From the NCBI RefSeq assembly GCF_004010195.1, contig NC_057754.1, positions 10,800,345 to 10,857,383 of the forward strand: a DNA stretch of 57,039 bases, written 5' to 3'. Shown in pieces: positions 1-57,039 of the stretch. Positions within the stretch are counted from its first letter, which is position 1, and the number at the start of each line of letters is the position of its first letter. Both the position numbers and the translations under genes were made by a program. Under the pieces are notes generated by a model. The model had not been told where the DNA came from. It made no database searches and worked only from the letters and a program-made list of their open reading frames with translations. The stretch comes from Chiloscyllium plagiosum (Eukaryota).

Positions 1-378
1 GACCTTTTTCATTGGAGAAAAGGAGGAGGAGAGGGGACCTAATTGAGGTATACAAGATAATGAGAGGCATAGATAGAGTCGATAGCCAGAGACTATTTCC
101 CAGGGCAGAAATGACTAACACGAGGGGTTATAGTTTTAAGCTGGTTGGAGGAAAGTCAGAGGGGATGTCAGAGGCAGGTTCTTTACACAGAGAGTTGTGA
201 AAGCATGGAATGCATTGCCAGCAGCAGTTGTGGAAGCAAGGTCATTGGGGACATTTAAGAGACTCCTGGACATGCATATGGTCACAGAAATTTGAGGGTG
301 CAAATATGAGGATCAGTGGTCAGCACAACATCATGGGCTGAAGGGCCTGTCCTGTGCTGTACTGTTCTATGTTCTATG
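1..378 (+). mobile_element. CR1-clade LINE, 3' end of ORF2 plus tail
   Basis: Translates LFSLEKRRRRGDLIEVYKIMRGIDRVD, the CR1 ORF2 C-terminus. Followed by GGGCTGAAGGGCCTGT...TGTTCTATGTTCTATG tail. Confidence 0.9.
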
Positions 379-1723
379 AAAGGAAACATTCAGCCTTGTC
401 TGTTTTACTCCCCCAATGGTTCCCTGTCAGTTTGCTGTTCATACTGCCTCACCTCATTTTTCCTGCCAAACTAGAACGTTGCTCACATCAGCTGCTTGTT
501 GTCCATAAGAATGGTGGGTTGCTTTGAATTCATGGGAAGAGAAACAGGAATGTGGAATTACAAACTCAGGCAGACCAGCCCTGACCTGTGGAGGAAATGC
601 AAACCTATCAGTGTTATTTATCTGAAATACCAAGTACTCTTTTTTTTGTTGTTGAAGGGAGCTGGAAATATGCCTCTAATATGGACAAAAATTTGAGTCA
701 ATTTTAGTATTATCAGATACAGAGACCAGTTGTAATTAAACTTACGACAAGTCTAGAACTGCACCCACTAAGACACCATTCCATGCAATGTAAACTGCAA
801 TGTAATAGGTAACTGTATAGCCTGTGTCACATAAACCAAGGCAACTGGATGTAACAAGATGAAGGTAGGGTTGAAGGTTATGTACAGAATGATGGGAGAA
901 TGCAATGATGAATCAGACAGAGTCCAGAGTAACGTAAAGAGAGACTAGGCCAATTGTGATTTAATGTGGGCCGTCCCCTCCAGTGACTGAGGTCACAATA
1001 GTCCTGACCCCCTGCAGCGAGTGAGGTCATAATGACCCTGTGTGAATTACTCCTTCTCAATCTCTGACTCATTGCAGTTTATTGCCAGGGATTCACTCAG
1101 ATAGATTTGTGCTCACACAGGCATATATTTATTATGTTAATCCAGACAGATGAGTGGGCTGATGTAAAGTCTTTGTGCCAAGCTTCAATGTAATTCGTGA
1201 TCAGAAATATTGATATAATTGACAATTCTGCACATGTAGATTTATTCGACACTCACAATGCCTGACATAAATTTAGATTGATTCTTTTAATCTCCTGTTT
1301 TTTGTCTGTATCCCTTCAAAGGTGGACAATTCTGATAATTGCATCTACAGTGACAAAATCTTTGGCAGCAGAGTGTTCCATGTAATTGAATGGTGAATAT
1401 ACAAAGCGAGATGTTTACACCATGCAATGACATCAGCTGAAATCAGCACTGCCGTCACATTTTATTAACGAAGCGAATGAACTGAATGTACACACAGTTT
1501 TGGAATGATACCTGGCAGTTGCTGACAAGTCTTAAACATATCAGGACCTCAACATAGTAAATGAGGTGGGGAGAATGAAACAGTCTATTAATGTGCAGTG
1601 ACATGAAGCATCAGATGAATTGAAAAATGTTGACTTAAAATGTCAGCAACCTTTTACAGCACAGTTAGTTTTGGATGGTACCAGTTAACAGAAGCCCTGG
1701 CAAAACTGCAGTCACTGGGAAGC

Positions 1724-3028
1724 TTTTTTAATCAGTAAAGAACTCAAGAGTTGCGAGGAAATGGCATGAGAGTGGAATTGAGGAGAATCAGATCTGCCAT
1801 GATCTCATTAAATGGTTGTGCAGATACCATGGGCCAAATGGCCTACTCTATTCCAACACCACATGTATGGCAGCATTTTTAATACATGGTGGAAGCTCCT
1901 ACTGTTGGCAGAATGCTGCTGCATATGCTCCTGAAAGATGTTCTAATTATGGATATTATGGGGAATCAACAATCATTCCGACTGACTTGATTCTCATTTA
2001 ATGTCAAAGGTATTGTTATTTGTACATCAATCCCGAACATTAGTTGGAATCATACCTAGCAGAAACGTGTGGTTGTTGGATGTAAATTATCTCAGTCCCA
2101 CGACATCATTGCATGAATGTCTCAGGTTGGAATTCTCTGCCTAACCATATTCAGCAGCTTCATCAATAATTTTCCTGAAATCATAAAGTCATAGAATTCT
2201 CGCTGGTAATGTACTTACAATTGCTTCACTTTCATCCTTTATAATAGATTCCAAGATTTTTCCAATAACAAATATTAAATTAGCTGGTCTGTAGTTACCA
2301 GTTTTTGTCTCATACCCTTTTCAAATCAAGGCAACATACTGACAGTTTTCTAATCCTTTGAGACTTCTTCAAAATCTAAAGATTCTTGTAAGATGACTAC
2401 CAGCGCAACTACAAGATCTCTGTAGCTGGTTCCTTCAATACCCTCGGATGCAGCCCACCAGTTCCAAGGGACTAATAGGCTTTAGCTCTATGAGTTTTCC
2501 TAATATACTATTTGTCATGATAGTTATTTCATGTATTTCCTATCTTCCTTTTGCCCTTTGATTATTCAGTAATTTTTGCATTTTATGAGTGGCTTCTACT
2601 TTGAAGACTGGAGTAAAGTGTTTATTCGACTCTTTTGCCATTTTCTCATTCCCCATTATTATTTTCCCAGTTTATTCTCTACATGGCCTATTTTCACCAG
2701 GTTGAGGCAGTTTTTTTTTAATCAGTAAAGAACTCAAGAGTTGCGAGGAAATGGCATGAGAGTGGAATTGAGGAGAATCAGATCTGCCATGATCTCATTA
2801 AATGGTTGTGCAGATACCATGGGCCAAATGGCCTACTCTATTCCAACACCACATGTATGGCAGCATTTTTAATACACGGTGGAAGCTCCTACTGTTGGCA
2901 GAATGCTGCTGCATATGCTCCTGAATAGATGTTCTAATTATGGATATTATGGGGAATCAACAATCATTCCGACTGACTTGATTCTCATTTAATGTCAAAG
3001 GTATTGTTATTTGTACATCAATCCCGAA
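1724..3028 (+). repeat. Near-identical ~314-bp direct repeat (1724-2037 and 2714-3028)
   Basis: Both copies run TTTTTTAATCAGTAAAGAACTC...TACATCAATCCCGAA. Only about 2 differences seen by eye. Confidence 0.9.
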
Positions 3029-3699
3029 GCAATATGCCAATTTTCTACACAAGTGCACTTGCTCCACCAAATAGTGAACTTGACCACAGACACTGATTTT
3101 CATGAATGTAACAGGGACAGAAATCTGATTCAAGCATTGCATGGGTGGATAGATGGCATGGATTTATGAGGAAACAAGTCATTCCAGGATTTTGGACGGG
3201 AAAGGCAAGTTCAAATTAAGACAGTAACTTGCTGGGATGTTGGGGTTGGAATGCAAATATGGCAGATTTATAGCAAAAGGGACAGTGTCTGTAGGAGAAT
3301 GGTTAACAATGCAGCAAATAGAGAGAAGGTCAGTAGTCAGACATTTCATGGAAATAGGGCCAATGGAGCAGTAAGTGAGGCACTTGGACAAGGTGAGGTC
3401 TGACAGGGCATGACATGAGATTAGAGTTTGTCTCAGTGACCAATTGGAAAGGAGAGAAACGAGAGCAAGCTGATCAGATTTTCTCAAGCCTTATTAACAA
3501 AGAAACTCTTGTGCTCCTGAAACTTGCTGTTGGAGGTGAGGATTGAGGGGGCAGGAGGGAGGGAGCATCCATCAAAAATTTCTGTTCGATATTAAAATGA
3601 CTGACCATACTGTGTAACTGATAGACATCTGCTTTATTTGACACTTAGAATGTAAGCACCTTTCACTGGACTGGAGTTTATTAGCATCAACAGAAACAG

Positions 3700-4910
3700 A
3701 CTCCAATGAACGTGGATGAGTTCCAATTTGATTAACTGAAAATCCCATCACTGGAGTGACTTGTGACATTGCTGGTGTCTCACCAGATTGGATGATTGCG
3801 CAAATTTCTTCTCACACATGGAGCAGGCAAATGATCTCTTCCCAGTGTGACCTCGCTGGTGTAAAGTAAGATGAGATGATCATCTGAACCCAGTCGCACA
3901 GTGAGAGCACCTGAATGGTCTCTCATTGGTGTGAATATGTTGGTGGGACATCAGTTTCCCAGAGCTGTTAAAGCACTTCCCACAAACTGGGAATTTAAAA
4001 CGTCTATTTTCAGAGTGAATATGTTTCAAGTGCCCAGAACATTTAAAACACTTCCCACAATCGAGGCATTTAAATGGTCTTTAACCAGACTGAACACTTT
4101 GGTGTAACTTGAGGTGGGATGGGTCAATGAATCCCTGCCCACATTTAGAGCAGATGAATGGCCTCTTGCCAGTGTGACGATGCTGGTGCCGACTGAGTTT
4201 AGATGATATTTTGAACCCAGTTCCACTGTGATAGCAGCTGAATGGTCTATCATTAGTGTGAGTACATTAATGGACAATCAGTTCACCAGAACCTTTAAAG
4301 CACTTGCTACAGTTTGGACATTTAAAAGGTTTCTCTCAATGTCAATCTGTGGGTGTGCACTGAGGCGATATGACTGAGTAAATCCAATTCCACATTCAGA
4401 GCAGGTGAATGGCCTCTCCCTAGTATGAATGCACTTGTGAATGCCCCACAGTCAGAACATCTGACCCTTTCTTCCTCAGTGTAAACAAACTGATGGGACA
4501 TCAGATCAGCAGAACTCTTAAAGCACTTTCCACAACCTGGACATGGAAAAGGTCTCTTGTCAGTGTGAACAAGTTGGTGGGACTGCTGATGGCTGGAAAT
4601 TTTAAAAGCAATTTCAGTAGCTTGTACATTTATCAGTGTGAAATCGCTGGTCTGTCAGGAGGATGAATAACTGAGTGAATCCCTTCCCACACAGGAAGCA
4701 GGTCAACGGCCTCTCCCCAGTGTGAACATGTTGGGGAATTATCAGCACAGAGTAGTGACTGAATCCTTTCTCACAGGTCATGATTTTCCATAGTTTCAAC
4801 CCACTGTGACTGCATTTGTGCTTCTTGAGGCCAGTTGATTGGCTAAAGCCTTTTGTCAGAAGATATGTATCTGTTCTTCCCACTGTGAATGGTGCTTTCT
4901 CCTTCCATGG
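3700..4910 (-). pseudogene. Decayed C2H2 zinc-finger array (unit A)
   Basis: Repeated CTCTCCCCAGTGTGAA (HTGERP linker, reverse strand). Fragments such as CFLCGKGFTQ and HVHTGERP. Many stops and frameshifts. Confidence 0.85.
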
Positions 4911-5796
4911 TTAAAATCTTTAATCCTCAGGTCTTGATAAATAAAGTGACTCCATCAGATCATGACGTGATATTTGGTTTCAGTTTCATGACTTCAAATC
5001 CTTGATAAAATATCATTAGGTTCATACAGGGGAGAGGGTGTTCACCTACTCCACATGTAGGAAGGCATTTACTCAGTTATGGCTGTGAGTTTGCTCACTG
5101 AGCTGGCAGGTTTGTTTTCAGATGTTTCATCATCATGCTACGGAACATCATCAGTGAGCCTCCGGTGAAGTGCTTCACCAGAGGCTCACGATGCCCTCTT
5201 GTCCTAGCTTCACCTGTCAGTGGAAACATCAAATCTACTTCTATCTTATCCATTTCCTTCATAATTTTCTATGTTTCTACAAGAACCCTCCTCATTATTC
5301 TGAATTCCAATGTATATAATCCCAATCTACTCAGTCTCTGCGAGACTATACACTAATGTAATTTTGAAACAGTGTGTCAGGTTCTTAATTTCTTCATGAT
5401 ACAATAATAATAAATGATGTCCCAGTGATGACTGCTGTATTTTTAGGCCTTTTTCCTTTCTAACTCTGGATTCTTTCTATTCTCATATTCAGTTCCTCTA
5501 TGGACAAGTCCCAAGTCTTCGAGGGTGTCTCTTTTAATCTTGATGTGGAGGTGTCGGTGTTGGACTGGCATGGTTAAAGTTAAAAATCACTCTGAGCATT
5601 CTGAAAGCTAATACTTCCAAATAAACCTGTTGGACTATAACCTAGTGCTATGTGATTTCTAACTCTCTTAATCTTGTTATCCAGCAAAAGTATTGGTAAC
5701 ACACCCGGGATCAGTAAAAACAAAACCTGGTCTTTCCGTCAATTTCAGTGATGAGACATAATGTGTATCCCACAACAAATATCAAATAAACCATTA

Positions 5797-5997
5797 ACAA
5801 AAACAGAAGTTGCTGGAAAAGCTCAGCAGGTCTGGTAGCATCTGTGAAGAAAAATCAGAGTTAATGTTTCGGGTCAAGTGACACTTCCTTTGGCATGCAG
5901 CATTAACTCTGATTTCTCTTCATCAATGCTGCCAGACTTGCTGAGCTGTCCCATTAACTTTTGTTTTTGTTTCAGATTTATAGCATCTGCAGTTCTT
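5797..5997. mobile_element. Fold-back Penelope-terminus-derived element with degenerate hammerhead
   Basis: Inverted arms AACAAAAACAGAAGTTGCTGGAAAAGCTCAGCAGGTCTGG / GCCAGACTTGCTGAGCTG...TTTGTTTTTGTT. Centre carries GACCCGAAAC on the minus strand. Confidence 0.65.
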
Positions 5998-6460
5998 TCA
6001 GTTTTCATCAAATAAAGCAGCTTTGGTGTTTAATACATAAAATAGAATCTTCCTTGTCTCTGCAATGTGTGGGCAATGGCGAGTCAGTTGGGAAAATATA
6101 GTGAGATCCCGATTCTCAATGTCAGGGAATGAAGTCAGATTTTCCACCCAGGATTTTAACACAGAGATGAGAATCTTGCTGGTAAATAGTGAGAATCCCA
6201 TTTGCATTCACCTTATTATTATCTACTCTCAGCTGATTTATTTGCAATTTGATATTTTCCCATTTGGCATAGGAAAACTTGATGCTGACAACTTCTAACA
6301 TGAACATTTTAAAAGGTACTTAGCTGCCCTCAGTTTGTTTCTCCAGATCTGCATCTTGATAGTGTTCTTCAAAACGGTATTTCAGGACATGCACCATGAC
6401 CAGCATCGTTCATCTTCTGAGGTTGACATTGGAAGTGAGCCAGCCTCCCCACCACCTCAA

Positions 6461-8350
6461 GGAATAGAACATAGAACATTACAGCACAGTACAGGCCCTT
6501 CAGCCCTAGATGTTGCACCGACCTGTGAGACGAAACTGAAGCCCATCGAACTTACACAATTCCATTATCATCCGTATGTCTATCCAATGACAATTTAAAT
6601 GCCTTAAAGTTGGCGGGGCTACTACGGTTGCAGGCAGTAAAGAGACCTAAGGGGCAACTTTTTCCCTACAGTCATGCAGACTGATGTCTGAAGGGATGGC
6701 ATGCAGGTCTGTGTGCATATCCAGCAGTAAAGAGACCTAAGGGGCAACTCCATCTACCACTTCTCAGCCCATTGGCCCATCTGGTCCAGATCCTGTTGAA
6801 ATCAGAGGTAACCCTCCTCGCTATCCACTAACCCTCCAATTTTGATGTCATCTGCAACTTACTAACTGTACCTCTGATGCTCGCATTCAAATCATTTATG
6901 TAAATGACAAAAAGTAGAGGACCCAGCACCAATCCTTGTGGCACTCCACTGGTCACAGGCCTCCAGTCTGAAAAACAACCTCCACCACCACCCTCTGTCT
7001 TCTACCTTTGATCCAGTTCTCTGTCCAAATGGCTAGTTCTCCCTGTATGCCGTGAGATCAAACCTTGCTAATCAGTCTATGGGGAACCTTGTCAAACGCC
7101 TTACTGAAGTCCATATAGATCACACCTACCGCTCTGCCCTCATCAATCCTCTTTACTTCCTCAAAAACCTCAATCAAGTTTAATCCAATGCACAAAACCA
7201 TGTTGACTATCCCTGATCAGTCCTTGCCTTTCCAAATACATGTACATCCTGTCCCTCAGGATTCCCTCCAACAACTTGCCCACCACTGATGTCAGGTTCC
7301 CTCGTCTATAGTTTCCTGGCTTGTCCTTACCACCCTTCTTAAACAGTGGCACCACGTTAGCCAACCTCCAGTCTTCCGGCACCTCACCTGTGACTATCGA
7401 TGTTACAAATATCTCAGCAAGAGGCCCAGCAATCACTTCTCTAGCTTCCCACAAAGTTCTAGGGGACACCTGATCAAGTCCTGGGGATTTATCCACCTTT
7501 ACCCATTTCAAGACATCCAGCACTTCCTCCTCTATATTATGGACATTTTGCAAGATGTCACCATCTATTTCCCTACAGTCTATATCGTCCATATCATTTT
7601 CCACAGTAAATACTGATGCAAAATGCTCATTTAGTATCGCCCCCATTTCCTGCAGCTCCACACAAAGGCCGCCTTGCTGATCTTTGAGGGGCCCTATTCT
7701 CTCCCTCGTTACCCTTTTGTCCTTAATGTATTTGTAAGAACTCTTTGGATTCTCAATTTTATTTGCCAAAGCTATCTCATGTCCCCTTTTTGCCGTCCTG
7801 ATTTCCCTCTTAAGTATACTCCTACTTCCTTTATACTCTAAGGATTCACTCGATCTATCCTGTCTATCCCTTACATGTGCTTCCTTCTTTTTCTTAATCA
7901 AACCCTCAATTTCTTTAGTCACCCAGCATTCCCTATACCTACCAGCCTTCCCTTTCACCCTACCAGGAATATACTTTCTCTGGATTCTCATTATCTCATT
8001 TCTGAAGGCTTCCCATTTTCCAGCTGTCGCTTTACCTGTGAACATCTGCCCCTCATCAGCTTTCGAAAGTTCTTGCCTAATACCATCAAAATTGGCCTTT
8101 CTCCAATTTAGAACTTCAACTTTTAGATCTGGTCTATCCTTTTCCATCATTATTTTAAATCTAATAGAATTATGGTCACTTGCCCCAAAGTGCTCCGCCA
8201 CTGACACCCCAGTCACCTACCCTGCCTTATTTCCCAAGAGTAGCTCAAGTTTTGCACCTTCTCTACTCGGTACATCCACATACTGAATCAGAAAATTGTT
8301 TTGTGCACACTTAACAAATTCCTCTCCATCTAAACCCTTAATACCATGGC
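6461..8350 (-). mobile_element. CR1 LINE ORF2 fragment (end of AP endonuclease, start of RT, internal deletions, 3' tail)
   Basis: ORF 7170-8216 contains HFGASDHNSIRF (APE), KSPGLD, PEDWRLANVVPLFKKGGKDKPGNYR and SQHGF. Tail at ~6461-6510. Confidence 0.92.
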
Positions 8351-8520
8351 AGTGAGAAACTGGAGAGGTCTGGAGTCAGGCAAGGAGAACCTTAACAGGC
8401 ACTTTCACCCAACAAGCTAGTGGAAGGGAGGATAGCAGCAGAGGAAACTGATTGGATTGTCTCAATCTTAGTGACAAATAAGCTCTTTGATCTCTGCACA
8501 TTTGTTGTTAGATGAAAGAG

Positions 8521-8842
8521 AGATTAGATTAGATTAGATTACATTACAGCGTGGAAACAGGCCCTTCGGCCCAACAAGTCCACACCGACCCGCTGAAGCG
8601 CAACCCACCTATGCCCCTACACTTACCCCTTACCTAACACTACGGGCAATTTAGCATGGCCAATTCACCTGACCTGCACATCTTTGGACTGTGGGAGGAA
8701 ACCGAAGCACCCGGAGGAAACCCACACAGACACGGGAGAACGTGCAAACTCCACACAGTCAGTCGCCTGAGGTGGGAATTGAACCCAGGTCTCAGGCGCT
8801 GTGAGGCAGCAGTGCTAACCACTGTGCCACCGTGCCGCCCAT
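8521..8842 (-). mobile_element. HE1-type tRNA-derived SINE
   Basis: A-box GGCACAGTGGTTAGC, B-box GGTTCAATTCC, CR1-like 3' end, (TCTAA)n tail. TSD AAAGAG at 8515-8520 and 8843-8848. Confidence 0.92.
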
Positions 8843-9049
8843 AAAGAGGACAGGGAGACCCTTCCAAAGGGACTCACGTATTAGAGATATTAAAAACACT
8901 CAACACACTGTGTTTAACATAAAGCTAATTCAAGTGAGTTTTATTCTGAATATTCACACATAAAACTGTTCTGGAATTTACTAACATCAGGAGAAAAAGA
9001 CCAAATGAGAAATGGATGGGTCCAGGATTTGATTAACAACAAATCCAAC

Positions 9050-9850
9050 TCCTGCAATCACTTATGAACTCAGAAGGTGGGATATTGCAATGAATCTTCC
9101 CACACTCAGAGCAAGTGAACAGTCTCCCCATCCTGTTAACATCACTGGTGTACTGCGCAGTCAGATGATTGCTTGAAGCCACTGCTGCAGTAAGAGCTCC
9201 TGAATGGTCTGTCCTGTGTGACAGAATACACTGGTAGGAAATCAGATCACAGACTTCCAGAGCACTTTTCCCAGTCTCAGCAGGGGCAGTTGATCAGATC
9301 ATCTCAATCTCTGAGACAACAGGCTTTTCACACTTGTTAAAAGTGAGGATGGAGGGGGGAGAGAGAGAGCAAACAATGCAAAATGGCATCTCCTGTTAGA
9401 GACAATAAGATGACACACTGTGTTTTACACAAAACAGCTTTATTTGACATGTATCTACATTAACATGTGATGAAGCAGGCAGTTATTAACATTAGCAGAA
9501 ACAGACAGCAATGAACATGGCTCACTCCAGGACGTGACTAATAATAAAATCATGAACTCCCTAGTGACTCAGCAGATGTGACACCTGTGTGAATCCCATC
9601 CGAAATTGGAGCAGTTGGATGGCTTCTCCCCAGTGTGAATGTGCTGATGCCTCAGCAGGTGGGATGACTGAGAGAAACTTTTCCCACCGTCAGAGGTGAC
9701 CAGCTTCTCTCGTGTGACCTCCACAGTGCAGTGAGATAAGGTGATCACCTAAACACAACTCTACAGTGCACCTGAACAGTTTCTTGCCCCGTGTGAACAC
9801 TTTGTGCAGGTGAATGGTGGCCTCTTCCAGGTGTGAACTCTAGCATATCA
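9050..9850 (-). pseudogene. Highly decayed C2H2 ZNF remnants (unit B)
   Basis: Residual CTTCTCCCCAGTGTGAATGTG (HIHTGEK) and TTCCCACACTC (ECGK) motifs. 3' flank is paralogous to that of unit A. Confidence 0.65.
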
Positions 9851-11867
9851 AACAGGATAGATAACAGTGCCAGTTCATCTGATTTCTCAGGATTGATTCT
9901 TACAGTTTGTCTGCTAGCCAAGTTAGACTGACTGGTCTATAGCTGTTTGGTGTTTCCTTTGTACCCTTTTTAAAATAATAAAACCACATTTGGATTCCTC
10001 CAGCCATTCAGCACCTCAGCCATACCTAAAGTCAAAAGCGTAAAGCATGGAAACAGGTGGTTCAGTCCAACCTATCCATGCCAACCAGATACCCTAAATT
10101 AATTTAGTCCCATATCCCTCTAAACCCTTCCTATTCATATACCCATTTAGATGCCTCCTAAATACCATAATTGTACCAAATGCCTCTGACAGTTCATTCC
10201 ATTTATGCACCACACTGAAATAGTTGCCCCTTAGGTATCTTTTAAATCATTCCAGTCTCACCATAAACCTATGCCCTCTAGTTCTGGGCTCACCAACTCT
10301 GAGGAGTAGACCTTTGCTGTTCACCTGATCTATAACCCTCAAATTTTATAACCTTCTCTAAGGTCACTCCTCAGCCTCCAACACTCTAGGGACAATAACT
10401 GCAGCCTATTTAGCCTCTGCTTACAGATCAAACCCTCCAACACTGGCAACATTTTTGTAAATCTTTTCTGAACCCTTTCAAGTTTCACAACATCCTTCCT
10501 ACTACAGGGAGGCCAGTAATGAAGGCAGTATTCCAAAACGGGCCTAACCAATGTCCTGCACAGCCGCAACATGACCTCCCAACTCCTATGCTCAATCCAC
10601 TGAACAATAAGGCCAAGATACCAAATGCCTTCTTTACTATCCTGTCTACCTGCAACTCCACTTTTAAGGAACTATGAACTTGCACTCCAAGGAACTGTGT
10701 ACAGCAACATTCCCCAAGACTTTAACATGAAGTGTCTATGTTCTGCCCTGATTTGCCTTATCAAAATGCAACACCTCACATTTATTTAAATTAAACTCCA
10801 TCTGCCACTCGGTTCACCTGCCCAACTGATCAAGGTCCTGGTGTGCTGTGAGGTAACCTTCTTTGCTTTTGACTACATGAACAATTTTGGTGTTACCTGC
10901 AAGCTTACTAACTATACCTCTTGTATTCACATCCAAATCATTTATAAAGAACAAAAGCAGTGGAGCCAGTACCAATCCTTGTGGCACACCCCTGGCCACA
11001 GATCTCCAGTCTAGTGAAGATTGGAAAATAATCTTCACAGCATCTGCTATTTCCACCCTGACCTGCTCCAACATCCTAGGAGCAATTCATCTGGCCTGAG
11101 TAACTTACCTACTTTCAATGATTCCATTTAACACTTCCTCTCATTATTATTATTTTGCCTAATATTTCACATGGCTCATTCTGGATTACTCTATCCATAT
11201 CATCCTTTTCTTTGGTTTAGACACTCCCACTGCAGGCCTCACTAAACAGTGCCATCAGACTCTGTATTACTCTGCGACAGGGAAATGAAGCGCGAGTGAC
11301 AGAACATCACCCACTTCCACATTGTGGACAAACCTTTACAGAGTTGTCATCAATTGACATCTTCTCCAAAGCTGACTCAAAACAAGGAAAAAGCAGCTGG
11401 AACTTCCTCCTGATTCAAGGATAGGTGACATTGTGGACTTCAATAGTGCGAGTGATTGCTGTTTGCCTGCAGCAAGAATAAATGTTTATGCGTGAAGGAG
11501 ACCAAACTTGCACATAGACTCCACACATCACCTCACAAAACCCTGCACAGCTGCTGTAAGACCTCCTTGCTCCTGCACTCAAACCCTCTTGCAATGAAAG
11601 ACAAAAATTCAATTTGCCTTCCTAACTTCTTGCTTTGAATGACTGGTGTACAAGGATAACCAGGTCCCTTTGTGCATCAGCAGTTCCAAATCTATCAGCA
11701 TTTAAATAATACTTTTCCATTCTGAATTTTCTACCAAAGCGGATAACTTTACAGTGATACTGCATCTGCCATGCATTTTTCACTCACTCAAATTGACTAA
11801 ATCACTCCGAAACCTGTATCCTGCTCAGTCCCAATCCTTCCCAGTTTTTGTCAACCAACTTGGATGT

Positions 11868-12003
11868 ATTATGTTGGATTCTCTCATCACTGATGTATGA
11901 TTTGAATAGCTGGGGTCGAAGGACACTGACAACTTGCCCCCATTATGTTGGATTCTCTCATCACTGATGTATGATTTGAATAGCTGGGGTCGAAGGACAC
12001 TGA
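11868..12003 (+). repeat. 62-bp duplication with short spacer
   Basis: ATTATGTTGG...GGACACTGA at 11868-11929 and 11942-12003. Confidence 0.9.
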
Positions 12004-12040
12004 TCCTTGTGGTGCCCGACTTGTCAAAACCTTGTCAAAA

Positions 12041-12184
12041 CAGAGGAACCTCAATTATCTGAATTTTGGGTTATCCAAACAAGATCGCAAGGTCCAATGC
12101 TTGGCTAAACTGTGATATCCGGCATTCGATTATACGAACAAAATACTCCCTGCCTTTTTTGTTCGGATAATCGAGGTTACAATG
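12041..12184. mobile_element. Tc1/mariner-pogo (Tigger-like) MITE
   Basis: Imperfect TIRs CAGAGGAACCTCAATTATCTGAA / TTCGGATAATCGAGGTTACAATG, with TA on the right flank. Confidence 0.65.
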
Positions 12185-13350
12185 TACTCCAACCTTCTGC
12201 TCAGAGTTTCCTGTCTGCTAACCAATTCTCAATCCACATCAATATATTCCCAACAGTCCTGTCTACTTTGATTTTATAAATTAAGCTCTTCAGTGGGATT
12301 TTATCAAAAGCTTCTGGAAAATCAAAATGACCAAAAATCAACCAGTTCCACTGGCCAAATCGACAAAGAAAACTTCAGTAGATTTGTCAAGCATGATTTC
12401 ACTGATCCTAAACTGACAGAAGATCCTCTGACTTGCCCAGTCCCCTCTGCACTGGGCCGTCAAAGATCGTAGACATGTCCACATGCAGCACTTGCTCCAG
12501 AGCACCTGGGATGGGAAATAAGTGCTGATCCAGGCAGCACTGCCGACATCCCACGAAGAAATATATTTAAAAACATCTAAGGGCCCCTTGTTCAGTAATG
12601 CCTCAATTTTAAAATCCTCACCCTTGTTTTCAAATTTGCCTACGGTCTGCCCCTCTCGACTTCCACATGTTCCACATCTTGTCCCACAGACCCAAGTGAT
12701 TATCTTATCTCTAAGGCAATCAGAATGAGACAAAGATTTGATGCATCATAGTTTAACAAAAAGCTGCTTTGGATCATTTTTATCCCAAAATAGTAATTGA
12801 ACCTCTAGTGTTTGCAAACATCATGAGAAATAAAGCCAGAAAGCATGGTTTGGATGCAGAAAGCAATAGTATTTAAATCCAATACTGAAAAGAGGGGAAT
12901 CATTGTTGTTTAACCAATCCAGATGAACCACAAAATCACTTCACAAACAATATGCAGGTGGACAGTCTGTACCCAGCGTAAATGTGTTGACATACAGCGA
13001 CATTGTGATTGCTTGCAAAACGTATCCTACAGATACACAATTTTATCAGCATTTTATCTACAATACCAGTACCTTTTAATAGATCGTAAGTTAATAACAC
13101 CAATACAAATGTCCCAATGACCGGCACTCAGTAATTGGTCTGAGTAAAAGAAAAACCCTTCACCTGTTATTCTTCGTGAAATTGCCAGAATGTTAGCAAA
13201 CAGCAAAGCCTCTTACACAAACACAGCAGGTGAACGGGATTCATCCAGTGTCATTTCACCAGTATGTTAACAATTTGGATGACAGAAGGAATTCATTACC
13301 ATATACAGAACAATCGAACAGTCTCTCCATATAGTAAGCAGGCTGTTGCA

Positions 13351-14586
13351 TCAGCAAGGAAGTTGACTGAGTGACCGTTTCTCCCCAGTGTGAATTCGCT
13401 CGTGTCTCCGCAGGTGGGATGATTTGGTAAATGCCTTCCCACAATTGGTGCAGGTGAATGGTTTCTCCCCAGTGTGAATTCGCTGGTGTTCCAGCAAGTT
13501 GGACGATGAAGTGAATCTTTTTCCACATTCAGAACAGGTGAATGGTCTCGCCCCAGTGTGAACTCGCTGGTGTTCCAGTAGTTTAGTTGAGCAAATGAAT
13601 CCTTTTCCACATTGAGAACAGGTGAATGGTCTCTCCCCAGTGTGAATTCGCTGGTGTTTCAGCAAGCTGGATGTTGAAGTGAATCCCTTCCCACACTGGG
13701 AGCAGATGAACGGTCTCTCCCCAGTGTGAACTCCCTGGTGTTCCAACAGTTTCGACGACTGAGTGAACCCTTTCCCACACACGGAGCAAGTGAATGGTCT
13801 CTCCCCAGTGTGAAGTCGCTGGTGTACCTGCAGGTTGGATGACGAAGAGAATCCCTTTCCACAATCACAGCAAATGAATGGTCTCTCCCCAGTGTGAACT
13901 CTCTGATGTATCTGCAGGCTGGATGATGAAGTGAATGACTTTTCACAATTGGAGCAGGTGAATGGTCTCTCCCCAGTGTGAATCCGCTGGTGTATCTGCA
14001 GGATAGACGATCGAGTAAATCCCTTTCCACAATCGGAGCAGGTGAACGGCCTCTCCCCAGTGTGAACCCGCTGGTGCATCAGCAGGCTGGATGACCAAGT
14101 GAATCCTTTCCCACAATCGGAGCAGGTGAATGGTCTCTCCCCAGTGTGAATTCGCTGGTGTGTCTGCAGGCTGGATAACTGCACAAATCCTTTTCCACAC
14201 TCTGAACACATGAATGGTCTGTCCCCAGAATGAACTTCCTGGTCTGTCAGCAGGTTGGATGAGTGTGCAAATGTCTCCCCCCAATCGGAGCAGGTGAATG
14301 GTCTCTCTCCGGTGTGAACCGGTTGGTCTATCTGCAGGTCGGATGACAGAGTGAATCCCTTCTCACAATCAAAACAGATGAATGGCTTCTCCCCAGTGTG
14401 ACTGTTTTCATGAGTTTCCAGATGGGATGGATAAAAAAATCCTTTCCCACAATCTCCACATATTAACAGTGTCTCCCCAGTGTGACTGCACTGGCCTTTG
14501 GACATTTCAGATGAAACTTCACAGATGCTTCCACACACACATGATGTGTGTTTCTCTCCAGTGTGAACAGTGCATTTTCCTTCCAT
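13351..14586 (-). CDS. Tandem C2H2 zinc-finger protein (11 canonical plus 2 degenerate fingers)
   Basis: Open ORF from ATG at 14586 (MEGK...) with CxxC-x12-HxxxH fingers and TGERPF linkers. Candidate splice acceptor TTTTCATTTGCAG ending at 14655. Confidence 0.88.
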   Translation of the reverse strand: MEGKCTVHTGEKHTSCVCGSICEVSSEMSKGQCSHTGETLLICGDCGKGFFYPSHLETHENSHTGEKPFICFDCEKGFTLSSDLQIDQPVHTGERPFTCSDWGETFAHSSNLLTDQEVHSGDRPFMCSECGKGFVQLSSLQTHQRIHTGERPFTCSDCGKGFTWSSSLLMHQRVHTGERPFTCSDCGKGFTRSSILQIHQRIHTGERPFTCSNCEKSFTSSSSLQIHQRVHTGERPFICCDCGKGFSSSSNLQVHQRLHTGERPFTCSVCGKGFTQSSKLLEHQGVHTGERPFICSQCGKGFTSTSSLLKHQRIHTGERPFTCSQCGKGFICSTKLLEHQRVHTGARPFTCSECGKRFTSSSNLLEHQRIHTGEKPFTCTNCGKAFTKSSHLRRHERIHTGEKRSLSQLPC

Positions 14587-14929
14587 GTTCAAAACTGGTT
14601 ATGATAAACACAGTGACTGTTGGATCTGGATGTGGTTTAATTTGAAGTCTCTAACTGCAAATGAAAAATTTTCAAACAGAAAACAAGTGTATTAGGAGAA
14701 ACCAGAAGAACACAGCTTGTGAAACTGAGAGAAGTTCTGGTCAGTTGTGGAGATGACACGGAGGGAAAATGCTGGACTACCATTAAAATCAACTCATTCA
14801 CAAATCTTCTTCAGGGAAGCAAACCAGTCAGTGTTTGCACAAAACTACAGGAAGAGATAGACACGAAGGAGTTGCACCTTATAGACCTATAACTCAATCC
14901 TGTTCCTGTTTTCTCTCTTTAATCCCTCT

Positions 14930-15430
14930 GAAGGGCTACGAACAAGTGCAGAGTTCCTTGAAAGTGGAGTTGCAGGTAGACAGGACAGTGAAAAAAGCAT
15001 TTGGCATGCGTGCCTACATTGGTCAGTGCACTGAGTACAGGAGTTGGAAAGTCCTGTTACACTGGTATGAGACATTGGCTCAGCCAATTTTGGAATACTG
15101 AGTTCAGTTCTAGCCTCCCTGCTATAGAAATTAAAAAGTTTGCGTTATAAGGAGAGGCTGCCTGAAGCATCAAAGACCGAGGGATGACCATACAGAAGTT
15201 TGGTCATGAAGGATATTGGTTCAGGTGAATAGTCAAGGTCTTTTTCCCAGGGAATCAAAAAACTAGACTGCATAGGTTTAAGGTGAGAAGGGAAAGCTTT
15301 AAAAGGGACCTCGGGGCAATCGTTCAGTAAAGAAGATGGTGTGTGTAAGGAACGAGCTGCCAGAGGTGGTCGAGGAGGCTGGTACAACATTTAAAAGGCA
15401 ACTGGAGAAATACAGGAATAGAAAGGGTTT
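14930..15430 (+). mobile_element. Degraded CR1 LINE 3' fragment
   Basis: SSLKVELQVDRTVKKAFGM...LAQPILEY and NELPEVVEEAGT motifs. Confidence 0.8.
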
Positions 15431-16065
15431 AATCATAGAATCGAATTTCTACAGCATGGAAGTAGGCCATTCAGCCAATCGAGTCCATACCAACACTCCA
15501 AAGAATGCGCTACCCAGACCCAGACCCAGCCCCTTAGCCTATCCCTGTAATCCTGCATTTCCCTTGGTTAACTCAACTGCACATCTGAGTTGCATGTAGC
15601 ATCTAACCTGTACACTTCTGGACTGTGGGAGAAAACCTGAGTGAAACCTATGCAGACATGAGAGTGTGCCAACAGTAGCGCGCTGGAAGCGAACCCACAT
15701 CTGAGACAACAGTGCTAATCATTGAGCCAACATGCCACCCCACCATGCCACTTTGAGAGATATAGGCCAAATTCTGAGAAATGGACGAGATCGATTTCTG
15801 CCTTGGGTGATTGAGAAGAGTTTGCACATTCTCTCCATATCTGCGTGGGCTTCCTCTGGGTGCCTCCGGTTACCTCCCACAATCCAAAGATGTGCAGGTC
15901 AGGTGAATTGACCATGCTCAATTGTCCATTGTGTTAGGTGCATTAGTCAGGGATTAGTTTAGGGTATGGGAATGGGTCTGGTTGGGTCACTATTCGGAGG
16001 GTGGTGTGGCTTTGTTGGGCTGAAGGGCCTGTTTCATATTGTTGGGAATCTAATTTAATTAATTT
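15430..16065. mobile_element. Two degenerate HE1-like SINEs in opposite orientation (15430-15740 minus, 15795-16065 plus)
   Basis: Similarity to the intact SINE core GAGTTTGCACATTCTC...TCCAAAGATGTGCAGGTCAGGTGAATTG. Confidence 0.7.
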
Positions 16066-16799
16066 AGAACATTTAATCAGCATAAATGAGTTGGACTGAA
16101 GAATGTGTTTCCGATACTAAAACAGAAAACGCTGGTGTTACTCAGCATCTGAAATGGTGTCAGATGCTCGAACCATTGCAAACTTGAAGGCACTACAATG
16201 CAGGTTACACACTGAATGCTAGAAAATGGGACTAGAGCAAATACCTGCTTGATGACTAGAGTGGATATGATGGGGACATTACGTTCTGCAATTTTATGTC
16301 AGAGACTCCGACTCCATTTTGTTTTGTGTTTCGCTGTGACTCTCTTTTCGTAAGCAGACAGGAGTGGCAAGCAGTGAAGAATGGAAGTGATACATTGGCC
16401 TTCATAAAGGCATTATTTGAGTACAAGAGCAGGGATATCTTTCTGTGAGGACTCTGGTGTGACCACACCTGGAGTATTGTGTGCACCTTTGTTCTCCTTT
16501 CCTGGGGAAGAATGTCCTGGCTATTGAGATAATGTAAAGAAGATTCACCAGACCGATTCCTAGGATGTCACCCACTGATGTATGGGGAGAATCTCGATCC
16601 TTTTTAATCCTCCTTTCTTTTGTCTCTGAGTGTATCACTAATTAATATTCTACCTCCCATTTCCTGATCTGCAACTGACCCATCTAAGCTTACACTTTGG
16701 TTCCCATTCCCAGCCATACCAGTTTAATACCTCGCCAAAGGAACTAGCAGAAGCCCCCAAGAGATGATGTCCTAGCTCTGCCCAGGGGCAACCAGTCAT

Positions 16800-17160
16800 A
16801 GATATCATAGAAACCCTACAGTGTAGAAACAGGCCATTTGGCCAATAAGTCCATACAGACTCTGGGAACAGCATTCTACCCAGACTCTCACCCTACCCTA
16901 TCCCTGTAACCCTGCAATACACATAGTTAATCCATCTAACCTACACATCCCTGGACACTACAGGCAATTTACCATGGGCAATCCACCTAACCTGCACACC
17001 TTTGGACTTTGGGAGGAAACCAGAGCACCCAGAGGAAACCCACGCAGACACGGAGAGAATGTGCAAATTCCATACAGACAATCGCCTGAGGCTGGATTGG
17101 AACCTGGGCCCCTAATGCTGTGAGGCAGCAGTGCTAACCACTGAGTCACTGTGCTGTCCC
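16800..17160 (-). mobile_element. HE1-like SINE
   Basis: A-box and B-box head at the 17160 end, SINE core, CR1-like tail near 16800. Confidence 0.85.
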
Positions 17161-17975
17161 AAGATCTGTACAGGTCCTAACTCCTACAGAAATGATCCCA
17201 ATGCCTCAGGAATCTAAACATTTCACTGGTACACCAGCTTGCATTCATTTGACCCATCCTCTTATACCGGCTGTTGCTAGCATGTGGCACAGAGAGTAAA
17301 TCAGAGATTATTACATTAAAAAACAGAGCTGAAATGTGTCCTATTTTCCTATATTCAGCTTTCAGGCCCTCATCCTTTTGCTTAATTATGTCATTGGTAC
17401 CTATATGTTCCACAACCACTGGCTATTCGTGCTCCAGCTTCACAGTGTCCTGCAGCTACTCCATGCTATCCCTGATGCTGGCATATACTATCCTGGATTC
17501 ATCTCAATGGCCACAGAAGTGCCGGGCTGGATCTCTGACTGTTGAATGCCTGTCACTGTACCCCTGCCACCCTTTTTCCTCCCATTCTGGTGCCATGAAC
17601 TTGACTATTGCTAATTTCCCAAGAGGCCACCCCCAAACATAAGTATCTTAAAAAGTACATGTTTTTGAGAGGAAAATGACCACTGGGGACTCCTGCATTT
17701 CCTTCCTGAGCGTCTTACTTTATCTGATGCTCACCTATTGCCATTTGCCTATGTAATTCTCACCTGCGGTATGACCATCTCACTAAATGTGCTATCCATG
17801 ACATTCTCAATATTGTGGATGCTTTACAGTGAGCCCACCCACACCTCCAACTCTGAAAAGCAGTTAGCCAGTAGCCACAGATAGACACACTTTCTGCACA
17901 CATAGCCATCAGCAACACAAGCAGCACCCCTTAATTCCCATATTGTGTGCAAGAGGAACACACGAGGTGTATGAG
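17160..17975 (-). mobile_element. CR1 LINE ORF1 remnant (SGNH esterase and N-terminal Cys motif)
   Basis: VVEHIGTNDI...VIISDLLSVP...FRFLRHWDHF is typical of the CR1 ORF1 esterase. VCSSC near 17960. Confidence 0.75.
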
Positions 17976-18322
17976 GTCTTCTGTCATGACTTTTCTGTAC
18001 AATAAGCTTGTTACTCTCTTTTCAGAGAATTCAATTGAGCTTGGGATCTTCCTTCGTTTCAAAGATTTCTATTATATTCAAATGCTCCTACTTGTATTTC
18101 AGGCATATATTACACTTTTAAAAGCTCAAAGATAATACTCTGCACGTATCACTTACCAATTGGTTGTTTTGATTGGGCCCGTGTCACATTCTGTACTGCC
18201 CAGGCTCAGACTGAACACTGCATTCAGTCTTGCAACTTGACCTTCTGTATATCTCACCTCACTGTCTGTTTTCACCCAACTCCAAAGCACTCTGACTGAA
18301 CCATGCAACGCTCACAATACAG

Positions 18323-18537
18323 GTAAAAACAATGACTGCAGATGCTGGAAACCAGATTCTGGATTAGTGGTGCTGGAAGAGCACAGCAGTTCAGGCAGCA
18401 TCCGAGGAGCAGTAAAATCAACGTTTCGGGCAAAAGCCCTTCATCAGGATGAAAGGCTTTTGCCCAAAACGTCGATATTACTGCTCCTCAGATGCTGCCT
18501 GAACTGCTGTGCTCTTCCAGCACCACTAATCCAGAAA
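18323..18537. mobile_element. ~215-bp fold-back Penelope-terminus element with hammerhead core
   Basis: Long inverted arms centred near 18448. 16-bp TSD AACGCTCACAATACAG at 18307-18322 and 18538-18553. Confidence 0.85.
18416..18450 (-). ncRNA. Minimal type I hammerhead ribozyme motif
   Basis: Minus strand: AUC-CUGAUGA-A-GGGC-UUUU-GCCC-GAAA-CG-U-U-GAU. Core boxes, helix II, palindromic ACGU helix III and AUC/GAU helix I are present. Confidence 0.75.
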
Positions 18538-19199
18538 AACGCTCACAATACAGCCTTTTCATTTTAATGATCTGTTCACATCCACTCTGACCTCAGCCTC
18601 CTGTACTGTTCTAATGCAGCTCAATGGGAGCTGAGGAAATAGCATCTCAACTTTCAATTCACCACTTCATAACGCTTCGGACTTAAGGATCTGGATCATT
18701 TCACCTGAAAGGATGCTGTCACACAAGTCCATAGGGAATTTTAAAAGTAGGTTTGCAGGTATGAGAATAAGGAATTTAAGGTTAAAAGTATGAAGGGGGT
18801 GACTGAGACGAAATTCTGTCAAGGAGACGAGGTGTTATTTGGATAAATCTATGCTCCTGTTAGACCAATATCTACTTCCTCAGATGCAGAGCCCAGAACT
18901 GAACACACCCCAGGGGTGATCAAACCACAAATGTCAACACGATGGCTGTTTTCGAGTTGCAAACCTATCGGTCATATTTGGGAACAGAGAGAACAGACAA
19001 ACCTTTTTCCTTCCACAGTTAAATGCCAATGATATTCAGATCCTGATGACTCCTCTGTCAGAGCATGTTTTGAGATCCCAGTCTGCACAATTTTCTCAAT
19101 TAATAACCTGTAAACGAACTCACAAAAGAAGATTCACTATTGGTCCAGGACGGAAACTTAGAAAAGACGAACATTTCTCCTGATTTCAGTTTACTATGT

Positions 19200-19620
19200 A
19201 AATACTGCTCTTCAAATCGCCCCGTCCCTCCGCACAAGAATCACGTGCACTGTTGCACCTTGCCCCCAATAAAGATGGCGGCGATAACAGGGGCCTATCA
19301 CCGCCTTCGGCCTACAGCCGTTATCCCGTTTTGCTGCAAACGCGCTTCGGCGAGTTTTTGATTCCGGTTTGGCGGCCTACATCAGGTGTTGATAAAACCT
19401 CTCAGTTCAGACTCACTCAGTTTTTCTTCCGTATTCGCTGATTCTCCCAGTTTTCCCGTCACCACCTTCCGCACTCACTCGAGCGCCAGTTACAGCAGCA
19501 CTGCGCCGGCAGCTCCACAGGTCACGTGTCGACTCGCCCGCCCCGCCCCTCATTCGCTCCCAATGGTTGGAGGACCAGCCGGTGCCGCTAGTCCCGCCCA
19601 CCCCCTTCTTATTGGTTATG
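19200..19620 (-). promoter_or_regulatory. CpG-rich promoter / non-coding first exon candidate for a ZNF unit
   Basis: CpG enrichment. YY1-type AAGATGGCGGC 19272-19282, E-box GTCACGTG 19521-19528, GC boxes 19536-19549, CCAAT ~19560 and ATTGG 19611. Minus-strand donors GTGAGT at 19416 and 19478. Confidence 0.65.
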
Positions 19621-21040
19621 GTTTGGAGGAGCAGGTGATGGACTTGGGTGGACAAAGTTAAAAATCACACAATACCAGGTTATAGTCCAACGGGTTTATT
19701 TGGAAGCACTGCTTTTTCATGAGGTGCTTGTGAAGCAGGACTATAAAACACAGAACTTTGCATCAAAAGATTACAGTGTCATGGAGCTGAAATGATATAT
19801 TGAACAAACCTAGACTAAGTATTTAATCTTTTAGAATGGGTTTGCTGGTTTCGTTAATATGTAAACCCCAGAACTCCTTTTAAGTCACATTCTCAAGATA
19901 ACAAGATTTTATAACGTAAGGTGCCATCTCAGCTCTGACAATGCATTGGAGGTGTGAGGTTAATGTCTGTCCCTATCCCAATCTTGTGTCAGACTGGTGG
20001 AATTTACAAAATATTACATGGATTGACTGCCTGCAAGTTATGTATTTTTTGAGCAAAATAGATTGTATCTGCAAATACAAATTCACCCCATAAACTTGTG
20101 TTGTGTGTGCATGTGAGTGTGAAATTTAGCATCACACCTAACCTGCACATCTTTGGACTGTGGGAGGCAACCCACACAGACACAGGGAGAATGTGCAAAC
20201 TCGATACTGACAATCGCTCAAGGTTGGAATTGAATCTGGGTCCCTGATGCTGTGAGGCAGCAGTACTAAGCACAGTCACTGAGCCACATCAACTAGCCAC
20301 AAAAAGACATAATCCACTATCACTAGTATCCTTACATACAAATGAGGAAGGACACTACTTTAACTGGATTAGTGGTGCTGGAAGAGCGTGGCAGTTCAGG
20401 CAGCATCCAAGGAGCTTCAAAATCGATGATTTCGAAGCTTTTTGGATGTTGCCTGAACTGCTGTGCTCTTCCAGCACCACTATTCCAGAATCTGGTTTCC
20501 AGCATCTGTAGTCATTGTTTTTACTACTTTAAGTGGGATAACACATCCATCCGCGGACAAGCCAAATAGAGCATGCACAATTCCTAGAAGCATAGCATCC
20601 AACTGGACCTCTATGAACAAACACATCAATTCGGACCCCGTCTACCACCCTCTGAAATAAAAGAACTGGAAATGACATCACCAACCCAAGGAAACCTAAA
20701 TACACAAATAGAAAGCAGGGCATAACACCAGAATTTCACTGGAGGCTCACTGATGATGTTATCTAGTATGGTGAGGAAATGTCTGCAAATGAACCTTCCA
20801 GCTCAGTGAGCAAACTTACATCCAAGACTTAGTTTAGGTTTGTTAGGTGAATTGGCTATGCTGTAAGTAATCTAATCTAATCTAATCATATCATTTGAGC
20901 TGCATGACACTAATTTTTTGCTATAAATTCTGTGTCTTACAGTCCTGCTTCACAACCACCTGATGAAGAAGCATCACTTCGAAAGGTAATGCTTCCAAAT
21001 AAACCTGTTGGACTATAACCTGGTGTTGTCTGATTTTTAA
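19619..21040. mobile_element. Inverted-arm Penelope-terminus element with nested SINE (~20120-20290), hairpin insert (~20364-20522) and Poseidon-like Penelope 3' end (~20530-20825)
   Basis: Arms AAAAATCACACAATACCAGGTTATAGTCCAAC / GTTGGACTATAACCTGGTGTTG. Imperfect TSD CTTCTTATTGGTTA / CTTCCTATTGGTCA. Inner TSD ACTACTTTAA. SMNKHINSDPVYHPL resembles a GIY-YIG C-terminus. Confidence 0.75.
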
Positions 21041-22149
21041 CTTCCTATTGGTCACTGACCTGCTGTCAATCAGCCAGGCCCCATTGTGAGGTGAGTGGTG
21101 GGATCCTCCCTCTCTCTGCCCTGGGATAAGCTTCATCATTCACAGTGAACGGTATTGTATCACAGAGGACAGGGGCCCCATTGGGGCTGTACTCTCACTT
21201 GAGAATCGCTGCAAATCTATCCCAACTCTTGACCATCTCCCACCAATCTTTCCTTAAAAAGTTAAATTACAAATCAATAGCTGAATCTGCATCCAGCTGC
21301 TGTTCAGACTGTTCCAGATTCTCAGAACTTCACATTTATACCCTGCATTATTTGCCAATTGCCCAAAAGCTCTGTTCAGTGGTTATCAAACATTGTGACA
21401 ATATTAATAATGTCTCTCTTTCAAATGAAATATACTGGAAACAAATCTATACCTTGACTAGATCACTGCCTAATGTTCTCAGATCCAAGGAGAACTATCT
21501 GATCGTCTGCTGCCTCCCCGAACAAACCAAAAACTATTTTAATTTTAATGTATTCAGGGATACACTCCTGTGTGTTTATTTGTCAACTAAACTGAAATGA
21601 ATTTCAGATGAAAATAAATAGAGATTCATCAGCTACACACCTATCAACTTCTTCCATATTCCAGAAGGCACCTTACTTTTTTGGTGAACTCCCCAAGTAT
21701 TTTTCTGAAATTCTTATTATCTCAACATGACAGATTTTCATCTGCTGAAAAATATTCAGATGTCTTTTCTGTTACAATCCCTTGAGGGTTAGCTTTATCT
21801 TTATCAGCTATATTTTGTAATTGGACACTGACTGTAATGATGGAAATATCTGAGGAAGGGTCAGCAGACCCAAAACGTTAACTCTGATTTCTCTTCACAG
21901 ATGCTATCAGACCTGTTGAACTTTTCCAGCAATTTGTTTTTGTTTCTGATTTACATTTACAATTCATTCAGTTTTATTAGAAATATCAAATTGACTTGAC
22001 TTTTATGGTAATTTATCTAGTCTCAGTTTCTCGTTGACTAACATGACAAACAGAACTGCTCTTAGTATTCCACCTGTGCTTGAAATCTCCAGCATAATCT
22101 CCCGAGTGATATTCTATATTCAACAAAGTGCCTTACTGATTTCCTTAGT

Positions 22150-22655
22150 GAATTGAATTGAATTTATTGTCACGTGTACAGAGGCACAGTGAAAAGCTTT
22201 GTCTTGCGAGCAATACAGGCAGATCATAGAGTTAAGTAGCATAGATAGTAAATAATAGGTAAACAGCGGCAAAAACAAAAACACAGGCACAGGCTAATTT
22301 TAAGAGTTTGTGAGTCCATTCAGTATTCTAACAACAGTCGGGTAGAAACTGTTTCGAAACTGGCTGGTACATGTGTTCAGGCTTCTGACCTTATTCCTGA
22401 TGGTAGAGGTTGTAGTAAAGCATTGCCAGGGTGGGATGAATGGATCTTTGAGAATGCTGGCGGCCTTTCCTTGACAGCAGGCCTGGTAGATGGATTCTGA
22501 TGATGGGAGGCTGGCCTTTGTGATTGTCTGGGCCAAGTTCACCACTCTCTGTAACCATCTCCGATCTTGAATGGTACAGTTGCCATACCAGGTAGTGATA
22601 TATCCAGACAGAATGCTCTCGATGGTGCACCTATAAAAGTTGGCAAGGGTATTCC
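22150..22655 (-). mobile_element. Rex1/Babar LINE 3' fragment
   Basis: TIESILSGYITTWYGNCT...LQRVVNLAQTIT...QFRNSFYPTVVRILN, with (TTCAA)n tail at ~22150. Confidence 0.8.
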
Positions 22656-23559
22656 TTATCTACATATGCAGCCACCTTCAAGGATCTGTGGACATCACTC
22701 TGAAATCTCAAAGTTTCTCCACACTTCTCAGTATCTGACCAATTATTGTGCATTTCCTTGCCCTGGAGCACCCCCACACTCCAATGGTCATTATTTCCAG
22801 AATGAATTTGATTGACTATGGTTTTGCCTGTTTCTGTAGTCCATTAACATGTAGTCTGCAGCTTTCTTCCTCACTGTCCACAACTCGTCCAACCTCTGTG
22901 ATATCTACAAACTTCTTCATTATGGCCCCTGCAGTGAAGTCTAAATCCTTGACATATACACCATAAAACTGCAGAACCGCACTGAAAATAGGCAGCCAGA
23001 CAAGGTTCAGTTCATGATGTACTTAACAGCAGACTCCAATTGCTGCTTTTGCAGGTGAAGTTGCTGGTGTCTTAGTAAGGTGTGTGACTGAGCAAATCTT
23101 TTCCCACACATGGAGCAGATGAGCTGTCCGTTCCAAGAATGAATGTGGTGATGTTTCAGTAGATTCTGTTTAATTTAAACCTCTTCTTCCAGTCAGAACA
23201 TTGAAAAGGTCTCTCATCAGTGTGAACAAGTTGAGGTGTCGTGAGATGTGCTGCCTGACCTGCTGTGCTGTTCCAGCAATAAAGTTTCAACTTTGATCTC
23301 CAGCATCTGCAGACCTCACTTTCTCCTGACTGAGAGAATCTCTTGGCACACAGGAAGGAGGGGAACTGTCTGTCCCCTGATGGATCAGAAGGTCAGATAA
23401 ATCAACAAATTCAAGTTGAGCAGTCAGCACAGGAGAATGGCCTTTCACAAGTGTGAACTCAATGGTTTTTCAGCAGGTGGGATAAATGAATGAAGTCTTT
23501 CCCACACACACGGCCGGGGGACAGCCTCTCCCCATTGTGAGTATACTGGTGTTTAAGAA

Positions 23560-25847
23560 TGATTTGGAGATGCCAGTGTCGGACTGGGGTGTATGAAGTT
23601 AAAAATCGCACAGCACCAAGTTATAGTCCAATATGTTTACTTGGAAGTACGAGCTTTTCGAGTGCCGCTCTTCATCAAGTGGTTGTGGAGTACACAATTG
23701 TAAGACAAAGAACTTATAGCAAATTTTTGCAGTGAGATGTAACTGAAATTATACATTGAAAATTACCTAGATTGTTAAGTCTCATATGTTAGAATGACTG
23801 CTTCTTTCATATGTAAATCACAAAACTTATTTTTAAAAAGTTACATTCTCGAGTTAACTGTAACAATTGGTGTCAGCCCAGATAATATGTTAAGATATTG
23901 AAAGTGTTAGCCCCCTGTGTTCCCTGTCTGTTTAGGCTGATTCTAATGTAAAAAGTGAGTTAACAGAGTCTTACATGGATTCATGCAGTTTTTGACCAAA
24001 GTACAATGTAACTCAACAAGTATAAATTCACCCCACAAATTTATATGTGTATGTGTGCATGTGGTTGTGTGTGTGTGCATGTGGTTTTGTGTGTGTGTGT
24101 GTGTGTGTCTGTAGGAGTGTGTGTCTGTAGGAGTGTGTGTGTGTGTCTGTAGGAGTGCGTGTGTGTGTGTGTGTGTGTCTGTAGGAGTGTGTGTNNNNNN
24201 NNNNNNNNNNNNNNNNNNNNNNNNNNNNNNNNNNNNNNNNNNNNNNNNNNNNNNNNNNNNNNNNNNNNNNNNNNNNNNNNNNNNNNNNNNNNNNNNNNNN
24301 NNNNNNNNNNNNNNNNNNNNNNNNNNNNNNNNNNNNGGGGTGGGGAGTGTCTGTTAGAGAATTTATATGTGTGAGAGTGTAAAGTGTTTAAGTCCGTGGG
24401 ATGGTGCATGTGTGAGTGTGGGAGTGTGTGTGTCTGTGGGAGTGTGGGTGTCTGTAGGAGTGTGTGTCAGTGTATAGGAGTGCCTGTGTTTGTGTGTGTG
24501 TGTGTCTGTGAATAGTGCAATGGTGGTCATCTGTGGTGTGACATGAACCCAAGGTCCCGGTTGAGGCCTTCCCTATTGGTACCAAACTTAGCTATCAGCC
24601 TCTGCTCGGCCACTTTTCGCTGCTACCTGTCCCGAAATCCGCCTTGGAGGATGGTCACCTGAAGGTCCAAGGTCGAATGTTCTGGACCGCTGAAGAGTTC
24701 TTCAACTGGGACGGAATACTCCTGTCTGTTGATTGTTGTGAGGTGCCCATTCATCCGTTGCCATAGCCTTTGCTCAGTTTCCCCAATGTGTCATGCCTCA
24801 GGGCATCCTTGCCTGCAGCATATGAGATGGACAACGTTGGCTGAATCGCATGAGTACCTGCCACGTGCATGGTGGGAGGTGTCCCCATGCGTAATGGTGG
24901 TATCTATGTCCACACTCTGACACGTCTTGCAGCGCCTACCGTAACAGGGTTGTATGGAGTTCGGCACCCATAGGGAGGGCTTCAACCAGGAACTTGGGTT
25001 CATGTCACACTACAGATGACCACCATTGCACCACACACACACACACACTCCTATACACAGCCATACTCACACACAATCCTACAGACACAAACACTCCCAC
25101 ACTCTCACAGACTTAGACACTTTACACTCACACACACATATTTACCTCCCACACTCTCACAGACTTAGACACTTTACACTCACACACATATACACTCTCT
25201 CTCACACTCACAACCCCCACCCCAGACAGACAGACAGAGACAGACACACACATAGATTTGTGGGGTGAATTTGTACTTGCCGAGTTACATTGTACTTTGG
25301 TCAAAAACTGCATGAATCCATGTTAACTCAGTTTTTACATTAGAATCAGCCTAAACAGACAGATGTTGTAAGTGTTAGCCCTCTGTGTTCGCTGTCTGTT
25401 TAGGCTGATTCTAATGTAAAAAGTGAGTTAACATGGATTCATGCAGTTTTTGACCAAAGTACAATGTAACTCAACAATGTAACTCAGTTTTTACATTAGA
25501 ATCAGCCTAAACAGACAGCGAACACAGAGGGCTAACACTTACAACATCTTAACATATTATCTGGGCTGACACCAATTGTTACAGTTAATCTGAGAATGTA
25601 ACTTTAAAAAAAAGTTTTGTGATTTACATGTGAAAGAAGTGAAACTATCATGGTCATTCTCACAGATGAGAGACTTAACAAACAATCAAGGTATTTTTCA
25701 ATGTATAATTTCAGTTACATCATACTGTAAACCTTTGCTATAAATTCTGTGAATTACAATTGTGTACTCCACAACTACTTGATGAAGGAGCAGTGCTCCG
25801 ACAGTTAGTTGTTTCAATTAAGTCTGTTGCACTAACCTGGTGTTGTG
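23560..25847 (-). mobile_element. 5'-truncated Penelope-like element (GIY-YIG C-terminus) with inverted terminal repeat
   Basis: Minus strand ~24530-24960: PCYGRRCKTC...YSCDSANVVHLICCRQGCPEA*HIGETEQRL...RMNGH...AEQRLIAKFGT...GLNRDLG. Plus-strand copy of the 3' end starts at ~24960. 13-bp TSD TGGTGTTTAAGAA at 23547-23559 and 25848-25860. Confidence 0.88.
24045..24510. repeat. (GT)n-rich microsatellite inside the Penelope tail, spanning N-gap 24195-24336
   Basis: GTGT runs with CTGTAGGA units. Mirror (CA)n tract at ~25030-25255. Confidence 0.9.
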
Positions 25848-27003
25848 TGGTGTTTAAGAAGATGCCTTTTGCTTTTAAATTTCTTCACACAGAACATCCA
25901 AAAGATCTCTCATCAGTGTGAACAATTTGATGGGTCAGAAGGTAGGATAAACTAGTGAATTCTTTCCCACACACAGAGCAGGTGAATGGTTTCTCCCCAG
26001 TCTGAGCGGGTTGATACTTTAGTCAATTATTTTTACTTTTAAAGCTCTTCTTACAGTCAGAACATTTAAAAAGTCTCTCATCAATCTGAGCAATTTGGTG
26101 TGTCAGGAAGTGAGATCACTCAGTGAGTCCTTTCCCACACACTTATGCAGGTGTATCAATATATCTTCTCTGCTTTTAACATTCATCTCACATTTAGAAC
26201 ATTTAAATGATCTTTCATCAGAACGAACCTGCTCATAAGTCCGGAGCGTTGATTGAGCATTAATTCCCTGTCCACACATAAAGCAGGTGAATGGCTTCTC
26301 CCCATTGTGAATGTGCTGATGTGTGTACAGGTTGGACGACTGAGTGAATCCCTTCCCACACATAGAGCAGCTGAATGGCCTCTCCCCAGTGTGACTCCGT
26401 GATGAGTTTCCAACCTGATGGGTAGCTGAATCCCTTCCCACAGTCCCACAGTTTCTCCATGGTGTCAGTATCCTTGATTTTTTTTCCCAGGTTCAGTGAT
26501 TGATTGAAATCGATCTCCACAAACAGAACTTATCAATGATCTCTCCCCATCATGGATGGCGTAATTAATTTTCAGGCTGAGTAGCTGGTGAATACTCTTT
26601 CAACAGTACTTTCACTGGAACACTCTCCTTGCATGTGTATGTCTTGGTGATTTTGCAGTCACACTGATGGTTAAAATCTTTTCTTATAGACAGCATTTCT
26701 TCAGAGGCTAATGATTTCAGATGCTGATGAACTGAATGACTGTCAGTTTTTCACGTGATGCACTGTTTCACCTTCTGAATGTAAATACAAACTTCTGAAT
26801 GCCCTGCAAAAAGAACTTATTCTAAGTATTTCATTCTATGAAATAAACAAAAAGGCTATTCAGTCCAATTACTCTATTGTTTTTATGTTCTCCCCCCCAT
26901 TATCTTCATCTCAACTTTGTATTATTACTTATTTTTCTAATCCCTTGTCCGTCCTAGACATACCTAGTTTCCTTTTGAACATATCACTACTTTGTTTCCT
27001 GCA

Positions 27004-27808
27004 TGATTTGGAGATGCCGGTGTTGGACTGGGGTGTACAAAGTTAAAAATCACACAACTGGAAATGTGTTGCTGGAAAAGCGCAGCAGGTCAGGCAACAT
27101 CCAGGGAACAGGAGAATCGACGTTTCGGGCATAAGCCCTTCTTCAGGAACGTCGATTCTCCTGTTCCCTGGATGCTGCCTGTGCCCGAAACGTCGATTCT
27201 CCTGTTCCCTGGATGCTGCCTGACCTGCTGCGCTTTTCCAGCAACACATTTCCAGCTCTGATCTCCAGCATCTGCAGACCTTACTTTCTCCTTAAAAATC
27301 ACACAACACCAGGTTATAGTCCAACAGGTTTAATTGGAAGCACACTAGCTTTCGGAGCTTGCAGAGTTACATTGTACTTTGCTCAAAAACTGCATGCATT
27401 CATGTAGAACTCTGCGCTCAAAAACGGCGTTATCTCACTTTTTAGATTATAATCAATCTAAACATCATGGCATAGACAGAGAACACAGGGGGCCAACAGC
27501 TTCAATATATTCTCTAGCTATCACCATTGTTAACAGCTAACCCAAGAACACAACGTTTTAATAAAAAAAGGTTTTGTGATTTACACATGAAAGAAGTGAA
27601 ACTATCACTGTGTTCTAACAGATGAAAGGCTTAACAATCAATTTTTCAATGTATAATTTCAGTTACATCACACTGTAAATTTTTGCTATAAATTCTGTGT
27701 GTTACGATCGAGCCCTCCACTATCACCTGATGAAGGAGCGTCGCTCTGGAAGCTAGCATGCTTCCAATTAAATCTGTTGGACGATAACCTGGTGTTGTGT
27801 GATTTTTA
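27004..27808. mobile_element. Coding-free inverted-arm Penelope-terminus element with nested second-family hairpin (27059-27291)
   Basis: Outer TSD ACTTTGTTTCCTGCA at 26989-27003 and 27809-27823. Inner TSD TTAAAAATCACACAAC at 27043-27058 and 27292-27307. Confidence 0.85.
27117..27149 (-). ncRNA. Minimal type I hammerhead ribozyme motif
   Basis: Minus strand: UC-CUGAAGA-A-GGGC-UUAU-GCCC-GAAA-CG-U-C-GA, with GUC cleavage triplet. Confidence 0.75.
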
Positions 27809-28129
27809 ACTTTGTTTCCTGCACCATTTCCTGTGAATTTCAGGTGAATTCTCTAAATGAAGAAATCTCATGTGAAAACATTTTCTACATATTAACCCCA
27901 TCCAAAACATGGATAATTTTCAATTGCTGTGTCAATTCACTGCTGAGCCTTCCTTAAAGGCCCCAGGCTGTTCAATTTTTCCCAAAGGCTGCATTATTTT
28001 AAGCTTATAAACCTCTATCTGTGTCAGTGCAGGATGGAGATTGGGAAGAGCCAAACATTTCTCTGAGTTGCAGTTTGCTTATCCTCCCATTCTCCCCACC
28101 TGGAAAAGGAGTTTATAAAACCCATCTTG

Positions 28130-28400
28130 GTTGGTCCAGCTCCCTCCCTTCAGCTCACTGTCCCCGCTCTCTGCAAACCCAGGAACCTTTGCGGCCACAC
28201 ATCCTGTTCCTAGAAGGAGCCGCCCCGTCCAGCCGTCGGCTCCATCACTCCTTCCACCTGGGCCGCAAACTCACCGATAGCACTGCGCATGCTCCATACA
28301 CTATGCCTGTGCACCACTCTCCCTGTGAGCTCCATACACTACGCTTGCGTACTATTCTCCCTGTGATATGGTGGGGGTACTATCATTGGTGTGGGATACG
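28130..28400 (-). promoter_or_regulatory. CpG-rich promoter / first exon candidate upstream of ZNF unit D
   Basis: Local CpG enrichment, NRF1-like TGCGCATGC ~28284, minus-strand donor GGTGAGTT ~28268-28275. Confidence 0.45.
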
Positions 28401-29264
28401 AAAGTATAGGCACTACCATTGATTCTTAAAAAATTGTATATTTCATGACTTGATTTGCTTTTACGGTTAGAGACTGGGCCAGAGATTCAAATAACAGAGC
28501 AAAGAACCAATGTGAACAGAAATCCATCTAAATTGATCCTCCATTATCCATCTGAAAGAAGGATGATATGAATTGATGGTACATCTATACAGCCCTGAAA
28601 CAGCCGAAATGGTGACAGACCTCAACTGCTGGTGGCACCTGTGGGTTCACGGTGTCTCAGTGAATCACTGCCCACGCATGACTTTAAAACTTCTACCTCA
28701 TGTGAATGCATTTCTCCCATCGTAAATCCTGTAATCTTTCAAACTCTGTGTTTCAGGTTTCCAGCATCCACAATGTTTTGATTTAATTTGATTCTCCTCA
28801 GAATGGTTCACTGGTCTCAGGTTGGGGGCAATAAGATCTCGGAGTCTGAAGGTGACACTCTTCTTCATGTTGTGGGTCATACAAATGGATGGATGAAGCT
28901 GATCTCTGTGGCTGAGTGTGGTGCCTTCTCCTATTCTCAGTCTTCCTGACTTGACCATTTAGTTAAGCAAAGGTCAGTATTGATCAATTTGTGGACCTCA
29001 ATCCAGCTCTTGATGGTGATTGAAACAAACCAGTCTTTTCAAATTAACTGCTTTTGATTGGAAGTAAGTGTAATAGTAACTACAGGCTCAGTCAATTCAT
29101 TTGGGACTCAAAATACACTTGACGTAAAGTCACTTACATCATCGTGGCGAGAGAAAATTACTCTATGCATGATGGTGTGATGTCATGGGCAAAGGCAGCA
29201 CCATTAGCAAAATGATGGTGCTCAACCCACACAATCAAACAATTTTATTTTTTAAAATCACATG

Positions 29265-29985
29265 ACAACTGTAGGAAGTGCAACACCTGCCCCTACACCT
29301 CTGTCCAAGGCCCCAAATAATCATTCCTAATCTGGCAGAGATTCACCTGCACCTCTTCCAACCTGGTTTACTGCATCAGTCTCTCCTGATGTGGTCTCCT
29401 CGACATCAGGGAGTCAAAACGCAGACTCGGTGACCAGTTCGCAGAGTATTTGCGCTCTGTAAGCTCCAATCAACTCCACCCTCCATTGCCAGCCATTTCA
29501 ACCCCTCCTTCCACTGTGTTGGCAACATGTCCATCCCAGGCCTCCTCCACTGTTAAAATAACTGGAGGAACAACACCTCATATTCCACCTCAAGAGCTTA
29601 CAGCCCAATGAACATCAAGTTCAGCAGCTTCAAATTCTCCTCACGCCCAACCTTCCCAGCCTTCCTCTTCCCCCCACCTCCTTAACCGGACCTAACCTAT
29701 CTATCTTCCTTCTCACTTATCTGCTCCAACCTTCCTAATGACTGATCGCGATAAATCCCCACCAGCATCCACCTATCATCATCCCACCTACCGTTCCCCC
29801 AGCCCCACCCCTCTCCATTTATTTCTCAGCTCCTGTCCACCCCTAGTCTGGTAAACGGTCCTGACCCAAAACACTGACTTTCCTGCTCCTGTGATGCTGC
29901 CTGACCTGCTGTGACTTTCTAGCTTTACTTTTTTTTTTAAACACAACCCTAACCTCCAGCATCTGCAATCCTTACTACCTTCATC
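29265..29985 (+). mobile_element. Penelope-like element GIY-YIG 3' fragment and tail
   Basis: CRKCNTCPYTS...QRFTCTSSNLVYCI...SKRRLGDQFAEYLRSV...LEEQHLIFHLKSLQP. Tail ends CTCCAGCATCTGCA. Confidence 0.8.
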
Positions 29986-30805
29986 CTCTATTTCTGTAGC
30001 TACTTATTTTAGAATCATTGATATAAGCCTTCAGGGCCAAGGGCCTTATCTGACTTCAGTCCCATTAGTTTGTTGAATACTACTTAATGCCACATCTGTA
30101 ACGCAGCCACCATCTTCTTCAGTACGCCATTTCATGGTCACTGTTCTTGAGGGGATGTTTTACTCTGATGTAGTTTATTAAGCCTGTCACATTTCACACC
30201 ACCAGATCCAAATTGGCAACTTCCTTCATCACGTCCCTTCTGCAACACTTGCCTCTTTGGACAGTTATGGAAATATTTTTCTCTGAAATTTATTTCTCTC
30301 TGTAAAAAAGGCTTTTATGGTGAAGGAAGAAACGGAATCTTGTTACAGATTTAATTACAGAATGAATCATGACAGGTATGTACTTCCTGACACCACTCTA
30401 TGTCAGTACCACTTTATATGTTCTCCCTCAGTGTTGGGGATGTACACTTACCATTTGATAAAATTAACAGCTCCAGTCAGGGCCAGTAGTGTGTTTATCC
30501 TCTGTGTGGCTGCCAAGATCACTCAGCAAGTGGGATGATTGGTTGAATTCATTCCCACACAGAACAAATGAATGGCTTCTGCCTGGTGTGAATTTACAGG
30601 TGTGCCAGCAGGTTGTAAGTCTGAGAGAATCATTTTTCCACATCGTGTAAATTCACCAGTGCTTCTGCAGAGTGGATGAATCAGTGATTTTCTTCTCACA
30701 CACAGAACTGTCTCACTCCAGTGTGAACCCACTGGAGTGAGAACTTTGGCAAGACTGAATCAATCTATTCCCACACTGAGCACTTGTATGGCCTTTCCCA
30801 AATGT

Positions 30806-31453
30806 ACAAAGTTAAAAATCACACAACACCAGGTTATAGTCCAACAGATTTAATTGGAAGCACACTGGCTTTCGGAGTGACGCTCCTTCATCAGGTGATA
30901 GTGGAGGGCTCAATCCTAACACACAGAATTTATAGCAAAAATTTACAGTGCAATGTAACTGAAATTATACATTGAAAAATTGATTGTCTGTTAAGCCTTT
31001 CATCTGTTAGAACACAGTGATAGTTTCACTTCTTTCATGTGTAAATCACAAAACCTTTTTTTAAAATTTGCATTCTCGGGTAGGCTTTTAACAATGGTGA
31101 TAGCCAGACAATATGTTGAAGGTGTTAACAGCTTGTTAACAGCTAACCAGAGAATGCAACTTTTTAAAAAAGGTTTTGTGATTTACACATGAAAGAAGTG
31201 AAACTATCATTGTATTCTAACAGATGAAAGGCTTAATAGACAATCAATTTTTCAATGTATAATTTCAGTTACATCACACTGTAAATTTTTGCTATAAATT
31301 CTGTGTTACGATCGAGCCCTCCACTATCACCTGATGAAGGAGCGTCGCTCCGAAAGCTAGTGTGCTTCCAATTAAACCTGTTGGACTATAACCTGGTGTT
31401 GTGTGATTTTTAAACTTTGTACGCCCCAGTCCAACACCGGCATCTCCAAATCA
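30806..31453. mobile_element. ~650-bp coding-free palindromic Penelope-terminus element, one hammerhead motif per arm
   Basis: ~300-bp inverted arms about a centre near 31130. 12-bp TSD TTTCCCAAATGT at 30794-30805 and 31454-31465. Confidence 0.9.
31328..31362 (+). ncRNA. Minimal type I hammerhead ribozyme motif (intact core)
   Basis: CAC-CUGAUGA-A-GGAGC-GUC-GCUCC-GAAA-GC-U-A-GUG: helix I CAC/GUG, 5-bp helix II, palindromic AGCU helix III, CUA triplet. Confidence 0.8.
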
Positions 31454-32794
31454 TTTCCCAAATGTGAACTTGCTAGTCTCTCAGCAGGTGGGATGAATGA
31501 GTGAACCTCTTCCCACACTCAGAGCAGTTGAACCGCCTCTTCCCAGTGTGAACTCTCAGGTGTAAATGCCAAGCAGCTGAATGTGTAAGTGTCTTCCCAC
31601 AATTAAGCTGGTGATTGGCCACTCCCCAGTGTGAACCCACTGGTGTGTCTGATGGTGTGAATCCTTCAAAGCAGACTGCATAGATAAAGCTCTCTCCTAA
31701 ATTCAAAGACCAACAATATTCAGGTTCCAATGAATTAAGTGACTGTCAGATCCTTTCACAACATTTGGTTTCAGACTTCTGCAACTTTTCTATTCTAGTT
31801 TCCTGTTAAAGGTGATTACATCTTAGTATAAGATGGACATTCAAAGCAGAATACAGAATATTTCTTCTGTATTCACTTCCCAAAAACTGTAAATCTGTAA
31901 CCCATACACTCTCCTTCCATGGACTCTGAATTATGTATGGGCTCTGAATTCTCCCAAAGGTGTCAATTTGATGATCAATGGAACCTTGCTCATTGCTGAG
32001 CACATGGATCATGAAATATAAAAACAGGAACAGGACATTCATCCCATTGCACCAGCTCCACCTCTCAAAATTAGCATAATTGTGCTGATCTATTTTTAAA
32101 CTTGATTTTCCTGATAAACCTATAACCATCAACACCCTTGTCAATCTAAAAGCTGTCTGCTGCAGGCTAATGATCCAGTTTCCATAGTTGCCTAAGGGAC
32201 ATCACTCCACAGACTAACAACTCTCAGAGCAGAAATTCTGTATCTTTGAAATGAGAAAGCCCTCATTTGTGATCTTTGTCACTGAGTTGTAGAATCCCTC
32301 ACAAGAGTAAACAATTTCTCAGCACCTATCCAATCAAAGGGCTTCAATTCTATTTGTTTCAATAAGATCACGTCTCATTCATTTAAAGACTCAGTCAAGT
32401 GAACCTTTTCAAACTGCTTCCAAAGTCGGTATGTCTCTCCTTAAGGACACAGACCCAAGGAATAGACTCTGGATCAACCCTCACCAATGCTCTACACAGT
32501 GATAAGAAGATCTAACATTTAAACTCTTTCAGCAAAGGTCAACATTCCAAAGTTCCATCCCAATTACGCAATATCTGCTTGCTAACTTGCTTTGACTCAA
32601 GTAGCAGGACAGCAGATTCCTCCGTACAGCAGCCTTGTGCAGAATCTTTCCATTTAAATAATATTCAACTATTCAATTATTTCGGTCAAAGTGGGATTTA
32701 TTACATATTATGATATAGGTGCCATTGCCTTCACCTCCACGCGTACTCGGCCCAATTATATTCCATTTTAGAGTGCACCTTCCTGCTTTCCTAC

Positions 32795-33423
32795 TGTGAG
32801 AAACGAAGCTCACTCACTTCAATAATTTCAGTCCAAGACAAGATCTGAAACAATCAATCAGTATGTTTATTATACGCTTGCAAACGTGGTGTCTAAAATA
32901 GACACCCAGAGCTTAGCTAGTACATATCTTATATAGGATTCACTACTCCAAACCCGGTGCCCATTACTATTGTTTATCTCCTAAGTACAAGTTTTACTTG
33001 GCCATTTCACCACATCCTGCTGTGGTCCATTGTTAGGTATATCCTCCCTCACTGTCATCTATTTCCCCTACTTGTGACCTTTCCTTCCATTCCTTAACCA
33101 TATTGAACCTTATGACATTTTAATTGTTTTTTTTTTGTTTTTGCAGAAGTGGGAAACAGATGCTTATAACTACTGTTTGTACAAGCATGTCTGGCTTAAC
33201 CTACATCCTCACAACATCTTATCTATTTGTCTGTAACATCTACCATTGTTTGCAGGCACATTTCATTCTTGTATGCACATTTTAGCTAATACAAAAATAA
33301 TTATATATTTCCTTCACATAGTTTTCATTCTTGGTTGAAACAATTATCCACTGGTGTGAGTCCATTTACCTTGCATAAGTAATTATGATTGCAGAAGTAA
33401 CATTACTTTACCTATATCCCACA
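32795..33423 (-). repeat. ERV 3' LTR (629 bp)
   Basis: Minus strand starts TGTGGGATA and ends TTTCTCACA. Immediately preceded by PPT AAAGAAAAAGGGGGAAAT (33441-33424). TATATAA and AATAAA inside. Confidence 0.9.
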
Positions 33424-33444
33424 ATTTCCCCCTTTTTCTTTAAT

Positions 33445-35310
33445 CATCATTTGTTATCTTCTGCATTTTTCTTTTGTGCATCGCCCCTTAAATTCGCAAG
33501 CATTATTCCAGATATTTCATCTATCTCGGTCTCACTCACCCCTCATTATTTAATCGATAAAGTTCCTCTGCCTGATTCCCTTTTCGGGGCATCTGTTTCA
33601 TTAAGGCTGTCCCAATCAGTCTTTGGGCGAGCCCTCGTATACAGGGTATGATACAACAGCCAATGGCTACGAATACCCCGGCTGCTACTACTATCAGGGA
33701 AGTAAGGATGGAGACCACCACCCCCTTCCATTTTCCAAACCATGATTCAAGCCATCCCGTGAGAGATATGTGTCTACTCCTGAATTCTCAGCCAGTTCCT
33801 CTGCTAAGGTAGTCAATCCCCTTAAGGCCCGAGTAATTGAACTATCAGGCGCAGTGTTATTAGGAATAAAGGTACATCAGCTTCCTCCTAACATCACTCA
33901 CACACACCCTTTTTCCGCTAAAATCATATCAAGGGCTATTCTGTTTTCCCATGCCATTCTACTTGTCGCATCAAGCTGTTCTGATATTCCTTTAACCGCA
34001 TCTCTTGTATAATTTATAAATCGCTGTTGATTATAGAAAAAGTAATTTATCCAATCTACATTTTTATTAATTGTTACCCACCAAAAGAGAGCTGACTCAA
34101 AGCCTGCTGCAATCTGGTTACGAGCCTTGAATTCATCAGGTACTGCCCTAGGAACTCCTACCGAATCAAGATAAATCCTGTCATCAAAAGAAGCGTCTAA
34201 CAGTGATCTCTTACTTCTTCCCTTTTTCCCTACGATCTTTTCCTTCTCAAATGCCAGAGTAAATGGAATTGTCAATTGTACAATTGCACATATCCCTCTC
34301 CAATCCGGAGGTAGAGTGGGTCTCAATATTTTGCCTCCACAGTACCACCATAGATCCGCTTGGGGAACCTTTAGTGCTGAGTAGTTCCCTCCCTTGTCCG
34401 TTTTGGTGACATTCTTAATCTCTGTACATAATTTCAGCTCCCCCAAATCTCTAGACCGATTTGTACCTCGTCTATGCACACACGACGTGTGATTTCCGAC
34501 TGCGGCTGAAAATGTGGAGGGGGGGGCTTTTAATCTTTCTTCTCCAAGGGAGGGAACATCAGAGATAGGGAGGTATAATTCCTATCATTCCATGCAGTCT
34601 TATCCTGATACAGGGCTATCATACATTTCATGCCCTTCCTGTCTCGCTTCCACCCGAGAGGAAAGGGAACCACCTGGGCCACGGGTCTACCGGAGGCACA
34701 CGCATTGCAATTGCTCTTGTTCAGACTTTTTACAGTATACTTACTCATTCAACACAGGCATTTGCATCCCCGTACCCAGTTTCTATTGACTACTTTAAAG
34801 GTCATTGGGAGGGGTGAAAGGTTGTACCTTATTATCCAGTAGTTCTGCCCGCTTTCCCTGTCCGATGTTAATTTAAAAACAACAGCCCGAGAAATCATTC
34901 CCGTTTGTTTTCATTTCTATTCCAAATTTTTCATTTAATTGTACCTGATAGATGCCCCCCACCAGAATTGCTTTGTGCCATGTAGTTTTCTTTATCATTA
35001 GGTATATTGACTTACACTTTTTATCGGGACAATCGAGAGCTGGTCGGAAGGGGGCCCGGTGTACTGTGACGAGACCATTATACCAAGTACCATCCCCGAG
35101 GCCATTCCCATAGGGCTTAAGATGTATCTCTGAGCTGCGGTACTGTCTCCGATTATCTACATCCCCAGAATTTACTAAGCTGAGTGCATCAGCGTCTATT
35201 ACTTGTGGATTATCAGACTCAGGAACCGTTAGTAACACATATGAAAATGACATTTGACAAAATCCCAATACTAAGAGGGCTAGTATCATAACTCTAAGCA
35301 TCCTCAGCAT
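33445..35310 (-). pseudogene. env: ERV env (SU+TM), disrupted
   Basis: Signal peptide MILALLVLGFC, CNAC (CXXC), furin site RSKR, RNQIAAGFES..WWVTINKNVDWINY, ISD-like ENRIALDMILAEKG, TM anchor followed by GCCIIPCIRGL. Several frameshifts and stops. Confidence 0.92.
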
Positions 35311-35400
35311 TCTAAAAATCGTGCTGAAGCACAAAAAGACTTAATATACGATCCTACAGAAACAGTCCTGCGCTCGTGTCACCACTGTATAATCAATTAC

Positions 35401-38400
35401 TCAAAGTCTCTTTAGCCTGAGTTTCAGCGGTTCTTGCGTTGATTCGGCCGTCCAGACTTCTTCCTCAACTGGAGATTCCACAGGCCCTTCGATCCGAGTG
35501 TAGTGAGTCCAGCCTTTCTCCACCGTCCTTATTGCCGTTTCGGTAGTCAAAAGAGCCTGCTACGGCCCTTCCCAGTCCGGTTGCAATTTAGTCCCTGTCC
35601 ATGATTTTACTAAGACCCAATCTCCCGGCCGGATGGGATGAACGGTGAATTTAAGGGGCAGAGTCTGTGCCAATGAACCCTGTTTCCTGAGGAAAGACAA
35701 AGAGGAGGACAAGCCCAGTATATAGTTCTTTAAGAACAAGTCTTTAGTTTCGGGAATTGGCAATTCTCTGTTCTTTCCCAGATAAGGTAATCCAAATAAG
35801 ATTTCATAGGGGGATAGTCCTAAATCTTTCCTTGGGGCTGTTCGTACTCGCAAGAGAGCTATAGGTAAACATTTGGTCCAAGGGAGTCTGGTTTATATTA
35901 TCAATTTAGAAAACTGTGTTTGAGTGTTTGGTTCATTCTCTCAACCCTTCCCGATGATGGCGGGTGCCATGGAGTATGGAACTCCCAGGAAACTCTCAAC
36001 CCTTTCATTACCCCCTGTAACACTTTAGGGGTAAAATGAATTCCTTGGTCGGAACCTATATGGTTCACTAGCCCATATCGGGGAATTATGTGCTCTAATA
36101 TTGTTTTAGACACCCCACTCGCAGTGGCGGTAGCTAGGGGATATGCCTCAACCCAATCAGATAGATGATCTACTATGATCAGCATATATTTTAGTCTGGG
36201 TAGCTCAGTATAATCTACTTGTATACTCTGGAAGGGTCTCAATCCCGGGTCTCTTCCTCCCTGGGTCTGTTTTCTCAAGACTTTCTTATTTACCTTTCTG
36301 GATATTATACATCCCTCACACACTTGTTTAGCAATTGTTTATATTCCTTTACATCCATATTGCCCAAGAACTAAATCACACATTGCTTAGGTATATTGCC
36401 TTGATGTAGGACAGCCATAATTTCTTACATCATCATTTTGTTCAACATTTCCCTTTCATCAGGTAACATCCAATGCCCGTCTGCTGTTTTTGCAGCCCCT
36501 AAACCTTTCAATTCTTTTTCCTCTCTTTCAGTAAATGTAGGAGCTTCCCGAGGACCTGGGACAGTAGGTATTAGGGAATGAATCACCACTTCTTGTGGGT
36601 TCAGGGCTGCTTCCTTACCCACTTCATCGGCTAATCTATTCCTCCTAACTTCTGGTTCATTTCCTTTCTGATGACCATTTACATGCACTACCGCTATTTC
36701 TCGGGGGAGTAATAGGGACTCCAAGACCTGTTTAATCAACTCCTCATGTGCTAATCCCTTCCCCCGGCTATTGATCAGTCCTCTTTCCTGCCATATCTTT
36801 CCGAAAGTATGCACAATACCAAATGCATATTTAGAGTCACTGTATACTGTTTCCTCTTTATTTTCTAATGCCCTAAGGGCTCTTTCCAATGCATAGAGTT
36901 CGCAGGTCTAAGCTGACCACCCATTTGGCAACCTTCCTGCCTCTACCACACTACCTTTCATCCCATCTACGACTGCATACCCATTATGTCTTTTCCCTTC
37001 AGTCACCCGGGATGATCAGTCTATAAAAAGTCGGGCTCCTGCATGAAGTGGAACATCTCTCAGGTCCATGCGGACCTTAGCTTGGTATTCTATAATGTGA
37101 AGGCAGTCGTGCTCTGGATTCTGAGGAGATTCTCCTTCCCCTTTCCGAAGAAAGGCAGCTGGATTTAAACAATTGCCCATGACCAACACTAGATTATCCT
37201 TTTTTATTAATATTGCCTCATATTTCAGAATCCGCGAGTCTGTCAACCATCGCCCAACTTTTTGGTTTAGGATCGTTCTCACTTGGTGTGAGGTGCTTAC
37301 TAATAGGGCTCCCCCAAATGTAAGCTTCCTGCTTTCCTCCACCAACAGTGCAGTGGCAGCCACGGCCTGCACACACTCAGGCCACCCCCGGGATACTGGA
37401 TCCAATAGCTTCGAAAGATATGCTACTGGCTGTTTCATTTCTCCCCACCTCTGGGTTAATACTCCCAAAGCCACTCCCTTATCTACGGTAGCAAAGAGGT
37501 AGAAAGGTTTATCGAGAGAAGGTAAGGCTAATACGGGGGCATGAACCAGATCTCTTTTGAGTTCCTCAACTAGTTCTTTTTCCTCATCATCCCAACTTAG
37601 ACACTTTGGTTCCTCCTCTAATAGTTTGAGATATAATTTCTTAGTCTTTTGAGCATAAGAATCAATCCACAATCTGCAATATCCCATTAGACCCAAAAAT
37701 TTACATAACTCCTGTTTAGTCCTGGACAGTGGCATCCCCACTATTCCCTCTATCTGCTTTGCCTCACTAACTAAATGTCCCAAGTATTTCACTTCTCACT
37801 CCACATATTGGAGTTTGTTTTTAGATACTCGCAGTCCCTGCTGACCCAGGAAATTCAATAATTTGTTAGTGGCTTCTACTACTCTTTCTCTTCTTTTTCC
37901 TATTACTAAGAGGTCGTCTACATACTGCAACAGGGTAGTTCCCTTGGGGCTGCTAAATTTCTCCAATATTTGTTCTAACATCTATCCAAATAAATTTGGG
38001 GATTCCGTAAACCCCTGGGGGAGCGCGGTCCACCGGTATTGCTGTTTCCGTCCTGTCTTGGGATCTTTCCATTCAAAGGCAAACAAATTCCTACTTTCCT
38101 CCGCCAAAGGACAAGTTCAAAAGGCACCCTTTAAATCTATCACACTAAACCATTTGTGGTCATGAGGGATCTTACTTAATAACGTGTAGGGGTTTGGCAC
38201 CACTGGGTGCCTGATCTGTACTATTCGATTCAATGTTCTCAAATCCTGCACCAATTGATAAGATTAGATTAGATTAGATTACTTACAGTGTGGAAACAGG
38301 CCCTTCGGCCCAACAAGTCCACACCGCCCCGCCGAAGCGCAACCCACCCATACCCCTACATGTACCCCTTACCTAACACTATGGGCAATTTAGCATGGCC

Positions 38401-39210
38401 AATTCACCTGACCTGCACATCTTTGGACTGTGGGAGGAAACCGGAGCACCCGGAGGAAACCCACGCAGACACAGGGAGAACGTGCAAACTCCACACAGTC
38501 AATCGCCTGAGGCGGGAATTGAACCCGGGTCTCTGGCGCTGTGAGGCAGCAGTGCTAACCACTGTGCCACCGTGCCACCCACATAAGTTCCATCGGATTT
38601 CCGCACTGGTAGAATTGGGGTATTATAAGGAGACATACATGGCTCCAATAGTCCCTCTCTAATCAGTCTCTCAATTACTGGCTGCAGTCCTTGTTTACCT
38701 TCTATGGAAATGGGATATTGTCGCTCACAGACAACATCCCCTTTCCTTTTTAAAAACTTATTTCTAGGGGAGGGATCTGTAGTTTTCCACGATTCCCTTC
38801 TCTAGCCCATACAATAGGGTCTATCTCTCTCTCTCTACATCCTCTGTCAACATTACTATTTGTACAACTATTTCTTTTTCCTGAATTCCAATCTCCAGTC
38901 CTAAGAGGATAATTAAATCTCTCCCTAGTAAGTTACTTCCTGTATCAAGGATATACAACAGTTCCCCTGTGACTCTATCCTTAGGACCTTCTATTATCAT
39001 AGGTTCAAATACTGGAACAGTAAATCCTTCCCCTTTTACCCCGAAACAGTAATTGACTGTGTTGATATTCCTACTTTCTTTGGTTTAAAATTCAGTGATG
39101 ACTGTACTGCCCCCGTATCTACTAAGAAGACAACCTCTTCCCTACAGGGTCCCACCTTCAAGTTCATCAAGGGTTCCCAGTGGGTCCCCGGGGGCAGGAA
39201 CCCGACACCC
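35401..39210 (-). pseudogene. pol: ERV pro-pol (protease, RT, RNase H, integrase), disrupted
   Basis: [34 protein letters not shown]...HQKG; QVDYTELP...SDQGIHF...WHPPSSGRVERMNQTLK; WEGP. Confidence 0.95.
38263..38582 (-). mobile_element. HE1-type SINE inserted in the ERV RT
   Basis: TSD ATAAG at 38258-38262 and 38583-38587. Excision restores KSDGTYQLVQDLRTLN. Confidence 0.92.
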
Positions 39211-40540
39211 CTATTCTTCATCAAAATTCATTCACGGAATTGCCCTTTCTTCCCTTTGTAGATCAGGACACTCCCGCTTAAAATGCCCTATCTTTCCGCA
39301 ATAATAGCATCCTGCCTGTGGAGACTTCCATCTCTGCCCCTGTCGCCCGAACCCTCTATCAAATGCTTCCCCTTGTCCTCTCCCTCTCCCTCTCTGTCCT
39401 ACATGCTGCCACCCACCGCTCCGGTTGCTCACTATTGGTTCCATTCTTTTCTTAACTACATCATCAACCATAGCTACCATCATTTTTGCCTTCTGTTTTT
39501 GTCTCTCATCCTCTCTCTTTACAAACACTTTCTGCGCCTCTCTTAACAATTCATCTAATGGTTTTTTGCTCCACTCTTCTATCTTCTGTATCTTTCTCTG
39601 TGTGTCTGGCCATGCCTTTGTCACAAAATGTACTTTCAAAAGACCCTGTGTCACTGGTTCATTCCAGAGTATTTTTGCATTGAGTCTCTTAAACCTTTGC
39701 AAGAAAGCTGAGAGAGTCTCATCTTTCTCCTGTCTAACTTCACAGGCTCTAGTCAAATTCTGTGACTTTGGAACTGCCTCTTTTATTCCTTTTAGAATCA
39801 GGTCTTTCAATTCCTTCATTTCTTCTCGATGCTCCGAGTTTTGATTTTCCCACTGGGGGTCTCTGAGGGGAAACTTCGTCTCTCCCTGTCCAGCGTCCTC
39901 ATCCCCAATTGGATGTTCCCTGTCCCATATTTTAATGGCTGCTGCTCGTACAAGTCCCCTTTCTTCCCCAGTAAATAGTATATTCAAAACTCAGTCCATT
40001 AACTCAGTCCATGTACACAGACTGGGCCCCAAAAATTGATCAATTTGTTCAGACAGCCCTACCGGATCCTCAACTAGGACCTTCATCTCCTTTTTAAAAT
40101 GTTCTGACCTCCCCACTGCTGAGGGGGGCACTTACAAACCCAATCTCTTTGTCCCTTATTGGTACCTACCGAAGGGGATAAGTCTTTACGTTCTTCCCCT
40201 TTTTTTGTTTTTGTTTTTCCCCCTTCGGCTTTGGTTTAGATACTCCGGAGGCCTCCACTACATCTACTTTATCTTCCCTTTCTTTTGTTGAGGATTGAGG
40301 GTCGAGAACAACAACATCTCCGTCCACCGCCCCTTCGTCCTCCTCTTGTGGGTCATCTGTTCCCTGTCCCTGTCTGTCTGTCTCTCCTCCTCCCCCATTT
40401 TCACCTAATCTGATTATATGGTATGGGGTGGTGGGGGGGAAGCAGCCAAGAGGATCCCAGGGACTGGGTGGGGCAGAGGGGGAATCCTTTGTCTTTACTA
40501 CCATCATTCCCAAACTGCCCTTCCAACAGGACGCATAGTC
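39211..40540 (-). pseudogene. gag: ERV gag (p12-like, CA, NC), 5' part missing
   Basis: YPLR, MHR-like VRQEKDETLSAFLQR, CYYCGKIGHFKREC knuckle. Ends IP*MNFDEE-TAG. Confidence 0.92.
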
Positions 40541-40544
40541 CGCC

Positions 40545-41523
40545 TCCAGTGTTCGAGGTGAGCTGCTGGGATGGATTGAGGATTGGCTGTCTAACAGAAG
40601 GCAGAGTTGGGATAAAAGGTTCTTTTTNNNNNNNNNNNNNNNNNNNNNNNNNNNNNNNNNNNNNNNNNNNNNNNNNNNNNNNNNNNNNNNNNNNNNNNNN
40701 NNNNNNNNNNNNNNNNNNNNNNNNNNNNNNNNNNNNNNNNNNNNNNNNNNNNNNNNNNNNNNNNNNNNNNNNNNNNNNNNNNNNNNNNNNNNNNNNNNNN
40801 NNNNNNNNNNNNNNNNNNNNNNNNNNNNNNNNNNNNNNNNNNNNNNNNNNNNNNNNNNNNNNNNNNNNNNNNNNNNNNNNNNNNNNNNNNNNNNNNNNNN
40901 NNNNNNNNNNNNNNNNNNNNNNNNNNNNNNNNNNNNNNNNNNNNNNNNNNNNNNNNNNNNNNNNNNNNNNNNNNNNNNNNNNNNNNNNNNNNNNNNNNNN
41001 NNNNNNNNNNNNNNNNNNNNNNNNNNNNNNNNNNNNNNNNNNNNNNNNNNNNNNNNNNNNNNNNNNNNNNNNNNNNNNNNNNNNNNNNNNNNNNNNNNNN
41101 NNNNNNNNNNNNNNNNNNNNNNNNNNNNNNNNNNNNNNNNNNNNNNNNNNNNNNNNNNNNNNNNNNNNNNNNNNNNNNNNNNNNNNNNNNNNNNNNNNNN
41201 NNNNNNNNNNNNNNNNNNNNNNNNNNNNNNNNNNNNNNNNNNNNNNNNNNNNNNNNNNNNNNNNNNNNNNNNNNNNNNNNNNNNNNNNNNNNNNNNNNNN
41301 NNNNNNNNNNNNNNNNNNNNNNNNNNNNNNNNNNNNNNNNNNNNNNNNNNNNNNNNNNNNNNNNNNNNNNNNNNNNNNNNGATTCTTGTTGTCTAGAGGA
41401 ATTAAGGGCTACGGGGAGAACGCTGGTAAGTGGAGCTGAAATGCGCATCAGCCATGATTGAATGGCGGAGTGGACTCGATGGGCCGAATGGCCTTACTTC
41501 CACTCCTATGTCTTATGGTCTTA
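40545..41523 (+). mobile_element. 5'-truncated CR1 LINE spanning N-gap 40628-41380
   Basis: Left of gap: ELLGW...RVGIKGSF. Right of gap: FLLSRGIKGYGE plus ATGGGCCGAATGGCCT...TCTTATGGTCTTAT tail. Confidence 0.75.
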
Positions 41524-41695
41524 TTCTTGTATGCACATTTTAGCTAATACAAATTAATTATATATTTCCTTCACACAGTTTTCATTCTTGTTGACTCAGC
41601 TCTTGGTTGAAACAATTACACATGGGATTGAGTTCATTTACCTTGCATAAGTAATTATGATTGCAGAAGTAACACTACTTTATCTATATCCCACA
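41523..41695 (-). repeat. ERV 5' LTR remnant (U3 start only)
   Basis: Aligns with ~33265-33423, ending at the same TATCCCACA terminus. Confidence 0.88.
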
Positions 41696-42071
41696 CAACC
41701 TATGGCATCGTCAGCTAACTTGGCTACATTAGAGTCAGTTCCTTTGTCATTGAGAACCAGTGCAATACATTAGAATTGCAAGCAAGGTGATGGAATAAAA
41801 GGGACAATTACAACATGGACACAGAATTTTGGCAGTAATGTGAAACAGAGAATAATGGTTAATGGAAGTTCACCAAGCCAATGGAAGTTTTATATCACAA
41901 CTTTCCAAAGGTGCCTTGTTTTCTTGAAATATTTTGATTAAACTTGGTGTACAGAGCAATTTGAATGGTGAAAGATAATATGAATCCGGAAAATGCTGTG
42001 AACTATTTTCCTGCGGCAATCTTCCTAGCAATATCTTGATCAATCAAGTACAAACGTACTTGCCAACCAAT

Positions 42072-43190
42072 TGTGAGATATAGGTAAATTAATGTTTCTT
42101 CTGCAGTTCTGTAATTCTGCAATTACTTTGTATCAGAAATTATAAATGAACTCATACCAGTGTGTAATTGTTTCAGCCAAGAGCTGAGTCAACAAAAATG
42201 GAAACTATGTGAAGGAAATATATAATTGTTTTTGTATTAGCTAAAATGGTATGCCAGCGTGAAACGTGATTGCAAAACAATGGTAGATATTATGGGCAAA
42301 TAGATAAGATGTTGTGAGGGGATGCAGTCAAGCTAGAAAGCCTGTACAAACAGTAGGTTTCCCACTTTTACAGAGACTCAGGAACAAACCCTAATTAAAG
42401 AGGTCATAAAGATTAGAGTGGTCTCAGGAGAAGCCCAGATGGAAAGAGTAGATAATGATGAAGAAAGAATATGCCTAACAATGCCTGCAGTGGGATGAGG
42501 TCAAACAGCCTTGTGAGGCCAGAAATAAGCATTTTGTCACAGACAAGGCCGGATAAGATAAGAGATAAGCAGGAGTGGTGGGACAATTTTTAGGGAAATG
42601 GAGGATGTAAACAGGCGGAGAAACAATGAAATAAGAAAAAAATATGTAAGAACCAAATTATATAAATATCAAGAATTTGTTGAATTTGGTGTGTTTTGTC
42701 CTCTGCAAGTGTAAAAATAAAGGACACTACTGATTCAGATTTTGTCTCGGACTGCAATTATTTAAGTGTGTGAGCTTTGTTTCTCACAATTGGGGGCTGT
42801 CCGGGATCTTCTTCCATCGCCGGGGGGAGTGGCTGGCCTTGGACACTGGGAAGATGCGTCCCGTTCCCAATTGAGGAGCGGTCTCGTGTCCTGGTTTGGT
42901 CCGCTCCCTTGGCCGACTGGTACGGATCCCACAAGAGAGACATCTGAATCAGACAATGATAGGAGCTCAATAGAAAATATGGCTACAAGGGGCCAGGCAA
43001 CTCTGTGCACAGACCAAAGTAAGAAAATTGACTTTTAAGTATTGCCTTGGTGGCCGGGATTGAGTTTTAGTAGTTAATAAGGGACTAACGAAGGAACTCA
43101 ATATGGGTTTTGCCGTGGGTAAGGAAAAAGCCTCCGGGAAAACAAAAGAAGAAAAAGGCAATGGAAATGGAGGCGGGGTCCCTTACAACA
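42072..43190 (+). mobile_element. Second, related ERV: full LTR (42072-42788), tRNA-Pro PBS (42791-42807) and leader, then truncated
   Basis: TGTGAGATA...TTTCTCACA. Ends are homologous to the reverse complement of the 32795-33423 LTR. TGGGGGCT-GTCCGGGAT is the tRNA-Pro PBS lacking one C. Confidence 0.85.
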
Positions 43191-43529
43191 TGGCAAAATA
43201 CTTCTACCTTCCACATGCCAATAAAGTCTTTAGATCATCATGGTGTCCTGTTAAATCCCCTTGAACAGTGAACGTTAGATAAGAGGCCATTTAATTCAAA
43301 TAAAGAAATGTGCCCAAGCTGGGATTGCAAAATATGTCAATACCTTTTCGAAACAGGCATTCTCAAACCAAACTTTCCAAAGCCTATTCCCTCACTGGAT
43401 TAATTGCCGTCAGCTGCTGTGAGCGAAGTTTTCCTCCGAGGATGAGAAATTGCTGCGCCTGTAACAATATTGTTACATCTCAGATGTTGCACAGAGGCGG
43501 AAGTTTGGGTGAAGCTTATCGGACAACTT

Positions 43530-43800
43530 CGGCATTGGTCCGTCCGACAATAGGGCTGGGGAATGTCTGAAGCAGCCAATAGGAATCGCTGTGTTCGGCT
43601 GTGACGTTCTCGGATTCCAAGCTGCATCCCAAGCGCGCAGGCACAGGAGGCCCCTCCCCCATCTGTTTTCCCCGCCCCCTTGTGCAGCGATGGTTTCCAG
43701 GGCAACTGGCCGCCGCCTCGGCCCGCTTCCCCTCCTTCCCCTGCCCAGACCCAGCCCAGGGGTTGCAGGATGGGTGGGAACTTTGCAAAATCTCCTCGGT
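43530..43800. promoter_or_regulatory. CpG-rich promoter-like island
   Basis: CpG/GC rich, with AGCCAATAG, TGACGT and CCCGCCCC motifs. Orientation not resolved. Confidence 0.45.
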
Positions 43801-43919
43801 TTATTTCCTCCCAAGTTACACAGTTTGATTTCAGTTAAAAATCACACACCACGTTATAGTCCAAAGCTTTATTTGGAAGAAACAGCTTTCGAAGCACTGT
43901 TTCATCATCAGGTGAACGA

Positions 43920-46592
43920 AGAAAATTACAGCACAGGGACAGGCCCTTCGGCCCTCCTCGCCTGCGCCAATCCGGATCCTCTATCTAAACCTGTTACCTA
44001 CTTTCTAAGGGTCTGTATCCCTCTGTTCCCTGCCCATTCATGTATCTATTCTCCGCTGGCAATGCATTCCAGGCACCCACCACCCTCTGCATGAAGAACT
44101 ATCCCCGTATATGTCCCCTAAACGTTTCCCCTCTCACTTTGAACTTGTGATCTCTAGTAATTGAGCCCCCTACTCTCAGGAAAAAGTTTCTTGCCATCCA
44201 TTCTATCTGTACCTCTCATAATTTTGTAGACTTCAATCAGGTTCCCCCTCACCCTCTGTCTTTTTAATGAAAATAATCCGCATCTACTCAATCTCTCTTC
44301 ATAGGTAGTGTCCTCCATATCAGGCAACATCCTGATGAACCTCCTCTGCACCGTCTCCAAAGCATCCACATCCTTTTGGTAATGAGTCAACCAGAACTGT
44401 ACACATTATTCCAAATGTGGGTGAATCAAAGACCTATACAACTGAAACATGACTTGCCAACTCTTGTACTCAATACCACATCCAATGAAGGAAAACATAC
44501 TGAATGCTTGCTTGACCAGTCTATTGACCTGTATTGTCACCTTCAGGGTACAAGGGACCTGAACACCCAGATCTCTCTGTACATCAATTTTCCCCAGGAC
44601 TTTTCCATTTACTGTACAGTTCGCTCTTGAATTGGATCTTCCAAAATCTTGCATTTATCCAGATTGCACTCCCACCTGCCATTTGTCTGCCCAACTCTCC
44701 AATCTATCTATATTCTGCTGTATTCTCTGACAGTCCCCTTTACTATCTGCTAATCCACGAACCTTGTGATATCCATCCTTCCTCCAGATCTTTTATGTAT
44801 ATCACAAACAACAGTGGTCCCAGCACGGATCCCTGTGGAACACCACTGGTCACAGGTCTCCATTTTGAGAAACCCTCACCACTACTCTCTGTCTCCTGTT
44901 GCCCAGCCAGTTCTCTGTCCATCTAGGTAGTACACCCTGGACCCCATGCGACTTCACTGTCTCCATCAGCCTTCCATGGGGAACCTTATCAAACACCAAC
45001 TGAAGTCCATGTATATAACAACTTCAGCCCTTCCCTCATCAATAAACTTTGTCATGTCCTTAAAGAATTCTATTAAGTTGATAAGGCATAACTTTCCCTG
45101 CACAAACCATGTTGCCTATCACTGATAAGCCCATTTTCTTCCAAAATGGGAATTGATCCTATCCGTCAGTATCTTCTCCAACAGTTTCCCTAACACTGAC
45201 GTCAGGCTCACCAGTCTATAATTACCTGGATTATCCCTGCTACCCTTCTTAAACAATGGGACAACATTAGCAATTCTCCAGTCCTCTGGGACTTTACCTG
45301 TGTTCAAGGATGCTGCAAAGATATCTGTTAAGGCCCCAGCTATTTCCTCTCTTGCTTCCCTCAGTAACTTGGGATAGATCCCTGGGAATTTGTCCACCTT
45401 AATGCCTTTTAGACACTTCCTCCCTCCTTATGCTGATTTGATCTAGAGTAATAAAATAGCTATCCCTAACCTCAACATCTGCCATGTCCCTCACCTCAGT
45501 GAACACCAATGCAAAGTACTCATTACAAATCTCACTCATTTTCTCTGACTCCACGCATAACTTTCCTCCTTTGTCCATGAGTGGGCCAACTCTTTCTCTA
45601 GTTACCCTCTTGCTCCTTATATATGAAGAAAAGGCTTTAGGATTCTCCTTAACTCTTGTTTGTTAAAGATATCTCACCACCCCTTTCAGCCCTCTTAATT
45701 CATCATTTCAGATTGGTCCCAATATTCTTCCAAAACTTCATCTGTCTTCAGTTGCCTAGACCTTTTTCCTCTTAGCTCATCTCACAATTTCATCTGTCGT
45801 CCATGGTTCCCTAATCTTGCCATTTCTATCCCTTATTTTCACAGGAGCATGTATTTTCTGCACTCTAATCAACCTTCCTTTAAAAGCCTCCCACATAACA
45901 AATGTGGATTTACCTTCAAACAGCTGCTCCCAGTCCACATTCCCCAGCTCCTGCCGAATTTTGGTATAGTTGGCCTTCCCCCAATTTAGCACTCTTCCTT
46001 TCTGACCACTCATGTCTTTGTCCATGAGTATTCTAAAACTTATGGAATTGTGATCACTATTTCCAAAGTAATCCCCAAATGAAACTTCAACCACCTGGCT
46101 GGGCTCATTACCCAACACCAGGTCCAGTATGGCCCCTTCCCAAGTTGAGCTATTTACATACTGCTTTGGAAAACTCTCCTAGATGCTCCATACAAATTCT
46201 GCTCCATCTCGACCTCTAACAATAAGTGAATTCCAATTAATGTTGGGAAAATTAAAATCTCCTGTCATCACCACCCTGTTGCTCCTGCATCTTTCCAAAA
46301 TCTGTTTACATATATTTGTACCTTTATCTCATGCTCGCTGTAGGGAGGCCTATAGTACAGCCCTAACATTGTTACCACACCCTTCCTATTTCTGAGCTCT
46401 GCCCATATTACCTCACTGCTCGATTCTTCTGTAGTGCTCTCCTTCAGCACAAATGTGATATCCTCTCTGACCAGTAATGCAACTCCACCATTCCTTTTAC
46501 CTCCCTCTCTATCCCATCTGATGCATCAATATCCTGGGATATTTTGTTGCCAATGATGCCGTTCCCTCAACCAAGTCTCAGTAATGGCAATG
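43920..46592 (-). mobile_element. Long degraded CR1 LINE ORF2 (APE to RT to tail)
   Basis: [75 protein letters not shown]. Confidence 0.92.
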
Positions 46593-46749
46593 GTGCCTGT
46601 CTCGTAAATAGGAGATTCTGAGGTCAAATCTTGATGTTGCATGTCCTGTACATTGAAAGCCACCTTGTGCCTTTTTTGTGCTGTATATAGTAACAATAAA
46701 GGTCATATTTTGAGTCTTCTTCAATTACTCTGACTTTCATAGATAGATA

Positions 46750-48044
46750 TGAGTTCTATCAGAAGGGTCTCCCCAGTATGAACACGCTGGTGTGCCATGA
46801 GATGAAGTTTCTGAGTGAATTCCTTTCCACACTCACAACAGGTAAGTGGTCTCTCTCCATTGTGCGTCCTCTGGCGTGCACTGAGTTGAGATGACCATAT
46901 AAACATGGATCCACAGTGAGAGCACCTGAATGGTCTATTATCAGTGTGAACACATTGATGTGACTTCAGTTCCCCTGAGCTTTTATAACATTTCCCACAA
47001 TCTGAACATTTGAAAGATCTCTCCTCAAGTGTGAACACACTGGTGTGCCTTGAGTCAATGCATCCCTGGCCACATTCAGACCAAGTAAATGGCCTTTCTC
47101 TAGTGCGAAAACACTGTGTCTAGTGAGTTGTGATGATTTTCTAAACCCAAACCACAGTGAGAGCACCTGAACATGTAAATAGGTCGATGGAGCATCAGTT
47201 CCATGGCATGTTTAAAGCACTTCCTGCAGCATGAACATTTAAAAGATCTCTCAGTGTGAACACGTTGATGGAACTGCAGATGGCTGGAACTTTTAAAGCA
47301 CTTTTCACAGTCTGAACATTTAAACGGTCTCTTCACAGTATGAACCTGGTGTGCCTTGAGGTCATGCGACCGAATAAAGCCAATTTCACAGTCAGGGTAG
47401 ATGAATGGCCTCTCCCCAGTGTGCATGTCCTACTTGACAGTGAGGTGAGATGACCACTTGAAGCCAGCTCCAGAATCAAGAGTATCTGAACCATCTCTCC
47501 TCAGTGTGAACATGCTGATGTGACATCAGTGACATTAGAACTTTTGAAGCACTTCCCACAGTCCGTATGTTTAAAAGGTATCTCCTCAGTGTGAACCTGC
47601 TAGTGTTCCTTGAGGAGGGGTGATTGAGTGAATCGACAGGTGTATGGCCTCTTCCCAGAATGAATGCACAGGTGAACAGTGAGTTTAGATGACCACTTGA
47701 AGACAGCCCCACAGTCAAACCATCTGAACCGTCTCTCCGCAGTGTGAACATGCCGATGTGACATCAGGTTACTGGAACTTTCAAAGCACTTCCCACAGTC
47801 TATGCATTTAAAAGGTTGCTCCCCAGTGTGAAGTTGCTCATGTATGAGTAGGGTTGATAACTGGGTGAATCCCTTTCCACAACGGGACCAGATGAACAGC
47901 CTCTCCCCAGCGTGAACACATTGGTAAATGTTCAGTGCAGAGCTGTGACTGAATCTTTTCTCAAGATCCTCGAATTTCTATGATTTCTCCCCAGTTGAAC
48001 TGCATTTGTGCTTCTTGAGGCCATTTGATTGGCTCAAGCCTTTT
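46750..48044 (-). pseudogene. Decayed C2H2 ZNF array (unit F), 5' end cut by insertions
   Basis: [35 protein letters not shown] and CSDCEKCFKSSSHLQFHQRVHT, with multiple frameshifts. Confidence 0.88.
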
Positions 48045-48650
48045 AGAGTCATAGAGATGTACAGCACAGGAACGGACCCTTCAGTCCAACTCGTCCATGC
48101 CGACCAGATATCCCATCCTAATCTAGTCCCATTTGCCAACACTTGGCCCATATCCCTCTGAACCCTTCCGTTTCATATACCATCTAATTGTACCAGCCTC
48201 CACCACTTCCTCTGGCAGCTCATTCCATACACACACCACCCTCTGCATGAAAAAAATTGCCCCTTAGGTCTCTTTTATATATTTCCCCTCGTATCCTAAA
48301 CTGATGTCCTCTGGTTCTGGACTCCTCCACTCCAGGGAAAATACATTGTCTATTCTTTCGATCACTCCTGTCTATACCTTCTTTTTCCTTCTTTTTCTTA
48401 ACCAAAACCTTAATTTCTCTAGTGATTCAGCATTCCCTACATCCTTCCTTTCTTTTCACCCTAACAGGAATATACTGTGTCTGGACTCTCATTATCCCAT
48501 TTTCCAACCATCCCCTTCCCTGCAAATATCTGCCCTCAACCAGCTTTTGAAATTCTTGCCTAATACTGTCAAAATTAGCCATCCTCCAATTTAGAACTTC
48601 AACTTTCAGGTCCTGTCTATCCTTTTCCATCACTATTTTAAAACATATAT
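48045..48650 (-). mobile_element. Internally deleted CR1 LINE fragment
   Basis: Tail and TRGHQFRIRG...RGNFF, plus KDRQDLKVEVLNWRMANFD (homologous to the 7170-8216 ORF). Confidence 0.85.
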
Positions 48651-48654
48651 AAAT

Positions 48655-51600
48655 CAAGGCTGAAGTTGGGAATAAACTTCCAATGGAGTCCACTTAGTCC
48701 CAAAAATTGAAGCACCTCTTTCTTTGAGGTTGGTCCTTGAAATTCCTCAATGGCCTTTGTCTTTGTGTTCCTTGTGATCAACCCTGCATAACTGCCGTTC
48801 TGTCCCAAGCACATCACCTCTGCTTTCGCGAATTCTATTTTCTCTAAGTTTATTACCAGTTTTCTTTGTCTTAATCGTTCAAAGAGCTCTGACAACTGTA
48901 CCATGTGATCTTTCCATGACTCACTAAAGATCATGACATCATCCAGATAGACTGCACAATTTGTTAACCCACCCACTGCAGGGCAGTAACTAACACCTGT
49001 TCCTCCAGTTCCCTCTTTTAATAATAATAAGGTTTCAACATATTCACATGACATATCCAATACAGTTTTTTCCTGTCTGGCATCTTTACCAGATAGTTCA
49101 CTTGATTCAACTTTTTTTTTCTCAATTTGATAGGGACCACTAAACTTGGCTTTGAAGGGATCTCCTACCACAGCTAACAATACTAATACATCATCCCCAT
49201 GGGAAAACATCCGAATTTCAGAGTTTTATCTGCCACCTGCTTCATTCTATGCTATGTCCTCTTCAGGTGCTGTTCAGCTAAAATACCTACGCGATTTAGT
49301 CTCTCCCTCACCGCCGATATATAATCCAAGTGCGAGATCTCCGACTTCGATCCTGTCAATTTCTTTTTAATTAATTTCAAAGGCCCTCTCACTTCATGAA
49401 TGAATATGAATTCAAAGGGAGTAAACTGAGTCAATTTGTTTGGGGCATCTTGGCAAACATTATGAATGAGATATCTTTATCCAATCATTCGGGTAATCCT
49501 AACAGCACGCTCTTAACAAGGTCTTCAGGGTCTGATGCCACCTTTTCAAAGCTCCCTGTGATTCAGGATGATATGCATTTGATTTAAAATGCTGTATGCC
49601 TAAGCTATCCATGACTTCCTGAAACAACCTAGCAGTAAAATTAGACCCTTGGTCGGACTGAATCTCTCTGAATAGCCATATTGCGTGAAGAAAGCTACTA
49701 ATTCCTCTACCACTCTTTTTGCCTTAATACTCCGTAATGGAATTGCCTCCGGAAATCTGTAGACACATCCATCGTGGTTCGCAAGTCCGGGTTGCTTCTA
49801 GTTCTAGTTTTTGGGAGAGGACTTACACAATCAATCATTACTCACGTGAAAGATTCTTTGTATGTGGGAACTGGCAAAAAAGGTGCTGTTTTTATTTCTG
49901 CCTATGGTTTACCTATCATTTGACACGTATGACATATATGGCAAAAGTTAACCACATCCTTGTACATTCCAGGCCAATAGAACATAGAAAAGTGCAGCAC
50001 AGAACAGGCCCTTTGGCCCACAATGTTGTGCCGAGATTTAATCCCAATGTAAAATATGGTAACTTAACCTACACACCCCTCAACTCACTGCTATCCATGT
50101 GCATGTCCAGCAGTCGCTTAAATGTCGCCAATAACTTTGCTTCTACCAACACAGTTGGCAACACATTCCATGCATTCACAACTCTCTGCGTAAAGAACCT
50201 ACCTCTGATGTCTCCTTTATACCTTCCTCCTAATATCTCCAAACTATGACTTCTCATCCCAGTCAATCCTGCCCTGGGGAAAAGTCTCTGGCTATTGACT
50301 CTTATCTATTCCTCTCATTATTTTGTACACCTCGATCAGGTCTCCTATCTTCTTCCTTCTCTCCAGAGAGAAAAGTCCGAGCTTATTCAACCTTTCTTCA
50401 TAAGGCAAGCCCTCCAGCCCAGGCAGCATCCTGGTAAACCTTCTTTGCACCCTCTCCAAAGCCTCTGTATCTTTCCTATAGTAGGGCGACCAGAACTGGA
50501 CACAATATTCCAAGTGTGATCTCACCAGGGACTTGTAGAGCTGCAGCAAAACCTCATGGCTCTTAAACTCGATCCCCCTGTTAATGAAAGCCAAAACACC
50601 ATATGCTTTTTTAACAACCCTATCCACTTGGATGGCAACTTGCACACCCAGATCCCTCTGTTCCTCCACACTGCCAAGAATCCTATCTTTAATCCTATAT
50701 TCAGCATTCAAGTTCGACCTTCCAAAATGCATCACTTCGCATTTATCCAGGTTGAACTCCATCTGCCATTTCTCAGCCCAGCTCTGCATCCTGTCTATGT
50801 CATGCTGCATCCTGTCTATGTCATACTGCAGCCTGCAGTAGCCCTCTATACTGTCGACAACACCTTCAACCTTTATGTCATCTGCAAATTTACTAACCCA
50901 CCCCTCAACCTCCTCATCCAAGTCATTTATAAAAACTACAAAAAGCAGAGGCCCAAGAACAGAGCCCTGCAGGACCCCACTCAACACTGTCCTCCAGGCA
51001 GAATACTTTCCATCCACAACCACTCGCTGCCTTCTGTCAGCCTGTCAATTCTGAATCCAGACAGCCAAATCTTCCTGCACCCCATACTTCCTGACTTTAT
51101 GAATGAGCCTACCATGGGGAACCCAATCAAATGCCTTGCTGAAGTCCATATACACCACATCCACTGCTCGACCATCGTCAACCTGTCTTGACACCTCCTC
51201 AAAGAACTCAATAAGATTTGTGAGGCATGACCTGCTCCTCACAAAGCCATGCTGACTGCCTTTAATCACGCTATGATTTGCCAAATAATCATAAATCCTG
51301 TCCCTCAGAATTCTTTCCAAAACTTTGCTGACCACAGACGTAAGACTGACTGGTCTGTAATTGCCAGGGATTTCCCTGTTACCCTTCTTGAAAAGAGGAA
51401 CAACATTCACCTCCTTCCAATCCTCCGGTACGACTCCTGTGGAGAGTGAGGAGGCAACTATCCTTGCCAGCAGCTTAGCAACCTCTTTTCTCACTTTTCG
51501 GAGCAGCCTAGGATAAATCTGGTCTGGCCCTGGGGACATACCAATCTTAATGTATTCCAAAATTTCTAGCCCATCAACTTCATCAATCTTGATCTGGTCA

Positions 51601-54600
51601 AGACTGCATCCCAGCTCCTCTAAGTTTTCATTTACAAAAGTTACCCTTCCTTGGTGAAAACCGAAGCAAAAAACCCATTTAGGGCTTCCCTTATCTACTC
51701 AGACTCCACGCACAAGTTCCCTTCGCTATCCCTGATCGGCCCTATCTTCTCCCTGATCATTCTCTCATTCCTCACGTATGAGTAAAATAATAAAAATGTT
51801 TTTCATCTTAGCCTAAGTCTTCTGTACACCGAGGTGACCTTCTATTGGTAGTTCATGTGCTACCCTTAAGACTTCCTGTCTGTATGCTACCAGCAACACA
51901 ATCTGGTGCACTTCACCTATTTCTGCTGCACTAACCTGCTGTGGTCTCCATTTTTGTCTTAGGATTCTATCTTTAAGATACTAACCCTCAGGAATATTCG
52001 CTGACTCCTTTTCTGAGTATGCATCAACATATATATCTTTTATTATCACATTTTTCTGTTTTAAGTCCATTAGCCTTTCAGGGCTAAACACCTCTGTCTG
52101 ATCCTCTGTCTGTTCAGGTTTTTCCTGCACCATTACATCAAACAGGATGCCTGCTAACTGAACTTCAACTCCTTCAGCATTCTCTTTAGTTTTTGCTTCG
52201 TGCTGTTACTTACGAGAGTAGGATCTTGTTACTACACAGTCGAGGAAAATTCCAGGATATTTTTCTTTTAACTCCTCAGTTCCTTGGTCTTCCTTTGGCT
52301 TCTCCACAACAAAGAGTGTCACTCCTAGCTTGGATCCTGCTAAGCCATTCCCAAGAACAAACTGTATTCCTTTAACTGACACTGACTTCTCCAGTCTTGA
52401 ATTGGCACCCCAACCTGATCTTACGTAGGGGAACCATAAATTTCTGTCTATCTATCCCACAAATTACTCCTCTCTCGGGTAACAGATCAGAAGGAGTGCA
52501 AATATGTGCACCTCTTCCTACTGGAGAGTGATTAGATCCTGTATCTCTCAAAATGATAACTTCTCCCCCTGTCCATTCTGAGTAAAGTTGACCCACACAG
52601 GCGAATTCTTGAAAGCATTCAGGCACTACTCCATACCCAGCTTTAGACTGTACACTATCCTGTAGCTCCTCGACTTTTCTTGGGGTTTCCTTTACTACTT
52701 TCATGAATGCCACTCGCTCAGCTTCTTTTACCACAGTGCCTTTCTTTAACGACCAGCACTGTGACTTTACGTATCCCACTTTCTGTCAGTGAAAACACCT
52801 TTTCCCAATGCCTTTCTTAAACCAGCAGCACTGTAATGTTCTATGTCCCACTCTGTTACAGTGCAAACACCTGAGGCCTTTCACCTCCTTACCACCCTCT
52901 TGGGTTTATTTCTTTTTAATGTGTGGTAAACAATTACAAGTGTTCTCTACTCTTTGTTTTGTAGTGTATAATGCCCCCCTTCTCCCAATTTTTATCCCTC
53001 ACAGAATAAAGTTCTGGCCAGAAGCCAAACTTTGCCTTATGCACAATGCATATTCATCTGCTATTTCTGAACTTTCTGTTCCTCCACATGAATTCTTATC
53101 ATCCCTGGAAGTGAGTTTTTAAACACCTCCAGCAGAATAATCTCTCTTCGAGCCTCATAGGTCTTATCTACTTTTAAGGCCTGCATCTATCTATCAAAAT
53201 TACTATGTTTAATTGCTTTGAACTCAACGTAATTCTGACTTAGTTCCTTTTTTATGCTTGTGAACCGCTGTCCATACGCTTCTGCTACCAAGTCAGAAGC
53301 ACTCAAGACAGCCCGTTTGACTTCTTCATAACCTCTTGACTCCTCATCTGACAGCGCTGCAAATGCCTCACTAGCTCTGGCCACCAGTTTAGTTTGAACT
53401 AGCATTACCCATAAGTCCTCTGACTACTCCCTCTGCCTAGCCAACTTTTCAAATGAAATAAAGAAGGCTTTGAGATATTTCACATCAAAATGTGGCAGCG
53501 TTTTAACATATTCATATATATCACTACCTTCTCTCTTCATCTCCACCCTGTTAACTTGACTATCCTGACTAAGTTACAACTTCTGAAGTTTAACTTCTCT
53601 CTCCTTTTCTCTTTCTTTTCTCTTTCATTCTCTCTCCCTTTCTTTTCTCTCTTTGCTCAGCGAAGGACCTTCTCTCTTTCTCTTTCTCCTCTCTCTTTCT
53701 TTCCTCTCTGTTTTTCTTTCTTTTTCCCCTCTCTATCTTCTAACTCGATTTTTCCGAATTTTAATTTAAGAGTTTCAAACTCTACTGTATTTGACTATTT
53801 CTCTAACACACCTAAGTGCTTAGCTAACTCCCTTACAATTTTGGCTTTACTCTTGTCCTTGATTAAACCCAATTCTAGTCCCTTTGCTAATTCTAAAAGT
53901 ATGGTCTTTTTATGCCCTTCTAACCTTTCTTGGCAAAGTTGGCAATCATCTTCAAGTTCTAGATCCTCTTTAGTAATTTTAAGAGCCATTTGTCTCAGTT
54001 TAATTTAACCAACCACAATTAACTAAAATTAAACAAATTGTCTCAGTTACGTTTTATTTAAAGATCTAGTCACTACGTGGCAAGTGTTTAAATCTGCTGG
54101 ATCTTTTGTACCTCAAATCTGTTCAAATCTGTCCAAATCTCAGACTGGATTTGTCTAAATCTGTACAAATCCCGGATAAGCGCCCAAACTGTTACGACAT
54201 GGTGGTGAACCCTTCTGATAATTAAACACCCAGAAAAGCTCACCTCACCTCATCATCTGTAAAAATATGAGTGACATTGAACTACCAAATTCCACTATTT
54301 AAAGAAAAAAATCAATTTATTCTTTAACTCTAAAAGTGGACATAAACAATAAGTATTTACAACTCTAAGCCTCCTTTATCTTAAATGCATGTTATCTGCC
54401 TTCCACTCAATAACGTTGTACCGTTCTCATAAAACCCCATATTAAAATTACATCACCTTAAGTTCAAAACCACACAGTGGCTGTCGTCTACAGTGTCCTC
54501 CTTCCGGCTCAAAATCTCCCTGGGTCGTCTTCAGTCTTCTGCTGCAAAGATGTTTCATATGAAAGGATACCTTTGATGGAGAGTGTTTTTATGGCAGTTA

Positions 54601-54953
54601 CTCTGGTGATGGCAGTTGGTCTCACTCTGGCTAACTCTCAAAATGCCTGCTTCTTTATTCCCCCAAATGTCAGATTGTCTCATTGGTTCAATATTGGCAA
54701 AAACAATAAATTCAAATTCGATTGGGTTTTAGTATCCTGGGGCATAATTTAAACTGATTGGCTAAATTCGAACTGTTGTGAAAACAGCACCCAAAACTCA
54801 GGTCTTTGTTTCACAGCCAAATGTTATTTATTTTCAATTTTTCAGGACACTCTGAGACTGCTAGTCAGTCACATGACAGTTGCCTGCACGGTCTCAGTGC
54901 AAAATAACTCACTCTCTCTTGAAGGTACAGTACATGCCTCCAACTTCATAACA
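48655..54953 (-). mobile_element. Gmr1-like Ty3/Gypsy LTR retrotransposon (LTR-PBS-gag-PR-IN-RT), decayed and 3'-truncated
   Basis: LTR 54190-54953 (TGTTATGA...TCGTAACA). tRNA-Pro-like PBS TGGGCGCTTATCCGGGAT at 54186-54169. Gag from 53989, with FEKLA...YEEVKRAVL...EAYGQRF...IILLEVF and two CCHC-like knuckles. PR LRDTGS ~52540. IN AHE..GHLG / WPGM..CHTCQ / FSGPY. RT YLDD at ~48945, after IN. Confidence 0.88.
49980..51785 (-). mobile_element. 5'-truncated CR1 LINE inserted into the Gypsy integrase
   Basis: RT motifs [24 protein letters not shown] and tail. Flanks rejoin as KHFY|WPGMYKD. Confidence 0.93.
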
Positions 54954-55580
54954 GGCACTACCCGTGAGATCCTTCTTGTATGCCCGGATGATCTGTGCCA
55001 CCCCATGCTGCCCTTAAAGTGGCTGCAGGGGAGTAAAGACTGTCACATGTCTTGCTGGAATGTGTATTTGCAAAGGAGGTCTGGAGAAAGATGCACTGGT
55101 TTTTGTCAAGGTTCATCCCAAGCAGCTCTGTGACACAGGACTCTGTGCTCTATTGTCTATTCCATTGGATGCGCACCAAGACAAACATCAACTGCATCTA
55201 GAGGACCATCAACCCAGTGAAAAACGCTCTTTGGCCTGCCCAAAATTTGCTGAACTTCAACAGCAAGGAGTTGACTTTGACCAAGTGTTGCAGACTGGCA
55301 CATTGCAAGGTCCAGGACTGCATGCTGAGGGACGTATATAAGCCTGGGGCAGTTGACTCCAAGGTGCAGTGGAGAAAGACCACCATCTAAGGTCTTTCTG
55401 CCAAAGTTAAATGGGGATCCGTTCAGCTATGGAACCCTCCCCTGCCTCAAAATATATTTACATATAGTCTTGCGTTAGTAAGAAATACCTTTGATTTATT
55501 TTGTGAACAGAGTCAAACTCCAATGTTTGTTTACTTCTTATGCTACTGTACAGAACTGAACTGCTAAATAAAATATATTT
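54954..55580 (+). mobile_element. Tx1/L1-clade LINE 3' end (zf-RVT region)
   Basis: LPVRSFLYAR...HVLLECVFAKEVW...VKNALW. AATAAA at ~55567. Confidence 0.7.
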
Positions 55581-55710
55581 TTGAAATCAAGAAATGCTCC
55601 TTTTCAAATTTTTTATATTCAACCTGTTCAGAGATGTAATGGTACACCGCTGGAGCAGTTGGGACTTGAATCCAAATCTTCTGGATCAGAGGAGAACACT
55701 ACAACACAAC

Positions 55711-56024
55711 GGGCGGCACGGTGGCACAGTGGTTAGCACTGCTGCCTCGCAGCGCCAGAGACCCGGGTTCAATTCCCGACTCAGGCGACTGACTGTGTGG
55801 AGTTTGCACGTTCTCCCCGTGTCTGCGTGGGTTTCCTCCGGGTGCTCCGGTTTCCTCCCACAGTCCAAAGATGTGCAGGGTCAGGTGAATTGGCCATACT
55901 AAATTGCCCGTAGTGTTAGATAAGGGGTAAATGTAGGGGTATGGGTGGGTTTCGCTTCGGCGGGTCGGTGTGGACTTGTTGGGCCGAAGGGCCTGTTTCC
56001 ACACTGTAATCTAATCTAATCTAA
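55711..56024 (+). mobile_element. HE1-type SINE (CpG-rich, young)
   Basis: GGCACGGTGGCACAGTGGTTAGC A-box, GGTTCAATTCC B-box, (TCTAA)n tail. Confidence 0.93.
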
Positions 56025-56804
56025 AAGATACCTCTTGCTCCTTTGTCACACGTGCGTTTCGATCTCTATCCCTCCATTACTACCTTTTACTTTTGAGCTG
56101 AACACAATTAAAATATTTTCCACTCACCCTTCCTTGCCTTCTGCCAACAATTTTTTCCAGCTGCTTCCACTTCTGAAGTAGCATCATCTTGGACATGAAT
56201 TGTTAATTCTTTCACTCTCCACAAGTACTGCCAAAACTGCTATATTTCTTCATAGTTCCTTTTTATTTCATATTTCCTGCATCTGCCTTTTTAAAAATCT
56301 ACCCCATGGCTTGGTGGGAATGATAGAATGGTGGATGTGCTAAGTTTAAAGATTGTGTTCCAAGTACAATTCTACTGTTGGGGATAGCCAGCAGTACCTC
56401 CTGCATTCCCAATTTTGAGTTACTCGATCATATATGTTTCAAATTCATTCCCTTGAGCGCAGTGATAGTGCCACCTAATATGAGTATTCTCAATGTGAAA
56501 ACAGGGCTTTATCTCCACAAGGACTATTTGGTGGTTACTCTCACCAGTGCTGTCATGTAAAAAAGAAAATCTGCAGCAAGCAGATTCATTAGGAAGAGAT
56601 TTGGTATGTATTTCCCTCTCGTTTGCTCCCTCACAAACTGCTGCAGGCCCACTTTATCAGCTATCTGATTTAGGACTCGACCAGCTAGGTCAGTAGAGTC
56701 ACAGAAATGTACAGCAGAAAAACAGGCCCTTCCATCCAACTTGTCTGCTCAATCAAAAAACCGAAACTAAATTGTGACATTTGCCTGTACTTGGCCCATA
56801 TCCG

Positions 56805-57039
56805 AGGAGAAAGTGAGGACTGCAGATGCTGGAGGTCAGAGCTGAAAATGTGTTGCTGGAAAAGCGCAGCAGGTCAGGCAGCATCCAAGGAGCAGGAGAA
56901 TTGACGTTTCGGGCATGAGCCCTTCTTCAGGAATGAGGAAAGTGTGCCCAGCAGGCTAAGATAAAAGGTAGGGAGGAGGGACTTGGGAGAGGGGCGTTGG
57001 AAATGCGATAGGTGGAAGGAGGTTAAGGTGAGGGTGATA
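56805..57039 (-). mobile_element. Penelope-like element 3' terminus with hammerhead motif (56901-56933), running off the window
   Basis: Same family as 27059-27291. Minus strand UUC-CUGAAGA-A-GGGC-UCAU-GCCC-GAAA-CG-UC. Confidence 0.75.

Follow-up and report, generated by a model that had tools for sequence, protein, structure and literature searches.

The hammerhead-like motifs in the 57,039-nt stretch of the Chiloscyllium plagiosum genome analysed here (the window) are minimal type I hammerheads in the ends of Penelope-like retroelements (PLEs), as the preliminary description proposed; endonuclease links for the type A and B/C ends, TSDs and descriptor matches support this. They are very probably passive relics, pseudo-LTR (pLTR) hammerheads carried as stumps of endonuclease-bearing PLEs, decaying and unlikely to cleave. 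All 14 hammerhead-like sites named earlier were found in the window, and three further motifs had been overlooked (18446+, 29848+ and ~19723-; sites are labelled by the window position of hammerhead C3 and the strand). The very large genomic load that the preliminary description derived presupposes a typical window; the spread of the motifs here is uneven, with 10 of the 15 stretches packed into 13 kb.

Hammerheads, insertions and endonuclease remnants in the window, with C3 labels for the hammerhead sites
Coordinates	Strand	C3	Feature	TSD or other evidence
31331..31359	+	31331+	type A minimal hammerhead, intact (AGCU palindrome)	passes published descriptor
30866..30894	-	30894-	decayed type A hammerhead, paired in inverted orientation with 31331	
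30804..31455	.		tailed type A insertion, head-to-head	12-bp TSD at 30794/31454
27727..27755	+	27727+	type A hammerhead with a single change in its core	
27003..27815	.		type A insertion that includes a short inverted copy and hosts a nested type B insertion	15-bp TSD at 26989/27809
25779..25807	+	25779+	type A hammerhead, decayed, two core changes	
23651..23678	-	23678-	type A hammerhead, decayed, downstream of endonuclease remnant	
24530..24961	-		type A element's GIY-YIG endonuclease remnant, interrupted by two internal stops, with CX4CxxC linker	
24957..25016	+		final endonuclease codons, opening the inverted copy	tblastn, 80% over 20 aa
23558..25857	.		longest PLE insertion; a head-to-head pair of type A copies, both truncated at the 5' end	13-bp TSD at 23547/25848
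20960..20988	+	20960+	type A hammerhead with intact core and GAAGC-variant helix II, helices I and III broken	passes descriptor without helix I
43883..43911	-	43911-	type A hammerhead, decayed; 5' end ~4 nt before C3, abuts another repeat (boundary uncertain)	
19618..20094	-	~19723-	type A end, helix II deleted	
5541..5665	.		tiny head-to-head type A insertion without first catalytic box	14-bp TSD (1 mismatch)
27119..27146	-	27146-	type B hammerhead with intact core and helix II and a 2-bp helix I; 5' end ~3 nt before C3	
27058..27292	.		fold-back type B insertion, nested in a type A tail	16-bp TSD at 27043/27292
56903..56930	-	56930-	type B hammerhead with intact core and helix II and a broken helix I; copy extends past the window edge	
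18420..18447	-	18447-	type B hammerhead at inversion junction	passes descriptor
18446..18473	+	18446+	decayed inverted twin of 18447	
18323..18536	.		fold-back type B insertion	16-bp TSD at 18307/18538
20364..20524	.		type B fold-back insertion inside the type D element, first catalytic box missing	10-bp exact TSD
23249..23330	+		hammerhead-less fragment of a type B tail	
29219..29562	+		second GIY-YIG remnant, upstream of B/C-type end	tblastn, profile
29848..29875	+	29848+	hammerhead, heavily decayed, C-type helix II and B-type tail	
21850..21879	+	21850+	type C hammerhead, G12 changed; TSD places 5' end at C3	
5863..5892	-	5892-	type C hammerhead, decayed, inside fold-back insertion 5787-6005	13-bp TSD (1 mismatch)
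20750..20783	+	20750+	type D hammerhead with intact core and 5/6 helix II pairs; ATG begins at A9	
5121..5154	-	5154-	type D hammerhead, core intact, helix II 3/6	
20534..20657	+		putative frameshifted endonuclease C-terminus of type D element	further piece at 20287-20361

The conserved core, CUGANGA plus GAAANNUH, is intact in seven of 16 hand-anchored copies. Helix II (3–7 bp, opened by G10.1–C11.1 after one extra base) is present in the best copies of type A (5/5), type B (4/4) and type C (5/5); the pairing claimed for type D extends to 5/6 and 3/6 pairs, but C11.1 is absent and neither copy closes G10.1–C11.1. Helix I reaches at least 3 bp in type A (31331, 30894) and type D (5154), consists in type B of 2 bp and a mismatch or of 3 bp at a junction, and has lost its 5' strand in type C; in 18447 the third pair is supplied by the inversion junction and may not be native. 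A palindrome at 15.1–16.1 (AGCU or ACGU), which would permit a dimer, is present in nine of the 16 copies, and for type D a palindrome can be reconstructed from two opposite CpG transitions. The palindromic helix III reported for the best-preserved copies is seen in four of five, the exception being 20960 with AGGU. Site 31331 is intact as described, with its core, all five helix II pairs, a 3-bp helix I, AGCU and a descriptor match.

That the motifs are chance matches inside repeats of no ribozyme ancestry is a negligible prospect, although some results point that way: a search of Rfam (E up to 10) gave 22 matches, all under the gathering score and none a hammerhead, relaxed descriptors give 1–4 chance matches per shuffle, and energy models favour neither helix I nor the double-hammerhead fold. 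The published minimal hammerhead descriptor (PMC4209133 Fig S7) matches two of the 14 sites (31331 and 18447) and nothing in each of 20 dinucleotide shuffles of the window. With helix I removed from the descriptor it matches the five sites that retain core and helix II, against a shuffle mean of 0.1, and looser settings yield 12 against 1.15 and 9 against 0.95, with chance matches among them. Four helix II and three helix I sequences each pair around one common core, a near-identical motif is present in unrelated marine contigs, and helix I pairs in 37 of 100 motifs from outside the window, compared with 9.2 in shuffles. In marine contigs L052 and L047, a hammerhead resembling type A occurs together with a related endonuclease. 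A metagenome pattern scan yielded at least 118 loci, and among the matches listed none resembles a window family beyond the motif itself; a viral scan returned one locus, which is unrelated. Rfam matches to miRNA models on the fold-back hairpins were discarded, as every one was below its gathering score.

Four end types (A–D) can be recognized, in line with the at least four hammerhead families of the preliminary description, but types B and C have 34 nt of tail in common (82–91%) and 29848 is an intermediate copy, and we therefore count three lineages, with types C and D resting on 2–3 decayed copies each. The covariation claimed for helix II is likewise true in part: the four helix II sequences differ between types, but within type A there is one compensatory pair only, a change from G-C to A-U in two of seven window copies. 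The majority letters of type A (six copies) and type B (four copies) keep the core and helix II, so the loss of core or pairing that had been named as counting against the families is not seen for these two types. Changed positions number 4/55 in the core and 14/234 in the tail, and CpG transitions make up 10 of 33 changes. The hammerhead core decays at the same pace as the tail, and the copies are relics without visible selection.

The motif-bearing stretches are 3' ends (pLTRs) of PLEs, and in types A and B/C a GIY-YIG endonuclease remnant lies just upstream of the 3' pLTR on the same strand. The type A remnant is 79% identical over 144 aa to shark protein P0004 and 63% to the RT-bearing P0006, and scores 122 bits against a PLE endonuclease profile; the B/C remnant is matched by tblastn from 20 queries (best E 1.7e-16) and scores 34 bits. 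Type C is tied to the endonuclease only through the tail shared with type B and intermediate copy 29848. An RT domain is present in relatives P0006, P0020, P0021 and P0029, and tblastn found no PLE RT remnant in the window. Pfam gives a GIY-YIG match in two of five relatives scanned and none in the three endonuclease pieces of the window.

The CX2-5CxxC linker before GIY-YIG, a Neptune/Nematis trait as defined in PMC8557442, takes the form CX4CxxC in the type A remnant, and the B/C remnant has CxxC only. Judged from this motif alone, type A appears to resemble the Neptune/Nematis clades. Endonuclease-bearing PLEs of this type are described with an inverted pLTR and a tail (Craig et al. 2021, PMC8557442; Arkhipova et al. 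2013, PMC3846280), and they share with the window elements the C-terminal GIY-YIG with this linker (in type A), 5'-truncated head-to-head copies, a 30–40 bp one-arm tail, TSDs and junction palindromes; TSDs are 8–10 bp in the rotifer examples consulted and 10–16 bp here.

Type D is less well placed. The segment at 20534..20657 is the probable endonuclease C-terminus of the type D element, but 5 of 500 shuffles score as high as its 4.6 bits against a non-Poseidon PLE endonuclease profile, and neither word search, targeted tblastn nor the ESM Atlas (best 0.79) gave a type D protein homologue. As in Poseidon of Anolis carolinensis (PAc; Frangieh et al. 2024, PMC11167929), type D has an ATG where helix II opens, the distance from it to the predicted cut being 28 nt (26 in PAc), and its end lies ~80 nt past C3; unlike PAc, the ATG frame hits a stop at codon 18 in both copies. 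Since a protein homologue was not retrieved, membership of type D in Poseidon is a lead only.

TSDs of 10–16 bp flank nine of the 15 insertions tested and none was found in the other six; exact repeats of at least 11 bp were seen in 0 of 300 random pairs. Eight insertions contain head-to-head inverted copies, with one arm extended by ~40 nt, and three sit inside zinc-finger arrays, with 23558..25857 breaking into one. We propose that endonuclease-bearing PLEs of this shark lineage bear a minimal type I hammerhead in the pLTR, and that reverse transcription, beginning just 3' of the hammerhead as may be supposed from the Anolis element, would usually end early and so leave mostly short 3' stumps. 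As the window shows, the stumps often have a head-to-head inverted copy and a 10–16 bp TSD; each would carry a hammerhead along. Cleavage by the ribozyme of an active parent is probably weak and would rely on dimerization through the 4-nt palindrome or on the element's protein; by analogy with other PLEs it would process tandem transcripts. In Anolis, the hammerhead cleaves only with the help of the element's protein, and insertion in vitro can proceed without that cleavage (PMC11167929).

Short copies of this kind might instead be non-autonomous elements (SINE-like pLTR derivatives or non-LTR retrozymes) whose transcripts cleave themselves and circularise and are copied by PLE enzymes. Many insertions are indeed 100–250 bp long with clean TSDs and no coding part, and pLTR-derived retrozymes, likewise non-coding and hammerhead-bearing, are known in one chondrichthyan (Li et al. 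2026, bioRxiv 10.64898/2026.07.22.740005). Such retrozymes are, however, defined by head-to-tail tandems with at least two complete hammerheads, and the window has none: same-strand motifs are at least 1.9 kb apart, the nearest of one type lie 1,947 nt apart and are both broken, leaving no close head-to-tail pair for a dimer, and Tandem Repeats Finder reports a tandem array at no motif site. The 5' ends also vary from copy to copy, unlike copies of one short master, and endonuclease sequence is still present in two insertions, and we consider this origin improbable.

It is still harder to credit that some copies have acquired a function in zinc-finger gene transcripts, whether as active ribozymes or as regulatory hairpins, despite the three insertions in zinc-finger arrays and the descriptor matches of 31331 and 18447. 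Core decay equals tail decay, the zinc-finger arrays hit by insertions are broken too, and minimal hammerhead monomers did not cleave in PMC4209133. The best copies are also predicted to be locked in long hairpins: adding the inverted arm lowers helix II probability from 0.8–1.0 to 0.0 in 31331 and 27146, and in 18447 it is 0.0 throughout. A comparison of double-hammerhead and dimer minimum for 31331 (-17.7 and -34.1 kcal/mol) carries no weight here, since core interactions are left out of the model.

The passive relics favoured here have close precedents. Metazoan PLE minimal hammerheads, with several families per genome and mostly single truncated copies, were described by Cervera and De la Pena (2014, PMC4209133), and share with those of the window CUGANGA, one extra base, a helix II opened by G10.1–C11.1, GAAA, a palindromic 15.2–16.2, a short helix I and some opposite-strand pairs. 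The AGCU-A and CAC/GUG layout of the shrimp row is identical to that of type A, and the helix II (4–6 bp) and helix I (2–3 bp) of the window lie at the short end of the range. The part of that supplement searched contains no shark or Callorhinchus row, and our search found no paper describing shark PLE hammerhead families; repeat libraries and supplements outside it may hold them. The shark motifs fit the known kind of PLE hammerhead and match that report, and are real but ordinary, as the same kind of motif has already been described in other animals. That Penelope ends bear hammerheads, in many sequence families and en masse as single truncated copies, has been known since 2014, and inverted-copy-plus-tail insertions were described before then; the shark families are added examples, and as such matter little.

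The 5' ends of the copies may be of wider relevance. Twelve of the 25 mapped fall in 39 nt spanning the motif, and counted by insertion there are eight on the hammerhead bin against one and two in the flanking bins. They cluster in two places relative to C3: one set lies at the 5' boundary of the core (-4 to +3), the other at the 3' foot of helix II (+16 to +26). None of the 25 lies at the predicted cut (+28 to +34), the nearest being 4 nt off, and cleavage is therefore ruled out as their origin. We tentatively suggest, as a possibility that we hold to be doubtful, that the point at which the PLE reverse transcriptase halts or doubles back is determined by the hammerhead fold rather than by cleavage. 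If so, the route would be a stall and template-switch site, or a transcript start or splice site at helix I, and a genome rich in recent insertions could show whether the fold shapes truncation and inversion points. Were this true genome-wide, the ribozyme would be the source of very short fold-back insertions, a measurable in vivo effect of PLE hammerheads independent of catalysis.

All 14 hammerhead sites named in the preliminary description are present in the window, within about 25 nt of the positions it gave, and three further remains are found at 18446+, 29848+ and ~19723- (named by core C3 and strand), while the first catalytic box is absent from five further arms or fragments of Penelope-like elements (PLEs). 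The observation is real, and its interpretation is right in the main. Cervera and De la Pena 2014 (PMC4209133, supplement) give a descriptor of minimal hammerheads, which was applied to both strands, with 20 dinucleotide shuffles as control. The full descriptor gives two matches, 31331 and 18447, against none in each shuffle, and these are the only complete hammerheads among the 14 sites; without helix I there are five matches against a shuffle mean of 0.1. The motif thus exceeds chance expectation. No hammerhead is among the 22 Rfam matches to the whole window at E up to 10.

Hammerhead-bearing PLE ends and neighboring features (window positions unless a contig is named)
Feature	Position	Helix II	Helix I	Remarks
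Type A	31331+, 30894-, 27727+, 25779+, 23678-, 20960+, 43911-	GGAGC/GCUCC	CAC/GUG	
Type B	56930-, 27146-, 18447-	GGGC/GCCC	UC/GA	
Type C	21850+, 5892-	GGGUC/GACCC		
Type D	20750+, 5154-	GUU-led stem, six pairs (deduced)	UCA/UGA	
Type B insertion	27058-27292			own target-site duplication; nested in A tail
Type B insertion	20364-20524			own target-site duplication; nested in probable D endonuclease
Type A endonuclease remnant	24961-24533			same strand as type A motif 23678, ~850 nt upstream of it
Second endonuclease remnant	29276-29491			runs into B/C end at 29848
Type A-like hammerheads, marine contigs	L052 1330-1365, L023 966-1001, L047 882-945			two downstream of related endonuclease sequence
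C2H2 zinc-finger exon	13351-14598 (-)			open, 414 aa; 10 double-finger stretches (Pfam)
Broken zinc-finger arrays	3.8-4.9, 23.0-23.5, 25.9-26.4, 30.5-31.5, 46.7-48.0 kb			three PLE insertions inside
Provirus-like stretch	~33900-41400 (-)			Gag p30, zinc knuckle, RNase H, integrase pieces (Pfam); envelope-like frame with no Pfam match; spans assembly gap
LTR-retrotransposon-like pieces	48641-49225, 52372-52785 (-)			reverse-transcriptase (RT) fragment matches Pfam RVT_1; nearby frame presumably protease-like
LINE RT remnants	7170-8216, 44301-46178, 50292-51787 (-)			Pfam RVT_1 match in one; presumably CR1-like

The ends fall into four types, but the proposed four or more families reduce to three lineages: blastn finds no similarity of A or D to any other type, whereas B and C have a 34-nt tail stretch in common (82–91% identity), and the 29848 copy is intermediate, combining a C-type helix II with a B-type tail. 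Helix I, which the preliminary description left unmentioned, varies in step with end type, with A, B and D each having its own sequence. The suggested covariation of helix II is a contrast between end types, with just three or four tips to compare, and by itself carries no statistical weight. For type A, seven window copies and three outside loci give nine distinct rows, in which 84.5% of cells are paired, against 15–49% with the partners slid. Two pairs have changed on both sides; one of these changes, G-C to A-U in 20960 and 43911, is probably a single inherited event.

The placement of the motifs in Penelope termini is borne out for A and B/C by endonuclease remnants upstream of the ends. 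Metagenome contigs were scanned by hammerhead pattern, yielding at least 118 loci, and frames of those listed match the type A remnant (44% over 144 aa, E 1e-35) and also the second remnant. The type A remnant is matched by 84 of the tested PLE proteins, shares 79% identity with a shark protein and 63% with an RT-domain protein, and contains a CX4CxxC linker, described in PMC8557442 as a mark of Neptune/Nematis elements. The nearest named relatives of a window protein remnant are from bamboo and other sharks, which makes a shark the probable source of the window. No PLE RT remnant is present in the window. Several annotated shark proteins (P0013 and P0015–P0018: a phosphatase regulator, GPCR-like proteins and an XRCC5 isoform) also include part of the type A endonuclease, which may reflect either gene-model artefact or exonisation.

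The frames upstream of type D are ones we take to resemble an endonuclease C-terminus. Their match to the PLE endonuclease profile is weak (4.6 bits, with 5/500 shuffles as high), and PLE-protein tblastn, word search and ESM Atlas gave no protein homologue. Helix II is left unclosed in both D copies, and its intact form is deduced from opposite CpG transitions. As in the Anolis Poseidon element (PMC11167929), an ATG stands where helix II of type D begins.

The insertion anatomy fits PLEs. Target-site duplications of 10–16 bp flank 9/15 insertions tested, and in three of these the core repeat is mismatched at a single position; among 300 random pairs, exact repeats of at least 11 bp occur in none and of 10 bp in two. 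In eight insertions two copies stand head to head, one arm usually being extended by ~40 nt, the same anatomy as PLE insertions described in PMC8557442 and PMC3846280. The two nested B insertions have their own duplications, so B arrived after those particular A and D copies. Within the type A untranslated region, 25277–25477 forms a hairpin (97% internal match, 86-nt arms) whose best Rfam match is a miRNA model, below threshold; it is likely a local inverted duplication.

The window is animal DNA that also contains arrays of zinc fingers, pieces of LINEs and a broken provirus-like region. PLE ends total 6,917 bp (12% of the window), and 10/15 PLE stretches crowd 18.3–31.5 kb among zinc-finger arrays, making the window unfit for scaling to the genome; for other vertebrates, PMC4209133 gives ~4,000 and ~9,000 descriptor matches.

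The copies are decayed. Relative to the intact 31331 reference, five A copies differ at 4/55 core and 14/234 tail positions, and CpG transitions make up 10/33 departures from majority letters in A and B. In predicted folds, helix II of 31331 and 27146 falls from 0.8–1.0 to 0.0 on adding the upstream inverted arm, that of 18447 is 0.0 at every length, and 56930 retains helix II (0.95) with helix I broken. The window contains no head-to-tail array of PLE ends, and the closest two motifs that share both strand and type are separated by 1,947 nt, both of them damaged. From sequence and folding, the window copies are probably not working.

Cleavage in the parent elements is probably weak, judging from the literature, which reports no monomer and low dimer cleavage by minimal hammerheads (PMC4209133), protein-dependent cleavage that is not needed for insertion in vitro (PMC11167929), and active Xenopus dimers in 1/9 (bioRxiv 10.64898/2026.07.22.740005). 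By analogy, we infer the cleavage mode and role of the shark hammerheads. The motif in marine contigs L052 and L023 matches type A at 34/36 nt, 16 of which the search pattern itself fixed, with an adjoining endonuclease just 44% identical; L047 has the motif, tail words and last endonuclease residues in common with type A. This likeness modestly supports the view that active lineages hold the motif under selection.

Mapped 5' ends cluster over the hammerhead: in bins picked after the data were seen, with boundaries hand-set from alignments, 12/25 lie at -5 to +33 from C3, two in the 39 nt upstream and one at +34 to +68. By insertion, 8/16 fall in the hammerhead bin against one and two in the flanking bins (p 0.009), or 7/15 when the uncertain 43911 end is dropped (p 0.02). 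Copies were gathered by tail similarity; 56930, whose copy is censored, was omitted, as was one duplicated arm. Detection of very short copies is difficult, and short-biased lengths alone lift counts near the 3' end. Seven of the 12 come from B-type insertions or twins, and none of the 25 ends is at the predicted cut site. We regard the cluster as a lead; our literature search found no report of such clustering, and PMC3846280 discusses self-priming at junction palindromes.

The shark end types add examples to the hammerhead-bearing PLE ends already described.

Follow-up and report, generated by a model that had tools for sequence, protein, structure and literature searches.

How did a 648-bp palindrome with a hammerhead ribozyme motif on each strand come to lie within a zinc-finger array, and does it move as a unit of its own? 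This question is raised by the locus at 30794-31465 of the window, the whole 57,039-nucleotide stretch of DNA analysed here. Most likely, the palindrome is a one-off insertion of two head-to-head, 5'-truncated 3' ends of a Penelope-like element (PLE), made from two cDNAs that were primed separately at the nicks in the two target strands (probability about 0.85). A one-off inverted Penelope integration product was one of two readings offered in the original prediction, and it is the one borne out by the target site duplication (TSD), the tail on one side only, the unique junction and the existence of relatives that bear a reverse transcriptase (RT). The palindrome itself is ordinary, one of thousands of inverted stubs. 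Its value is as a record of mechanism, as one data point for two-template priming.

The insertion comprises 648 bp between two copies of a 12-bp TSD (TTTCCCAAATGT; plus strand), which are exact, as had been claimed, and lie at 30794-30805 and 31454-31465. Its inverted arms (30804-31094 versus 31133-31422) align in self-BLAST with 273 matches, 16 mismatches and two small indels (about 94% identity, E=0.0), so that the near-identical arms of about 300 bp described earlier are confirmed at about 290 bp. The left arm (30806-31127, sense on the minus strand) is tail-less, and corresponds to the 5'-truncated 3' end (pLTR) of a PLE; it maps to positions 306-629 of a reference end taken from a related locus (L064:3769-4428). 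The right arm (31133-31422, sense on the plus strand) is a second 5'-truncated copy of the same element end and maps, with its tail included, to positions 340-658 of that reference. The tail, a 31-nt extension on the right arm only (31423-31453, plus strand), is a feature missing from the earlier description and fits the 30-40-bp tail reported for PLEs (PMC8557442, PMC3846280). The tail-less arm goes 33 nt deeper into the centre than the tailed arm (31095-31127). At the centre junction (31123-31143, plus strand) there is a 5-nt microhomology together with a 10-nt tandem duplication, in which 31123-31132 repeats 31134-31143. Both arms end within the non-coding end of the element, and there is no ORF between them. 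The left arm carries about 10 private changes and the right arm 4; letters private to this locus include those at 31082, 31083, 31087 and 31105. Five arm-private changes are bunched in 31078-31105, at most 30 nt from the junction, and are possibly repair-synthesis errors made at joining.

The family to which the arms belong is large, with at least 30,091 copies in the assembly of a 31-mer located near the outer end. At the reference locus, the same two inverted ends flank coding sequence that includes an RT (PF00078, E 1.9e-8). A second relative (L176) has a 437-aa open frame with an RT (PF00078, E 1.1e-5, below the cut-off), a CX4CxxC linker and a GIY-YIG-like motif, and this frame ends about 100 nt before the same terminal sequence. 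RT/endonuclease-like frames are found at both loci immediately upstream of terminal sequence of the arm type. In the endonuclease-like text of L176, two cysteines fall between the GIY- and YIG-like boxes and histidines follow later, which fits the CCHH definition (PMC8557442). The endonuclease of the family is assigned by motif alone: a Pfam search of the family proteins for a GIY-YIG domain gave no match, and the best GIY-YIG match among PDB sequences, to T4 endonuclease II, had an E value of only 0.89. Judged by their sequence, the arms are the 3' end of an EN+ PLE with a linker of the Neptune/Nematis type, as defined in PMC8557442. Neptune is preferred over Nematis solely because it is one of two groups reported to be widespread in vertebrates.

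Hallmarks of an EN+ PLE insertion that apply to this locus are a link to an RT-bearing ORF, a head-to-head inverted truncated copy, a one-sided tail, a TSD and a minimal hammerhead. The inverted layout is already published, and has been since at least 2013. The general PLE scheme includes an inverted 5'-truncated copy and a one-sided tail of 30-40 bp (PMC8557442). Pen2a_Av of Adineta vaga, like the palindrome, has a head-to-head inverted 5'-truncated copy, microhomology at the junction and a 31-bp tail on one arm only, and the TSD around the whole unit is 9-10 bp in Pen2a_Av compared with 12 bp here (PMC3846280). Unlike Pen2a_Av as described in that report (PMC3846280), the palindrome is truncated in the non-coding end on both arms and encloses no ORF. 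In Schistosoma, dual motifs on opposite strands, 100-700 bp apart, were ascribed to truncated PLEs (PMC4209133, Cervera and De la Pena 2014).

The other reading in the original prediction was a self-propagating, retrozyme-like hairpin family, in which transcripts of the palindrome would be cleaved by their own hammerheads and returned to the genome as a unit by the Penelope enzyme; many copies sharing the centre junction had been proposed as its sign. The palindrome does have cis ends, a TSD and one intact motif, and cargo flanked by pLTRs is described as movable in trans (PMC3846280). However, its centre junction is unique. In pattern searches that tolerate at most two mismatches, made on a 3.56-Gb assembly that may be incomplete, the centre 24-mer gave one match (exact search) and the centre 28-mer gave one match with up to two mismatches allowed. 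A gapped centre pattern gave two matches, the second of which (L032) we rejected as a further copy of the junction, as it is a chance match in unrelated DNA, outside any element. Contig depth in the junction bin was 12.6 and 26.5 in two public DNA-type runs, near the flank level, whereas the arms reached 1e4-1e6; no contig spanning the whole palindrome was found in any run examined. Given that the junction is single in the assembly and that its depth is near that of the flanks, the palindrome unit has not spread.

Animal non-LTR retrozymes (PMC7229834; bioRxiv 10.64898/2026.07.22.740005) resemble the palindrome in that they are non-coding, a few hundred bp long, carry a type I hammerhead and are akin to PLE pLTRs. 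They are described in the same sources as tandem repeats in direct orientation, in which two or more hammerheads on the same strand give rise to unit-length and circular RNA, whereas the palindrome consists of inverted arms with a single sense motif on each strand and is present as a single copy. It therefore lacks both the two or more direct repeats with same-strand hammerheads by which retrozymes are recognized (bioRxiv 10.64898/2026.07.22.740005) and multiple copies of the unit, its junction occurring once.

The hammerheads themselves are of the minimal kind. On the plus strand, a type I motif at 31328-31362 has a conserved core, a stem I of 3 bp, an additional A ahead of stem II and a palindromic stem III that lacks a loop, with the cut predicted after 31359. 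Its 35-mer has 5,931 exact copies genome-wide. The position given in the original prediction was right, but the term "intact" needs a qualifier, as this is a minimal motif missed by Rfam: a scan of the window gave 14 matches at E<=1, with no hammerhead among them. The miRNA-type matches in that scan were discarded, being under the gathering score and located on hairpins. Like the minimal metazoan PLE hammerheads (PMC4209133), the motif has an extra base between positions 9 and 10.1, a G10.1-C11.1 pair, a loopless palindromic 15.2-16.2 and a short helix I, which is 3 bp here versus 4-5 bp in the Schistosoma families of that report. The mirror motif on the minus strand lies at 30863-30897 (30863-30898 had been given earlier) and carries the change of U16.1 to C noted earlier (30867), plus a stem II mismatch (30878); with these two changes it is likely dead. 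The change at 30867 is rare in the family, occurring in 2 of 94 arms. We rejected the idea that U16.1C was selected to protect the host strand, given that with about 10 private changes in 324 nt, a hand estimate puts the chance of one falling on any of about 13 core positions at roughly one in three. The 12 vs 4 split of arm differences is not significant (p 0.077), and it becomes smaller once the linked haplotype is removed.

Folding with ViennaRNA gave stem II a pairing probability of 0.99 for the isolated motif, which fell to 0.78 within a single arm and to 0.0 within the whole palindrome, and the hammerhead pairing probability was also 0.0 in a transcript that ends at the motif. With transcription from either strand, the antisense arm is made before the hammerhead-bearing arm. 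The fold of the whole unit, at about -455 kcal/mol, predicts a stem of about 290 bp, in line with the long dsRNA stem anticipated earlier, and this stem would be predicted to bury the dimer-dependent hammerhead of the palindrome. Minimal PLE hammerheads are reported to show no cleavage as monomers and low cleavage as dimers (PMC4209133), and the hammerhead of PAc, a Poseidon element of Anolis carolinensis, required protein (PMC11167929). Because the stem would bury a single dimer-dependent hammerhead, the palindrome is expected to be cleaved poorly and to yield no unit-length RNA of the retrozyme type. With a unique junction, single motifs that are inverted rather than tandem, and a hammerhead predicted to be paired into the stem, we find propagation of the palindrome as a ribozyme-cut unit scarcely credible.

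The one-off insertion reading leads to the question of how such insertions look across the family. We surveyed 100 listed places of the 3' 31-mer (those in the first 9.9 Mb of contig C1, from a total of 30,091), which represent 88 insertions. An inverted arm was adjacent in 46 of the 88, counting those at most 80 nt away and leaving out longer inversions. Tailed and tail-less arms were paired in 42 of these 46, all 42 with different junction coordinates. The tail-less arm reached deeper inward in 25 of the 42 and the tailed arm in 14, and the two were equal in 3. The outer ends of the 100 sampled arms cluster at about 620-630 and about 650-660 of the reference. A second sample of 50 insertions, anchored on the hammerhead and biased in that five were picked for opposed motifs, contained 31 inverted insertions, 28 of them with a tailed and a tail-less arm. 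TSDs of at least 10 nt (one mismatch allowed) were found around 54 of 76 pooled inverted insertions, compared with 7 of 202 mismatched-flank controls, with a mode of 12-13.

Half of the inner ends are concentrated at the 5' border of the hammerhead, where 66 of 131 arms stop within positions 525-540 of the reference (L064:3769-4428), yielding stubs of 95-130 nt. From the position of this hotspot, it likely represents the RNA 5' end or an RT stop. Cleavage by the hammerhead was rejected as the main source of inner ends, as only 5 of the 131 arm ends fall at its predicted cut (565-569).

Junctions in the family are not always unique, because a 28-nt mini-palindrome centre recurs in 54 exact copies, among 272 loci with related centres. 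This recurrence could be taken in favour of propagation as a hairpin unit, but the loci that share the short centre differ both in the side of the tail and in their arm differences. Of the 54 loci, 30 were examined: 16 carry a left-hand tail, 9 a right-hand tail and 5 no tail, and any one arm difference recurs in at most 4 of the 30. Since tails occur on both sides, a single master for this centre is impossible. We rejected a self-propagating mini-element on these grounds; the recurrence fits the hotspot of inner ends, with the centre likely remade each time rather than inherited by descent. The same short centre is common to three hammerhead-anchored insertions outside the 28 (tail-less on both arms, or counted once). 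Among the mini-palindromes L178-L207, one flank is common to L184 and L191 and another to L191 and L205, which suggests insertion into, or capture of, other repeats.

The two arms of the palindrome carry different family haplotypes, and this bears on the number of templates involved. Only the left arm has a linked variant at 30912-30921 (minus strand), consisting of two substitutions (30912, 30916) and 2 extra nt. The 34-mer of this haplotype has 789 exact copies genome-wide, and by hand count the first 100 listed of 4,919 matches included 58 of the right-arm form and 18 of the long form, each of the latter having both substitutions. In the 76 palindromes examined, a family-wide 2-nt indel is discordant between arms in 10 of 59 scorable cases, and the choice between AATAAA and ATTAAA in 6 of 63. 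This discordance is far above the background rate, with other 2-nt indels amounting to 6 in 6,244 aligned columns; random pairing of arms would give about 29 discordant cases in 59.

It could be argued that the insertion was made from one template, by fold-back (self-priming) or twin priming, and that the arm differences arose later through gene conversion or through template switching. Self-priming is the published hypothesis for head-to-head junctions, proposed for Adineta Penelopes (PMC3846280), and conversion donors are plentiful, with more than 30,000 family copies. In addition, the arms agree at the indel site in 49 of 59 pairs, and those of the palindrome have three other minority variants in common (30900, 30945, 31063). 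In the mini-palindrome L200, one rare variant located past the hammerhead is found in both arms. Given the agreement of the 49 arm pairs and the matching arms of L200, a one-template origin is also common. However, simple fold-back predicts a longer tailed arm and identical arms, and is rejected for this locus because neither holds: in this palindrome, as in 25 of 42 insertions, it is the tail-less arm that is longer, and the discordant block is a complete three-change haplotype. These points tell against simple fold-back and are compatible with conversion or switching, and overall we consider a single template rather unlikely for this palindrome. Because the arms carry different family haplotypes, separate templates are favoured over fold-back. 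Thus, where the Pen2a_Av report proposes self-priming (PMC3846280), the mixed haplotypes and the longer tail-less arm of the palindrome point to two primed cDNAs.

For an insertion by two separately primed cDNAs, the putative GIY-YIG enzyme of the element would nick the two target strands about 12 bp apart, and reverse transcription would start at two internal sites bounding the tail, giving one tailed and one tail-less arm. The cDNAs may have been copied from two templates, or from two repeat copies of one tandem RNA. Both would have stopped early and been joined via the 5-nt microhomology, leaving the 10-nt duplication, and the palindrome would then have degenerated, carried along in a defunct zinc-finger exon. 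This proposal has parallels in the PAc protein, a predicted dimer that in vitro cuts and extends both target strands and uses two RT start sites bounding the tail (PMC11167929). PAc is a Penelope/Poseidon element, whereas the family of the palindrome has the CX4CxxC linker of Neptune/Nematis; PAc insertion needs no hammerhead, and inverted products were not reconstituted in the available portion of that work (PMC11167929). More generally, we moderately favour the view that head-to-head PLE insertions are made by one complex acting on two RNA templates, one per nick, which contradicts self-priming, and that the poly(A) site of the pLTR works and is dispersed in tens of thousands of copies. Mismatch between arm haplotypes can be used on genomic data to tell two-template priming apart from fold-back. 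In LINE-1 twin priming, both target nicks prime cDNA, resulting in an inversion within one TSD and microhomology at the joint, with each cDNA copied from a different part of one RNA. In contrast to LINE-1, both cDNAs here would copy the same end, giving a palindrome. A literature search by title and abstract, with most subscription papers outside its reach, found no two-template or twin-priming model of PLE inversions, nothing on shark PLE hammerheads and nothing on PLE poly(A) signals, which does not imply their absence from print.

The host site is a decayed C2H2 zinc-finger array on the minus strand (approximately 30500-31745; Pfam, tblastn), which is split by the insertion. Pfam matches to zf-C2H2 are weak and below cut-off for 31473-31742, with none for the left flank, and tblastn with the intact zinc-finger (ZNF) frame of the window reveals in-frame stops on both sides. 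Across the empty site, the longest stop-free stretches in the three frames are 35, 32 and 15 aa. The original prediction of a location inside a ZNF exon holds in that a C2H2 array is found at the flanks, but the array is decayed, with stops on both sides, and is better described as a pseudo-exon.

Contigs from organism B contain, in one case, the left flank plus 24 nt of the arm and, in another, the right flank plus 4 nt of the tail. The insertion is likely common to organism B, although both contigs miss the 31-letter bridging rule. Over three contigs, the flanks of organisms A and B differ at 36 of 1,120 nt, a divergence of about 3%. Since the arm-private changes match this divergence, there is no sign of constraint on the palindrome, which looks like an old insertion under neutral decay.

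The element end also carries a poly(A) signal. An ATTAAA hexamer is found in the left arm at 30849-30854 (minus strand) and, by sequence, in the right arm at 31371-31376 (plus strand), and ATTAAA or AATAAA occupies this place in 88 of 100 sampled arms. In run X21 (raw, poly(A) single-cell, about 2% read), poly(T) loose ends occur at 30834 (187 reads) and 30837 (175 reads), 12-15 nt past ATTAAA; these are family reads, which are not assigned to a locus. The addition site has no A-run and is followed by a GU-rich stretch. The poly(A) site (30834-30854 on minus, 31371-31391 on plus) closely follows the hammerhead cut and precedes both RT start sites, and polyadenylated family RNAs therefore lack the tail region. 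It appears from these reads that the family end serves for polyadenylation at some place or places in the genome. The reads suggest that family copies could end transcripts by a normal poly(A) signal rather than by the ribozyme, and should a copy terminate a host transcript, its poly(A) signal would be a likelier cause than hammerhead cleavage.

Could the palindrome have been co-opted as a regulator that ends or silences transcripts of the ZNF locus, through its poly(A) signal or its dsRNA stem? The left arm has the same sense as the ZNF strand, with an intact ATTAAA, a GU-rich stretch downstream and family reads polyadenylated there, and the insertion is apparently common to a second organism. 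However, stop codons interrupt the ZNF array to either side of the insertion, and the private changes fit the flank divergence of about 3%. In X21, 1,341 reads fell on the arm, 35 of them at 99% identity or more; 0 of 101 reads over 31087 had the letter of this locus, depth was 0 in the left flank and 0.04 in the junction bin. These values come from about 2% of one 3'-biased library, and are a weak indication that the locus is silent in RNA; X16 and X17, whose contigs are of uncertain kind, did not enter the assessment of expression. The suggestion that the insertion could terminate or silence host transcripts is thus unsupported, given a pseudo-exon and the lack of any read assignable to the locus in this one thin test, and we regard co-option as very unlikely.

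Other parts of the window have related features. A different repeat family, which bears a motif resembling a minimal hammerhead, forms short palindromes at 5796-5971, 18357-18536, 20364-20488 and 27058-27255, and hammerhead-like motif matches of that family occur at 18453, 27152 and 56936. More copies of the Penelope family of the palindrome are found at 25282-25857, where 25282-25549 forms an internal palindrome, and at 27004-27815. At 27004-27360, the other hammerhead-bearing repeat breaks into the tail end of one family. Just one long zinc-finger frame is intact in the window; it lies at 13353-14598 (minus strand) and encodes 415 aa with 11 C2H2 fingers, and the remaining ZNF arrays, near 3750-4800, 9200-9650, 23000, 26000 and 46700-48000, are broken or short.
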